DNA from: Zygnema circumcarinatum SAG 698-1b
Taxonomy: Eukaryota > Plantae > Zygnematophyceae
Direction of reading: 5' to 3'
NCBI GenBank assembly: GCA_037447605.1
Contig: CM074811.1
Location: 1,612,001 to 1,676,000 of the forward strand
Length of the DNA: 64,000 nucleotides
The translations under genes were made by a program, and so were the position numbers. Positions 1 through 64,000 of the stretch are shown here, piece by piece. Positions within the stretch are counted from its first letter, which is position 1; each line of letters begins with the position of its first letter. Below the pieces are notes generated by a model. It saw only the letters and a list, made by a program, of their open reading frames with translations, made no database searches and was not told the origin of the DNA.

Positions 1-171
1 CAGAGACGGAGGAGGATCTGACGGGCCTCTGCCGCCGCCCCATATCATGGGGGCTTCGGAGAGAGCAGGAAAAGCAAGCAGAGACGAGGCTAATCAATCA
101 GCTCAAGTTTGCATCTGTCTACGTAGAGGACTTGAAGTGCTTAATCGCAGAGCTACCAGTGCTTAGCAGCC

Positions 172-1039
172 ATGGCATCCGGCAGCTTTGTTGAGTGCGC
201 AACAGTGGCGGCTACTGCAGTGTTTCTTCTCTCAGCGTGGGCTGTTCTTCCAGCATCCGCCCAGTTCTTTGGGAGCTCGACCCCTGTTCCCGCCCCTGCT
301 CCTGCCCCAGATGCCCTTTCTCCCTCGACTGAATCCGGCCCGGAATGCAGCGTTCAGCTGTACTACAACTACCGCTCCTGCGCGCCCTACCTCACCACCG
401 GCTCATCTGTGACGACCGGGGGGGCCACCTGCTGCTCGGGCCTGCTATTGGCCAACCAGAGCGGGTGCCTCTGCAGTCTGGGCGAGGGGGGGGACTCTCT
501 CCTTTCATTGGACGAAGTGACGAGTATCGCAACCACGGTGTGTGGCTTCCCCATTGGAAGTCTGTTGCTGCCCGGAAACAGCTCCTGCGATGCGCTAGGT
601 ATGCCTCGGCCCCTTCAAAGAGTGAATTTTCAAGTCTTATGAATTGGATCGGTTTTTTATGCTGCATTTCATCCAGCATTTGCTGCTGCAGTGCACAGGA
701 GTGCGCAGGGATTGTTGTTTTTATCGGCAAATGGGCTTAAAGACGTGCTGGTCAAGAATAAGTCGAACTAAGTTTTTTCGTGCAAATCTGGGGCTTGTGG
801 TGTTGCTTGCAGCTCCGTTCGCAGTGATGCCTGCGCCATGGCCCGTTTCAGAGGATCCTCCTTCTCCTCCTGCTCCAGTCGCCATGGCTCCTCCTCCGAG
901 CCCCGTGGTCGACACGACCCGCGTGGGAGACACCACAGAAGCTTCGAGCGGTGCTCGCCTTTATCTCCCTCTCTGGAAGACGGTTCACTATGTGGCCTAT
1001 ATGGGCATGGCATCTTTTGCCTTCGCTCTAATCTTCTAG
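172..1039 (+). CDS. GPI-anchored non-specific lipid transfer protein (LTPG / xylogen-like AGP-LTP), 2 exons: 172-598 + 813-1039
   Basis: Signal peptide, PAPAPAP AGP-like linker and 8-Cys motif C..C..CC..CLC..C..C. A phase-1 intron (CTAG|GTATGC ... TTGCAG|CT) joins in frame to a Pro/Ser-rich stalk, an RVGDT motif and a hydrophobic C-terminal GPI-type signal ending at TAG 1039. Confidence 0.85.
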
Positions 1040-1726
1040 GATGAGTAATCCATGGGGTTCTTAATGGATTTCGTCCCAGAATATTCGTCTGCTGCCGTGC
1101 CTACCTGCATTGGAGGACATCACATATTCGGCTGGAAATAGGTTTGTTTTAATAGTCGGGTACGAATGTACAGGGTCACTAGTTTTGTGACAGTGCGTTA
1201 TAATGTTTTTACAAGTTTCCGTGGCTTTGAAACTTATAAAAAGAGCTGCTTCTTTCTTCTTCATTCTTGCTGTTGGACGAAATTTGCATTTGATGCATTT
1301 TTCTTTTTCTTCACGAAAAAAATCTTAAATAAGTTGGTTTTCATAATCGTAAGATGCAACGAGCTGCTCACATGTAAAAATAGTCGGCGCGCAATTTACT
1401 GCAAGATGTAAAGTGGAGCGTTGTTTGTGAACCCTCCTTCTTCCAACCGCCCTTTGGGCCGAACACCATTTGCAGTCGCTGGTTCACTTACCAATCGTGC
1501 TAAAAGAGATTGAAAACGAGCCAAAGAAGCCCAAATTAATGATAAAATACCTGCTCAAAAAGCAGCAGAGCCATCTCATCCGGTAAATCTATGTTGCGTA
1601 GCAGCAGCAGAAAATCAATCAATAGCGTGCGAATAAAACTGCCCTGCGCGCCTTAGCTTCCTCAAACCGCAGTAGTGAAGACAGTTACGTTTGCCATACA
1701 TCCTCTGCGGAGAACAAGAGAGACCA

Positions 1727-1782
1727 CAACCCTAAAAACCCTGAAAACAAAATTGTTAACACTAAAAACCCTAAAACTTAAA
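1727..1782. repeat. Degenerate telomere-like / telo-box (AAACCCTA) cluster
   Basis: AACCCTAAAAACCCTGAAAA...AAAAACCCTAAAA. Confidence 0.5.
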
Positions 1783-2914
1783 CGTGAGACAGCGAGAACA
1801 GTCAACCGTTAACAGTGATCCGCATTGTGACCTTGAATTTTCCCTTCACCATGAATGCTTAAAGACCCTACAACACCCTGGAACCCTTCTGTGCGTTGAC
1901 TCCAACCACGTGCCGCGATGCTGCTCACAAGCGCCGGTGCCCGCGACGCTCACCCCTCAGATTTGGAAAAGCGGTTCCCCTTTGAAGGTCGAACAGCAAA
2001 AAAAAACACTCGAATTTCAGATCCTTTTCTTTCCCAGCTCACCGCTCAGCTCCCTCCCCCTAAACTACAACCCTGCATCCGCCCCTGCCTGACACCCCCT
2101 CGATAAAGTCAGCCACATGCGACATCCCTGGTGCTACAGCAGCCTCCTAAAGTGCTCTTCCAATGCCCGCCTTAGTTCACTTTTTTACACCTTCCATATG
2201 CTCTAAATTTCTAGTCTCTGAGCCAAATTAGGGCAAATCTGCAAGTGGGCGCGCCCTCCCATCAGCTCCTCTACCTTTAACCCCTTCATAATATAAAAAT
2301 TCTCTGCGCCATTTTCAAAGGCCGAGGGGGGGGGGAGGGTGGGGGAGGAACAATGTCTATGAAGTGCCCAATATGCGCCCCACAATTGCCTAGAGCCGAC
2401 GGATCTAAAAATCCAACGGTGCGTAGAGCTTCAGTCCACAGTGGGCACGTCGCAGCCGTCCGATGGCCTTTCTGCTTCTATGTCACCCTGGTCCAGTTTA
2501 ACTGCGAAGGTCAGGACCAACAGCGAATCCCCTCAATAGCCCCCATGGAACCTGTTCCGTACGGCCATTCGCATACGACAAAACGATGACGCTTTTCCGG
2601 CGGCCGCCCGCCACCGGGGCCTCCGCCGTGGGGTCACGCGTCACGTCACCTAATGTCATATTACGTCACGTCGCGTCATGTCCCGCATCACCTGTCACGC
2701 GTCCGCTACTTCGAAGGAGGCCGCCGGCGGCGGACTGGTCGGCGGCGGCCCTTAAAGCGCCGCCGCCCTCTGCTCCCTCTGCCTGCCCGCCCTCCCGCCC
2801 TCTCTCTCTCCCTGGATCCCTCCCTCCCTCCTCTCCTCATTTTCTCTTCCCCCTCTCCTTCGCAGCAGTAAAAACTCGTTATCTAGCCCCACGTTTGTTT
2901 CTTCCTTGCCGCCA

Positions 2915-3724
2915 ATGGCAGCTCACCGAGTGCCTCCCCTGGTCCATGCAAAGGCCGCATTCTCACCACTCTGCCGCACGGCAGTGCCCCTGGTTCTCGC
3001 GCTGCTCGCCCTCGGGACTCCCCACGCTTCGGCGCAGTTCCCCAACCCCTTCACCTCCAGTTCCCCCGCCCCCGTCCCTTCTCCCGCTCCTTCTCCCGAC
3101 GAAGCGGCGGCTCCTTTCGCCGGCGCGGAGGCGAACTGCACAGCGCAGATCGAGGCCATGGAGGGCGCGTGCAACGCGTACTTTCAGGGTGACTCCTCAA
3201 ACTCCTCCGCCGTGGGGGCGTGCTGCGCATCCGTGCTGCTCGCCAACCAGTACCGCTGCCTCTGCAACTACGCCACCACGCTCGAGCCGGCTCAAGTCTC
3301 AGCACTCGCCACCCGTCTCTGCGGCGTACAAGCCTCCACTTTAGAGCTGCCTGGAAACGGAACCTGCACTATTGCAGGTACGGGTGGCCCTGCCAGGCAG
3401 CGGTGCTAGTGCGAAGGCGAACACGCCATTGAAAACTTGTTTTTTTGCATGCAGGGATGCTCTGAAATCTGGTTGAACTCTTTCAGAATTCTGTAGAGAC
3501 TGATTCTTAGCTTTCCCTTGTTTCCCGCAGTAGCATCACCATCTTCGTCTCCCTCCGGTCCTGCTCCTTCGCCGCCGTCCCCTTCGATCCCTCCCGGAGA
3601 CACCACGGGACGGGTAGGCGATACGCCCAACAGCGCGGCGCCACGTGGCAGCTCCACAGGCCTGTATCTGCGCGCAATCGCCGGCGTCTTGCTGGTCCAT
3701 GCAGCGAGGAAAGTCTTCAACTAG
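2915..3724 (+). CDS. GPI-anchored nsLTP (LTPG / xylogen-like), tandem paralog, 2 exons: 2915-3377 + 3531-3724
   Basis: Signal peptide (VPLVLALLALG..ASAQ), SPAPVPSPAPSP linker and 8-Cys motif with CC and CLC. It has the same phase-1 intron position as the first gene (GCAG|GTACGG ... CCGCAG|TA), a Pro/Ser stalk, an RVGDT motif and a hydrophobic tail. Confidence 0.85.
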
Positions 3725-4441
3725 TTCTGAACGAGCTCCTGGCGAGCAGATAAACGCTTAGTTTATCGCCGTGGGCCCCATATTTAGCTTGTACTCGAGC
3801 CGGACGGGTCCGCCGTAGAAAATAAGCTCGCTTGTTGAGGGAGGTTGGGCATAGGTTGATATGATTCGTGCAATTTACGTAAGCTGGAGAGATTGAGATT
3901 ATTCTTTGTGAAAAATTACCCAAATCATAATAAATGGCATTCAGCTGTTAGATATGCTGAGCTCCATTCTCTTATGCTTGCTGCTGTTGCTCCCTGTCGG
4001 TGGTCGAAAAGCCATGCCTGCATCTACCCTTCCATCTGAATGGTCAGGTTTTCATGAAAGGGAACGACGATAGCAGCTATTGAAAAAGACGGAGTGGACA
4101 TTGTACGATCACAAGTGAGGACAGAGAGAGTTGACACAAAAAGAAAGATGTGTTATTAACGTGGTGAAGTGTACAATGTCCTAATCTGTTTTATATACAT
4201 TGCGGCTAGAGCTACGCGACAAAAGAGTGTGGAACTAGCCTGAGCAAGGGCGGCCGGGTGTGAAGCACACAGCCGCAAAGGTACAACTAAACTAACAGAA
4301 AGGAACAAGCTAAAAGCACAGCCAGGTGTAAGTACACGTGGCTGGGAAAACGACAAAATAGTACGACAAAACTGAGAATGTCGGATTCTCAACACTCCCT
4401 CTCATTCGAAAGTGTGGAGTCCGGCAGAAGAGCGGTGAAGC

Positions 4442-7400
4442 TCAAAAGCTGGCCGATGTAAGGCCTTGGTAAGAAAATACGTGATGCATGCGGTAGAGAC
4501 ATTCGAAGGGAAGGTAAGTGCAAATACTTCGATACTTGTCGGAGTGAAGTGGAGGCTGTATGCTAAGAATGTGTTTGGTGATTGATGGTGCCTGCCGAGG
4601 GTTTTGCATGAGGGCAAGGGCACCTTGAGAGTCCGTGAAGACGGTGGTAGCGTGAGGGGGAGGAAAGGTGAGGTTGGAGAGGAGGGATCGGAGCCAAACA
4701 GCCTCTTTGGCAGCAGTGGAGGCGGCCATATACTCTGCTTCAGTGGAGGATGTGGCCACTGTAGGCTGCTTCCGAGAGGACCATGAAATAAGGCCACTGC
4801 CCAGAGAAAAACACGAGCCAGTAACCGAACGCCGTGTGTCGGGGTCACTGCCCCAGTCAGAGTCACAATAGCCAACGAGGGTGGGGGAGCCAGAGGAAAA
4901 GGTAAGGCTCAGGGTCTTGGTGCCCTGAAGGTAACGAAGGACACGCTTGGCAGCGCTGAAGTGAGCAGAAGAGGGGCGGTGAAGGTATTGGCTGAGCTGC
5001 CCGACGGCGGCAGCTAGGTCGGGCCGAGTACACAGCATTGCATACATAAGGGATCCCACGATGGATCGGTAAGTGGCATGCTCCGTGGGGTCGGGGGAGC
5101 CAGCCACAAGGGAGGTAAGATGAATGTGGGCGTCCAGGGGGGTGGAGATGGGGTTGCAAGCGGCCATCCCAAATCGGTCAAGGAGATCGGAAACATACTT
5201 TTCCTGACTGAGGTGCAGGGTCCGAGCAGCCCGATCGCGAATGACGTGAATCCCGAGACACCATTGCAGTTCGCCGAGGTCCGTCATGTCAAAATGGCTG
5301 CGAAGGAGCTTTTTGACATCCGAAATGGGGGAAAGGGAGGGACCACAGATAATTAAGTCATCAACGTAAACGGCAAGGATGGGAGGGTCTGACCGTGGCC
5401 ACGAAGATAGATGCTGAAATCGGCGTCGATACGAGTGAAGCCGCTGGCAAGGAGGACAGCATCCAAAGTGCGGTTCCAGACGCGTGGTGCTTGCCGGAGG
5501 CCATAGATGGATTTGTTGAGGCGACAGAAGAGGTGTTCGGTGCCGGGAGTGACATACCCGTCGGGTTGGCGCATAAAAATCGTTTCTTGAAGGTCCCCGT
5601 AGAGGAAGGCGGTTTTGACATCCATCCGTGAATTTCCCACCGTGGAGTGGCGGAGGAGGGCAAGGAGGAGCGAATGAGGTGAATTTGGCCACCGGGCATA
5701 AGTTTCGTGAAGTTTATGCCTTCGAGCCGAGAGAACCCCTTGGCTACAAAACGGGCTTTGTAGCGGTCAACCGAGCCGTCGGATTTTTGTTTGATTTTAA
5801 AGACCCATTTAGAGCCGATGGCGCGACGGCCGGGTGGAAGGGGGACAAGGTCCCACGTGTTGTTTTTTTGAAGGGAGAGGAATTCAGCATCAGCGGCAGC
5901 TTTCCAGAGGGCTGCGTCAGGGGTGCGAAGGGCGGAACCAAAAGTAGGGGGGGCAGACGAGGAGGCGATGAAGGCCATGGCGGAGGAAAGGAGGGCATGG
6001 GCGGCAGTGTCGATAAGTTTCCACGTGGGTCGCCGATCGCGAGTGCCGTGGCGGGGGGCAGGGCCGGGGGGAACCGGAGGGGAGAGTGCCGGAGGGCGGG
6101 GTGGCGGGGAGGCCACGACGGGTGAAGGGGGAGGGGAGTTGGGGAGGCCGGGAGAAGGCGCGAGGGGGGAAAAAGGAGGGGGGGGGGGGTTTGTACGCAG
6201 AGGGGAGGGTTCCGCGTCCGGCTCGGGTGAGGTTGAAAGCTCCCTCTGAACAGGAGGGGTAGGGTCGAGCAGAGAGGACGAGGGGGAGGGGGGGGGAGCG
6301 GGGGGAGGAGGGTCGACGGAGGGGGACGCGGGGGCACCGAAGGGAGGGGAAGAGGGAGCGGCGACCGGGGGGGGGACAAAAGGAATGTCGGCGGCCAATG
6401 GGGGAGCGGCCGCGGGGGGGGGAGGTGAATGATATCCCACGGTCACGTAGGTGGGGGAATCGTACGGCGCAAGATTGGAATTCGACGGGGAGGAAGTCGG
6501 CGGGTGTACGGCAGTGGTCGGTGACGAATGAAGTCGCGCGACGAGAGGAGCCTCATTAAATGCGACCGCCAGCCGAAGCACGATGCGATTTGTCGCGACA
6601 ACACCAAATAACACGACAGCTTTGGACGCGGAGCGCCAGAGCTGCCAAAAATGCCGCTGCACGCCCGCTGTCCCCATTTGCCGACGACCGGACGCAGGAT
6701 CTTTTGTACCGTGCCTCGCAGCCCAAAGATAACACGGAGGTGGGAGACGAGGGCTTGCCGCCCGCCGTGCCCTCAAGGAGTGTCAGAGGCTGGCAGAGGT
6801 GGGAGAAAGGTTCCGAAGGTAAGTGGCCGTGGAGATGGCTTCCGCCCAGAAGGCCATAGGGAGGTCGGCAAAATGGAGCATAGAGCGAGCAATGTCAAGA
6901 ATGGTGCGGTTAAAGCGCTCGACGACTCCATTTTGCTGAGGGGTGTAGGGAGCGGTAGTCTGATGAGTGATACCGTGAAGGCGAAGGTATTTGGAGAAGG
7001 CGTTGGACATAAACTCGCCGCCGTTGTCAATGCGGAGGGTCTTGATGCGGCGGCCGAGAAGGGTCTCTGCATTGGCTTTGAACTCTTGGAAGCGGGAGAA
7101 AACGTCAGACTTGTGAGCGATGGGAAAGACATGGGAAAAGTGAGTCGCTTGGTCAATAAACGTAACAAAATATGATGCGCCACCGAGGCTAACATCGCGC
7201 ATGGGGCCACAGACATCAGAATGAATGAGTGCCAGAGGCTCAGAGACAAGGGTGGAGCTTGAGGGAAAAGGCAATCTGGTCATTTTTCCTTGAATACAGC
7301 CGGAACAAAAAGCTAACTTCTCGGTAGAGAAGGAGTCTGCTTCCAACACTAAGCCCCGCCGAGTTCCGAGGTCGCCAAAGAAGGTGGCCAAACCCGAGAT

Positions 7401-8065
7401 GCCACCGAAAGCAAAGGTGCGGGGGGTCAAGCAGGTGAGCATGTGGGCTGCCTGAGGCCGCGAAAAGAGGTAAGGGAAAAACAAGCGTCGGTTTTGGCGG
7501 CCGGGTGTTCCCCACTACAAAATTCTCCTGGGTGAAGAAAGTGACCTATCCGCCTAAAAAAGGGTCGAATGCCTAGGATGAGGATGGAGGCTAACAAAAT
7601 GAGATTCTTCGGGCGAGGCTATCCACTGTAGACGTCGGCGATGAAGCGCCGCCGTCAATTAGAGTGGAACTCAATGCATTACGCGCGGGCGCTAAGGAGC
7701 CGCCGTCCCCAAGAAATGGTCATGGGGAGAGGGAGGGGAGAGAGCCGAGAGAACCAGTCACGACGAAAAGTTAGATGATGGGAGGCACCCGAGTCAATAA
7801 GCCAAGTGGAGTCAGGGAGAGAAGGGTCATACCCAAAAGGGTCCGCGGCCAGAAAGGCGTGACCGAACTCGGGAGCACCATAGACGACACCCGGGGTGGG
7901 AGGCGGGCCGGCCGGGGGGGGGAAGCCGGGGTGAAGAGAGGGGTGTACGGCGGGCGGCGGCGGCGGGACCAAGGGAGCGGAAGGGAACGCGAGGGAGGGT
8001 GCCGCCGCAGCCGACGACAAAGTTCGGGGACCGTAATCGGCAGGGGCTAAATCGGAGGGCGTCAT
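4442..8065 (-). pseudogene. pol: Copia Pol: protease, integrase, RT and RNase H in several frames
   Basis: WLIDSGASHH (protease); IHSDVCGP..DNGGEF..QNGVVERFNRT (integrase); KARFVAKGF and YVDD (RT); YCDSDW..EAEY..TDSQ (RNase H). Confidence 0.9.
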
Positions 8066-8122
8066 GAGTTTTACGCGCCGGGCAGAGGTATCGGGACGGA
8101 GCGCGGCAAGTAAAGTCGGGCG

Positions 8123-8860
8123 CTACCTCTTTTGGCCGAGCGGACAAATTGTCCTTACGTATTCAAATACCTTGCAATATCGACAAAAAAGGCCGCCAGG
8201 AGATTTGGACGGTGGAGGACCAGAGCCGAAGAGCGCGGACGCGTGGGAGGATCTGGAGGGGGTGGAATCTTTTTCCTCCTCGTTCAAAAGAAGGTCGGTC
8301 AGATCAGCGACGGTTAGTGAGATCGAGGCAGCATCAATGGACGAGATGAAAGACCGGAAAGAGTCGGGCAGACCGCCCAAGAGATTACAGATGATCTCGT
8401 CATCATGAACTATGCAATCAATGCTGCGAAGCCGTCTAGCAAAAGATTTGACTCGGTCAGTATAAGTCAGCATGGTTTCAGAAGATTCCTTTACGCAGTT
8501 AGTGAAGGCGCGCCGTAAGCGGAGCTTGTGAGACCACTTCCGAGGTTCGTACGCATTGGTCAGAAGAGTCCAAGCGTCGTGGGAGGAGGTGGCATCACGG
8601 ATGTGCCCGATTAAACTGCGTTGAATGCCGAGCGTGATACGGACAAACGCCTTCTTGTCGCGTTTTGTCCAATCAGCGATCTCCTTCGTGCGTGCAGCCA
8701 AGGCGGCCGCGTCGACGGTGGAGGCAAGTGGCAAAGGACAGATCTCTGAACCAATAACGACAGACCACAGATTCTCTTCCTCAAAAAGCTGCTGGCACTG
8801 AAACTTCCAGTCGTGCCAGTTTGTCCCATCAAATTTTTCAAGCGCATTTGAGGCATGAGT
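8123..8860 (-). pseudogene. gag: Copia Gag (UBN2-type) with degenerate zinc knuckle
   Basis: FDGTNWHDWKFQ..., WTKRDKKAFVRITLGI; knuckle CRYCKVFEYVRTIC (His replaced by Tyr). Confidence 0.85.
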
Positions 8861-9528
8861 GGGCCCATAACCTATTGAAAAAGACGGAGTGGACATTGTA
8901 CGATCACAAGTGAGGACAGAGAGAGTTGACACAAAAAGAAAGATGTGTTATTAACGTGGTGAAGTGTACAATGTCCTAATCTGTTTTATATACATTGCGG
9001 CTAGAGCTACGCGACAAAAGAGTGTGGAACTAGCCTGAGCAAGGGCGGTCGGGTGTGAAGCACACAGCCGCAAAGGTACAACTAAACTAACAGAAAAGTA
9101 CAAGCTAAAAGCACAGCCAGGTGTAAGTACACGTGGCTGGGAAAACGACAAAATAGTACGACAAAACTGAGAATGTCGGATTCTCAACAGCAGCATCCTC
9201 AACCCCATTCCAAAGATGTTCCAATTCAAATGTAGGTCCTCATGAGATCTTATGAATGTCAAGAAAGCTCAACATCTAGAGTTCCATAAACTCTTAACAA
9301 AACAGAGTGTTGCAAACAATTGCGCCTGCCTGGCTGGCCAGCCGATGGCTGCCATTAGGCCATGCCGTCCTTTCCCCAGCGACCCATTCATTCGTGTCCA
9401 TGGCGAACGGCGCTGCCATCGCTCAACCAGCGCCTCCTGGCGCGCATGCCAACCGTTGGCGCATGCTTGGGAGAAAACTGGGCCGAACGACTTTAGACTA
9501 GCGACGGTACCGCAGGGAAAATATCCAC

Positions 9529-9660
9529 ACGATACATACGATACACTACGATACGCTATTGCAATACGATACGATACGATATTATATTAAAGCCGCACCT
9601 CCCGCGACCGGCCCCGGTAAGAGCACCCGTGACCGAATCCAACGGACGAAAACGTGCCAC
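9529..9660 (-). repeat. (ACGAT)n microsatellite abutting a GC-rich segment; possible 3' tail of a non-LTR element or SINE
   Basis: Imperfect ACGAT/TACGA repeats at 9529-9580 followed by ATTATATTAAAGCCGCACCTCCCGCG... Confidence 0.4.
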
Positions 9661-10393
9661 GTAAATGCAACTTTATGCCAGCGTGGCAGTTTTTTGTCGC
9701 TAGTGCCGACCTGTCGTTCCTCCATGTGTTCCAGTTAGAAGTAATTTGATTCGACATGGAGCGCGCCAACGTAACGGTAACTGTGCGCATAGAATGGGCA
9801 CCTTAGAGTCCCTGGCTATGGCTTCCCTTCCGCCAGAGAGCGTTCGAGGGAAGGAAGCTCTCGCGTCTGCCTAATGGCGGGCGAGGGCGCTTCAGTGCGT
9901 GCTTTCTGAGATAATTTGAGTCTGGTATGTCTGCCGCTTGCTTGATTTTTTAATGAGTGGAACGGTTTCACTTCTGCAGGCCGTGAGCTTTCCGAAAATG
10001 CGGCGTATCTGTTGAGGATAAAAGTCTTTTTTTGGTTTCAGGCCGTCGTTTTTTCTCAGAGTGTTTGTTTATCCATCTATTCCTGCAGGCAAGGGCATTC
10101 TGGACATGTCTGCTTGCTGTTGCAGACTGTTGTGAGGCAAATTTCGGCGTTCTTCACGCCTTTCGGATGTCTCCTGCTTAGGGATGCTACTGCTGTTTGC
10201 TATGGGATACATGTGGTTTCTGGAATAGGAGGAAGTAGCTGCAGGTGCAGTGTATGTTCATGATTCGCACCTTTGTCTGCTTAAGCAATTCTCAGAGAGA
10301 ATTGACAGAGTTTATTTTGCGCTCCTTGAGCAGGTTTTGGAAGGCTGCATTTCTCATCTCCCATAGGCGAGACTTGAGAGTGCAACCCCCCCT

Positions 10394-13300
10394 ATGGCTG
10401 CGGCTTCTTCTCCTGCGATGCAGGCTCCACCCGGCTTTCCCGCAGTGCCGAGGCTGGGACCTGCAAGTGAACTCAGCGGAAAGGAGTCGAGTGCTCCCTC
10501 AGCGTCAGCGGCGGAGATAAAGGATGAAGTGGTGGACGAAACCAGAGACTTTCCATCAACTCCGCCTCCTGATGCAGGTGGCGAATTGCAGCTTGTGGCA
10601 GGTCAAGAGCAGGTGCGTAAAATGTGTGCTTTACAAACTGCCGCAGGCTTTGTCTTTTTGAGCAATGGAAGGAACTGAAGGAGAAGCCTAACGGTTGCAC
10701 TGAAAGAGCGCATGTTTGGAAGGACACAGTGATGGTGGACCATCTGCAAAGGCTTGGACGTGGTTGCACAACCCTCTTTGCATCCCTTATCTTTGCTTTT
10801 TAATTCTCGTTCACCATCGTGCAGAGACAAATGCAAAGTTTATGGTTATTTTGGGCAGGTTTTTTTTTTCTGTCTTGTTTTATTTGCTGAATTGACACAC
10901 GTCCATTCTTCAGTGTATAGATTTTTTTGTGTCGTTAACCAAACCATGTCGCTGCATTTACTTGCTGTCAGAATTGAAGCAGCTTCATCATCGGTAGTCT
11001 AAGGTGCAATTGCTTAATTTGCCTCGTGCAGCCGTCGTCCTCCGATTCTATCAAGGAAAGGCCACGCTCAAGGCCTCAGACTCCACCCCTTCCAACAGAA
11101 CTGCTTAATCGTGGAATGCGACGCCTTTTGAGAGGTAGTGCAGATGAGGTACGGCCTCCAGCACCCACTGCGCGCACTGCCAGAGGACCAGATGGCACTA
11201 GAGGCTTTAAGTACGGGCGAGGCAAGCCCTTGCCAGCCGCGTGTGGAGAAGAGTTTCCTCCCATGGGGCAAGCCTCAGGCACTCCTGCATCTGCAGCGGT
11301 AGACAGGTTGAAGGACCTAGTTGCAGCGAAAGTAGTGACATCAGCGAGCTCGAAAGCAGACTTGGAGAAAATGAAGAGGGGAATGAAGGAGCTGGAGCAA
11401 AAATCTCATGGTCTAAACAGAGAACATGAAAGCTCGCCCAGCTTGGATGAAAATGGTGATGGCACAGAACGCAGAGACAAGGATTTGGTTGTGGAGGACT
11501 TGCGGGAAAAGCTTGGGGAAGCCAAGTCAGAGATTGCAAAGTTGCAACATGAGCTCTTCGAGGCAAAGTTTGATGTGAATAGGCTTCGAAGCGAGGTGGA
11601 AGATAGGCAGACGGACATTACGCCGCGTGGAATGGAGGCAAGGGAGGCAATAATCTCGGACACTACCAGACTTCAGGAGGAACTCACAGATGCTAAGACT
11701 GAGATTGGCAGGTTACAGCATGAACTTTTTGAAGCTAAGTTTGAAGCCGAACGATTCAAAAATGAGAGAGAGGAGTTGCATGGGCGAAGGTTGGAACTGA
11801 AGCAACTGAATGGGGCAGATCTTGCGGGCAAGGAGTCGCGACAGGAACTGCAAGGGTTGAATTCAGACGTAGGGGCACGAGTAGGGCAGCCAACTGAGCA
11901 AGAGCTGGAGATACTGCGCCTTCGAAACAACATTGCCAATTTTGCAGTCCAAGTAGAGCATCTCAAAAGCAACCTTTCCCAGGCTGAAAAGGCAGTGGGA
12001 CACCTGTCTGCTGAAAACATGCAGCTAAAAGTGGAGGCAGACAAGAGGAGCCACTTTGTGGCTAATCAGGAGATTCAGACAGTGAGCGAGGATCTCCATA
12101 AGAAGGTTGCTGAAGCTGAAGCCGAAGTGCAAAGGATGAAAGATCAGTTAGTAAAGGCGAGGGACGACATTGGAGTCAGAAACCGCCATGTGGGTATTCG
12201 GAAGAGTCTGTCGAGTAGGCCAGAGGAAAGCCGAGAGTCAGAAGGTGGCGGTGGCATGCAACAGGACATGGTTAACGTTTTAGGGCTAGCTGGCTCAGGA
12301 GTGAGTTCACATGTTGAAGACACAGTGGGGTCGGATACGGAAGTCGTGGAAAGAATAGCTACAAATGTTGCCGAGCTAGGCCTAGAGGAACAAGAAGGAT
12401 CAGCAATTAGGCTGGAAAATCTTGGTCCTCTCAATAGAGAACAGCTTGACAGAGACAGTCAAAAGATAAAGGAGCTAGAGTTGAGAGTTCAGCAAGCTGA
12501 AGGAGTGGCAAACTTGCTGATGCGGGAGCTTCAAGAAGCTCGCAATGCCGCTGCTGCATACTCACAGAATGTGCATGAACTGCAAGTGCAGCTGTGGAGC
12601 AGTGGGGCTGTTAACTTGCGCTCTCAAGACAAGGCTCGATTTGGCCCACCAGGAGGTAGTCAACCACCTACCACCCAGGTGCCGATCAATGCAAGCCATG
12701 CTCCACGACTTGCTGAGGGTCATCAACATCCTCCAAACCACCATCATCTCCACCCGCTTGCTCATCAGCACCAACTTTGGATGCAGCAGCAGCGCCCGTT
12801 TCAGTCCCAATATGCCCTTGGTCATGGGCCACCAGGCCCTCCACCATACAGCGGTCCGATGGGGCCTATTCCTGGCTTGCAAGGCTCCATTGGGATGGCC
12901 CCGAGTGCCCCCCCCTACCCTGCACCTCACGGGTATCCCTCGGGAGGAGGGGATGGCCTCCCCCCTCCACCACCTGGTGTGGCCGGCCCTCCCCGGAGCA
13001 TGCTCGGCCCTTCAATCCCAAGGGGCATTACAGCTTTAGCTTTCCGCTCCCCTCCTCCGTCTCCTCTATTTGGAGACAGGTCATCGCAAGCCTATGCTCC
13101 ATCAGCTCCCCCTCTTCCGGTGGGCCATCCTGCAACCTCCTTTGCGCCTCCTGCTCCCCTAGAGCATCTCATGCCTGGGCCTCCTCCCACCTATGGTCCT
13201 CCTTCGCAGCTACCACCACCTGCTGTGAGCAGCAGCCAACCCTCTGCTCCGCCCCATCCTCAACTGCAATACACAGGTCCCCGTCACAGTGGTCAGGAAT

Positions 13301-13665
13301 TTCAAGATTCCCGAAACTCCCCCCCTCACTTTGTGCAGCCTCATATGCCTCCCTCTCGCTCCTCTCCTATGCCATCCATGCCTCCTCATGCGCCAGCAAC
13401 GGAACATGGGCATCTGAGCGTTCCCGTGGGACTGATCCCTACTGCAGTTCTGTTGTCATCGGCGGCTGCTGAACGGGGTACGGCGAGTGATTTGTCCGTG
13501 GAACCAAGCGCACCCCCAAGGCAAAGCTTGGGGGGTGCTTTTACCAGCCCTGTGGGAGGTGGCAGTAGTGGAGCGGCGGGGGAGGCTGCGAAGCAAGCAT
13601 CGCCCGACCTTGGGGATGAGGGCTGGGCGGACGAAGTGATCGTTTTCAGGGGGAGATCGGGCTAG
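10394..13665 (+). CDS. Uncharacterised coiled-coil plus Pro/His/Gln-rich protein (~950 aa), exons 10394-10612 + 11032-13665
   Basis: The 879-codon ORF begins at a GTGCAG acceptor. The upstream ATG exon ends at a phase-0 donor (GAGCAG|GTGCGT), giving an in-frame join. Heptad-rich region with an internal duplication (EAKSEIAKLQHELFEAKF / DAKTEIGRLQHELFEAKF), low-complexity Pro-rich C-half and C-terminus GDEGWADEVIVFRGRSG. Confidence 0.75.
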
Positions 13666-14212
13666 AAGGTGCAAGAGAGCAGCTTGTGGTTACGATGAGA
13701 TATTTTGAGGGGCAGGCCTTTTTGACTGAGGTCTTGTTTGCCCGAGGTGCAGAAGTCATACTTTTGTATATTGCGGTTTGAAGGTTTTGTGACCTGTCTT
13801 GGCACTGAAACTCAAATTAAACATTGAAACGACTGCGCAGTGGGAGAGAGACGATTGTGCAAATCTTCTCCTCGTTTCCATGTGAAAGGTGCGATCGGCC
13901 CCGTGCAGCTGTATTTAAAAGGACAATTTTTGTCGTGATTTGTTGCCAAGCAGACGGGAGAAACCTACAGCACAAATACTGCTTGTCAGGACGGCTGTTC
14001 GCATCTAAAAAGGCCCCAATCTCTGCATTTTGAGTTTTCAGTGTCCACACATTTGATGTCTTCAAGAATACAAGTTCGTTACAAACGAGAACGTGTCCAA
14101 CTCCTTTTTGCGCACTCTTTCAACAGTGAAACAACTAATGAAATGAAAGAAAAAGATAGCAACTAATTGGCTTAATAGGCTAACTAGGTTATTCTGCCGA
14201 TTTTCATCGAAT

Positions 14213-14410
14213 GATCATCGGTGACCTTCGCGGCTGCTTCGAAGGAGGGCTTAAAGCGTTGGTGAGCATAGGCGTAGAATTTAGCTCCAAGCTTTTTTCT
14301 TTTGACCTAAAGTCATTTGCGACCAGTTCCTCGTGGTTCCCCATGCTGATGTTGTCCATGTATACATCTGATGGCATCGCCATCGTGAGATGAAACGCTA
14401 CTTCTTTCGT
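14213..14410 (+). mobile_element. 198-bp 5'-truncated 3' tail of a CRE-like non-LTR element with a 15-bp TSD
   Basis: Flanked by CGATTTTCATCGAAT (14198-14212, 14411-14425). It shares GACCTTCGCGGCTGCTTC and CCATG..CATCTGATGGC..GCCATCGTGAG with the reverse complement of the CRE 3' end at 17958-18140. Confidence 0.7.
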
Positions 14411-14444
14411 CGATTTTCATCGAATTGAGTTAACAACGATATCT

Positions 14445-14594
14445 ATCGAACGAATCGATACCAATATTTATCGAGCGAATCGATACCAATATTTATCGAG
14501 CGAATCGATGCCAATATTTATCGAACGAATCGATACCAATATTTATCGAACGAATCGATACCAATATTTATCGAACGAATCGATACCAATATTT
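14445..14594. repeat. 25-bp minisatellite ATCGAACGAATCGATACCAATATTT x6 (x4 at 17788-17887, x6 at 29406-29555, partial at 38711-38752)
   Basis: Direct inspection; period 25, no spacers. Confidence 0.95.
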
Positions 14595-14664
14595 ATCGTA
14601 TCAATATGAAATAGGTATTTTTTCGTATCAAGTAAATACCGATATGTACCGTGTCACTTTCAGG

Positions 14665-15975
14665 AAAATGATGTTTGATTGAACTCACGATGGCAAGGCC
14701 ATCAAATGTACATGGAGAAAATCAACATAAGGAACCAAAAGAAGCGGTCACAACGGACATAAGGACCAAGAGAAAGCCTTGAAACGGAAATCAACTTCTA
14801 GACGCAACAACACGGCACTAAGCAGCCGCCGGCGGTCGCCAATGGGGCGCAGCATGCTGGAAGCGGGCGAAGACCACCGATTCGTCCCAACAGTTCAGGA
14901 AGCAAGACACCGTGAAGGCGACGGAAATGCGCTGTTTTATAAAAGTTGTAAGGATCGCCGAGGGCTTCCGCCGCATCTCGGCGAGCGATGGGCGACCGGG
15001 CGGCGAAGACTTCCAACCGGCATCAAGGCGTTCTCAAAATTCTCGACCGCTAATGGAACAAATCATCGTCGGTACGCCGTGAGCATATGCCGCTTCCTTA
15101 CGGTTGGGCTGCTTCATAAGGCAAATGACGCCTCGCGGCGTGGCGTACGCGATAACAAAGCACGGGCGAAGTCGGATCACCCAATAACACGCCCCAAAAA
15201 TACCGCCGCCGCCCAAAAGAGCAAGGTCAGGCCGCACATTGCGCTCGCCCGCTGAAGTCGGCCGAGGTGGTATAACATGGGTCGGCTCGCGCTGCACAAG
15301 GTAACCCGCCTCCTGAGCCACGGCGGCAATAGCATCACGGACAACATTGTGGGCCAAAATGCGCTCGCCACCGCGTACACACCGAAGAAGATGCACACCC
15401 TGCGCATCAATCGAACGACCACAACCACAACGGGGAGAACCCTGCAAAGGGGGGTGGGGGAGCCCAAGACGAAGACGCGCAGCAAGCTGAAACTGGCTCG
15501 GAGAGAGTCGAAGGGTGGAAAAAATCGGGGTAGCAGCCAGCCACGCCCCTGCACCAGGACCAGCACAAGATCGCAATCGAGCACGCGCAACATCGGAAGG
15601 GAGAGCCGCAATAAGGGTAGAAAACTCAGCAGCAACAACCTCCTCTGTCACAATAGTCTGAACGCGCGAAACAGACTCAACAGCCTTGGAAACAAAAGGG
15701 GGAACACGGGCTTGGGCACTAGAAGGGAGCAAACCATGAGCAGCGCGCAAAGCAATCTGGAAGGGAAGATGACCATCATCAACATGAGCAACAACAGACT
15801 GGAGCAACGGACGATCATCCACAAGGAAACGTGAAGCTAGAACCGGAGCAACAAGCGCCCAACTACCCAAAAAGGCAGGGGATGCAATACGTGTAGTTGG
15901 GACAAGCCCCAAACCGCCTGCAGAAATAGGGAGCGAGGCTTGCAAACGAGCAAGCGGGCCTTCCGGCTGGTCAAA
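14665..15975 (-). mobile_element. 5'-truncated RLE-type (CRE-like) non-LTR retrotransposon, copy 1 (late RT, CCHC knuckle, restriction-like endonuclease, 3' UTR)
   Basis: LPISAGGLGL, LRSCAGPGAGAWL, RLRLGL, CGCGRSIDAQGVHLLRC, HNVVRD, RPDL; C-terminus RQRISVALQR seen in copy 2. Confidence 0.85.
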
Positions 15976-17957
15976 CCACCAGGAGGTAGTCAACCACCTA
16001 CCACCCAGGTGCCGATCAATGCAAGCCATGCTCCACGACTTGCTGAGGGTCATCAACATCCTCCAAACCACCATCATTTCACCCGCCAAGGCTTCATCGC
16101 CATCTAACTTCTTTGATTTAAAGAAATAGCCGCCTCGCTTTCACCTCCCAATACGCCTTGGTCATGGGCCACCAGGCCCTCCACCATACAAATGGGTCCG
16201 ATGGGGCCTATTCCCCGCTTGCAAGGCTCCATTGGGATGGCCCCGAGTGCCCCCTACCCCTCGCGACCTCACCTGCATCCTCGAGGAGGGGATGGCCTCC
16301 CTCCACCACCGGTGTGGCCGGCCCTCCCCTGAGCATGCTCGGCCCTTCAATCCCAAGGGCATTACAGCCTTTTAGCTTTCCGCCCCTCCTCCGCTCTATT
16401 TCATTGAGAGACGTGTCATCGCAAGCCTATGCTCCATCAGCCTCCCTCTTCCGTGGGCCATCCCGCAACCTCCTTTGGCGCCTCCTCGCCCCTAGAGCAT
16501 CTCATGCCCGGGCCTCCTCCCACCTATGGTCCTCCTTCGCAGCCTACTCACCACCCGCCAGGAGCGTGCCAGCCCAACCCTCCGCTTCCGCCCTATCCTC
16601 AACTCCGCAATAATGTGTCCTCGGCCACAAAGGGTCGTGAATTTCAAGATTCCCGAAACTCCCCCCCTCACTTTGTGCAGCCTCATATGCCTCCCTCTCG
16701 CTCCTCTCCTATGCCATCCATGCCTCCCTCAAGCGCGCCAAAGAACGGAACATGGGTATCCGAAATGCTCCCTGGACCGGATCCTCACTTCAGCTTCATA
16801 ATACTCAAGGCCGCCAACGGGCACGGGCGAAAGTGATTTGTCCGGTGGAAATTAAGCGCACCCCCAAGGCAAAGCTTGGGGGTGCTTTTACCAAAACTCG
16901 GGAGGCGGCGTAGTGAGCTGCTGAGGTCATGGGAGCAAGCATCGCCTCATCTTTGGGGATGAGGGCTGGGCGACGTAAGTGATCGCTTTCGTGGGGAGAT
17001 CGGGCTAGAAGGTGCAAGAGAGCAGCTTGTGGTTACGATGAGATATTTTGAGGGGCAGGCCTTTTTGACTGAGGTCTTGTTTGCCCGAGGTGCAGAAGTC
17101 ATACTTTTGTATATTGCGGTTTGAAGGTTTTGTGACCTGTCTTGGCACTGAAACTCAAATTAAACATTGAAACGACTGCGCAGTGGGAGAGAGACGATTG
17201 TGCAAATCTTCTCCTCGTTTCCATGTGAAAGGTGCGATCGGCCCCGTGCAGCTGTATTTAAAAGGACAATTTTTGTCGTGATTTGTTGCCAAGCAGACGG
17301 GAGAAACCTACAGCACAAATACTGCTTGTCAGGACGGCTGTTCGCATCTAAAAAGGCCCCAATCTCTGCATTTTGAGTTTTCAGTGTCCACACATTTGAT
17401 GTCTTCAAGAATACAAGTTCGTTACAAACGAGAACGTGTCCAACTCCTTTTTGCGCACTCTTTCAACAGTGAAACAACTAATGAAATGAAAGAAAAAGAT
17501 AGCAACTAATTGGCTTAATAGGCTAACTAGGTTATTCTGCCGATTTTCATCGAATGATCATCGGTGACCTTCGCGGCTGCTTCGAAGGAGGGCTTAAAGC
17601 GTTGGTGAGCATAGGCGTAGAATTTAGCTCCAAGCTTTTTTCTTTTGACCTAAAGTCATTTGCGACCAGTTCCTCGTGGTTCCCCATGCTGATGTTGTCC
17701 ATGTATACATCTGATGGCATCGCCATCGTGAGATGAAACGCTACTTCTTTCGTCGATTTTCATCGAATTGAGTTAACAACGATATCTATCGAACGAATCG
17801 ATACCAATATTTATCGAGCGAATCGATACCAATATTTATCGAACGAATCGATACCAATATTTATCGAACGAATCGATACCAATATTTATCGTATCAATAT
17901 GAAATAGGTATTTTTTCGTATCAAGTAAATACCGATATGTACCGTGTCACTTTCAGG

Positions 17958-19049
17958 AAAATGAGGTTTGATTGAACTCACGATGGCAAGGCCATCAAAT
18001 GTACATGGAGAAAATCGACATAAGGAACCAAAAGAAGCGGTCACAACGGACATAAGGACCAAGAGAAAGCCTTGAAACGGAAATCAACTTCTAGACGCAA
18101 CAACACGGCACTAGAAGCAGCCGCGAAGGTCGCCAATGTGGGGCGCAGTACGCGCGGGAAGGGGCGGAAGACCACCGGGACGGGTCCCAACAACTGCGGC
18201 ACGTCGAAGGATCGTGGAAGCAAGACACCGCTGTAAGGCGACGGAAATGCGTTGTCGATAAAAAGTTGTAAGGATCNNNNNNNNNNAAAAGAGCAAGGTC
18301 AGGCCGCACATTGCGCTCGCCCGTTGAAGTCGGCCGAGGTGGTATAACATGGGTCGGCTCGCGCTGCACAAGGTAACCCGCCTCCTGAGCCACGGCGGCA
18401 ATAGCATCACGGACAACATTGTGGGCCAAAATGCGCTCGCCACCGCGTACACACCGAAGAAGATGCACACCCTGCGCATCAATCGAACGACCACAACCAC
18501 AACGGGGAGAACCCTGCAAAGGGGGGTGGGGGAGCCCAAGACGAAGACGCGCAGCAAGCTGAAACTGGCTCGGAGAGAGTTGAAGGGTGGAAAAAATCGG
18601 GGTAGCAGCCAGCCACGCCCCTGCACCAGGACCAGCACAAGATCGCAATCGAGCACGCGCAACATCGGAAGGGAGAGCCGCAATAAGGGTAGAGAACTCA
18701 ACAGCAACAACCTCCTCTGTCACAACGGTCTGGATTCGCGAAACAGACTCAACAGTACTAGGGAAGCAAAAGGGGGAACACGGGCTTGGGCACTAGAAGG
18801 GAGCAAACCATGAGCAGCGCGCAAAGCAATCTGGAAGGGAAGATGACCATCATCAACATGAGCAACAACAGACTGGAGCAACGGACGATCATCCACAAGG
18901 AAACGTGAAGCTAGAACCGGAGCAACAAGCGCCCAACTACCCAAAAAGGCAGGGGATGCAATACGTGTAGTTGGGACAAGCCCCAAACCGCCTGCAGAAA
19001 TAGGGAGCGAGGCTTGCAAACGAGCAAGCGGGCCTTCCGGCTGGTCAAA
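17958..19049 (-). mobile_element. CRE-like element, copy 2 (contains a gap)
   Basis: Same 5' and 3' junctions as copy 1; ORF ends ...FYRQRISVALQRCLASTILRRAA...GDLRGCF* at 18111. Confidence 0.85.
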
Positions 19050-20368
19050 CCACCAGGAGGTAGTCAACCACCTACCACCCAGGTGCCGATCAATGCAAGC
19101 CATGCTCCACGACTTGCTGAGGGTCATCAACATCCTCCAAACCACCATCATCTCCACCCGCTTGCTCATCAGCACCAACTTTGGATGCAGCAGCAGCGCC
19201 CGTTTCAGTCCCAATATGCCCTTGGTCATGGGCCACCAGGCCCTCCACCATACGTCCGGGATGGGNNNNNNNNNNNNNNNNNNNNNNNNNNNNNNNNNNN
19301 NNNNNNNNNNNNNNNNNNNNNNNNNNNNNNNNNNNNNNNNNNNNNNNNNNNNNNNNNNNNNNNNNTTCGTGGCGGGAAGTCCGGAATTCCCATCACAACT
19401 CGCGGGTTTGGATGGCCTTTACCTCATACTCGAGGTCACCCTCAACTTCCACTGGAGGGGGAGGTGGTTGGACTCTCCCATCGCTGCGGTATGCCTTAAG
19501 AAGACCCACATGAAAGACCGGATGCACTTTCATATGAGCCGGTAAAGCCAACCGGTAAGCGACCTCACCGATTCGCTTCACGACCGAAAAAGGTCCCATG
19601 AAGCGAGGCCACAACTCTACTGTCTCAGAAGTCTTCTGAGCTAAGTTCGCCGCATTCCGCCAGCGCACTGACACGCCGGGTTGGGTTAATGCAACACGAC
19701 GACGCATCGCCATAGGCTGCCGCTACCTGGCTTGCACGTGGTCCGCTTTGCCCTTCCTCGTAACGCTTACATTTTCCGGAGTGAAAGCACCACCCGGAGT
19801 AGCGACCCTCGCCAGCCTTTCACCAAGGATCCTGAGCCCTGCGGAACATCCATGTTCCACGACGTGTCAGCCATCTCTTGGTCAGCAGGGATTAGAGAGC
19901 GCCGCACCTTCAAAGTTCAAAAAGAACGGAGTGGTACCGATTGATTCCTGGAATGCATTATTAATGGCGTACTCAGCCACCGGGAGCAGTTCATCCCATC
20001 CATCCGGGATGGGTCCCACATAATGCCTCAAATAGTCTTCCAGAATCCGGTTAACCCTCTCCGTCTGCCCATCTGTCTGAGGGTGGAAGGCTGTACTCAT
20101 AGCCTGCTTAGTCCCGATAATACGGAGGATTTCTTTCCAGAAATGCCCTGTGAATCGGGTATCACGATCCGAGATGATCTCAGATTGAAGTCCATGTTGA
20201 CTCCAGACCTTGTCAACGTAGAGTCGTGCGATTTCATCGGCTCCAGCTGTCTTAGCAGTGGGTGCAAAGTGCACCATCTTGCTGAGCCGGTCAACGAACA
20301 CGAGGATGGAGTCAAAACCCCTAGCTGTCACAGGTAAGTCTGTGATCAAGTCCATGCCNNNNNNNNNN

Positions 20369-23160
20369 CAAGATATGCCCAAGATATAACAACTCTCGTT
20401 GCATGAAGTTACACTTCTTTCGCTTGGCATAAAACGTGTGTTTTCGCAACACCTCGAACACTTTGCGTACATGCACAAGATGGTCAGCGTCCGTCTTGCT
20501 GAATACCAGGATATCATCCAGGTAGACCAAGACAAACTTATCCATGCCGACGAACATTTCGTTCATCACAGCTTGGAACGTAGCCGGAGCGTTGGTCAAT
20601 CCAAAAGGTAGCACCTTGTACTGGAAGTGACCAATCGGCGTCCGAAATGCCGTCTTAGGCACATCGGCATCCGTGACACGGATCTGATGGTACCCTTGGG
20701 CCAAATCGAGCGAGGTGAACACCCTCGCCCCTTGTAGACGATCTAGCAGATCATCTATCCGTGGTAAAGCAAACCTGTTCTTTACCGTGATTTTATTGAG
20801 TGCTCGATAATCGATGCACATTCGCAAAGACCCATCCTTTTTGCCTACAAAAAGGATAGGGGCGCCAAAGGGACTTTGGCTGGGTTCAATCCAGCCCTTA
20901 TCACGCAGATTAGCGAGTTGCTTGCGCATCTCTTCGGTCTCCTTTGGGCTAAGCCGATAGATAGGCCTCCAAGGAGGTTTCTGTTCTGGCTCAAGGGGAA
21001 TGGTATGACCCACCCCGCGTGCCGGAGGCAGACCTCTTGGCAGATCGTCTGGGAAAACATCCTCAAACGCTTTCAACAACGGTTGAAACAAAGCTGGAAC
21101 AGTTGGCATTGCCTCACCCGCAGTGGGTTGCCACTCTTGATCCTCGTCATGAGCATCTTCAGTTGCCGTCATGGCTTGCACCATAAATAAGATGCTATCC
21201 GTTTTTAGTGCCCTGCCGACTTGCATGGCTGAGCACAAAAACGACAAAGACGACTACGAAGAGGGCGGTCCCAAAGGACTGCCCGGTTGCAGCGTTATGC
21301 GTTTGCTCCCACTGCGGAGGACGCAATTAGGGACAACAAAATCCAACTGAGCCCCCATAAGAGTCAGCCATTTGCTCCCCAAGATAAAGTCTGTCCCTGG
21401 GGCCAAAATTGTCAACAAGCAGTTGACTACCCCAGAGTATGACTGAATCTTCAATTTCACGCTGACGCTGCCAGAAATCTGACCCGTGCGTCCATCCCCG
21501 AAAGTTACACTATCGGAATGAGGCTGGATTGCAAACCCTGCAGTCCTGACAAAGGCTGCGCTAACAAAGTTAGCGTCCGCGCCAGTGTCCAGCAAAACTG
21601 TTAGTGTAAAGTAGTTAAGGACTTGTTGTACACTAAGTTGTTGGTACTAAGTTCTAAGGAGGGGTGTGCTCATGTTGTCGACATTGTACGGAGGGGCGTC
21701 TAGGCGACCGTACAAGTCTTTAAGGGGTGTGCGTGTAGCGCGCAGAGTCTGATTTGGCANNNNNNNNNNCAAGATATGCCCAAGATATAACAACTCTCGT
21801 TGCATGAAGTTACACTTCTTTCGCTTGGCATAAAACGTGTGTTTTCGCAACACCTCGAACACTTTGCGTACATGCACAAGATGGTCAGCGTCCGTCTTGC
21901 TGAATACCAGGATATCATCCAGGTAGACCAAGACAAACTTATCCATGCCGACGAACATTTCGTTCATCACAGCTTGGAACGTAGCCGGAGCGTTGGTCAA
22001 TCCAAAAGGTAGCACCTTGTACTGGAAGTGACCAATCGGCGTCCGAAATGCCGTCTTAGGCACATCGGCATCCGTGACACGGATCTGATGGTACCCTTGG
22101 GCCAAATCGAGCGAGGTGAACACCCTCGCCCCTTGTAGACGATCTAGCAGATCATCTATCCGTGGTAAAGCAAACCTGTTCTTTACCGTGATTTTATTGA
22201 GTGCTCGATAATCGATGCACATTCGCAAAGACCCATCCTTTTTGCCTACAAAAAGGATAGGGGCGCCAAAGGGACTTTGGCTGGGTTCAATCCAGCCCTT
22301 ATCACGCAGATTAGCGAGTTGCTTGCGCATCTCTTCGGTCTCCTTTGGGCTAAGCCGATAGATAGGCCTCCAAGGAGGTTTCTGTTCTGGCTCAAGGGGA
22401 ATGGTATGACCCACCCCGCGTGCCGGAGGCAGACCTCTTGGCAGATCGTCTGGGAAAACATCCTCAAACGCTTTCAACAACGGTTGAAACAAAGCTGGAA
22501 CAGTTGGCATTGCCTCACCCGCAGTGGGTTGCCACTCTTGATCCTCGTCATGAGCATCTTCAGTTGCCGTCATGGCTTGCACCATAAATAAGATGCTATC
22601 CGTTTTTAGTGCCCTGCCGACTTGCATGGCTGAGCACAAAAACGACAAAGACGACTACGAAGAGGGCGGTCCCAAAGGACTGCCCGGTTGCAGCGTTATG
22701 CGTTTGCTCCCACTGCGGAGGACGCAATTAGGGACAACAAAATCCAACTGAGCCCCCATAAGAGTCAGCCATTTGCTCCCCAAGATAAAGTCTGTCCCTG
22801 GGGCCAAAATTGTCAACAAGCAGTTGACTACCCCAGAGTATGACTGAATCTTCAATTTCACGCTGACGCTGCCAGAAATCTGACCCGTGCGTCCATCCCC
22901 GAAAGTTACACTATCGGAATGAGGCTGGATTGCAAACCCTGCAGTCCTGACAAAGGCTGCGCTAACAAAGTTAGCGTCCGCGCCAGTGTCCAGCAAAACT
23001 GTTAGTGTAAAGTAGTTAAGGACTTGTTGTACACTAAGTTGTTGGTACTAAGTTCTAAGGAGGGGTGTGCTCATGTTGTCGACATTGTACGGAGGGGCGT
23101 CTAGGCGACCGTACAAGTCTTTAAGGGGTGTGCGTGTAGCGCGCAGAGTCTGATTTGGCA
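20369..23160. other. Probable assembly artefact: identical 1391-bp block on both sides of a 10-N gap (similar cases at 52563-56980 and 56837-61074)
   Basis: ORF offsets exactly 1401, 2214 and 2124 bp with identical translations. Confidence 0.8.
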
Positions 23161-25326
23161 NNNNNNNNNNGGAGGAGGGGTGATGGCAGGTATCCCAGAG
23201 ATGAACGCAAGAGGATTCACGAGACGAACTTGATGTTCTCGGATTGGGAACCTAATGATGAGTTTGTCGGATGTCTTAGAGTTAAAAATTCAGCTAAACC
23301 TTGGGTGATTGATTCCGGTGCTTCAAGGCACATGTGCGTGGACGACTCACTCTTTGCAGAGAAGGAGACTTTGGAGGGAACCCGCTCGGTCTACTCAGCA
23401 ACTGGAGATGGAGTCTCGGTGACGCACGGCGGAACAGACAAGTGGGAGGTGCTCGGGGAGGGAAGCACGCAGAGGGTTGTCCATGTTGGTAACGTACTGC
23501 ATACTCCCGGACTACAGATTAATTTCCTCTCTGTTAGTCAGCTGTGTGAGAAGGACTATGGAGTATGGTTTGAGAAGGGTAGTTGTGAGGTCATTCACAA
23601 GGAGGCGAGAGGTAGAGTCTTGTGCAGGAATCGGCAAAAGGTGGGCTTTACTTTCTAGAGTGGAAGGAGGCTCAAGGCCTGAGCTATCCCGCCAAGGACC
23701 CTGTGGAGGAACCCATTCACCATAAGATAGATCGAACCCGACTTGGAGGAGGAAAGGGGATGCTTCCGGCAGCAGGCCGGGGAGGGCTCAGGGGAGGCGA
23801 GGGGGATTATTTCGCCAGCGACATTTTGGAATGAAAGCGGAGGCTAAAGAGTTAAAAGACCCATCACTTAGAAAGAATTGGACATTAGTGGTGGTGAGAA
23901 TGTGTGCGAATTCAGGGGGATCACTTTCGAGTTAGTGAGCTCGAGGGGAGGCGGAAGCAGACTGTTGCATCAAACAAGGATGGAGTTGAAGTGGAGGGGT
24001 CCTTTCAACCCAGGGTAGTGGAGCAGCCCGAGTACAAGGTTGCAACTACGAAGGAATACCCGGTTGCTGGACCTATAAGGAGTTCAGCGGAAGCGCCCAG
24101 GATCAAATGTGGAAGGCGACCAAGTGAGGATCAAGAGGGGGATGAAGATTCTCTCCTAGGCCTTTGGATCAAGAGGGGGCAGCTTGTTAGGACAAGGGAG
24201 CATTCATTTGGTTGTGGGACACTAGAGAATAGTAGTGGTCTCATGGAACTAGGACCCATGGAGAACTAAGTACCAAGAGGGGGATTGTTAGTGTAAAGTA
24301 GTTAAGGACTTGTTGTACACTAAGTTGTTGGTACTAAGTTCTAAGGAGGGGTGTGCTCATGTTGTGGAAGCATTATGCGGAGGGCGTCTAGGCGACCATT
24401 ACAAGTCTTTAAGGGGTGTCGCGTGTGGCCTTGAGAGTCTGAGGCAAGGCAAGGCATCCGGGGAATGCCGGTCGCGGCCGTCGGTGGAAGTACGATTTGG
24501 AAGGCCAAGACCATGGGTGTCACGGACATTGGTGATTGGCTGGTAGCGGCGTGCTTGAGTCAGGTGTGGCGTGGCGCGGCAGCGACAAATCGAAAAGTGA
24601 CAAAGAAGCGAATCGGTAGCGGAGGCGAAGCGGCGAGGTGCAAGTGGTAATGATTCATTTGGAGGGGCAGTGGCGGTGGAAGCCATTGGCCAAGATTAAA
24701 TTGAAGGCTTTGTACGGCCTAGGTCGGTGGCACTTCGTGAGCTTCTGGGGGTCCCACATGACGCCAAGTAATGAGGAGTCGATCCTACGGTGGAGGACTC
24801 GGATGGAGATAAAGGGGCGGATGTCACGGCGGCATTGATGTCTTTGGATAGGTGCAAACTGAGGAGGGATCCGGCGGCCTTGAATTAGGATCGGGATAAG
24901 GGTCTTGCAAGGCGTAGCATGTGCGGCCGTGACGTGACAATGTCACTAATGGCGCCATATTGTATTTAAGGGTTAGATTGTTTGGTAGAAGTTAACCTTC
25001 TCGTGACTCACATTGGGAGTGAGGCTATCTTGCTTAGGGCCAAGGAGATAGTGGGAAGAGTTCAGCTTGTAGTGGGTGGTTTATTCACGTAGCTTGAGAA
25101 GAGGTGCTTGAAGCTTGGCTCTAGTGTTGTCAAGTTGTATTTCATCTTTATCTTAAGGAGTTTTAGGCTGGTGGCTTTCTCCTTACATTTTCATATTTCC
25201 GCCGAAGTTGTTCTCTTCTTGCATTTAGTGTGCTTTGTGTGATTGAGCACCATTGAAGATGTCGAGCTCCTACCTGTGGTAGAGGAGAAGTGGCAGCCCC
25301 ACCAAGGGAGGGCGCCGTGATCAACA
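23000..25326 (+). mobile_element. Non-autonomous Copia (Gag-end and protease only, no IN/RT/RH) nested in the gypsy protease
   Basis: LTR starts TGTTAGTGTAAAG at 23000 (also 21599) and 24286; PWVIDSGASRHMC; PPT AAGAGGGGGAT at 24275-24285; LTR end CAACA at 25326. Target AAAAC on the left and AAAC on the noisy right. The uninterrupted site is visible at ~34640-34670. Confidence 0.8.
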
Positions 25327-28300
25327 AAACCACTGCTGAAAGTGTCCATCGTCAACCCTCGAAGGTCATCATAAAGACGGCTGAGCCAAGGAAAAATGGA
25401 TCAGAAAGTACATTCGGTGCGTGTGGGGGCTACGCACCGCCACACAAGGCGGGAATGAGGAGATTTTCACTCAAGACCGGTGAAGCCTGTGCATCACCTG
25501 CAAGGGAGAAGCCCTCCTCCAAAGCTTTTACCACTTTCCACTCAGTCTGTGGATAAGCCCTCACTGCCACGTGTTGTGGGAGCAGGACTCGCAGACTGAG
25601 TACATGGTCTTTCGACCGCAGCAAGCGCAAGGCATCGAATGCACATTGCACCAAGGCATCACTGCCCATGGCATTCAAGATAATGACATGCCATTCATTC
25701 ATCAAGACAGCATTCGGAAATGCTGTTGGAGTCACAAGCATAGCAGGTGGCAATGAATAATCAGCAGGGAACGCTGTGCATACATACAACATGTTCCCGC
25801 TGAAAACTCCCCCAATCACATTAAGAATGTCATCCGCCCTTGGAATACAACATTCTACACTAGTGATGGCAGCTAATGCGCTGCCCCCCCTACTGTCAAG
25901 CCCACCAGCAGAGACTCCTAAGCTGCCGGTGGGGAGCCGTTTTCCGCCGGCCCCTTCCCCTTTCTGTCCTTCTTGAAAGAGGGGCAGTCATAAGACCTAT
26001 GCCCCACTTTCCTGCAACGAAACACTTGCTTTTCAAGGCCAAGAAGCTTCCATCTCCGTGGAGCAAGTTTTTGGCGGCCGCGGGCCGCTTGGTGCCGCCA
26101 CGGTGAGAGGAAGGAAATTTCCTCTTGCCATTCCCCTTAGGTCGGCCGCCTGGCGCACTAGCTTTGCGCGGCTGTTCGACCGTGTCCGCACGCGGGGGAC
26201 GGGAAGGCCCTGCACCATCTGTAGGCGCAACATCAGTTTGGACTGCAGCTGCAAACATCAGCTCATCATCCATAGCTCCCCAAGGTTCCAAGGTAATGCA
26301 GGATTCAAATTAAGCCGCTCAACGACGCTTCCCGTCGCGATCAACCTAAGAAGAATTTCGATCCGTGTGGGAACTTGGTAATCAAGCCTGCCGCACGCAC
26401 TCCCCAGACCAAATTTCCACGCTTTCCAGCCTCGCATGAGCGATCGAACCTCGCCCCGCAACAAAGATCGATCCAGATGCCAAAATGTTTGAGGAGTTCA
26501 CTCAAACTTCTCAAAGTCTTTTCCCGATAAAGCCTTGGGCGGCCGCATAATACTCCATGCCACGCCAAAGCTGGTGAAGCAAAGTTCACCATTGATGGAG
26601 GGCATTGCAGTACGCCGTGTACCCACCGCCTGTGCCCAATGATCGACGGGCACCGGAATGGCCATCTCCCCCATATGAGATCGGGGAACTCTCGCCGATT
26701 TCGGGAGTGATCCCGCATAGCCGGGCAGTCCACCATTGTGGTCGCCTTCGCCCGCCGCCAGCCAAATGGCGGTGGATTGCCGCTCAAGGTCCGCTTTCTC
26801 TTCAAAGGGAATTCCGCGCCGCTTCCCGCCGGCGGGAAGTAGCCGGGCGCTGGCGGAACTCCTCAGCCTCGGGCCGGGAGCGCCCCGGATCCACGTGCGG
26901 CCCGGCCGCTGTGCAAATGACGGTTGTGAGGTACTCAGACACCTACGCGCCGTAGCCTCTATCACTTCAGAGAGCCAGCCCATTGTATCTCGCCAAGACC
27001 ATGTGAGGAGGCTGTGGGCTTACCAAAGGGCCGGAGGGGAAACCCTGCTCACAGCCGCCCCGCCAAAGATTCGCCAGGAGGCGCCCCACGCTCGCTGAAC
27101 GCATCTTTGCCGTTTCATTCGAGCCGCCTCCAAGGAAAATTTCTTATCCAAGGCTGCCTCGCCTCGCCGGAGGACTCTCGCCCCCATCCACGGGGATGGG
27201 CACCCCCATGCTGACGGGAGGTGTCCGGGTGCTCTGCCCGCCGAGGGGGGCAGCCCCTTCCGACCTCTGTCGGGGCGCCTCTGGTGGAGGCGCTGCCGCT
27301 CCATGCGGCTGCGACCCGCGCTGCTCCCCTGGCAGCGGCTGGCCGCCAAGTTCCGGCCCCCGTGAAGAAGAAGGGGCAGCCGGAGGTGGGGCCGAAGGCC
27401 CGGGGCCCGTGTCCATGGGGTCGCCGGTCAGCCTTGATTCGCCATGTCCACGCCCCTCCTCCTAATCCGAGAAGGGGAGGTGAGGCGACGCCATCTCGCT
27501 AGGACGCCGCATTGCCTAGCTGTTTACGCCCCCACTAAAGAAAACCCGCGACCCAAAACGCGGCTCGGGATACTACTGTAACTACCCGCCGCAGCCGCTT
27601 CTCCAGAGCTCATGTGGAGAGAAGAGAGAGGGAGAGAGGAGCGAAGCTCACGCCGGTACAGCAGCTCGGATCGCTTCCCATCCGAAGCGCGTTCTAAGCT
27701 CCCCGCTGAACTCCCCTACCGCTGGAGGACCGAGCGATCCGCCTGGGGCCGAGCTCATCAAGGTATGAGATCCTAGCCGACCGATCGGGTTAAGGATTAA
27801 GCTCGCGGGTCTTCGCCAAGATCTCACGGCGCTGTGAAGGACAGCGGGCGCCGTCAGGTACTGGCAAGACGGCGGGTGCCCCGACAAAGTCGGGGACTTC
27901 GCCGCCAGTCTGCATAGCATCGGACGGTACTTGTTAAAGATGCCACCGCGATTCGTGGGTCGCGTCAAGACAGGCGGGCGCCGACGCAGGGAAAAAGCGC
28001 GCTACGCCGCATCTCGCCGCTGATCCAGAGGCCGTTCGTCCGCGCATCCGCACGGACGACCAAAGACGCATCCAAAGGGATCCCTTGCCCGCGGCAAGGA
28101 TCGAGCCCAAGACCCCTTGCGGTCTTGGCAGCGTCCTATCCTATTCGCTAGGCGCTGCGATGAAGGGGTAGTCATAGTATCACTATGAGTACGCCTCCGG
28201 GGTCACGCTGTAGCGTTACGCTACACCAACCCTCTGCTCCGCCCCATCCTCAACTGCAATACACAGGTCCCCGTCACAGTGGTCAAGAATTTCAAGATTC

Positions 28301-29625
28301 CCCAAACTCCCCCTCACTTTGTGCGTACCCTCATATGCCTCCCCTCTCGCCCTTCCTATGCCATCCACATGCCTCCTCATGCGCCGAACGGAACATGGGC
28401 ATCTCGAAAGCCGCCTCGCGGGACCGATTCCTACCGCAGCTTCACACACGCATGTCAACGGGTACGGCGAAAGTGATTTGTCCAGGAATCAGCGCACCCC
28501 CAAGGCAAAGCTGGGGGTGCTTTTACCAGCCCCGTGGGAGTGTGGCAAGAGGTGGAGCCGGGCGGGAGGCTATGAAGGCATCTCGACCTTGGGGATGAGG
28601 GGCCATGGACGGTTGATCGCTTTCGTGTGAGATCGGGCTAGAAGGTGCAAGAGAGCGTTCTTGTGGTTACGATGAGATATTTTGAGGGGCAGCCTTTGAC
28701 CGAGGTCTACGGTTCGAAAAGTAAGTCATACTTTGTATATTGGCGTTTGAAGGTTTTGTGACCCGCCTTGCACCAAACTCAAATTAAACATCAAACGATC
28801 GCAAGAAGGGAGAGAGACGATTGTGCACCTTCTCCCTCGCTTTGCATGTGAAAGGCGCGACGGGCCCGCGGCAACAGTATTTCTAAAAGGACAATTTTGT
28901 CGCGATTTGTTGCCAAGCGCATTTTGAGAAACCTACAAAGACAACACGCTTGTCGACGGGTTAAGTCAAGATCTAAAAGGCCCCACCCTGCATTTGAGTT
29001 TTCGTCCACACATTTGATGTCTCTCAAGAATACAAGTTCGTTACAAACGAGAACGTGTCCAACTCCTTTTTGCGCACTCTTTCAACAGTGAAACAACTAA
29101 TGAAATGAAAGATAAAGATAGCAACTAATTGGCTTAATAGGCTAACTAGGTTATTCCCCGGCCATTTTCATCTAATGATCATCTGGGTGACCTTCGGGCG
29201 TCGCTTCGGCGAGGGCTTAAAGCGTTGGTGAGCATGGGCAGAATTTAGCTCCAAGCTTTTCTTGACCTAAAAGTCATTTTACACTACCGCAGGGTTCCCC
29301 ATGCCGATGTTGTCCATAGATACATCTGATGGCATCACATCGCGGAGATGAACAAACGCCACTTCTTTCAATGATTTTCATCAAATTGAGTTAACAACGA
29401 TATCTATCGAACAAATCGATACCAATATTTATCGAGCGAATCGATACCAATATTTATCGAGCGAATCGATGCCAATATTTATCGAACGAATCGATACCAA
29501 TATTTATCGAACGAATCGATACCAATATTTATCGAACGAATCGATACCAATATTTATCGTATCAATATGAAATAGGTATTTTTTCGTATCAAGTAAATAC
29601 CGATATGTACCGTGTCACTTTCAGG

Positions 29626-30956
29626 AAAATGAGGTTTGATTGAACTCACGATGGCAAGGCCATCAAATGTACATGGAGAAAATCGACATAAGGAACCAAA
29701 AGAAGCGGTCACAAAGGACATAACGACAGAGAGAAAGCCTTCAAACGGAAATCAACTCTCAGACGCTAACAACACCAAGACTAGAAGCAAACAAGGTCGC
29801 CAATGTGGGCTAAAGACGCCACGAAGGGCGAAGACCACCGACGGGTCCCAACAACCGCCAAGACGCCGAAGGATCGGGAAGCAAGACAATCGGGCCAGAA
29901 GGCTTACTTCCGGGAAATGCGTTGTCGATAAAAGTTGTGGGTGATCGCTGGGAGGGTTTCCGGGCCGCGGTATCTCAAGGAGCGACAGCGATAAGGAAGA
30001 CTTCCAACCGAAAGTACTAAGGGCAAATTTCAAAAATTTCGACCGCGCCACTTGAACAAACTCATCGGCCGAAGTCGCCAGGTGAGCATGCGCCCTTACG
30101 GCATCACCGCCATGGCAAATGACGCCTCTGCGGTGTGCGGCACCTGATATCAAAGCACTCCGCCGGTCGATCAGCCAATACGACGTCTCAAAATACGTCA
30201 CGTCCAAAAGAGCAAGGTCAGGTCAAGATATCGTTTCACCGCTGAAGTCGGGCCGAGGTGGTATAACATGGGTTGGCTCTCACGCACAAGGTAACCCGGC
30301 CCCGAGCTACCTGGGCCAAGAATAAAGATCACCACAACATCAGGCTAAAATGCGCCGCCACCGCACACACCGGCACATGCACACCCCGCCAAGATCAATC
30401 AAACGACCACAACCACAACGGGAGAACCCTCGCAGCGGGGGTGGGGAGCCCAAGATCTAAGACGCTGTTACAGTTTAAACCGCTCTGAGAGAGAGTTGAA
30501 GGGTGGAAAATCGGCAAGAGCCAGCCACGCCCCTCGCACTGTGACCAAGACAAGACGCGAATGAGTTAACGCCAAGAATACCCAAGGGAGAGCCGCTAAT
30601 AAGCGGGTAGAAAACTCAAGAAGAACAACCTCCCTTCCTCACGCACAGTTCGACGCTATAAACACGCCTGCGGGAAACAAAAGGGGGAACACTCTGCTTG
30701 GGCACTAGAAGGGAGCAAACCATGAGCAAATACAAGCAGCAACTGAAGGGAAGATGACCTCATCATCAACATGATGTAACAAATGATCGAGCAACGGACA
30801 TCATCCACAAGGAAACGCGGAAGCTAGAACCGAGTAACAAGCGCCCAACTACCCAAAAGGCGTGGATGCACATGTAGTTGGGACAAGCCCCAAAACCGGC
30901 CAAGCAATAGGGAGCGAGGCTTGCAACCAGGCAAGCTGCCTTCCTGGCTGGTCAAA
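29626..30956 (-). mobile_element. CRE-like element, copy 3 (indel-rich sequence)
   Basis: Same junctions AAAATGAGGTTTGATTGAACTC ... GGTCAAA|CCACC. Confidence 0.8.
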
Positions 30957-31543
30957 CCACCAGGAGGTAGTCAACCACCTACCACCCAGGTGCCGATCAA
31001 TGCAAGCCATGCTCCACGACTTGCTGAGGGTCATCAACATCCTCCAAACCACCATCATCTCCACCCCGCTGGCTTCACATCACACCAACTTTGGATGCAG
31101 CCAGCTAGCCGCCTGCTTTCACCCCACACATGCTCGTCATGGGTTACCAAAGTTCTCCACCATGGGCCGGGTCCGATGGGGCCTATTCGCTTGTAAGTTC
31201 CATTGATGGCCCCCGAGTGCCCCTACCCCTCGCAGACCTCACACGGGTATCCCTGAGGAGGGGATACCCTCCACCACCTAGGTGGCCGGCCCTCCCCTGA
31301 GCATGCTCTACTCTTCAATCCTTAAGGCATTACAGCCTTAGCCTTTTCCGCCTCTCCTCCTGCCTCTCTCTATTTGGAGACAGTCATCGCAAGCCTATGC
31401 TCCATCAGCTCCCCCTCTTCCGGTGGGCCATCCTGCAGCCTCCTTTGCGCCTCCTGCTCCCCTAGAGCATCTCATGCCTGGGCCTCCTCCCACCTATGGT
31501 TCTCCTTCGCAGCTACCACCACCTGCTGTGAGCAGCAGCCAAC

Positions 31544-34500
31544 TGTAACTACCTGCCCCCTGGCAGGCTGCTCTGAGAGTCTAAGTGTCAAGAGAGGAAG
31601 AGAGAGGGAGAGAGGAGCCGTGAAGCTCACTGCCGTACAAAGAGCTTCTGATCGCCTCCCCATCCGAAAGCAGCCCCCAAGCTCCCCTCCTGAACCCCCT
31701 ACCGCGATGGAGGACCGAGCTGACTGCCTGGCCAGAGTCGCGGGAGCGGAGGATCCTACCACCGATTGGTTATGACAAGCCCGCGGTCTCGCCAAAGATT
31801 CACCTGGCGCGTAGCGACGCTGGCACAAGCCGTCAGGTGGGGCCGGCAAGATTTAATTGGGTACGACCGGACAGAAGTCGATTTCGCTACCGTCCGCATA
31901 GCACGGACGGGTATTTGTCAAGATGCCACCGCGCCCGTAAGTCAGCGCTGCCATGGGCGCGCCGACGCAGTGGCGCGCTGCCAGATCTTCGCCGCGGATC
32001 CAGATATGTCGGTTCGGGTCTCGCGCATCCAGACGGACGCATCAGCATTATCCAAAGGGATCCTCGCTCACGCAAGTATGATCGAGCTCCAAGACCTCTT
32101 TAAGGCGTCTTGGCAGTCAGTTCTATCCTATTCCGCTAGCGCCAAGGATAAGGGGTAGTCATAGTATCACTATGAGTACGCCTCAGTCGTATTTGTTGCG
32201 TTCGCTACGTACTTTCCCCACAGTATGTGACGCCCTGGATTCCTTTGGGAGCGATAATTTTGGCGACCAGCGGCCAAAAAGTGCAGCGCCTGCAATGCAG
32301 GGGTGTCTGGGAGGCACCGGCGTTAATCGGTCAAGTCCACTTTCAGGAAGTAAGCGTGGGCCGGTTCGGGAACCCCCTAGCCGCCCTAAGCCAGCTCACC
32401 CGGCGTGCGCCTCCCGATGCGATCTCGGGGCTTTCAGGTGCGATTTGTCCGGTGCTCTCCGTTTACGTCTTGTATTTCAACTTATAGCCCAGCCATTTCT
32501 GAATATTACGTGGCGGGAAATCGACCTCTACTCCGCGATCTGTGGGTTTGGATGGCCTTTACCTCATACTCGAGGTCACCCTCAACTTCCAGCGGAGGGA
32601 GGTGGTTGGACTCTCCCATGTTAGCGGTATGCCTTAAGAGAACCCACGCAAGAAAGGCGGATGCACTTTCATATGGCCGTCAAAAACCAACCCGGTGGCG
32701 ACCTCACCGGTCGCACTTCATGACCAGAAAAGATTTACATGAAGCCCGAGCCACCTTTCTGGTTCCTTGAAGTAAGTCTTGACATGAAGTTAGCCCGTAC
32801 TTTCGGCCCGATTACTGATAAGCCCCTCGGCTGAAGGTTAATGCAACTGCGGCCCGACGATCGACATAAGGCTTTCTGCCTTGGCCCGGGGCCTTCTTGA
32901 TTACGCCTTGCCCTCTGTAACGCCTCGGACATTTTCCGAGTGAAAGCACTAACGGCGGGAGGTTGACTCCCGCCAGCTCCTCTCACGCCCCAAGGATCCG
33001 GGAGCCTGTGAACATCCATGTTCCACAGATCAGGCTGCTGATCTCTTGGCTGCAGGGGATTTAGAGGATGCTAACCAAAGTTCAAAAAGAATGGAGTGGT
33101 ACCGATTGATTCCTGGAATGCATTATTAATGGCGTATTCAGCCACCGGGAGCAGTTCATCCCATCCATCCGGGATAGGTCCCACATAATGCCTCAAATAG
33201 TCTTCCAGAATCCGGTTAACCCTCTCCGTCTGCCCATCTGTCTGAGGGTGGAAGGCTGTACTCATAGCCTGCTTAGTCCCGATAATACGGAGGATTTCTT
33301 TCCAGAACTGCCCTGTGAATCGGGTATCACGATCTGAGATGATCTCAGATTGAAGTCCATGTTGACTCCAGACCTTGTCAACGTAGAGTCGTGCGATTTC
33401 ATCGGCTCCAGCTGTCTTAGCAGTGGGTGCAAAGTGCACCATCTTGCTGAGCCGGTCAACGAACACGAGGATGGAGTCAAAACCCCTAGCTGTCACAGGT
33501 AAGTCTGTGATCAAGTCCATGCCTACACTCTCCCACTTCCTGTAAGGAGGTGTGAGCGGTTNNNNNNNNNNTCTAACACCATCAAATGCCGCCTGGCACT
33601 CTGGTGTCCATGCATACGCGACACCGGAACGTGTCAAATTGGTAAGAGGTGTTACCAACTTACTAAAGCCTTGGATAAACTTACGAAAATAATTCGCAAA
33701 TCCAAGAAAAGACCGCAACTGATGAAGATCAGCCGGCACAGCCCATGTCTTTACAGCAGACACCTTGGCTGGATCAAGTTTCAGTCCCTGATCGTTCAAG
33801 ATATGCCCAAGATATAACAACTCTCGTTGCATGAAGTTACACTTCTTTCGCTTGGCATAAAACGTGTGTTTTCGCAACACCTCGAACACTTTGCGTACAT
33901 GCACAAGATGGTCAGCGTCCGTCTTGCTGAATACCAGGATATCATCCAGGTAGACCAAGACAAACTTATCCATGCCGACGAACATTTCGTTCATCACAGC
34001 TTGGAACGTAGCCGGAGCGTTGGTCAATCCAAAAGGTAGCACCTTGTACTGGAAGTGACCAATCGGCGTCCGAAATGCCGTCTTAGGCACATCGGCATCC
34101 GTGACACGGATCTGATGGTACCCTTGGGCCAAATCGAGCGAGGTGAACACCCTCGCCCCTTGTAGACGATCTAGCAGATCATCTATCCGTGGTAAAGCAA
34201 ACCTGTTCTTTACCGTGATTTTATTGAGTGCTCGATAATCGATGCACATTCGCAAAGACCCATCCTTTTTGCCTACAAAAAGGATAGGGGCGCCAAAGGG
34301 ACTTTGGCTGGGTTCAATCCAGCCCTTATCACGCAGATTAGCGAGTTGCTTGCGCATCTCTTCGGTCTCCTTTGGGCTAAGCCGATAGATAGGCCTCCAA
34401 GGAGNNNNNNNNNNAAGCGTCAGCCATTTGCTCCCCAAGATAAAGTCTGTTCCTGGGGCTAATAACGTCAACAAGCAGTTGACCACCCCGGAGTAAGACT

Positions 34501-37500
34501 GAATCTTCAATTTCACGCTGACGCTACCAGAAATCTGGCCAGTGCGTCCATCCCCGAAAGTTACACTATCGGAATGAGGCTGGACTGCAAACCCTGCAGT
34601 CCTGACAAAGGCTGCGCTAACAAAGTTAGCGTCCGCGCCAGTGTCCAGCAGAACGACTGCTGAGTGCCCATCGGCTGAACCTTGAAAGGTCATTGCACGA
34701 TGAGCCAAGTGGAAAATGGACCGTAGCACATTCGGTGCGTGGGGGCGCGCTAACCGCCACACAAGGGAATGAGGAGATTTCACCAGCGCACTGGTGGAAG
34801 CTCCAGGCACCCACCTAAGAAGGGAGAAGCCCTTCCTCCAAAGCTTTACCACTTTCCACTCAGTCTGTGGATAAGCCCTCACTGCCACGTGTTGTGGGAG
34901 CAGGACTCGCAGACTGAGTACATGGTCTTTCGACCGCAGCAAGCGCAAGGCATCGAATGCACATTGCACCAAGGCATCACTGCCCATGGCATTCAAGATA
35001 ATGACATGCCATTCATTCATCAAGACAGCATTCGGAAATGCTGTTGGAGTCACAAGCATAGCAGGTGGCAATGAATAATCAGCAGGGAACGCTGTGCATA
35101 CATACAACATGTTCCCGCTGAAAACTCCCCCAATCACATTAAGAATGTCATCCGCCCTTGGAATACAACATTCTACACACTAGTGATAAACTAATCGCCT
35201 TTGCCCCCCTGCAGATCAAGCCCGCAGCGAGACTCTAAACTCGCGGTGGGGAGGCGTTCAGCGGCCCCTTCCCTTCTGTCCTTCACGAAGAGGCGATCAT
35301 AAGACTCTATGCCCCACTTTCACGCGGAAACACTTGTTTTAAGCTGGCGCCAAACCTCCATCTCTCACAGTAGACAGTTTTTTTTCTTGGTACGTAGTAG
35401 TTAGTCTTCTTCTGGTGAGAGGAAGGAAATTTCCTCTTGCCATTCCCCTTAGGTCGGCCGCCTGGCGCACCAGTTTTGCGCGGCTGTTCGACCGTGTCCG
35501 CCCGCGGGGGACGGGAAGGCCCTGCACCATCTGTAGACCCAGCGTCAGTTTGAACCGCAGCTGCAAACATCTGCTCATCATCCATAGGTCCCCAAGGTTC
35601 CAAGGTACGAGGATTCAGCCGAAGCTGCTTCCGAACGTACGGCTTCAAGCCGTGACTGAACCGGAAGAAGAATTCTTCGGGTCCAGGTGGGAACTTGGTA
35701 ATTGAAGCCCAAGCCGCACGCAATTCCCGCAGGAATTCAGCCACGCTTCCAGTCTGCATGAGCGACTGGAACCTGTCCCGTGCAACAGCACTGGGATCCA
35801 AGATGCCAAAATGTTTGAGAAGTTCCAACTCAAACTTCTCAAATTCTTTTCCGATTAAAGCCTTGCGGCCGGCATATGTAGACACTCCATGCCCGCCCTG
35901 GCGGGTGAAGCCGAAGTTCACCCACATTGATGGGGAGGGGCATTGGGTAGCCTGCAGTACCCTTTTGCCCGACCAATGATGGGTGAAGCGTCCGGAATTG
36001 GTCGATCTCCCATAAGGAAGTCGGGGGAACTCGCCCGTTCTGGGGGAGGATCCCATAGCGAGAGCAGGTCCACCATTATCGCCGGAGTCCACCCGGCGCC
36101 CGGCCGAAGGTGGATTCTTTGCTGGCGGTCCGCCCTTCTCGCCCAAGGCGGCCTTGTTTGCTCAGCCAGAAGCGGCCAGCCGGCGGAACCCCAGCCCCTG
36201 GGGGCTGGGGCTCCCGTGGATCCCGATCATTTCTTAGGAGGCAGCCCAGGACCCAGCGAGGTACACAATACGCCCTCTGAGGCTGGCTGCGGCTCCTCTA
36301 TCACCCCCAGGGCTGCCGCCTCTCTGCCAAATATGCTCGGCCAAGACTGGGAGGAGGGAGGGGTTGTGGGGAGCACAGTGTTTGGAGGGAGGTCCCAGAC
36401 CTGCCCGGCCTGCTCAAAAGATCACCGTAGAGGCCCGGTCTGCTTTGGAGGCATCTTCTTTGCTTCGCCATTGAGGCAGCGCCTCAGCCTTGGAAAATTT
36501 CTTATGGCCTCTACCCGGAGAACCCGTCCCAAATCCCGCGAGGATGGGCACCCCATCTTGGCAGGGGAGAGGTGTCCGAGATTGCTCTGCCCGTAGGGGC
36601 AACCCCGCCTCGGCTTGTCTGTCGAAGGCGCCTCTGGTGGGCTGCCGCTCCCGCTCTTTTGCGACGCTGTTACTCACAGCGGCGGCTGGCCATAAGTTCG
36701 GCCCGTGAAGAAGAAGGGGCAGCGGAGGTGGAAGCCGAGCGTCATCATCCCATGCAAGTGCCAGTCAGCGCCTTGATTGGCGCCCATGTCCGTCCTCCTC
36801 AGGAATACGGAGAAGGGGAGGTGAGTGGTGGCAGCCATCTGCTTAGGGCAGCGCCCTCGGCATTACTGTGGCTTGCTGGCCCCACCCAAGAAAACCAGCG
36901 ATCTAAAGCGGCGGCTCACGTCTGATGTAACTACGCTGGCGGTATTTGCTCTGAAGTCTAAGTGTCGAGAGAAGAGAGAGAGAGAGGAGAGGAGGCGTAA
37001 GCTCAATGCTGGTACAAGAGCTTCCGGATAGATCTCCCACATCGTGCCCGACCCCATAAGCAGTTGAACCCCTACGGCATGGAGGGCCAGGGAGGCGGGA
37101 CACCCCGGTCGAGCCCACCGCGTGGCGGAATCCTTGGCAGAAGCGGTCATTAGGACAACCCGATAGTCTCGCCGCATCTCACCCCGAGCGTAGCGCTTAG
37201 CCAGCCCAGCCGTCATCTGGCAGCGCCGCGGCTAAAATAAGCCGGTGATTTTGTGACCAGTAATGCGATGCAGACGGTACTTGTCAAAAGATGCCACGGC
37301 GTCTAGGTAAGGTCAGCGCCCAGATGGCGCGCTAAAGCATCTTGGCCAGCGGCCAGATCTCGGCGGCGGGATCCCGTATCTTGGGTTAGTGCATGTATGC
37401 AGGGCGACGATGCAATCCAAAAAGGATCCCGCTTGCGCGGCGAAGTCGAGCAAGACCCCTTCGCGGTCTTGGCGGCGTCCTATCTTTATTATTTGGCGGC

Positions 37501-37572
37501 TGCGCGATGAAGGGGTAGTCATAGTATCACTATGAGTACGCCTCCGGGGTCACGCTGTAGCGTTACGCTACA
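31544..37572 (-). mobile_element. Ty3/Gypsy chromovirus, copy 2
   Basis: LTRs ~31544-32210 and 36926-37572 with TGTA..TACA ends; 5-bp TSD CCAAC (31539-31543, 37573-37577), equal to gene-3 position 13236-13240. Gag 35307-36146, Pol 33071-35137 (protease LLDTGA, RT, IN) and chromodomain KWLGY near 32490. Confidence 0.93.
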
Positions 37573-38951
37573 CCAACCCTCTGCTCCGCCCCATCCTCAA
37601 CTGCAATACACAGGTCCCCGTCACAGTGGTCAAGAATTTCAAGATTCACGAAACTCCCCCCTCACTTTAATGTGACCTCATATGCCTCCCTCGCTCCTCT
37701 CTATGCCATCCATGCCTCCTCATGCTTGACAGCAGACATGGGCATCACGAAGCGTTCCCGTGGGGCCCGATTCCTACTACTTGATTACATTTGTCGCCGG
37801 CTGGCGAGCGGGGAGAATGCGGCAGTGATTTGTCAGGTGGAACCAAAGCGCACCCCAAGGCAAAGCTTGGGGGTGCTTTTACCAACTTTCCTGTGGGAGG
37901 TGGCGTGAGTGGGCTGAGGGGAGGCTGCTTGGCTTGGCATCACTTGGAGCAGGATGAGGGGGCTGGGGCCGAGTGATGGATTTTTAGGGGTCGGGCTAGA
38001 AGGTGCAGAAGGCGACTTGTAGTTTGCGATGAGATATTTTTGAGGGGCAGGCCTTTTTTGGCTGAGGGTCTTGTTTTACTTTGAGAGTCGCGGTCATACT
38101 TTTGTATATTGCGGTTTGAAGGTTTTGTGACCTGTCTTGGCACTGAAACTCAAATTAAACATTGACACGACTGCGCAGTGGGAGAGAGACGATTGTGCAA
38201 ATCTTCTCCTCGTTTGCATGTGAGGAGTGCGATGCGGCCAGATGCGGTTGTATTTAAAGGACAATTTTGTAGGTGATTTGTTTACTTAGCGGACGGGGAG
38301 AAACCTCTGACACAAATACTGCTTTGTCGGGGCCGGTACGTGCATCTAAAAGGCCCCAATCTACGCATTTTGAGTTTTCAGTGTCCACACATTTGATGTC
38401 TTCAAGAATACAAGTTCGTTACAAACGAGAACGTGTCCAACTCCTTTTTGCGCACTCTTTCAACAGTGAAACAACTAATGAAATGAAAGAAAAAGATAGC
38501 AACTAATTGGCTTAATAGGCTAACTAGGTTATTCTGCCGATTTTCATCGAATGATCATCGGTGACCTTCGCGGCTGCTTCGAAGGAGGGCTTAAAGCATT
38601 GGTGAGCATAGGCGTAGAATTTAGCTCCAAGCTTTTTTCTTTTGACCTAAAGTCATTTGCGACCAGTTCCTCGTGGTTCCCCATGCTGATGTTGTCCATG
38701 NNNNNNNNNNCGATACCAATATTTATCGAACGAATCGATACCAATATTTATCGTATCAATATGAAATAGGTATTTTTTCGTATCAAGTAAATACCGATAT
38801 GTACCGTGTCACTTTCAGGTCAATGTTAATCGCATTGATCTGAAACGGATTTATATCGAATCGATCCGACGAAAATCGGCAATGTCTATCCTGCTGCCCT
38901 GCATCCCTCGGATGGCAAAGTTTTGGAAGAGAATTTGGATGACAGCAGTTC

Positions 38952-39164
38952 TGAGGCCATTGAAGTTTTCTTTTTTTTCATCAACTTCACTCTCTGTCTT
39001 AATTAATTTCATTCATTCACCTCATTCAACGCACGAGCCAAGACAGTGCACATCCCATGCAACGTATACGCAATAAAATTTGTGGTATCCTCGAATGAGG
39101 TGAATGAATGAAAGTAGTTAAGACTGAGGGTGAAGTTGACCAAAAGAAAGCTTCAATGGCCTCA
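38952..39164. repeat. ~75-bp imperfect inverted repeat with ~65-nt loop (fold-back)
   Basis: The 38952-39027 arm (TGAGGCCATTGAAG...TTCATTCATTCACCTCATTC) pairs with 39093-39164. Confidence 0.85.
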
Positions 39165-39622
39165 ACAAGCAGCATCTCCATTCCTCTAAAAGGCATTGCA
39201 GTGGGCAACGGCTTGACTGCAGTTGCAAACGATGCTCTGAAGAGGCATTTGTTCAAGTATGTCAAAAATCATATCACTCCTTTCATGGAGTACGCCCTGT
39301 GGCCCCCCGCAAGCCAATGGCGGAGGCAGGCGCCTTGTGCCGCCGTCCCCTCCCCTCCCTCCGTACAGCGAGCGAGCTGGCGCGAATTCCATTGACGGAC
39401 GTTGAGTGGGCCACAAGCGCGCAGTGGCTCGCGTCCTCATCCTGCGATGTCGGTGCCCTATGTTATAATCCCAAGGCAACGCGCCAACGTCCCTCTCTGT
39501 CCCAAGCCATGGCGGAGGAAGGCGCCCTCCCTCCCCGCAGGCCCCTCCCTCCCCTCCCCGCCCTCTCCTCGCCTCTGACCGCCCCCGCGTCCCCTGGTGT
39601 CTCCGGCGGGCGCTTGGCCGCG

Positions 39623-42600
39623 ATGGCGCGCGCGCGGTCTCTCTCTCTCGCGGCGGCGCTCCTCCTCTTTGCCGCCGCCGCCGCCCCGCGCGAAGCCGCC
39701 GCTCAGGCCATCGACCCGCGAGACAGTGAGCCGCCGCGACCCGCCCGCCCGCCCTCTATGGAAGAAGGGGAGAGGCGGCCTGCCCGCGGTGGCGCCTCTG
39801 TTTGTGCTTTTTGAAGCGGACCGCGGCCTCAATCCAATCCTGCATCTGCTCGCGCTTGGGCGCAGGGGACGCTCTTCTCGCTGTCAAAGCGGCATTCAAC
39901 AACACGCAAGATCTCACCTCCTGGACAGCGAGTAACCCCGACTGCAGCGACTGGAGTGGGACCAAGGCGGATTGGGGGAGTGGGATCACATGCGACGCAA
40001 GCGGGCGCGTTACTTCGCTGTGAGCCACAGTTTGACTGAACACCGCTTGTGATGTTGGAGGCTCCGCGGATTCCATAGCTGCTGAAATGCAGGCCGAGGC
40101 TTCGAGGAGGGTCTGCGGGAAGCAGCCTCCTCAGAAAGCGGCTGAAAAGGGCCGTCCGGAGCAGTACTTCTACTGTCCGCGGCCCTTTCTACTTCTGACG
40201 CTCGCACTGCTAACCTGCCTTATGCAGACAATTCTACAACTACGACTTTGGAGGAACCATTTCACCTGCCATCGGTAACCTGACAAAGTTGACACAGTTG
40301 TAAGTGACTCCATTTTTTAGGATGCGTTCCCTGCATGTTTGCGAGTACAAAGTGAAAGGGATGAGGTTGCGAGTACAAAGTGAAAGGGATGAGGAGGGCT
40401 CAGATATTTGGACGTGCTTAATTAGTAGAAGCACTGAACCACTAAGCAACCTCGCCTGCAATGCGTGTTCGCGTCCTGGCTCGGCTCCACATGCACACGC
40501 TTCAAGTTCAAGATGCCACGTCACACTTACGTGGTGCATTGCAGTTGCTTTAGCACATGAGTGTTTTCCGCATGAGTATTGCATTTTGCTGGCAATATCG
40601 GCAAGACTCGTGAAGACGTTTTTTTATTCTTGGCAGATACTTGTCCTCTATTTCCCTAACGGGGCCTATCCCGGATTCCATCGGCAGACTTGCGAATCTG
40701 CAACTCTTGTAAGTATACTTCCCCATAAATCTGAAATGAAAGTGATAGAAATGCCAGACAAAGGAACGCCAGTGATGGAAATGTTAGTCGTGGCAGCATG
40801 TTTATTCAGTGCCCTTTTTCTTAATTTTTGCAGAATCTTGTCTTCTAATTCCCTAACGGGGTCTATCCCGGATTCTATCGGCAACCTTGCGAATCTGCAA
40901 TCATTGTAAGTATTTTTCCCTATAAATACGAAATGAAAGTGATAGAAATGCTAGACAGAGGAATGCCAGTGAGAGAAATGCTAGTCGAGGCAGTTTGTTT
41001 ATTCAGTTCCTAATTGTTTTTTTTTGGGCAGATATTTGGATCAAAATTCCCTAACGGAGTCTATCCCGGATTCTATCGGCAACCTTGCAAATCTGCAATA
41101 CTTGTCAGTATTTTTCCCTGTAAATCTGAAATGAAAGTGATAGAAATGTCAGAAAGAGGAATGCCAATAATAGAAATGCTAGTCGTAGCAACATGTTTAT
41201 TCAGTTCCTATGTTTTTTTATTTTTGGCAGATGGTTGGGTTATAATTCCCTAACGGGGTCTATCCCAGATTCGATCGGCAACCTTGCGAATCTTTATTGG
41301 TTGTAAGTATTTTCCCCTATAAATATGAAATAAAAGTGATAGAAATACCAGACAGAGGAATGCCAGTGAGAGAAATGCTAGTTGAGGTAGGTTGTTTATT
41401 CAGTTCCTAATTGTTTTTTTTTTTGGCAGATATTTGGATCATAATTCCCTAACGGAGTCTATCCCGGATTCTATCGGCAACCTTGCAAATCTGCAATACT
41501 TGTCAGTATTTTTCCTTGTAAATCTGAAATGAAAGTGATAGAAATGTCAAAAAGAGGAATGCCAATAATAGAAATGCTAGTCGTAGCAGCATGTTTATTC
41601 AGTTCCTATGTTTTTTTATTTTTGGCAGATGGTTGGGTTATAATTCCCTAACGGGGTCTATCCCGGGTTCTATCGGCAACCTTGCGAATCTTTTTTGGTT
41701 GTAAGTATTTTTCCCCATAAATCTGAAATGAAAGTGATAGAAATGTTAGAAAGAGGAATGCCAGTAATAGAAATGCTAGTCGTGGCAGCATGTTTATTCA
41801 GTTCCCATGTTTTTTTATTTTTGGCAGATCCTTGTCCTCTAATTCCCTAACAGGGTTTATCCCAGATTCTATCGGCAACCTTGCAAATCTGCAATACTTG
41901 TAAGTATTTTTCCCCATAAATCTGAAATGAAAGTGAAAGAAATGTCAGACAGAGGAATGCCAGTGATAGAAATGCTAGTCGTGGCAGCATGTTTATTCAA
42001 TGCCCTTTTTTTATTTTTATTTTTTGGCAGATACTTGTCCTCTAATTCCTTAACGGGGTCTATCCCGGATTCTATCTGCAACCTTGCGAATCTTTATTGG
42101 TTGTAAGTATTTTCCCCCATAAATCTGAAGTGAAAGAGATAGAAATGCCAGACAGAGGAATGCCAGTAATAGAAATGCTAGTCGTGGCAGCATGTTTATT
42201 CAATTCCCATGTTTTTATTTTTTTGGCAGATCCTTGTCCTCTAATTCCCTAACAGGGTTTATCCCACATTCTATTGGCAACCTTGCAAATTTGCAATACT
42301 TGTAAGTATTTTTCCCCATAAATTTGACTTGAAAGTGAAAGAAATGTCAGACAAAGGGATGCCAGTGATAGAAATGATAGTCGTGGCAGCATGTTTATTC
42401 AGTGCCCTTTTTTTATTTTTATTTTTTGGCAGATATTTGTCTTCTAATTCCCTAACAGGGTCTATCCCGGATTCTATCGGCAACCTTGCAAATCTTTATT
42501 GGTTGTGAGTATTTTTCCCCATAAATCTGAAGTGAAAGAGATAGAAATGCCAGACAGAGGAATGCCAGTGATAGAAATGCTAGTCGTGGCAGCATGTTTA

Positions 42601-43665
42601 TTCAGTTCCTATTTTTTTTTTTTGGCAGGTACTTGTCCTCTAATTCCCTAACAGGGTCTATCCCGGATTCTATCGGCAACCTTGCAAATCTGCAAAGATT
42701 GTAAGTATTTAAGATGCTGAAAGCCCCCTCACCCCATACCAGATCGCACTGAGATGTCAAGAATCTTCCAACCAATCACATCACAGTGTCAGATACGCTT
42801 CAGATTCTGCCCTGTGCCACTCCTCCTCCTGGCGGTGCCTGCGAGCGGTGCCTTCCGCCCGTGAGAGGACACGTGTCGTGTCAATTGCGCTCGGCCCTTC
42901 CGGCATCTCCTCCCCCATGCCATGCAACGCTGCGCAGTAAAAATTTAATCTGGCACTGCGGTTTTGTGAGACTGCGTTTGAGAATTCGACTATAGAACGT
43001 GGAGTTGAATACCTGATTTACTCCTGTTCAGTCCAGAATCAGCCTTATCCTTTTCGTGAGCTTTTTGTCGTTGTGCGTGTCTGAAGGTATTTGGACAACA
43101 ACAAATTGGAGGGGAGAGTGTCCGGCTTCATTTCTAAACTCACCCAACTTCAGAACCTGTGAGCACCGCTGCATCGATGACGTTGTATTTGCAGTTTGAC
43201 TTTTCTCTCTCGGCCGAGCATTTGTACCTCTCAAACTATTACATTTATTTTGCGGTTGCATGAGTTTTAAGTTTATCGCATATGTTTGGTCACTTCTGTC
43301 ACGGCGCGGGCTTTTTCGACGCACAGTAACGGGCAATTTTGCATGCGAGAAATTGGACTTCGTTATTGAGAGTTTAGGATTTAAAGTTTATGGATTAGGG
43401 TTAGGGTTTAGGCTTTAAGATTGTAGGTTTTAAAGTTCGAGGGGTTCAGGGGCTTGTGAGTTAAAGGATTTAGAAGCTATGGGGGTTCAGTGGGTTCAGG
43501 GTTTATGGGATTGCAGGTAGAATGGATATAGGGAAAGGCTCAGAGATTTAGGGGTTCAGTGTTTGCAGGCTGAAGGTTGCATAGGGTCGTGAAGATGGAG
43601 TCAGAGACTTTGCAGACAGCACAAGCGAATGTTTTCAGTGGCTGAGACACATCTGTTGGAAAGTT

Positions 43666-43698
<33 letters not shown>

Positions 43699-46553
43699 GC
43701 TCTCTCTAACGCGCCACCGTTAATGTCATCAGGTGGTTAAACAACAACAAGTTGACTGGCTCCATAATTCTTTCGAGCAATTCCCTTTATGACGGGTACA
43801 TTTTGTTCCAAGACAACTACTTCTCCGGGCCAATCAACATTACGAAGTCTGGGAAACCCTATTGCCAAATCAATCTCTCCAACAACTGCATATATCGCAA
43901 TATCACAGGATGTGGCGCAGCTCAATATCAGAGACCTCCGCAAGAGTGCGCGGCCTTCTGCCAGAGCGGTTCGCCCGAGGGAGCGTGCGGGGGCCGCGGC
44001 ACTTGCGGGTACGGCACGGCCACGTGTACATGCGACAAGGGATATGCGTTGGCATCGGACACGTGTGGTGAGTTGCAACCTGCTGCTTGTAGATACTCGC
44101 GAGAAAGGAAAAGTAAAGGGTGGCAGAGGTTGTGGAAACTATCGAATTGCTATCAAGTTTTACTCTGTCGTTGCTGTTAGAGCACACCGAATGCGATCCA
44201 TTTGATTCCGCCAATGGAAGAGGTTCAATTCTCGAACTTCTTGAAGCATATCGCAAGTATTACTTGGTGAACTCTGCAAGCTCATTCTGTAAATAGCGTA
44301 GAGTTTTCAGGATGTATCGAGAGTGCCGCTCTGATATAATGGTTTTAGTTTTCAATAATTTTCTCGACCCAATCCAATCCCGTGCAAGCTACAACATATC
44401 TCGGCTCCATTTGCAGTAGCTAGATAACCCGCGAGTTTGACCTTGCTGCTTTTCAAAGACAAAATTGCGTAGCTCGAGAAGTGGCATAGGGATCTGATTT
44501 TCCGTTGAGATGCCTAGCCTAAGAGGCACATAGATGATAAAATATCACGTTAAAAGACTTGCAGTAAGTTTAATTTCTTCTTAATTTCTTTTTTTTTTAA
44601 TTTTTTTTTTTAATAGTTTCGATTTCGTTCTGCATCTTCCTAGAACGTTTATAAGGACGTGTTATGATTAGAATATGTAATCTATGGAAGAAGTGAGTCC
44701 ACCTTTAGTAATGAAAGGGAACTCACAAAACTCCCTGAATTACTGCAGCTTCACCATCCCCTCCATCCCTTCCTCCGCGTCCACCTTCTCCACGTCCTCG
44801 ACCCCCTCCTCGGCGTCCCCCTCCGAGCTTTTCTCCTCCACTTCCTCCTCCTCCTTCACCACTCCTTCCAAGCCCTTCTCCTCCACCCCTTCCTCCGCCT
44901 TCACCACCCCCTCCGAGGCCCTCTCCTCCTCCCCGTCCTCGACCCCCTCCTCGAAGCCCTCCACGTAAACCTCCTCCCAGTCCTCGACCCTCTCCTCTGC
45001 GTCCCCCTCCGAGCACTTCTCCTCCACCCCTTCCTCCTCCTTCACCACTCCCTCCAAGCCCTTCTCCTCCACGCCCTCCTCCTTCACCACTCCCTCCAAG
45101 CCCTTCTCCTCCACGCCTTCTCCTCCACCCCTTCCTCCGCCTTCACCATTCCCTCCGAGCCCCTCTCCTCCTCCGCTTCCATCTCCTCCTCGAGGTCCTC
45201 CACGTAAACCTCCTCCCAGTCCTCGACCCCCTCCTCGACGTCCCCCTTCGAGTCCTACTCCACCACCCCTTCCTCCTTCACCACTCCCTCCAAGCCCTTC
45301 TCCTCCACGCCCTCCTCCTTCACCACTCCCTCCAAGCCCTTCTCCTCCACGCCCTCCTCCTTCACCACTCCCTCCAAGCCCTTCTCCTCCACCCCTTCCT
45401 CCGCCTTCACCATTCCCTCCGAGCCCCTCTCCTCCTCCGCTTCCATCTCCTCCTCGAGGTCCTCCACGTAAACCTCCTCCCAGTCCTCGACCCCCTCCTC
45501 GGCGTCCCCCTCCGAGCTTTTCTCCTCCACTTCCTCCTCCTCCTTCACCACTCCCTCCAAGCCCTTCTCCTCCACCCCCTCCTCCTTCACCACTCCCTCC
45601 AAGCCCTTCTCCTCCACCCCTTCCTCCGCCTTCACCATTCCCTCCGAGCCCCTCTCCTCCTCCGCTTCCATCTCCTCCTCGAGGTCCTCCACGTAAACCT
45701 CCTCCCAGTCCTCGACCCCCTCCTCGACGTCCCCCTTCGAGTCCTACTCCACCACCCCTTCCTCCTTCACCACTCCCTCCAAGCCCTTCTCCTCCACCCC
45801 TTCCTCCTTCACCACTCCCTCCAACCCCTTCTCCTCCACCCCTTCCTCCTTCACCACTCCCTCCAACCCCTTCTCCTCCACCCCTTCCTCCTTCACCATT
45901 CCCTCCGACTCCGACCCCCTCCTCGGCGTCCCCCTCCGAGCTTTTCTCCTCCACTTCCTCCTCCTCCTTCACCACTCCTTCCAAGCCCTTCTCCCCTCCT
46001 CCTTCACCACTCCCTCCAAGCCCTTCTCCTCCACCCCTTCCTCCGCCTTCACCATTCCCTCCGAGCCCCTCTCCTCCTCCGCTTCCATCTCCTCCTCGAG
46101 GTCCTCCACGTAAACCTCCTCCCAGTCCTCGACCCCCTCCTCGACGTCCCCCTTCGAGTCCTACTCCACCACCCCTTCCTCCTTCACCAGCCCTTCTCCT
46201 CCACCCCTTCCTCCTTCACCACTCCCTCCAAGCCCTTCTCCTCCACCCCTTCCTCCTTCACCACTCCCTCCGAGGCCCTCTCCCTCCCTCACATTTTTTT
46301 TCTCTCTTTGACCACTCCGTGTGCAGGAGCATGCGGTGCATCTGTCCCGAACTTCTCCCTCTGGGCGGGCCGCGACTCCTTCAGTCCCGACTCGTCCCGG
46401 CGGCCCTCGCCCGACGCCGCCGTCTGCGGCCTCGCCTGCTCTGCGGACGCGTCCTGCGCCGCCTTCGTCCTCTTCAACAACGTCTGCTACTTTAAGAACG
46501 CGGCGGGACCCCTCGCGTACAACAGAAACGCTTACTATTTCAAAAAATGTTGA
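39623..46553 (+). CDS. Secreted LRR-EGF-(Ser/Pro-rich extensin-like)-PAN/apple protein, multi-exon
   Basis: Signal exon 39623-39725; LRRNT exon 39866-40019 ([25 protein letters not shown]); thirteen 72-nt phase-2 LRR exons (40228, the eleven-cassette array 40637-42700, 43087). Then an LRR-cap plus EGF exon 43733-44067 (CGGRGTC..CTCDKGY..C), a Pro-rich exon from 44749 and a PAN exon 46328-46553 ([18 protein letters not shown]). No TM segment seen. Confidence 0.8.
40622..42710 (+). repeat. Tandem array of 11 LRR exon+intron cassettes (~199-bp period)
   Basis: Exon starts at 40637, 40834, 41032, 41231, 41430, 41629, 41828, 42031, 42230, 42433 and 42629; each 72 nt; introns highly similar to one another. 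Confidence 0.95.
43374..43600. repeat. Degenerate interstitial telomere-like (TTTAGGG) tract inside an intron
   Basis: TTAGGGTTAGGGTTTAGG core with TTCAGGG/TTTAGGGG variants. Confidence 0.7.
43665..43707. repeat. (CT)n microsatellite
   Basis: Direct inspection; lies in the polypyrimidine region upstream of the 43733 acceptor. Confidence 0.9.
44749..46290 (+). repeat. C/T-rich coding-type minisatellite encoding SPn/RPPP extensin-like repeats; several frame-shifting indels
   Basis: Reads [20 protein letters not shown]... from acceptor 44748; the Pro frame shifts near 45115, 45910, 45995 and 46190. Confidence 0.85.
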
Positions 46554-47046
46554 GAGCGTCCCTCTCTCATTGGCACAACCTTAAGCTTGCAGCACTCTCG
46601 AGGAGATGTTAGAATGTCTAACAAACTTCACATTCACGTTAGAGTGTTTACTTCTTTCAGGATGTTAATTGGAATTTGATTGATGATGTTGATGGTTTTG
46701 AACTAAGATTATTAGAATTGGCACTTCGCCAGGCTAATCCAAAGCGTTGCGAAGCAAAGTAGACTTTCGTTTTTGTGAAGTGATCCTTCCAACCTCCCGC
46801 CCGTTCACCCTCCTCGATCGTCTTTTTGTTTCTTTTTCCTAGTCGCTTATAAGCAGTTTTTTCTTGGGTCCAAAGAAATTTTATTCAAGTGCTCGTCTAA
46901 AGGTTGTCAACGTCAATTGTGTTTTTGTTGCATTCAAATATCGGATGCTTTTCATGCTACTGAAAACCTCCGTTTTCCCCTTTTTTTCAAGATTCATCTT
47001 TCTTCATCCGCCTGCTACTAACGGTCTCCTTGACGCTGCCCTGCAG

Positions 47047-47277
47047 GTGTGCCTTGAAGCGGCGGATCTGGGCCAGGCGAAGGGCTGCAAAGGGAGACCT
47101 GACGAGCTGCAGGCGGGCGACTCCTGCATCAATTTGAAGAAGGAGTGCTATTCGGCGAAGGAGACTTTCAAGAAGATGACCGGCAAGCCCTGCTCTGAGA
47201 AGTTTCTGAAGACCCTCAGGGCGCAGTACACGACCGCGGCCAAAGTCTGCGTCCCGACGAGCAGCACGTGCACGTAG
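47047..47277 (+). CDS. Orphan 3' exon encoding a small 6-Cys peptide
   Basis: Pyrimidine tract plus CTGCAG acceptor; VCLEAADLG..GC..SC..EC..PC..VC..CT*; upstream exons not identified. Confidence 0.4.
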   Translation: MCLEAADLGQAKGCKGRPDELQAGDSCINLKKECYSAKETFKKMTGKPCSEKFLKTLRAQYTTAAKVCVPTSSTCT

Positions 47278-47357
47278 CGGGAGTCGTCTCGGGAGTCGTA
47301 GCGGGAGTAGTCTCGGGAGTCGTAGCGGGAGTCGTCTCGGGAGTCGTAGCGGGAGTC
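47274..47357. repeat. 12-bp tandem repeat x7, alternating GTAGCGGGAGTC / GTCTCGGGAGTC
   Basis: Direct inspection; the first unit supplies the TAG of the preceding ORF. Confidence 0.9.
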
Positions 47358-47659
47358 GCCTCTCTAGTTTCTACTAAACCAAAAAGCTCAAAAGGGAGGG
47401 CTATCGTGACTTTTAACACGTGGCGGTCCAGGAGTGGACCACGTGGCACACTTTGTTCGTCCTTACTGGTCATCGGTTAGATAGGTCCATTGTTGGAGAT
47501 ACACTTGAGAGCGTGTGCCACGTCAGCATGAGGTCGTTCTGTTAAGCGGCAATCTTGACTGGCCTATTATTCCTTTGTGGCGAACTTGGCCGGTAAATCG
47601 GACACGTGGTGGACTGCAATGCTCCACATGGATTCCTTAAAGGAAAAAGGGGAAACTTT

Positions 47660-47960
47660 CATTGAACTCGCGATGGTGAGGCCATCAAATGTACATGGAC
47701 AAAAGCAAAATGTGGAGCCACGAGGGACTGATTGCAAAGGACCGAAATACAATAAAACGAAGCTAAAAGTGGAAAATTACGCTTAGGCACAACAACGCAG
47801 CCTTAAAAGCAATCGTGAAGGTCACCGATGTGAGGCACGTCGAGGAGGGAGCGGCAGAAGTCCACCAACACAATCACCAACAATCGCAGCACGCCAAAGA
47901 AACATAAAAGCAAAGCAACGCTGAACCCAAATTGTCACAAGAAATGGTGAGTCATGCAAC
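47660..47960 (-). mobile_element. Older diverged CRE-like 3' remnant
   Basis: ATTGAACTCGCGATGG..GGCCATCAAATGTACATGGA matches the 3' UTR of the CRE copies at 14678 and 17972. Confidence 0.7.
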
Positions 47961-50900
47961 ATGGTCTTTGCCATGTCTCTTAAGAGTTCTGTTCACTCTC
48001 TCTGCAACTCCATTGCAACTCCATTATTACTCCATTCTTCGCGCTTCGTCCTCTCGGGTAGAAGTAGAGTCCGGGAACAAATTCTGGGGGCATGTTTGCT
48101 AACATTGCCTCCCTCTTGGCCGCTTCAAGATCCTCTGAATCTTGCGCGTGTAGCGGGACCTTCTCCACTGAGTTCTCTTCTTCACCACTGGAGTGACTGT
48201 GAAGGGGAATCGTCTTCACTGAATTTTGCGGCTCCTCCGCATGCGCCTCCTCGGGCGTCACTCTAACATCAGCCGACTCGCTCGTTGCTGCCGCTGGCTT
48301 AGCTCCTTCATTCGTCGACGTGCTGGCATCCTGCACAGCACCACCCTTCTCTCCAACTGTCTCTCCCTCCTCGTACACGATCTCGAGGTCGGTCTTTGAC
48401 GGAGGTAAGATCTGAGAACACGCTCAACCGCACTATCTTCATCAACTGTAATGTCTCTCGTCTGGAGAACTTCTTTAAGTCGAGGGTTCCAAACCCTGTA
48501 GGTGCGGTTGCTGGTGTTGTAGACGAGCACGTAGCCCTCCACGGCTCGAGGGTCGAATTTCTTCTTCTGCTGCGCTTTGGGCAGTGCAGCCCAACATCGC
48601 GCGCCAAAGGTCCTCAGGTGGGAAACTGTAGGCTTCCTCCCACTCCACATCTGTTCAGGGACCCGGTTTTTCAAGACAGAAGATGGACATCTGTTCCTAA
48701 TGTAAGCAGCCGTAGAAACTACTTCTCCCCAAAAGGAAGTCGGAAAGGGGGAATCAATCAACATGGTCCTGGCCATGTCCCCCAATATCCTATTCACACG
48801 TTCAGCTGCTCCATTACTCTGTGGGGAATAGGGGGACTGAGAATTCATGCCTTATACCGCAGTTCTTCAGAAACGCTGCGAATTCTTTCGATTTGAACTC
48901 GCCACCATTGTCCGAACGAAAAGCCTTCAGCTTCTGTCCCGTCTCCTTCTCCGCCTGGTTCAACCAGTCTCGAAAGGCTCTGAAAGCCTCTGACTTGTTC
49001 TTCAGGAGCGTAATCCAAATCTTCCTCGAATAATCGTCAAGGAAGGTGACGAAGCACCGCGCTCCGCCACTGGTCGCCAGTGTAACAGGCCCGCACAAAT
49101 CGGAATGAACTAGCTCCAATCACTCCTTCGCTCGAAAGGACTCATCTCCACTTCTCACGAACGGTTTCCTGTGCGCCTTGCCCTCCACACATTCTCGGCA
49201 AACACCCAGCTTCTTCTCCACTATAGTCGGGTCTAGCCCACGGACTAACCCCTTTTCAGCCAACACCTTCATGCCTCTGTGGTGTAAGTGACCAAGTCTA
49301 CGATGCCATACTTCTACAGCATTCTCTGNNNNNNNNNNCTTTTTCATTGATGACTGAGCCGTCTTCGAGGACCATCCTCACGGCTCCACCTCTTGTCACG
49401 GTGACTCCTTCACCAGTTGCTGAATGGACTGAGTTTGTCTTCTCCACGTTGTCGAGCTTGGAGAACATCGATGTGTCCCTGCACATGTGTGTGGATGCGC
49501 CGGAGTCAATTAGCCACAGCCGCTTCAGGTCCTCTGCCTGAATCCTTCCCACAAAATCGTGCTCAGTATTCTCTGCCAGTATGAGGTTGCTTTCAACTGC
49601 TACCTTACAGTCTGAACTCTTGTGACCTCTCTTCTTGCACTTGAAACAAGTGCCGTTGAACACCTTCTTCTCTTTCTTGCCGGATGAAGTCGCGTTTCCT
49701 CCCTTCTCAAGACTGCCTTTGTTTTTGAAACAGTCGCTAGAATAGTGGCCGGTCTTGCCACATGTGTAGCATGTCACATTCGAGCGCTCTCCTCGGGCAG
49801 ACTTTGGGGCGCCTCCTCCTCTTCGATTCGGTCGAGTGTGCAACGCAAGCACCTTCTCCTCTTGGCTGCCGACATCCTGAATCGAATCCTCCTCTTTTAT
49901 CCTACGCTTAGCTTGTTCAAGCGTCATAGAGGTATTGGTCAGAACTGTCCTCAAGGCTGCCACTGAAACTTCGAATCTCCTGGGCAAACCCCCTAGAAAC
50001 TGGCTTATCTTATGGTCTGCATCTAATGGTTTCCTTAAGGCTATGAACCTTTCCATCAATGCATCAAATCTGACCATATAAGCTTCTAATTTCTCCTCTG
50101 AAGTCATCGTCATTTTGCCTAGATGTGTGTAAAGACTGACGATCCTCACATTGTCTTTCACATCATACATCTCTTCTAGACACTTCCACATAGCATGAGA
50201 GGTTTTCAGATCATACAGCATAGAGGATGGACTTCCTCTTACGCTCATTACAATCTGCGTCAGAGCTTTGTTGTCCTTGATCTTCCATCGAGCGAGCGCC
50301 ACATCGTGCTCCGACTGCTGCTCCGCTGAGGCTCCAACTGGTAACTCTGGCGCCTTGATGCTGCCATCAACATACCCAAGCAACCCTTTGCCCACAAACA
50401 AAGGCACCAACCTCCATCTCCATGCTTTGTAATCCTGCCCATCAAACGCCGGTATGCTGAACTTGACGTGGTCCTCCGCGTCACCATGAGCTCTGATACC
50501 ACTTGTCGATGCAGGGACTCCTCCATTGCCTCCAACTTCTCCACTCGCATCACCCTCCATCGGAGTTTGCGTTCCGATTGATGACGACATTTCCAAACTC
50601 TCTCTCACATTCACTCATAGCCTATTTTACTCACAGAGTGAACCTCACAGGATAATGCACAGCGGAATAACAAAGAGAAAGGATAGGAGAAAGCTCACAA
50701 CTCTAAAACTCCTTAATAATAAAACTTATCAACACAAATAAGAGACCCCCTCTCAAATCGCCCAATAAACTCAAAAGCCCACTACCTCGCAGCACAAGTA
50801 AGTGTAATGTTCAGCAACACAAGCATCAGCTTCTCAGAGTCTACAATAGCTACGTTGATAATCCAGAAGTTATCTACCATACAAAACAACACACTAAATA

Positions 50901-52079
50901 TTATGTCTCAACATCCGTGTCACTACCATGCTACAAAACTCACAACATCGACTAGCGGCCCGCAAGGGCCCTATCCCGATCCTCATCCTGCACCGTCAAA
51001 TCCGTCAACTCGCACGGATCCCATACATCGCCTTTGTCAGATCCGACTCGACCTCTAAGCTAATCCACGTCTTGCGCCATAGGATCTGACCCCGCCTCCA
51101 AGATAGATGACGCGTCAATCTTCGCGTCATCGCATGTGTTGAAGCAGGGGTTTGCTCCCCACTTCCGGCGCCACCTCGGGTGTCGCCCTCCATTGGAACT
51201 TGAGTTCCCACGGATGAAGACATTCAAACACTCAAAGCTCTATCTTACTTCACTCATCGCCCATAACAACAAAATGAAGCTACAAGACAAGCACAGCGGA
51301 AATCACAATGGGAGAGTGTTAGGAGAAAGCTCACGGCTCTAAAACTCCTTATAATAAAACTGTCTTCCCACAATGAAGTTCTCCCACTACTTCAAGGTCC
51401 CTCTCACTCACTACCTCACGACACAAGTGTAGGCAGCCTAGCAGCACGAGCAGGCACAGAATAAGACCCGAGACTATGACAGAGTAGTGTGGGTGGGTTA
51501 CTTCCCATAATAAAACTATGCACTATATAATATGGNNNNNNNNNNCGCCGCGTCCAATCAGCGCCGCTCGTTCGTACTCCGCGCACTCGCGGCGCACTCA
51601 CCTGAGTCAGAGCACCGACATTCCTAAATCTAAGAGCACTACGCCTAGCAGTTCTTATGTTCTACAAACTGAGTACCACAACAAGTTAGTGTGTGCCATA
51701 CAATGTCTAACTATCATACACTAACACTAACAGCATGCCACCGACATTCGACGCAGCTCCATACAATGTTGAATTGTACGCCGACATTTTGACGTCGCAT
51801 CGCGTCAAGTCCGAATCGTCCAATCCAAAGGTTGACATCGTGCCGCGTCAGTTTCAATTCGCGCGCAAATTCACGTGTCACATCACATCATCATTTCGCT
51901 CCGCGTCCACGTCCACTCCACGTCACATTTTGATTCGTCGCATCACGCCTCGTCACTTTTGACTCCGCCGCGCTGCGCCTCTTCCACCAACCAAATGTCC
52001 GTACTCCCGCCTACAACTTAGGCGCACACCGCCGCCAAGGAAACACACAATACAAAACTGCAAAACTAATGTTCGAACA
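47961..52079 (-). mobile_element. Copia element, 3'-truncated (5' LTR, PBS, Gag with two knuckles, protease, integrase; no RT/RH)
   Basis: PBS TGGTATCAGAGC at 50490-50501; CYTCGKTGHYSSDC, CFKCKKRGHKSSDC, WLIDSGASTHMC, WHRRLGH, VHSDLCGP, SDNGGEF, QSNGAAERVNR; probable LTR start TGTTCGAACA at 52079. Confidence 0.85.
51137..51732 (-). mobile_element. Solo LTR (or element collapsed in the gap) inserted in the LTR of the preceding Copia
   Basis: TGTTAG...CAACA ends; 5-bp TSD GCATG at 51132-51136 and 51733-51737; contains a 10-N gap. Confidence 0.7.
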
Positions 52080-55000
52080 AAATCATGCTAGCTATCATAC
52101 ACTAATAGAGGCTAAACTCTCGAAAAACGACAAGTTCAAAATCTCCTATGAATTGGACAGTGACGATTCAGTGGTGCGAGAAGACGAACCGAACAACGGA
52201 GATGCGCTAGCGGAAACTACGTCACCAACTCATTTTGAATCGGACGGTGGCGTTGCGCCTGGCGGCGCGGCATCACCAAATCAGTCGGAATCAACGGCGA
52301 TTGATTCACCGACACTTCCAACTGGTCACAATGACGTGGCACAACGCGAGAGGTCGTTAAGTGACATTTTTGAGTCTCTCGACTGACTACCAGTCAAACG
52401 ACTGACTGTACCTTCTCCCTTATCATCTTTTGTACCTGTAACGACAAGAGTGCCGCTAACTAGAGTGGCCGTACAGCAGGAGGGAGTTCGCCTCCGAAGG
52501 CCGAACAGGCGCTACCACCCTTTAGAGTGGGAGGTAAACAGAGCAAGCGGATAGAGGATGCCAACCGACTCAGCCGACTTTGCCGTCGTCGTTGAAGTCT
52601 TGATGACCACTATCGGTGAACCCCAAACCCTTTCTGAAGCTGTAGAAGGGGCAAATGCTGACAAATGGGGAGTAGCCATTGAGAGTGAGCTAGATAGCCT
52701 TAAGGAAAACAAGACTTGGCGGCTGGTAGAGTTGCCAAAGGGGAGGAAGGCAATAGGGTGCAAGTGGATTTTTAAAGTAAAAAGGAAATCAGATGGGAGC
52801 ATTGATAGATACAAGGCTAGGTTAGTAGTAAAAGGGTTCAGCCAGCAATATGGGCTTGACTACTTAGAAACTTTTGCTCCAGTAGTCAAGTTTAGCTCCT
52901 TCAGATCTCGTATATTTTGCACCAGCGGAAAAGATGCATGTTCACCAATTTGATATAAAGACAACGTTTTTATATGGAGAGCTGGAAGAGGAGATCTTCA
53001 TGGACCAGCCGGAAGGAACAGTGAAGAAGGGAGAAGAACATCTAGTATGCAAGCTTGTGAAAAGCTTGTATGGGCTGAAATAAGCCCCTCGCATCTGATA
53101 TGGAAAAATCGACAGCCTCATGAGAGAAAATGGCTTCATTAAATTTGAAACGGATGCTTCAGTTTACAAGAAGGGAGAAGGAGCTGCATTGATGTATGTA
53201 GGGATCTATGTAGATGATCTTATCATCATCAGTCTGTCAATGGGGAGCATTCAGAGTCTGAAGGAGCTTCTGAAGACCAACTTTTAGATGAGTGATTTGG
53301 GAGAAGTTGAGTACTTGCTGGGCATTCAGCTTAAGAGGGGGCATGAAGGTAACTTATTCCTTTGCCAAGAGAAGTATGCCAAGGATGTGCTAATCAGATT
53401 CAGCATGCAGGATTGCCATCCTGTTACCTGCCCCATGGACCCTTATGTCCATCTCTCCCATGATATGGCTCCTCAGACAAAGGAAGAGAAGAAGCATATG
53501 GACAGAGTTCCGTACAGGTCAGCCATTGGTAGTCTGATGTACCTACAGGTTGGAACACGACCTGACTTGGCTAAGGCAGTCAGTATGGTCTCACGATACA
53601 TGCAGAATCCTGGCTCGGAACATTGGGAGGCAGTTAAGCAAATCTTTCGCTATGTGAAGGAGACGTCACAGTTCGACATTAATTTTGACAGTGGAGTTGA
53701 GACTCGGGTGTACGGATACACTGATTCGGATTGGGGCGGCGACGTCGATACGTCCAAATCAACATTTGGATACGCTTTTGTCAACGCAGGAGGTGTGTTG
53801 ACGTGGAGCTCGAATCTTCAAGCAACGATTGCGCTATCGAGTATGGAGGCAGAGTACATTGCGGCATGCCATGCAAGCAAGGAAGCGATCTGGCTTCAAA
53901 ATTTCTTTGCTGAGTGCGAACGTCCCCAAATCCCGGTACAGATCCTTACTGATAACCAATCATCAATTGTGTTGGTATAGAATCCGGTGTTTCATAAAAG
54001 ATCGAAACATATTCGGTTGTAGTATCATTATGTCAGAAAATAGGTAGAGGATGGCCTAGTGACCGTTGGATTTGTCGACACGAAAGATCAGGCAGCTAAT
54101 ATGTTAACCAAGGGAACGAACAATGAGATCGTTTGGAGGAACAGTATTCTTATCGGAGTAGGACCTTTTCGTGGCTAGGATCGAGAGGGGGAATGATGTG
54201 TACAATAGGGGTATAGCCCCGAACAGTACACCGTACGGTCCTTAGCCGTTGTCATAGGTCCTTAGGAGATTTAGTCTGAGCGTGGACCGATCGACAATCT
54301 TTGTCTCTTAGTGAGAACACGTAGGACTAGTCCTTTGGCCACATGGCGAGCGGCTATAGGTCGCGTCGACACAGGAAATATTTAGAGTCGTTTAAGGATA
54401 GTTGTGACACATGGCGCGCAGTGATAGGTTGCGTGAACAGCTTAGTATTGCTTATTGTTTCTTGCGGTCAACCGTACATTTGTCCGGCGTACGGATGGAT
54501 GCTGGAGTGGTGCGCGCATTGTCGAGGAAGCTTCTCAAAGGAAGGCAAGTCGGAGGAGGAAACTTTTCTATACGGACACTCTCCTTCCTGGCCATGGCGA
54601 CCCTGAGGGAGAATTACCGCTCAGTGAGAGGCGAGCGCCAGGAGACGTGGAGCGTCGCCAACGACATGGAGGTGCACGGTGCGGTGGAGCGCGACAACGT
54701 GCGGTGCAGCGTAGTGGCGAGCAATGGCACGCAGTAGATCGTGGAGTACTGCAGTGCTTAGTACTTNNNNNNNNNNAACCGACTCAGCCGACTTTGCCGT
54801 CGTCGTTGAAGTCTTGATGACCACTATCGGTGAACCCCAAACCCTTTCTGAAGCTGTAGAAGGGGCAAATGCTGACAAATGGGGAGTAGCCATTGAGAGT
54901 GAGCTAGATAGCCTTAAGGAAAACAAGACTTGGCGGCTGGTAGAGTTGCCAAAGGGGAGGAAGGCAATAGGGTGCAAGTGGATTTTTAAAGTAAAAAGGA

Positions 55001-57326
55001 AATCAGATGGGAGCATTGATAGATACAAGGCTAGGTTAGTAGTAAAAGGGTTCAGCCAGCAATATGGGCTTGACTACTTAGAAACTTTTGCTCCAGTAGT
55101 CAAGTTTAGCTCCTTCAGATCTCGTATATTTTGCACCAGCGGAAAAGATGCATGTTCACCAATTTGATATAAAGACAACGTTTTTATATGGAGAGCTGGA
55201 AGAGGAGATCTTCATGGACCAGCCGGAAGGAACAGTGAAGAAGGGAGAAGAACATCTAGTATGCAAGCTTGTGAAAAGCTTGTATGGGCTGAAATAAGCC
55301 CCTCGCATCTGATATGGAAAAATCGACAGCCTCATGAGAGAAAATGGCTTCATTAAATTTGAAACGGATGCTTCAGTTTACAAGAAGGGAGAAGGAGCTG
55401 CATTGATGTATGTAGGGATCTATGTAGATGATCTTATCATCATCAGTCTGTCAATGGGGAGCATTCAGAGTCTGAAGGAGCTTCTGAAGACCAACTTTTA
55501 GATGAGTGATTTGGGAGAAGTTGAGTACTTGCTGGGCATTCAGCTTAAGAGGGGGCATGAAGGTAACTTATTCCTTTGCCAAGAGAAGTATGCCAAGGAT
55601 GTGCTAATCAGATTCAGCATGCAGGATTGCCATCCTGTTACCTGCCCCATGGACCCTTATGTCCATCTCTCCCATGATATGGCTCCTCAGACAAAGGAAG
55701 AGAAGAAGCATATGGACAGAGTTCCGTACAGGTCAGCCATTGGTAGTCTGATGTACCTACAGGTTGGAACACGACCTGACTTGGCTAAGGCAGTCAGTAT
55801 GGTCTCACGATACATGCAGAATCCTGGCTCGGAACATTGGGAGGCAGTTAAGCAAATCTTTCGCTATGTGAAGGAGACGTCACAGTTCGACATTAATTTT
55901 GACAGTGGAGTTGAGACTCGGGTGTACGGATACACTGATTCGGATTGGGGCGGCGACGTCGATACGTCCAAATCAACATTTGGATACGCTTTTGTCAACG
56001 CAGGAGGTGTGTTGACGTGGAGCTCGAATCTTCAAGCAACGATTGCGCTATCGAGTATGGAGGCAGAGTACATTGCGGCATGCCATGCAAGCAAGGAAGC
56101 GATCTGGCTTCAAAATTTCTTTGCTGAGTGCGAACGTCCCCAAATCCCGGTACAGATCCTTACTGATAACCAATCATCAATTGTGTTGGTATAGAATCCG
56201 GTGTTTCATAAAAGATCGAAACATATTCGGTTGTAGTATCATTATGTCAGAAAATAGGTAGAGGATGGCCTAGTGACCGTTGGATTTGTCGACACGAAAG
56301 ATCAGGCAGCTAATATGTTAACCAAGGGAACGAACAATGAGATCGTTTGGAGGAACAGTATTCTTATCGGAGTAGGACCTTTTCGTGGCTAGGATCGAGA
56401 GGGGGAATGATGTGTACAATAGGGGTATAGCCCCGAACAGTACACCGTACGGTCCTTAGCCGTTGTCATAGGTCCTTAGGAGATTTAGTCTGAGCGTGGA
56501 CCGATCGACAATCTTTGTCTCTTAGTGAGAACACGTAGGACTAGTCCTTTGGCCACATGGCGAGCGGCTATAGGTCGCGTCGACACAGGAAATATTTAGA
56601 GTCGTTTAAGGATAGTTGTGACACATGGCGCGCAGTGATAGGTTGCGTGAACAGCTTAGTATTGCTTATTGTTTCTTGCGGTCAACCGTACATTTGTCCG
56701 GCGTACGGATGGATGCTGGAGTGGTGCGCGCATTGTCGAGGAAGCTTCTCAAAGGAAGGCAAGTCGGAGGAGGAAACTTTTCTATACGGACACTCTCCTT
56801 CCTGGCCATGGCGACCCTGAGGGAGAATTACCGCTCAGTGAGAGGCGAGCGCCAGGAGACGTGGAGCGTCGCCAACGACATGGAGGTGCACGGTGCGGTG
56901 GAGCGCGACAACGTGCGGTGCAGCGTAGTGGCGAGCAATGGCACGCAGTAGATCGTGGAGTACTGCAGTGCTTAGTACTTAAATAGAGTTAAGCTTAGGT
57001 GGTTGCAATCTTAAAACAGCTGCAGCTTAGCTCGTGTTGCTAAGTGCAGTTGCTTGGCTGTATGGGCGGAAGGGGTCGGGAGTTAGTCAGACTGAAGTTA
57101 AAGCCTGAGGGCTGAAACTCTTGCTTGTTACTTCCTTTACTTTATTAAGGAGTTTTGAGGCCGGTGGTGCTTTCTCCTTACATTCTCTTACAGTGCTTTT
57201 GCTTTTTTGATTTCAGTTATCTTTCAGTGTGTGCACTTGAGAGTTATTCTTGATTCAGTCCGCAAGCATGGCAGTGAATGAGGTGGGTAAGATAGACCGG
57301 GCTTTAATTAACAACAGTTTGTTACA
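52080..57326 (+). mobile_element. Copia 3' half (RT, RNase H, PPT, LTR), shown twice because of a gap-flanking duplication; many nonsense mutations
   Basis: KAIGCKWIFK..RYKARLVVKGF, IYVDDL, YTDSDW, EAEY; PPT GAGAGGGGGAA at 56397-56407; LTR ~56408-57326. Confidence 0.85.
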
Positions 57327-57327
57327 T

Positions 57328-57339
57328 TGGTATCAGAGC
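57328..57339 (+). promoter_or_regulatory. tRNA-iMet primer-binding site
   Basis: GTTACA-T-TGGTATCAGAGC directly after the LTR end (duplicate at 59452-59463). Confidence 0.85.
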
Positions 57340-57344
57340 CTAAG

Positions 57345-58460
57345 GGTAGGGCTTATTTTGCTCAGGGTGCCGGAATGGCTTTGCGTGAGCGTGCTTGTCC
57401 TGCCCGTCCTTTTGCAACCCCTTCTCCACCTCCCTCTTCTTCTACCCCAGTCCCTGCCTCTCGTAGGCCTTCCCTGCATTTGGGGCCTAGTCCGTCAGCT
57501 TGGGCCTATGCCCAATCTCTTGATGTCCTTGGATCTTTCTTTCTTGGGTCTCGTCGTCCTCGTCTTTATGCTCGTATCCTACAAGCCTTGCGTGTTTGTG
57601 TGCGTGATGCCTTGCACTTGTCCCTTGCTTGCCTTGTGGGTGATCCGTCTGATGTTGCTGCATGGCATCTCCTTCTTTTCTTCCCTCTTTGGGTTTTAGT
57701 CTTACCCTCTTGTGGTGGGGCTAATGCCATTCGTGAGACCCGTCGGCGGTGCATTCATTTTTCAGCGGGGGATTGGGAGCTTTTGCAGGCTGAGCATGCA
57801 GATCGGATTCGTGCCTTGTCTACATCGACCACTAGTCGTTTGCCTTCCTTTTCTGACGCCCCTGCCCGGCATCGTCGAGCAGTTCAGTTGGGTCGTTGTG
57901 GGGAGCTATCTCGTGCTGCCCAGGCTTTGCGTCTTTTCATGCCTGCTCCTGCGACCCTTGCTACTTTGGATAGCTTGCGCACTCTCCACCCTGTCGCCCC
58001 GGCGGCCCTCCCTTTCTTCATTGATACCTTTGAACCTGTTGATGCCTTTGTGTTGGATCGTGTCGCTTTTGCCTAGGCGGTCACCCGGTCTCCCCATTTG
58101 TCTGCACGGGGGCCATCGGGCATGGTTTATGAGTTATTTCGAGATGTCTTTTCTCCCGACACGGGCGAGGGTGGTTTTGATTTGTTCTTTCAGTTTGCTT
58201 CTATCATTGCTCAGGGTCGAGTCCCTGTATCTATTAGTCATCTCCTCACCTCTGCCCGCTTAGTAACTCTTGCTAAGCCTGTCGGAGGTGTTCGGCCCAT
58301 CGCTGTGGGGGAGGTTTTGTATCGTGTGGTTGCCCGTACTATGTGTTTGCAATTGCAGGGGGCTTTTCAGGATCACTTCTCCCCTTATCAGTTTGGTGTT
58401 GCGACCCCAGGGGGTTGTGAGGCTGTTGTTCATGGTATTCGAGCGACTCTTGACTTTCAA
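57345..58460 (+). pseudogene. N-terminal/RT fragment of a CRE-like non-LTR retrotransposon (duplicate at 59469-60584)
   Basis: GELSRAAQAL, SARGPSG, ARLVTLAKPVGGVRPIAVGEVLYRVVAR, PYQFGVATPGGCEAVVH; one in-frame TAG near 58076; breaks off before the catalytic DD motif. Confidence 0.75.
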
Positions 58461-58653
58461 CCGGTATTTGCAATCCACCCTAAAAACACCGTGATCTCTG
58501 AGCATGGTACGAGGAGGAACCCTTAGTGGCTTGAGGGTCTAAGGCCATGGCCAGGGTCCATGTGTTGAAGGAGCTTGAATGCTGCTCGTGAAAAACCTTG
58601 AGTGCGCTCGAGGACGAGCCCGATTTAGGTGAAAAGGAATATAACAAAACGCT

Positions 58654-58760
58654 ATACATAGGTTGTATGGCTTAGTACTTACATCCGCGGTTGCCTTTTA
58701 ATGGTAAAGCACTAAGGTGGTTACCGGGAGGTCCTGAGTTCAAACCCTGTTACGATAGGT
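58654..58760 (+). mobile_element. tRNA-derived SINE-like head (duplicate at 60778-60884; related 5' part at ~63597-63640)
   Basis: Box-A-like TGGCTTAGT / TGGTAAAGC and box-B-like GAGTTCAAACCC; shared AAACGCTATACAT.GGTTGTAT.GC.TAG with 63597. Confidence 0.35.
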
Positions 58761-60889
58761 GGTTTGTTATACAAAACCCTTGCCCATCACTACAAAACGC
58801 TGCATGAGGCTATCAAAGCACCCTATGTAGTCAGTCAACTTCTCATTTGAGCTCATTTTCATCTTCATCGTGTACAGGTGCATCACGGTGACACTATCTT
58901 TTGCATTGTACATGTCCTCCAAACACTTTCATATCTTATGTGAAACGCTGNNNNNNNNNNAGTGAGAGGCGAGCGCCAGGAGACGTGGAGCGTCGCCAAC
59001 GACATGGAGGTGCACGGTGCGGTGGAGCGCGACAACGTGCGGTGCAGCGTAGTGGCGAGCAATGGCACGCAGTAGATCGTGGAGTACTGCAGTGCTTAGT
59101 ACTTAAATAGAGTTAAGCTTAGGTGGTTGCAATCTTAAAACAGCTGCAGCTTAGCTCGTGTTGCTAAGTGCAGTTGCTTGGCTGTATGGGCGGAAGGGGT
59201 CGGGAGTTAGTCAGACTGAAGTTAAAGCCTGAGGGCTGAAACTCTTGCTTGTTACTTCCTTTACTTTATTAAGGAGTTTTGAGGCCGGTGGTGCTTTCTC
59301 CTTACATTCTCTTACAGTGCTTTTGCTTTTTTGATTTCAGTTATCTTTCAGTGTGTGCACTTGAGAGTTATTCTTGATTCAGTCCGCAAGCATGGCAGTG
59401 AATGAGGTGGGTAAGATAGACCGGGCTTTAATTAACAACAGTTTGTTACATTGGTATCAGAGCCTAAGGGTAGGGCTTATTTTGCTCAGGGTGCCGGAAT
59501 GGCTTTGCGTGAGCGTGCTTGTCCTGCCCGTCCTTTTGCAACCCCTTCTCCACCTCCCTCTTCTTCTACCCCAGTCCCTGCCTCTCGTAGGCCTTCCCTG
59601 CATTTGGGGCCTAGTCCGTCAGCTTGGGCCTATGCCCAATCTCTTGATGTCCTTGGATCTTTCTTTCTTGGGTCTCGTCGTCCTCGTCTTTATGCTCGTA
59701 TCCTACAAGCCTTGCGTGTTTGTGTGCGTGATGCCTTGCACTTGTCCCTTGCTTGCCTTGTGGGTGATCCGTCTGATGTTGCTGCATGGCATCTCCTTCT
59801 TTTCTTCCCTCTTTGGGTTTTAGTCTTACCCTCTTGTGGTGGGGCTAATGCCATTCGTGAGACCCGTCGGCGGTGCATTCATTTTTCAGCGGGGGATTGG
59901 GAGCTTTTGCAGGCTGAGCATGCAGATCGGATTCGTGCCTTGTCTACATCGACCACTAGTCGTTTGCCTTCCTTTTCTGACGCCCCTGCCCGGCATCGTC
60001 GAGCAGTTCAGTTGGGTCGTTGTGGGGAGCTATCTCGTGCTGCCCAGGCTTTGCGTCTTTTCATGCCTGCTCCTGCGACCCTTGCTACTTTGGATAGCTT
60101 GCGCACTCTCCACCCTGTCGCCCCGGCGGCCCTCCCTTTCTTCATTGATACCTTTGAACCTGTTGATGCCTTTGTGTTGGATCGTGTCGCTTTTGCCTAG
60201 GCGGTCACCCGGTCTCCCCATTTGTCTGCACGGGGGCCATCGGGCATGGTTTATGAGTTATTTCGAGATGTCTTTTCTCCCGACACGGGCGAGGGTGGTT
60301 TTGATTTGTTCTTTCAGTTTGCTTCTATCATTGCTCAGGGTCGAGTCCCTGTATCTATTAGTCATCTCCTCACCTCTGCCCGCTTAGTAACTCTTGCTAA
60401 GCCTGTCGGAGGTGTTCGGCCCATCGCTGTGGGGGAGGTTTTGTATCGTGTGGTTGCCCGTACTATGTGTTTGCAATTGCAGGGGGCTTTTCAGGATCAC
60501 TTCTCCCCTTATCAGTTTGGTGTTGCGACCCCAGGGGGTTGTGAGGCTGTTGTTCATGGTATTCGAGCGACTCTTGACTTTCAACCGGTATTTGCAATCC
60601 ACCCTAAAAACACCGTGATCTCTGAGCATGGTACGAGGAGGAACCCTTAGTGGCTTGAGGGTCTAAGGCCATGGCCAGGGTCCATGTGTTGAAGGAGCTT
60701 GAATGCTGCTCGTGAAAAACCTTGAGTGCGCTCGAGGACGAGCCCGATTTAGGTGAAAAGGAATATAACAAAACGCTATACATAGGTTGTATGGCTTAGT
60801 ACTTACATCCGCGGTTGCCTTTTAATGGTAAAGCACTAAGGTGGTTACCGGGAGGTCCTGAGTTCAAACCCTGTTACGATAGGTGGTTT

Positions 60890-63420
60890 GTTATACAAAA
60901 CCCTTGCCCATCACTACAAAACGCTGCATGAGGCTATCAAAGCACCCTATGTAGTCAGTCAACTTCTCATTTGAGCTCATTTTCATCTTCATCGTGTACA
61001 GGTGCATCACGGTGACACTATCTTTTGCATTGTACATGTCCTCCAAACACTTTCATATCTTATGTGAAACGCTGAGGTCGTATAACATGTGTGAAGGTAT
61101 CCCCTTTACACTTATTGCAATCTGAGTGATGGCTTTGTTATCACAAGCTTTCCACTTTGCAAGCTCCTCCAAAGATGTTGTCGGCGGCGCCTTCACTTTC
61201 CCAGTCACATGACCAAGAAGCCCTTTCCCTTCAAGTACGGGAGTAAGTCGCCACTTTTATCCCTTGTAATCTGTCCCATCAAATGCAAGGACATTAAAAT
61301 TCACACTAGCTACGGTTTCCTCTTCACCATGAGCTCTGATACCACTTGTGAGTGGGGCAGAGGGATAAGAAGCAAATTCATCTCCAATCCTTTCCTCCTC
61401 TTCACTATCTATGGAAACTTCTCTCTTAGTGCCCTGCAGTACTCTCACTCATTTTTTACTCAAGTGCATACACAACACACAAGAGGCAGAATAGAAAAAC
61501 AAAGGAGAAAGCTCCCAGCCTAAAACTCTTTTATAATGAAAATCTTTTTAGCTCAAGCCCCCATAAACCTAGCCAAGCTTTCAACACATGATCACTTCAC
61601 CTTTACGTGAGGCAGCTCTCCACACACGAAGACTCTTCACAAAAGAGAAAGAGTATTAGAGGTAGTCTTTGAGAACCCAACTCACTTGCCTTCCTATGTC
61701 TTTGGAGCAAGTGAAAGGCAGAATCAAAGAGTATGAATTGCTGTTATAAAAGGAGAAGTCAGGTGTTGATAATGTCCTTCTAATTTGGTCGAAGAACTTT
61801 GGAAAAGGGAAAAGTGACTGGGGTGACAAAATGGCCCCCACGTGCTTCACCTACAGGAAGCCCGGCCATCTGTCAAACGGACTGCTTCCAAAACAAGGGA
61901 CAACCCGAGAGATTGGAAGAGCCTTCCAGTGACAAAAAAACCAATGAAAGGTCTACCTTTCAAGGGACTTGCTTCAAGTGCGGCAAAAAGGGACACAAAT
62001 CCACTGTTTGCCGAGGCGACAGTACCGAGACAAACCTTATGATGAGGTTGGGCGCGGGCGTACGCGATGGTTTTAAACGTGTAAAGTTTGTGGGAGGGGT
62101 TTGAGACAAGAAACCTGATGTTCCATGGTTAATTGATTTGGGTGCTTCTAAGCATATGTGCTTGGAAAAATCTTTTTTTGAAGAACTAAAGATGTTGGGA
62201 ATTGCACTTTTTGTCTACGCTGCAATAGGAGAAGGAGTGCAGGTCACTCAAGGAGAATCCGTGGAGCTTAAGACCCATGAAAGAAAGAAGAAGAGGATTG
62301 TCATGATGGGCGATATCCTTCATACCTCAAGGCTTCAAAACAATTTTATTATTGTAAGCCAGCTTGGAAAGAAAGGGTATGTGTCATGGTTTAATGGAGA
62401 GGAGTGTGAGGTGTTTGATCCTATAATCGGGAAGGTTATTTTGAAGGGAATAAAAAAGAATGGTCTTTACCTTTTGAATAGAGGAAATACTCATACCGTC
62501 CAAGTGAACACAATCTCTGAAAATCTAGCTGGAGCATTGTAGCGTCGTAGAATGGACCACTTAGGCTCCCAGAGCCTGAAGAAACTGGTGAGCAAGCGCC
62601 TTGTAAGAAGCATTAAGGTGCAGATGAAGGGAGCAAAGGAAGGATTTTTTGACTGCCTTGCTGGAAAGGCTCACCGCCAGCCCTTCAGTCACCGGAGTAT
62701 CAAGGAGAGCCAAGCCAAGGTGAAGCTCAAACTCATCCACAACGATTTGTGTGGACTTTTCACTCCCACAAGCAATGGAGGTTCAAAGTATTTCATTACC
62801 TTCTTGGATGATTTTTCTTGGAAGATTTAGGTTAGAATGCTTGACAACAAAGCTGAGGCTTTTGATGCTTTCAAGAAGTGGCAAGTTGAAGTGGAGAGAG
62901 AAACCGGCCTTAAGATCAAGGCACTCCGTTCTTACATTGGAGGCGAGTATATTTTAAATACTTTCATAGACTACTTTGAAGAAATTGGCATAAAGCACCA
63001 ATTTTCTGCCCCTTATTCACCTTAGAGCAATGGAGTTGCAAAGCGAGTGAACCCCACACTAGGGGATATGGTAAGGACCATGCTGAGTGAGTCTACACTT
63101 CCTTTAACATCCTGGGCTAAGGCAATAATGGCAATTGCTCACATCAGAACCAGAATGCCCATCTAGAATTCTCTAGGATAAATTTCCAAAGGAGGTCTGG
63201 AGTGGGAAGGAGCCCACAGTAGCGTACTTCAGAATCTGGGGCGCCTGTTGTTATATGACCGTACTCAAGGCTAGAAGAAACTCCAAATTCGAGAAAAGAT
63301 CCACCCCAAATTATCTGATTGGTTACAATGAGGACAGTCCCACATATCGACTGTGGAATCCATCAACCAAGCGAGTGGAGCGGAGTCGAGATCTCCAATT
63401 TTAGGAAGATCACTCGAATC
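60890..63420. mobile_element. Decayed Copia of the 47961-52079 family; 5' part (LTR end, PBS, Gag-N; 60890-61620) inverted relative to Gag-C, protease and integrase (61625-63420, +)
   Basis: Minus strand: PBS at 61333-61344, FDGTDYKG, GKGLLG, KCLEDMY. Plus strand: SLEQVKGRIKE, CFKCGKKGHKSTVC, WLIDLGASKHMC, IHNDLCG, QNGVAKRVN, with many stops. Confidence 0.8.
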
Positions 63421-64000
63421 AAGTCTTAGTGGACTTTACAAGTAAAATCTTGCCAAAAGATTTGTTTGAGATCTTTTATAATTTAGGCAGTAAAGCTTCA
63501 ATGGCGCGAGGAGCGCATGGTAGAGATGCGCCAATCAGCACCACACCGTCTATTCACATAATTGTAAAGATGGATTCACTGTTATTTGTTATAGCGAAAC
63601 GCTATACATGGGTTGTATAGCCTAGCACGGTAGCACACTTAGTATAGTATGCCACTGGTTGGCTAAGCCAAAGGGGTAGCCAATCAAGGGCTATTACTTG
63701 GCAATTAGGGTTGCAGGTCTGCTAGAGGATAAAGGCAGGTGATAAGGATTGTGAGTGCAAAGGAGGACAAGCTCCCGGGTTCAACAGGCGGCAGACATGG
63801 CCAACCGAGCAGCCAGCGAGCACAAGACAGGGGCCAGGGCAGGAGCCAGCATGGGCGTCAAGGTGAGCAAGGAGCTGTAGATATGGAATCGATTATTGGA
63901 GCAGTGGAGTGCAGCCAAATGAGGAGCTGCGGCTCCTTCCAACACTTAGGCTTAAATAGTGCCTTTTGCTTAGCTTAGAACTTATCTTTCTCCCGTTTGT

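Follow-up and report, generated by a model that had tools for sequence, protein, structure and literature searches.

The window analysed here, a 64,000-nucleotide stretch of the Zygnema circumcarinatum genome, contains a host gene whose open reading frame (11026..13665, plus strand, from the ORF list) encodes 879 amino acids. The N-terminal part of the predicted protein is coiled-coil-like and the C-terminal part is proline-rich. It had no significant match in Pfam, and an Atlas search was uninformative. The last 340 codons of this ORF lie inside the first copy of a repeated block, A, whose boundary with the left flank falls at 12645/12646. This copy, A1 (12646..14664, plus strand, 2019 bp), consists of the 3' coding end with the stop at 13665, followed by roughly 1 kb of downstream DNA. 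A1 is a clean copy that is continuous with the remainder of the host gene, and it has 7 private differences versus 39-112 in the other A copies.

Three further A copies follow on the plus strand. A2 (15976..17957) equals A1 over its initial 100 bp and its final 1.1 kb or so, save for a minisatellite that is 50 bp shorter, and a noisy stretch occupies 16076-16990. A3 and A4 are each in two parts. The first part of A3 (19050..19265, 216 bp) is 100% identical to the start of A1 over its first 204 bp and ends at a 100-N gap, while its second part (28226..29625) begins with CCAAC. The first part of A4 (30957..31543) ends with the same bases, and the second (37573..38819) has a gap inside at 38701-38710. 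The unique DNA beyond it would represent the flank of the empty site.

The same Ty3/gypsy LTR retrotransposon interrupts both copies at one site, A1 coordinate 13236-13240. Its insertion, which the preliminary description had overlooked, is marked by TG..CA ends and a 5-bp duplication, the CCAAC found on either side. The element in A4 (31544..37572, minus strand) has protease, RT, integrase and gag matches and TG..CA ends, and runs colinear with its counterpart in A3 (19366..28225, minus strand). The latter has three 10-N gaps inside, contains a contig that is present twice in exact form (20369-21759 and 21770-23160), and includes about 2 kb (23171-25311) without a counterpart in unit 4.

Junctions and outer ends of the array

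Fragment X lies between the A copies on the minus strand. X1 (14665..15975) is 1311 bp long and, from its translation and homologues, is a 5'-truncated piece of an RLE-type LINE with a 3' tail of around 200 nt. In X2 (17958..19049), some 258 bp are replaced by a gap at 18277-18286. X3 (29626..30956) is noisy, with 75% identity to X1 and numerous one-base indels. The 3' end of X abuts the end of A (...TTTCAGG|AAAATGA) at 14664/14665, 17957/17958 and 29625/29626. Its truncated 5' end abuts the start of A (...GGTCAAA|CCACCAGG) at 15975/15976, 19049/19050 and 30956/30957. Both abutments had been described before, and they are identical at the three units. The flanks shared by the junction copies extend over hundreds of bases, well above chance.

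The fourth A stops at 38819, where TCAATGTTAATCGC comes next, and we found no X-like DNA beyond this point. The earlier observation of non-X DNA after the last A was therefore correct, and the array is free of X at both outer ends. These X-free outer ends exclude a simple tandem duplication of the A+X segment, as had been argued. One could still propose an ordinary X insertion with a short duplication, followed by tandem duplication of A+X and precise loss of the last X, or an insertion of X at an existing A-A joint. Tandem duplication and unequal exchange are common, and the array kept changing after it had formed, as the LTR insertion common to units 3 and 4 indicates. However, the first version needs a breakpoint exactly on the truncated end of X and a base-perfect excision, the second an insertion exactly at the novel joint without duplication or deletion, and no short duplication around X was found at either junction. 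We regard either course as highly improbable.

Identity of fragment X and its relatives

Its translation and homologues show that X is the 5'-truncated C-terminal third of an RLE-bearing LINE, which agrees with the preliminary identification. X1 encodes a post-RT linker, a CCHC knuckle (CxC-x8-H-x3-C), an AHN..RD motif and the RPDL motif of a PD-(D/E)XK nuclease, after which the frame breaks. Traces of the D-V-x-V and K..Y / P..E..G motifs that follow downstream persist in shifted frames. Searches found 10,578 relatives, including P0001 (52% identity to X1) and P0002, and the columns C, C, H, H, K and Y were invariant among 19 of the relatives. In nine full-length relatives, RVT_1 lies 200-300 residues upstream of the domain that matches X, while X itself is without an RT owing to its 5' truncation. 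The RT of P0012 matched only R2 proteins among solved structures in the PDB. A profile of the C-terminal region had its best solved match in the CCHC/RLE region of R2Bm (residues 932-1014), at a borderline E-value of 0.011. Searches with X itself in Pfam, in the PDB (as a single sequence) and in the Atlas returned nothing.

An APE domain (Exo_endo_phos) was not matched in 13 long relatives, the screen being applied to relatives because X is truncated; it covered 9 relatives at a Pfam E-value <= 0.001 and 5, two of them shared with those 9, at E <= 1. The hallmark of Dualen and RandI, APE and RLE in one protein, was thus absent from the relatives, an indirect result for the truncated X. We also rejected a trypanosomatid-type element accompanied by a 199-bp satellite array, since the genome is that of a streptophyte alga and the array consists of LRR exons.

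The homology of X to the family proteins begins exactly at the junction: at 15975, the profile score was 65.0 with the A-derived residues versus 64.2 without them. Extensions in tblastn had hinted that this homology runs past 15975 into the start of A. The score was not improved by them and 68 of 200 shuffles reached it, and this candidate was rejected.

The family is present in at least three unrelated contexts within the window. Inside A, a tail-only copy (14213..14410, plus strand) comprises 198 bp of the X 3' end, inverted relative to the X1 tail and enclosed by a perfect 15-bp direct repeat (14198-14212 and 14411-14425). A third tail copy of about 190 nt (47657..47850, minus strand) has the same start position as the copy inside A. 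The 3' end of X is a 3' end of the family, common to these two independent short copies. The tail after the last conserved block measures 19 nt in X versus 21 nt in the copy delimited by the 15-bp duplication. The flanks of the three 3' ends (14665, 14410 and 47657) differ, as opposed to the single specific repeated target of CRE-type elements. A related LINE is represented at 57486..58475 (plus strand) by its N-terminal portion and early RT, which correspond to residues 71-424 of P0012, a protein whose residues 681-948 match X1. This part recurs at 59610-60599 through an assembly duplicate.

At 2019 bp, the duplication at X is outside the usual range of the family when set against the 15 bp at the tail-only copy. 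With an ordinary 15-bp duplication by this family only 450 bp away, a 2-kb stagger is not its habit.

Assembly quality and copy number

The assembly here is patched together from clean contigs and raw long-read filling, and it is broken by eight gaps in or next to the array, none of them bridged by continuous sequence. Besides the gap in X2, the 100 Ns at 19266-19365 stand for about 1.3 kb, namely what is left of A3's first part together with the beginning of the LTR element. Roughly 270 bp are missing at 20359-20368, around 380 bp are hidden at 34405-34414, and some 195 bp at 38701-38710 in A4. The gap at 21760-21769 separates the two identical 1391-bp contigs, and that at 23161-23170 joins sequence that is not colinear. 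For 33562-33571 there is no size estimate, as the corresponding stretch of unit 3 falls in the gap at 20359-20368.

Blocks of 100-1100 bp that are identical in all copies alternate with blocks that are 20-40% different. The noisy blocks contain about 60 mismatches and 90 one-base indels per 900 bp. A natural LRR-exon array, which served as a control, had 127 mismatches and 18 gaps. RIP-like or natural divergence was rejected, since transitions are about as frequent as transversions and one-base indels outnumber mismatches, unlike in the control. The apparent divergence of 10-25% between copies consists mostly of one-base indels, a sign of uncorrected long-read noise and not of evolution, and this makes the number and age of the copies unreliable. 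Dating the repeats or building a phylogeny from such an assembly would mislead, as their apparent divergence is largely read noise.

These defects raise the question of whether the array is an assembly artefact, with A, X and LTR contigs misthreaded, or with junctions that derive from another locus or an extrachromosomal A + X circle, so that the host locus would have a single A. Exact duplicate contigs of 1.4-2.2 kb flank three 10-N gaps in the window (the pair within the A3 element, 52563-54766/54777-56980 and 56837-58950/58961-61074), which means that the assembler creates false direct repeats of this size. The indel-dominated noise, unlike the LRR-exon array, and the near lack of private differences in unit 1 also fit an artefact. 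Against this, A1, X1, A2 and the start of X2 lie in the gap-free stretch 1-18276, and 23171-33561 is likewise a gap-free contig, running from the LTR element through the second part of A3, X3 and the first part of A4 into the LTR element again. Both types of junction are present in clean sequence; the contig 18287-19265, which spans the X-5'/A-start junction, is clean and 98-100% identical to X1 and the start of A. The noisy stretches resemble single-molecule reads that cross units, which argues for a real array, and falsely filled gaps would not give a piece of an element that has its authentic 3' end. We therefore consider an artefact unlikely.

The only firmly supported arrangement is left flank-A-X-A-right flank. 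Of the (A-CRE)3-A array described previously, the A-X-A core is upheld by clean sequence, but the number of units is not, given the gaps and the patchwork assembly. The evidence comes from a single locus, and the count of four copies is not reliable.

Origin of the arrangement and known systems

Because X exactly fills the space between successive A copies, and the outer ends are X-free, the simplest reading is that A-X-A would have originated in an insertion-coupled duplication of 2019 bp. The locus has the features of a TPRT target-site duplication, with a direct repeat at both ends of the insert, an authentic 3' end, a 5' truncation, and flanks that reconstruct the empty site. We find it on balance probable that an RLE-type LINE inserted with a 2-kb target-site duplication and that the array then grew. 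An R2-related element would have inserted in antisense orientation, about 1 kb downstream of the proline-rich host gene, when a plus-strand nick after 14664 primed reverse transcription, which stopped short or was cut off after 1.3 kb. The cDNA would then have been joined at its other end to the opposite strand 2019 bp upstream, within the coding region, and not a few bases off. Fill-in of the 2-kb stagger would leave the fragment between two direct A copies, in effect a 2-kb target-site duplication. Unequal exchange between A copies could have added units, one of which may have gained the Ty3/gypsy insertion before being copied itself. We infer this order of events; the distal end may have come from a second nick or from a separate break.

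Alternatively, the same insertion may have occurred while the distal end was an independent break or the end of a replication fork, 2 kb upstream and perhaps on the sister chromatid, that captured the free cDNA end and gave a LINE-bridged tandem duplication. The same model was put forward for tumours, where L1 bridges tandem duplications (PMC7058536). The normal 15-bp duplication nearby would make a 2-kb stagger by the element's own nuclease exceptional, and we found no nick-site motif common to both A boundaries and the copy with the 15-bp duplication. Conversely, long duplications accompany over half the insertions in one Chlamydomonas LINE family, which points to the machinery of the element (PMC9977147). 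We judge capture by an independent break unlikely. The giant target-site duplication proposed earlier is supported in part, as an insertion-coupled 2-kb duplication, but from sequence alone its distant second nick looks the same as a separate break that captured the cDNA end.

The proposal had also assumed that TPRT duplications are tens of base pairs or less. This premise is outdated by Dualen-4b (PMC9977147) and L1-bridged duplications (PMC7058536). Kilobase-scale duplications beside LINE insertions are already documented, and A-X-A is a further case of a known phenomenon. In human tumours, L1 insertions bridge tandem duplications when the cDNA end joins a distant break (Rodriguez-Martin et al. 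2020, PMC7058536). Like X, these are 5'-truncated LINEs that keep an authentic 3' end and sit where two directly repeated segments meet in tandem; unlike X, L1 is of the APE type and the events are somatic, with duplications at the megabase scale.

X shares with R2 and R9 (R2Bm structures 8GH6 and 8IBW) a C-terminal CCHC knuckle and PD-(D/E)XK nuclease after the RT, and TPRT-type junctions. At R2 junctions, upstream target is at times duplicated, which has been attributed to top-strand cleavage off the preferred site (PMC2718515), and the R9 element of rotifers makes a 126-bp duplication (cited in PMC9977147). However, R2 and R9 are site-specific in rDNA with duplications of at most 126 bp, in contrast to the scattered X family. 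The CRE clade (CRE1/CRE2, SLACS, CZAR), to which the element had been likened before, has the same RLE-type domain order, and the relative P0018 has an N-terminal C2H2 finger. Unlike in classical CRE members, specificity for the spliced leader or another repeat was not seen, and X retains no RT by which to place it in a phylogeny.

The closest parallel is Dualen-4b_cRei, whose insertions in mutation-accumulation lines of Chlamydomonas reinhardtii have flanking duplications with a median of 900 bp (Lopez-Cortegano et al. 2023, PMC9977147). Both elements are LINEs of the green lineage that have an RLE domain, and in both the insert lies between direct copies of its target, hundreds of bases to kilobases long. 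The Chlamydomonas events are de novo and comprise many insertions, whereas we describe one old locus in a weak assembly that was later amplified. If confirmed, this would be the second green-lineage LINE insertion to duplicate kilobases of target and the first for an element with only a restriction-like nuclease, and would bear on second-strand cutting or capture in an old retrotransposon class. It would also provide one route from a gene end to a tandem array. Dualen has both APE and RLE, and the authors of that study proposed that the two together underlie the long stagger (PMC9977147); the relatives of X have RT and RLE without APE. We tentatively suggest, as a possibility short of an even chance, that an RLE-only LINE makes kilobase target-site duplications in a streptophyte alga, that long staggers are general to green-algal RLE-type TPRT, and that they could seed an array multiplying the 3' end of a gene. 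Long staggers made by RLE alone would contradict the suggestion that the dual endonucleases of Dualen cause them.

Layout of the array and identity of the inserted fragment

Self-comparison of the window and junction-region alignments place the first copy of host block A at 12646-14664 (2019 bp). It comprises the final 340 codons of an 879-aa ORF (11026-13665) and about 1 kb downstream. Directly after it lies the first copy of X, a LINE fragment of 1311 bp on the minus strand (14665-15975). The junction alignments recovered the A-end/X junction again at 17957/17958 and 29625/29626, and the X/A-start junction at 19049/19050 and 30956/30957. The fourth copy of A ends at 38819 and is followed by unrelated DNA. 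BLASTN and TBLASTX found no X-like sequence before 12646 or after 38819, in agreement with the preliminary description, which had reported non-CRE DNA after the last A. All four junction types (left host DNA/A, A/X, X/A and A/right host DNA) occur in clean sequence and jointly require, at minimum, the structure left-A-X-A-right.

The previously described array, in which three copies of an element termed CRE-like alternate with four A copies, is present as assembled, but its third and fourth A copies are interrupted and none of the joins among its gaps is continuous. Both A copies are split at one point (13236-13240 in the first copy's coordinates) by the same Ty3/gypsy element, whose ends are TG..CA and whose 5-bp duplication reads CCAAC. 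The element spans 19366-28225 in unit 3 and 31544-37572 in unit 4, a unit being one A plus X repeat. In unit 3 it includes about 2 kb (23171-25311) that unit 4 lacks, part of which resembles 62085-62412. Since A3 and A4 share this insertion, the unit copied last would have measured about 9.4 kb, not 3.3 kb.

Translated from the minus strand, X shows the motifs CxC..H..C (a knuckle), AHN..RD and RPDL; past RPDL the reading frame is disrupted and later motifs survive as remnants in other frames. A word-indexed search returned two homologues (the better at 52% identity), and an exhaustive profile search returned 10,578 relatives. In full-length relatives a reverse transcriptase lies 200-300 residues ahead of the domain matching X; lenient thresholds also brought up no APE endonuclease, and an N-terminal C2H2 finger occurs in one relative. 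Among solved structures, R2 proteins are the only ones matched by the reverse transcriptase of one relative, P0012. For a profile of 19 C-terminal domains, the best solved match was the R2Bm CCHC/RLE region (residues 932-1014); its E-value, 0.011, is borderline. By these motifs and matches, X, first proposed to be a 5'-truncated RLE element, is the C-terminal third of a 5'-truncated LINE with a restriction-like endonuclease (RLE). The C-terminal part of P0012 matches X, and its residues 71-424 match 57486-58475 on the plus strand, the N-terminal and early reverse transcriptase part of a related LINE.

tblastn matches appeared to run on past X by 15-22 codons, into the first part of A. Homology of X past 15975 was rejected: the profile scored 65.0 with the extra residues and 64.2 without them, and 68 of 200 shuffles did equally well. 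Because the A-derived residues carry no profile signal, the 5' boundary at 15975 stands.

The final ~190 nt of X have two further copies in the window, one inside A (14213-14410, plus strand, ~198 bp) and one at ~47657-47850 (minus strand), both matching the X 3' end. They begin at the identical base, which suggests that they may represent a non-autonomous partner of the RLE-type LINE, resembling a SINE. The copy in A is bounded by a perfect 15-bp direct repeat (14198-14212 and 14411-14425; 0.15 matches expected in the window) and so fixes the position of a family 3' end. From the last conserved block to the 3' end it measures 21 nt, versus 19 nt in X1, and the closing ~10 nt vary between copies; the 3' boundary originally assigned to X is thus reasonable.

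This copy and X1 form a tail-to-tail pair of insertions from one family within 450 bp. Their tails make a 95-bp inverted repeat (14296-14389 and 14684-14775, 76% identity), whose ~290-bp loop contains a 25-bp minisatellite. The 15-nt motif of the short duplication recurs inverted, with two mismatches, at 38864-38878, 45-59 bp past the fourth A, and a small element with terminal inverted repeats may enclose the insertion site.

Assembly noise and false duplicates

In 100-bp windows, blocks with zero differences in all copies adjoin blocks that are 20-40% different. Copy 1 has seven private differences, and copies 2, 3 and 4 have 39, 112 and 82. A typical noisy 900-bp block, aligned by edit distance, contains ~60 mismatches and ~90 one-base indels, with insertions about as frequent as deletions. 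X1 versus X3 and the interiors of both LTR elements show the same indel-rich pattern. By contrast, a natural 199-bp LRR-exon array in the window, used as a control at similar overall distance, had 127 mismatches and 18 gaps. Transitions about equal transversions between copies, and the clean blocks do not differ from copy to copy. The balanced one-base indels, the equal substitution classes and the contrast with the LRR-exon array rule out evolutionary divergence; the differences have the profile of uncorrected single-molecule reads filling between clean contigs. The 75-90% identities between copies carry no age information. The sole clean-looking difference between units is the copy number of the minisatellite, near the end of A (14439-14598, 17782-17891 and 29400-29559; 6.4, 4.4 and 6.4 copies in units 1-3).

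Several gaps interrupt the array. They stand for ~258 bp of X2 (18277-18286), ~1.3 kb (19266-19365) and ~270 bp (20359-20368, the unit 3 counterpart of gap 33562-33571), and hide ~380 bp (34405-34414) and ~195 bp (38701-38710). The gap at 23161-23170 joins sequence non-colinear with unit 4, and that at 21760-21769 separates two identical 1391-bp contigs (20369-21759 and 21770-23160). Contig ends overlapping at 100% identity likewise flank 10-N gaps at 52563-54766 and 54777-56980 (2204 bp), and at 56837-58950 and 58961-61074 (2114 bp). These exact 1.4-2.2-kb duplicates are tandem duplications that the scaffolder created artificially. Overlapping contig ends placed side by side mean that this assembly does generate false direct repeats of ~2 kb, the size of A, and the array could be substantially such an artefact. 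Conversely, the noise also suggests that long reads truly cross several units, with two stretches free of gaps (A1-X1-A2-X2 and LTR-A3b-X3-A4a-LTR). We regard a substantial artefact as quite improbable. The reported array is confirmed in part: its junctions are present as assembled, but the noise keeps the copy number from being read off the sequence.

Origin of the duplication

X has an authentic LINE 3' end, is truncated at its 5' end and fills precisely the space between one A and the following A; neither outer end of the array carries X. This argues for a duplication coupled to insertion, and the preliminary interpretation is supported in part. A plain tandem duplication of A plus X would have left X at one outer end, and an A-A joint already present could have received X only by a base-perfect coincidence; such other routes are very improbable. 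A nick in the plus strand after 14664 would have primed first-strand synthesis, the opposite end of the cDNA would have been joined 2019 bp upstream, and filling in the staggered interval would have completed the duplication. Later unequal exchange would have built the array, with the LTR element inserting in between.

We somewhat favor a second nick, 2 kb upstream, by the nuclease of the element itself. Alternatively, the distal end of the same insertion event came from an independent break, a model put forward for L1-bridged tandem duplications (PMC7058536). The ordinary 15-bp duplication that the family made only 450 bp away leans slightly toward an exceptional event, as does the lack of a motif common to the two A boundaries. 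Sequence does not separate a break from an own nick, and we consider the break unlikely.

Comparison with known insertions

The original interpretation also presumed that target-primed duplications normally reach at most tens of bases, a premise now out of date. Among Dualen-4b_cRei insertions that arose de novo in mutation-accumulation lines of Chlamydomonas, over half were flanked by duplications longer than 50 bp (median 900 bp), which the authors read as very long target-site duplications; they gave 126 bp, in rotifer R9, as the earlier record (PMC9977147). R2 junctions occasionally show duplicated upstream target, attributed to top-strand cleavage off the preferred site (PMC2718515). The X locus is a kind of event already known, and it needs read-level confirmation. 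It resembles the Dualen-4b_cRei insertions in kind but differs in involving another, apparently RLE-only family, in a streptophyte lineage, with subsequent amplification into an array.

Follow-up and report, generated by a model that had tools for sequence, protein, structure and literature searches.

Does a run of near-identical LRR exons in the genome of Zygnema circumcarinatum SAG 698-1b represent a dedicated system for diversifying a recognition protein, or an ordinary gene that has grown by copying one of its exons? The run lies in a 64-kb stretch of DNA (the window, whose numbering is used throughout; all features are on the + strand), and a sequence-only reading had seen in it a modular cassette array with variation focused on the ligand-binding face, hence a candidate diversifying system. 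We favor the second answer: the locus is probably a young tandem exon expansion in an ordinary secreted LRR gene, constitutively spliced, with a face shaped by selection that created the differences between repeats or at least preserved them against homogenisation.

Structure of the cassette array

A single tandem array spans 40618-42710, where Tandem Repeats Finder reports a period of 199 (10.5 copies, 84% matches) and a second period of 402 (5.3 copies, 89% matches), which corresponds to two units. From the exon and intron tables, the array comprises 11 cassettes, each a 72-nt exon encoding one plant-type LRR together with an intron of 124-131 nt; AG precedes and GT follows the exon in 11/11 cases. 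The introns are of the GT-AG type and measure, from 5′ to 3′, 125, 126, 127, 127, 127, 127, 131, 127, 131 and 124 nt. All are in phase 2, and the codon split at the junction is TT/A or TT/G, always Leu. Exon borders cut each beta-strand, so that half of it comes from one exon and half from the next. Retention of any array intron leads to an early in-frame stop.

Cassette exon 1 (40637-40708) runs from YLSSI to QL and exon 2 (40834-40905) from ILSSN to QS. Exon 3 (41032-41103; YLDQN to QY) is 99% identical to exon 5 (41430-41501; YLDHN to QY), and both are followed by a GTCAGT donor, the only two of the 11 cassettes to have one. Exon 4 (41231-41302; WLGYN to YW) has its nearest counterpart in exon 6 (41629-41700; WLGYN to FW), while the intron of the same cassette is nearest to intron 2. 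Exon 7 (41828-41899; SLSSN to QY) is 96% identical to exon 9 (42230-42301; SLSSN to QY), and exon 8 (42031-42102; YLSSN to YW) is 92% identical to exon 10 (42433-42504; YLSSN to YW), whose GTGAGT donor occurs once. The series ends with exon 11 (42629-42700; YLSSN to QR), and the donor of the remaining cassettes (8/11) is GTAAGT.

The earlier description of 11 cassettes, each with a 72-nt phase-2 exon that equals one 24-aa LRR, is thus borne out almost to the base. Our exon translations reproduce exactly the starts (YLSSI to YLSSN) and ends (QLL to QRL) that it had listed, and the cassettes are modular and symmetric as claimed, all of them being frame-neutral and the joined frame open. For the introns, given as about 125-131 nt, the phase and the conservation hold (mean pairwise identity is 0.85 in introns and 0.83 in exons), and only the range needs extending to 124 nt. 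It had also suggested using the introns to look for further arrays or orphan cassettes; within the 64-kb window the intron core motif is confined to the array, with 0 matches expected by chance, and no orphan cassette was found.

The gene that carries the array

The array sits in frame within a gene that reads, in order, signal peptide, LRRNT_2, LRR, array, LRR, Cys cap with EGF-like module, Pro-rich region and PAN-like end, and the joined model is open from the ATG of exon 1 through the EGF exon. Exon 1 (39623-39725) begins with the ATG and encodes a signal-peptide-like N-terminus, judged by eye from its basic start and Ala/Leu-rich hydrophobic core. Exon 2 (39866-40019), with AG/GT borders, encodes the plant LRR N-terminal cap LRRNT_2 (Pfam PF08263; E 1.4e-05, 25.7 bits versus a cut-off of 20.7). 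The array is flanked by two diverged 72-nt LRR exons, gene exon 3 (40228-40299; phase 2, the first LRR), which is 26% identical to cassette 1, and gene exon 15 (43087-43158), which is 35% identical to it. Gene exon 16 (43733-44067) holds the last LRRs, a Cys-rich C-terminal cap and the EGF-like module, for which the Pfam matches are weak (E 0.014-0.038, below the cut-off); the model totals 15 plant-type LRRs. The last exon or exons (44749-46553, stop at 46551-46553) encode a basic stretch that is rich in Pro and resembles extensin, followed by a PAN-like end, again with weak matches below the Pfam cut-off (E 0.005-0.03). The first ~120 residues of this tail are Pro-rich with SPPP and SPPPP motifs, and four shifts of register within the Pro-rich part make the model uncertain here. 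Neither a transmembrane segment nor a kinase occurs in the gene model.

With the junction Leu included, the cassette consensus fits the plant-specific (PS) LRR consensus LxxLxxLxLxxNxLxGxIPxxLxx position by position over its 24 residues. The best solved matches of a cassette profile are all plant LRR ectodomains, led by FLS2 (3.4e-35) and followed by GSO1 and MIK2; LRX2 and PEX1 are matched as well, more weakly than the receptor kinases (the consensus and profile comparisons covered cassettes 1-9 and 11). Both the 24-residue consensus and an LRRNT_2 domain after a signal peptide are present, and by these sequence features the cassettes are of the PS class. The predicted product is a secreted LRR protein, probably anchored in or bound to the wall. 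The proposal of a secreted plant-type LRR protein in a green (streptophyte) lineage therefore agrees with the LRRNT_2 domain and the PS-type repeats, and with a signal peptide read by eye. The gene is an ordinary germline gene, with the array as its putative ligand-binding domain.

One could also imagine that misassembly has inflated the copy number, or that the gene is a pseudogene with a decaying, satellite-like array. The window does contain several 100%-identical duplicates flanking 10-N gaps, which are scaffolding artefacts, and 11 is the number of units as assembled; the array itself is free of N, however, and the identity between its units ranges from 72 to 99% without ever reaching 100%. 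A search of sequencing runs with the locus returned 24 runs, and six DNA runs (at least four samples, three studies) contain 51-70% of the 31-mers sampled from 39600-44100. As to a dead gene, the four register changes in the Pro-rich exon leave the C-terminal model unsettled, so that the gene could be damaged downstream. In addition, no product of the gene appears in the protein collections searched: HMMER with exon 16 against 1.84 billion protein representatives returned 11 distant relatives and nothing closer, none of them above 42% identity, and a word-index protein search gave nothing within 0.55-1.75 times the query length. These points are opposed by 11/11 open cassette exons, 22/22 intact splice sites and a backbone pN/pS of 0.28; a backbone under purifying selection implies that the cassettes would be translated. 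An artefact or a dead gene is therefore very unlikely.

Relatives and origin of the array

The gene resembles a zygnematophyte family of LRR-cap-EGF-Pro-rich proteins that includes Mesotaenium ME000014S01168, Closterium CAI5970454.1 and CAI5459971.1 and unnamed transcripts. It has in common with this family the Cys cap and its EGF-like module, which are 32-42% identical and keep 12 invariant Cys/Gly/Asn/Gln columns of exon 16 in Mesotaenium, Closterium and other relatives, and, with some members, a Pro-rich tail after the cap. The Mesotaenium member differs in having a transmembrane segment and a kinase further downstream. One Closterium locus has eight 72-nt LRR exons that agree with the cassettes in phase and borders, at intervals of 375 nt to ~2.7 kb, and the transcripts of relatives encode 4-10 diverged LRRs, without a near-identical cassette run. 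As judged from these gene structures, the 72-nt phase-2 exon plan is ancestral to the family and unamplified in Closterium.

Within the array, each two-unit block shares 93% identity with its partner and 83-87% with the remaining blocks, and the nearest neighbor of a unit differs by segment, between exon and intron. A PHI-type test beat 2000/2000 permutations, and a single tree cannot accommodate 29% of the informative site pairs. The following history would account for these patterns. Starting from the plan of one LRR per 72-nt phase-2 exon, one exon and its neighboring intron sequence would have been copied in tandem in the lineage of Z. circumcarinatum SAG 698-1b, likely through unequal crossing-over or slippage during replication, the breaks falling within introns. 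Copying of single units would have come first, followed by copying of 402-bp two-unit blocks (3-4 to 5-6, and 7-8 to 9-10) and later by ongoing exchange between units, which would explain why the units are mosaics. Most likely every one of the 11 cassettes is included constitutively, so that the protein forms one long solenoid; constitutive splicing and expression are what the purifying selection on the backbone and the intact splice sites point to. Diversification would proceed on an evolutionary time scale, by copy number, exchange and point changes, and not at the level of RNA or somatic cells. The ligand could be a peptide, a glycoprotein or a polysaccharide.

Growth of this kind is known for LRR binding proteins, and the locus is a textbook-like single case in which no new mechanism was found. 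Its value is as a clean example of how a plant-type LRR surface can quickly gain length and a new pattern. Since each exon carries one repeat, unequal exchange adds whole solenoid turns without breaking the frame, and since the ligand-facing strand is stitched from two adjacent exons, every exchange makes new strands. Our literature search found no paper on such arrays in streptophyte algae, and the Zygnema genome paper does not describe them. Given that land-plant LRR domains are mostly single-exon (PMC10588794), a genome-wide account could inform the diversity of LRR receptors before the move to land.

Variation on the concave face

Among the 23 complete codons, amino-acid diversity is highest at exon codons 23, 1, 4, 3 and 22, which are LRR positions 6, 8, 11, 10 and 5. 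These five are exactly the canonical exposed set of xxLxLxx (the x-positions), a coincidence that a random choice of five positions would produce once in 33,649 by simple arithmetic. In plant LRR ectodomains the exposed xxLxLxx residues form the binding face, and diversifying selection on plant LRR proteins classically acts on them. The claim that variation is focused on the ligand-binding face is confirmed in this sense. Tyr and Trp make up 40% and Ser 31% of the concave face.

A tree-free minimum count gives 1.47 changes per site for x-codons, 0.41 for introns and 0.32 for the backbone (Poisson p 6e-7), so that x-codons have 3.6 times the intron changes per site, a ratio that in mosaic units leaves omega > 1 at these positions undemonstrated. 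Because the units are mosaics by recombination or conversion, the ratio of x-codon to intron change is not a clean rate, and we rejected the statement that x-codons evolve a given number of times faster than introns. At x-codons pN is 0.48, compared with an intron divergence of 0.13, and pS equals pN, though on very few sites. The backbone, by comparison, changes at third codon positions (8/18) as often as the introns do.

These results also bear on a neutral reading, in which an older A/B pair of LRRs was amplified recently, conversion homogenised the introns and the backbone, and the x-positions are weakly constrained. The x-residues alternate between A and B states along the array and take only ~6-7 distinct states, the mosaicism and the PHI-type test indicate exchange between units, and synonymous change at x-codons about equals non-synonymous change, all as a neutral expansion would have it. 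The four youngest duplicate pairs fit it too, with 2 non-synonymous x-changes among 14 exon differences and 4/60 nt changed in x-codons versus 40/~508 nt in introns, that is, no acceleration at the x-positions. Free conversion, however, should have erased the x differences as well unless selection keeps them. Moreover, all 15 x-codon nucleotides vary, versus 49/131 intron columns (Fisher p 1.5e-6), several of the codon changes involve more than one nucleotide, and positive selection on the concave face has been found in an algal analogue (PMC3341825). On balance we hold a purely neutral expansion to be possible but doubtful, and prefer an expansion in which selection made or kept the x-position differences. 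Even so, the excess of x-codon change may in part consist of older A/B differences that were kept while the rest was homogenised, and not of faster change. The gene had been suggested to be fast-evolving; the 3.6-fold excess of change at x-codons speaks for this, whereas the mosaic units and the youngest pairs do not.

Introns and the possibility of splice diversification

Because the 72-nt exons are symmetric and each beta-strand is split across a junction, a single gene could produce many different LRR proteins if its cassettes were skipped or mixed in a regulated way. Two cassettes have the weaker GTCAGT donor, and 72-bp phase-2 LRR exons are reported to be alternatively spliced in brown-algal genes, in Ectocarpus (PMC11378527). 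The array introns do not look like regulatory elements. They change like backbone third positions and fold no better than shuffled sequences, both as a consensus (computed without intron 9) and as a single intron (z -0.81); among 15 consensus pairs there are 0 compensatory changes, with a covariation term of -0.61. A functional intron structure was rejected on these grounds, and the conserved intronic docking and selector pairings of the Dscam type are not seen in the array introns. The similarity of the introns to one another would instead reflect the youth of the copies. The splice sites are also alike and strong, with a long poly-T tract and CAG at the acceptor and GTAAGT at most donors. 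At 124-131 nt the introns are short, and short introns in plants favor intron definition, with little exon skipping. Finally, the same exon plan occurs in relatives that have not amplified it. Regulated skipping or mixing is accordingly an improbable account, and the notion of an active diversifying system gives way to constitutive splicing of a recently expanded exon plan.

The same holds for the broader idea that the array is used as a cassette repertoire, by regulated skipping or mixing or by unequal exchange that occurs very often among strains or cell lines, which we think unlikely. If it were true, variable secreted, Tyr/Trp-faced LRR wall proteins could serve pathogen, mate or self recognition in a streptophyte alga, and receptor diversification like that of brown algae would be placed at the base of the land-plant lineage. 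Nor does the locus resemble the lamprey VLR type, with an incomplete germline gene and donor cassettes that lack splice sites: here the germline gene model is complete and in frame, and each cassette has its own splice sites.

Comparison with known LRR systems

One-LRR-per-exon shuffling had been cited from brown-algal ROCO genes, and the literature agrees. In brown-algal ROCO and LRR-kinase genes, each 72-bp exon encodes a single LRR, the introns are in phase 2, such exons stand in tandem, and sites that vary or are under positive selection lie on the concave face (Zambounis et al. 2012, PMC3341825; Teng et al. 2024, PMC11378527). Cassette-based receptor diversification that includes alternative splicing has already been proposed for these genes (PMC3341825, PMC11378527). 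They are stramenopile genes for cytoplasmic ROC-COR GTPases or kinases, with another LRR class, whereas the Zygnema gene encodes a secreted PS-type LRR protein with LRRNT_2, an EGF-like module and a Pro-rich tail, and in its array each exon was duplicated along with its intron, at a very recent date. No ROC-COR GTPase or kinase domain follows its LRRs, which lead into the cap and EGF-like module, the Pro-rich and PAN-like parts and the stop at 46553. The array works like ROCO-type cassette arrays, but the gene is not a ROCO gene.

Among plant proteins, the gene shares the 24-residue consensus and the LRRNT_2 cap with the ectodomains of FLS2, GSO1 and MIK2 and with LRX/PEX. Its overall layout also resembles that of LRX, with the LRRs placed between a signal peptide and a Cys-rich hinge and with a Pro-rich tail that carries SPPP and SPPPP motifs, here shifting register four times. 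It differs from LRX in its EGF-like hinge and PAN-like end, both absent from LRX, and a 2016 survey of algae, Klebsormidium included, found no LRX proteins (PMC4769139).

A further parallel comes from the LRR genes of Tetrahymena, described in 2019 (PMC6564038). These ciliate genes differ in their 90-bp unit, in numbering thousands, in an association with REP retrotransposons and in a non-plant LRR class. They are nevertheless alike in having repeat units of an exact-length exon and an intron of characteristic length, an extreme bias toward phase 2, a codon that adjacent exons share at their junction, and growth by unequal crossing-over.

Architecture of the LRR exon array

Tandem Repeats Finder (TRF) detected a tandem array at 40618-42710 with a period of 199 (10.5 copies, 84% matches) and a second period of 402 (5.3 copies, 89% matches). 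Extraction of AG-72 nt-GT units, together with reading of the sequence, yielded eleven 72-nt exons on the forward strand, starting at 40637, 40834, 41032, 41231, 41430, 41629, 41828, 42031, 42230, 42433 and 42629, with ten introns of 124-131 nt between them; each exon with its intron is a cassette, numbered 1-11. The array of 72-nt LRR exons proposed in a sequence-only reading is thus real, the peptide starts and ends listed there for each cassette match the encoded peptides exactly, and the similar conservation of intron and exon claimed there is borne out, mean pairwise identity being 0.85 for introns and 0.83 for exons. The first base of each exon completes a split codon; 23 whole codons follow, and the last two bases (TT) start another, so that all cassette introns are in phase 2. 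The split codon is always Leu. Every beta-strand straddles a splice junction, its first half coming from the tail of one exon and its second half from the head of the exon that follows. The introns (40709-42628) are each made of three to four sub-repeats of ~15 nt around GAAATGCYAG, and TRF reports period-15 repeats inside them at 40944, 41725, 42139 and 42540.

Searched against solved structures, a cassette profile built without cassette 10 hit nothing but plant LRR ectodomains. The best match was FLS2 (3.4e-35), followed by GSO1, MIK2, BRI1 and SERK, with LRX2 and PEX1 also found. Judged by this profile, the cassette repeat is the 24-residue plant-specific LRR.

Gene model

On the forward strand, the gene opens with an ATG and a signal-peptide-like start (39623-39725), an LRRNT_2 cap (39866-40019, above the Pfam cut-off) and a diverged 72-nt LRR with AG/GT borders (40228-40299). 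The 337-nt intron from this exon 3 to cassette 1 contains a perfect 28-nt tandem duplication (40339-40394; 2.0 copies, 100%). Beyond the cassettes lie a second diverged 72-nt LRR with AG/GT borders (43087-43158) and an exon with the final LRRs, a Cys cap and an EGF-like module (43733-44067). Joined, the parts from 39623 to 44067 form a single open frame of 509 codons with AG/GT at every border. The frame continues from the 44067 exon into a basic Pro-rich stretch and then a PAN-like, Cys-containing end with a stop (44749-46553), and no transmembrane segment was seen in the model up to that stop. The predicted product, with its signal-peptide-like start, LRRNT_2 cap and plant-specific LRRs, agrees with the secreted LRR protein first suggested.

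One frame of the C-rich repeat region at 44749-46330 is open for 601 codons. The Pro-rich register switches frame four times, near 45110, 45920, 46010 and 46190, leaving long Leu/His-rich stretches in place of Pro-rich ones, and one of the TRF periods, 59, is not divisible by 3. The jumps come either from indels introduced when a repetitive rod was assembled or from introns missed by the model; a CCAC/GTAAAC site near 44967 would match the phase of an acceptor at ~46326, ahead of the PAN-like part. Past the gene, the stretch 46864-47362 opens with a 137-codon ORF that has no Pfam match and a Cys-rich and Lys-rich C-terminal half; directly after the ORF stands a tandem repeat of 24 nt (47273-47362; 3.8 copies, 95%).

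Duplication history and variation on the binding face

Along the array an A type of cassette, with QY at the exon end, alternates with a B type, which has YW or FW there. Two recent two-unit duplications are visible: block 3-4 matches block 5-6 at 93% identity, and block 7-8 matches block 9-10 at 93.5%, with the remaining block pairs at 83-87%. Exon 4 is nearest to exon 6 and intron 4, over its whole length, to intron 2; intron 6 is nearest to introns 3, 5, 7 and 8. In a PHI-type test adjacent informative sites were more compatible than in all 2000 permutations, and 29% of informative site pairs conflict with one single tree. The array units are mosaics, and unequal exchange or conversion between them therefore went on.

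The five most diverse amino-acid positions, exon codons 23, 1, 4, 3 and 22, correspond to LRR positions 6, 8, 11, 10 and 5. In the xxLxLxx motif these are the exposed x residues of the concave binding face, where the sequence-only reading had placed the variation. Minimum changes per site, a tree-free lower bound, were 1.47 for the 15 x-codon nucleotides, 0.41 for the cassette introns and 0.32 for the backbone (the rest of the exon), although x-codon and intron values cannot be divided to give a simple rate ratio, because exchange between units continued. We rejected a reading of "x times faster than introns", which, the units being mosaics, overstates the evidence. The x-codon changes exceed the intron rate (Poisson p 6e-7), and variation occurs at all 15 x-codon sites but at only 49 of the 131 intron columns (Fisher p 1.5e-6); the exposed positions carry far more difference than the surrounding neutral sequence. 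Tyr, Trp and Phe together make up 40% of the exposed face, and Ser 31%. By pairwise Nei-Gojobori comparison, backbone pN is 0.056 and pS 0.20 (ratio 0.28), and x-codon pN is 0.48, with pS likewise 0.48 but from very few sites; intron divergence in the same comparison is 0.13. On these values the backbone is under purifying selection, which argues for translated cassettes.

The four youngest pairs (3/5, 4/6, 7/9, 8/10) hold 14 exon differences in total: nine synonymous, three non-synonymous in the backbone and two non-synonymous at x (Q/H, Y/F). Their introns differ at 3, 20, 7 and 10 sites, respectively. No sign of ongoing acceleration at x positions was found in these pairs, where numbers are small.

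Search for an active diversifying mechanism

Intron change (0.41 per site) is close to that of backbone third codon positions (8/18), so intron similarity reflects youth and not constraint. Folded as RNA, a single cassette intron did not outperform shuffled sequences (z -0.81), no compensatory pairs were present in the consensus fold computed from the nine introns 1-8 and 10, and the ~15-nt sub-repeats form no significant RNA structure. Cassette splice sites are uniform and strong, with a weaker GTCAGT donor common to two cassettes; a retained intron with a GTAAGT donor would bring an immediate stop (TTG TAA) and hence make no protein. The 64-kb window holds no orphan cassette or second array. 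The DNA has its sole external support in sequencing reads: over 39600-44100, six DNA-like runs (at least four samples, three studies) contain 51-70% of sampled 31-mers; several runs of undefined kind hold 11-22%, which would fit exons only and is not evidence of splicing. As judged from sequence, we found no sign of an active diversifying mechanism at the array, and such a system, including a splice-based one, is not supported.

Comparison with known systems and algal relatives

Brown-algal ROCO and LRR-kinase genes have 72-bp phase-2 exons with one LRR each and selection on the concave face, and receptor diversification including alternative splicing has been proposed for them (PMC3341825, PMC11378527). 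Thousands of Tetrahymena LRR genes use a 90-bp version of the exon and grow by unequal crossing-over (PMC6564038). The Zygnema gene lacks a ROC-COR part and carries plant-class LRRs, which sets it apart from brown-algal ROCO genes; it works like the ROCO and Tetrahymena arrays but stands outside the ROCO family. Its overall order of parts is similar to that of land-plant LRR-extensins, but with its EGF-like hinge, PAN-like end and unsettled Pro-rich register it may or may not belong to them. LRR-extensins were not found in algae surveyed in 2016 (PMC4769139). Our literature search found no description of such LRR exon arrays in streptophyte algae; the Zygnema array is a further case of the already published one-LRR-per-exon design.

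A search of 1.84 billion representatives with the cap/EGF exon returned no close relative: the matches, found in Mesotaenium endlicherianum, two Closterium strains and further assemblies, are distant, at 42% identity or less, and share 12 columns of invariant Cys, Gly, Asn or Gln. These relatives have 4-10 diverged LRRs; a Pro-rich tail follows in some, and the Mesotaenium relative runs on into a transmembrane segment and kinase. A Closterium sp. NIES-64 locus (CANXGL010001739.1, 2999-12043) has eight LRR exons of exactly 72 nt spread over 9 kb at intervals of 375 nt to about 2.7 kb from one exon to the next, with phase 2 and borders as in the Zygnema array. The shared exon form shows that the one-repeat-per-exon plan is ancestral to the group, and by this comparison only the recent tandem amplification is special to the Zygnema gene. 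The annotated product at the Closterium locus is a 168-residue partial (6001-7219), and that gene model is probably incomplete.

Rest of the window

The window contains twelve N runs. Stretches of 1.4-2.2 kb that are 100% identical flank runs of exactly 10 N (20369-23160, 52563-56980, 56837-61074, 33797-34404), and look like unmerged overlapping contig ends, a scaffolding artefact. Dense dispersed repeats fill 12646-38700, their copies 74-96% identical to each other (for example 12646-14879 and 15976-18177, or 13236-14892 and 28226-29853), and minus-strand frames at 14193, 17536, 29155 and 38533 encode the same short peptides; several copies of a single transposable-element family are probably present here. 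On the minus strand at 48258-50614, 1.7 kb past the stop codon of the LRR gene, ORFs broken by N runs resemble a Ty1/copia-type gag (zinc knuckle) and integrase.
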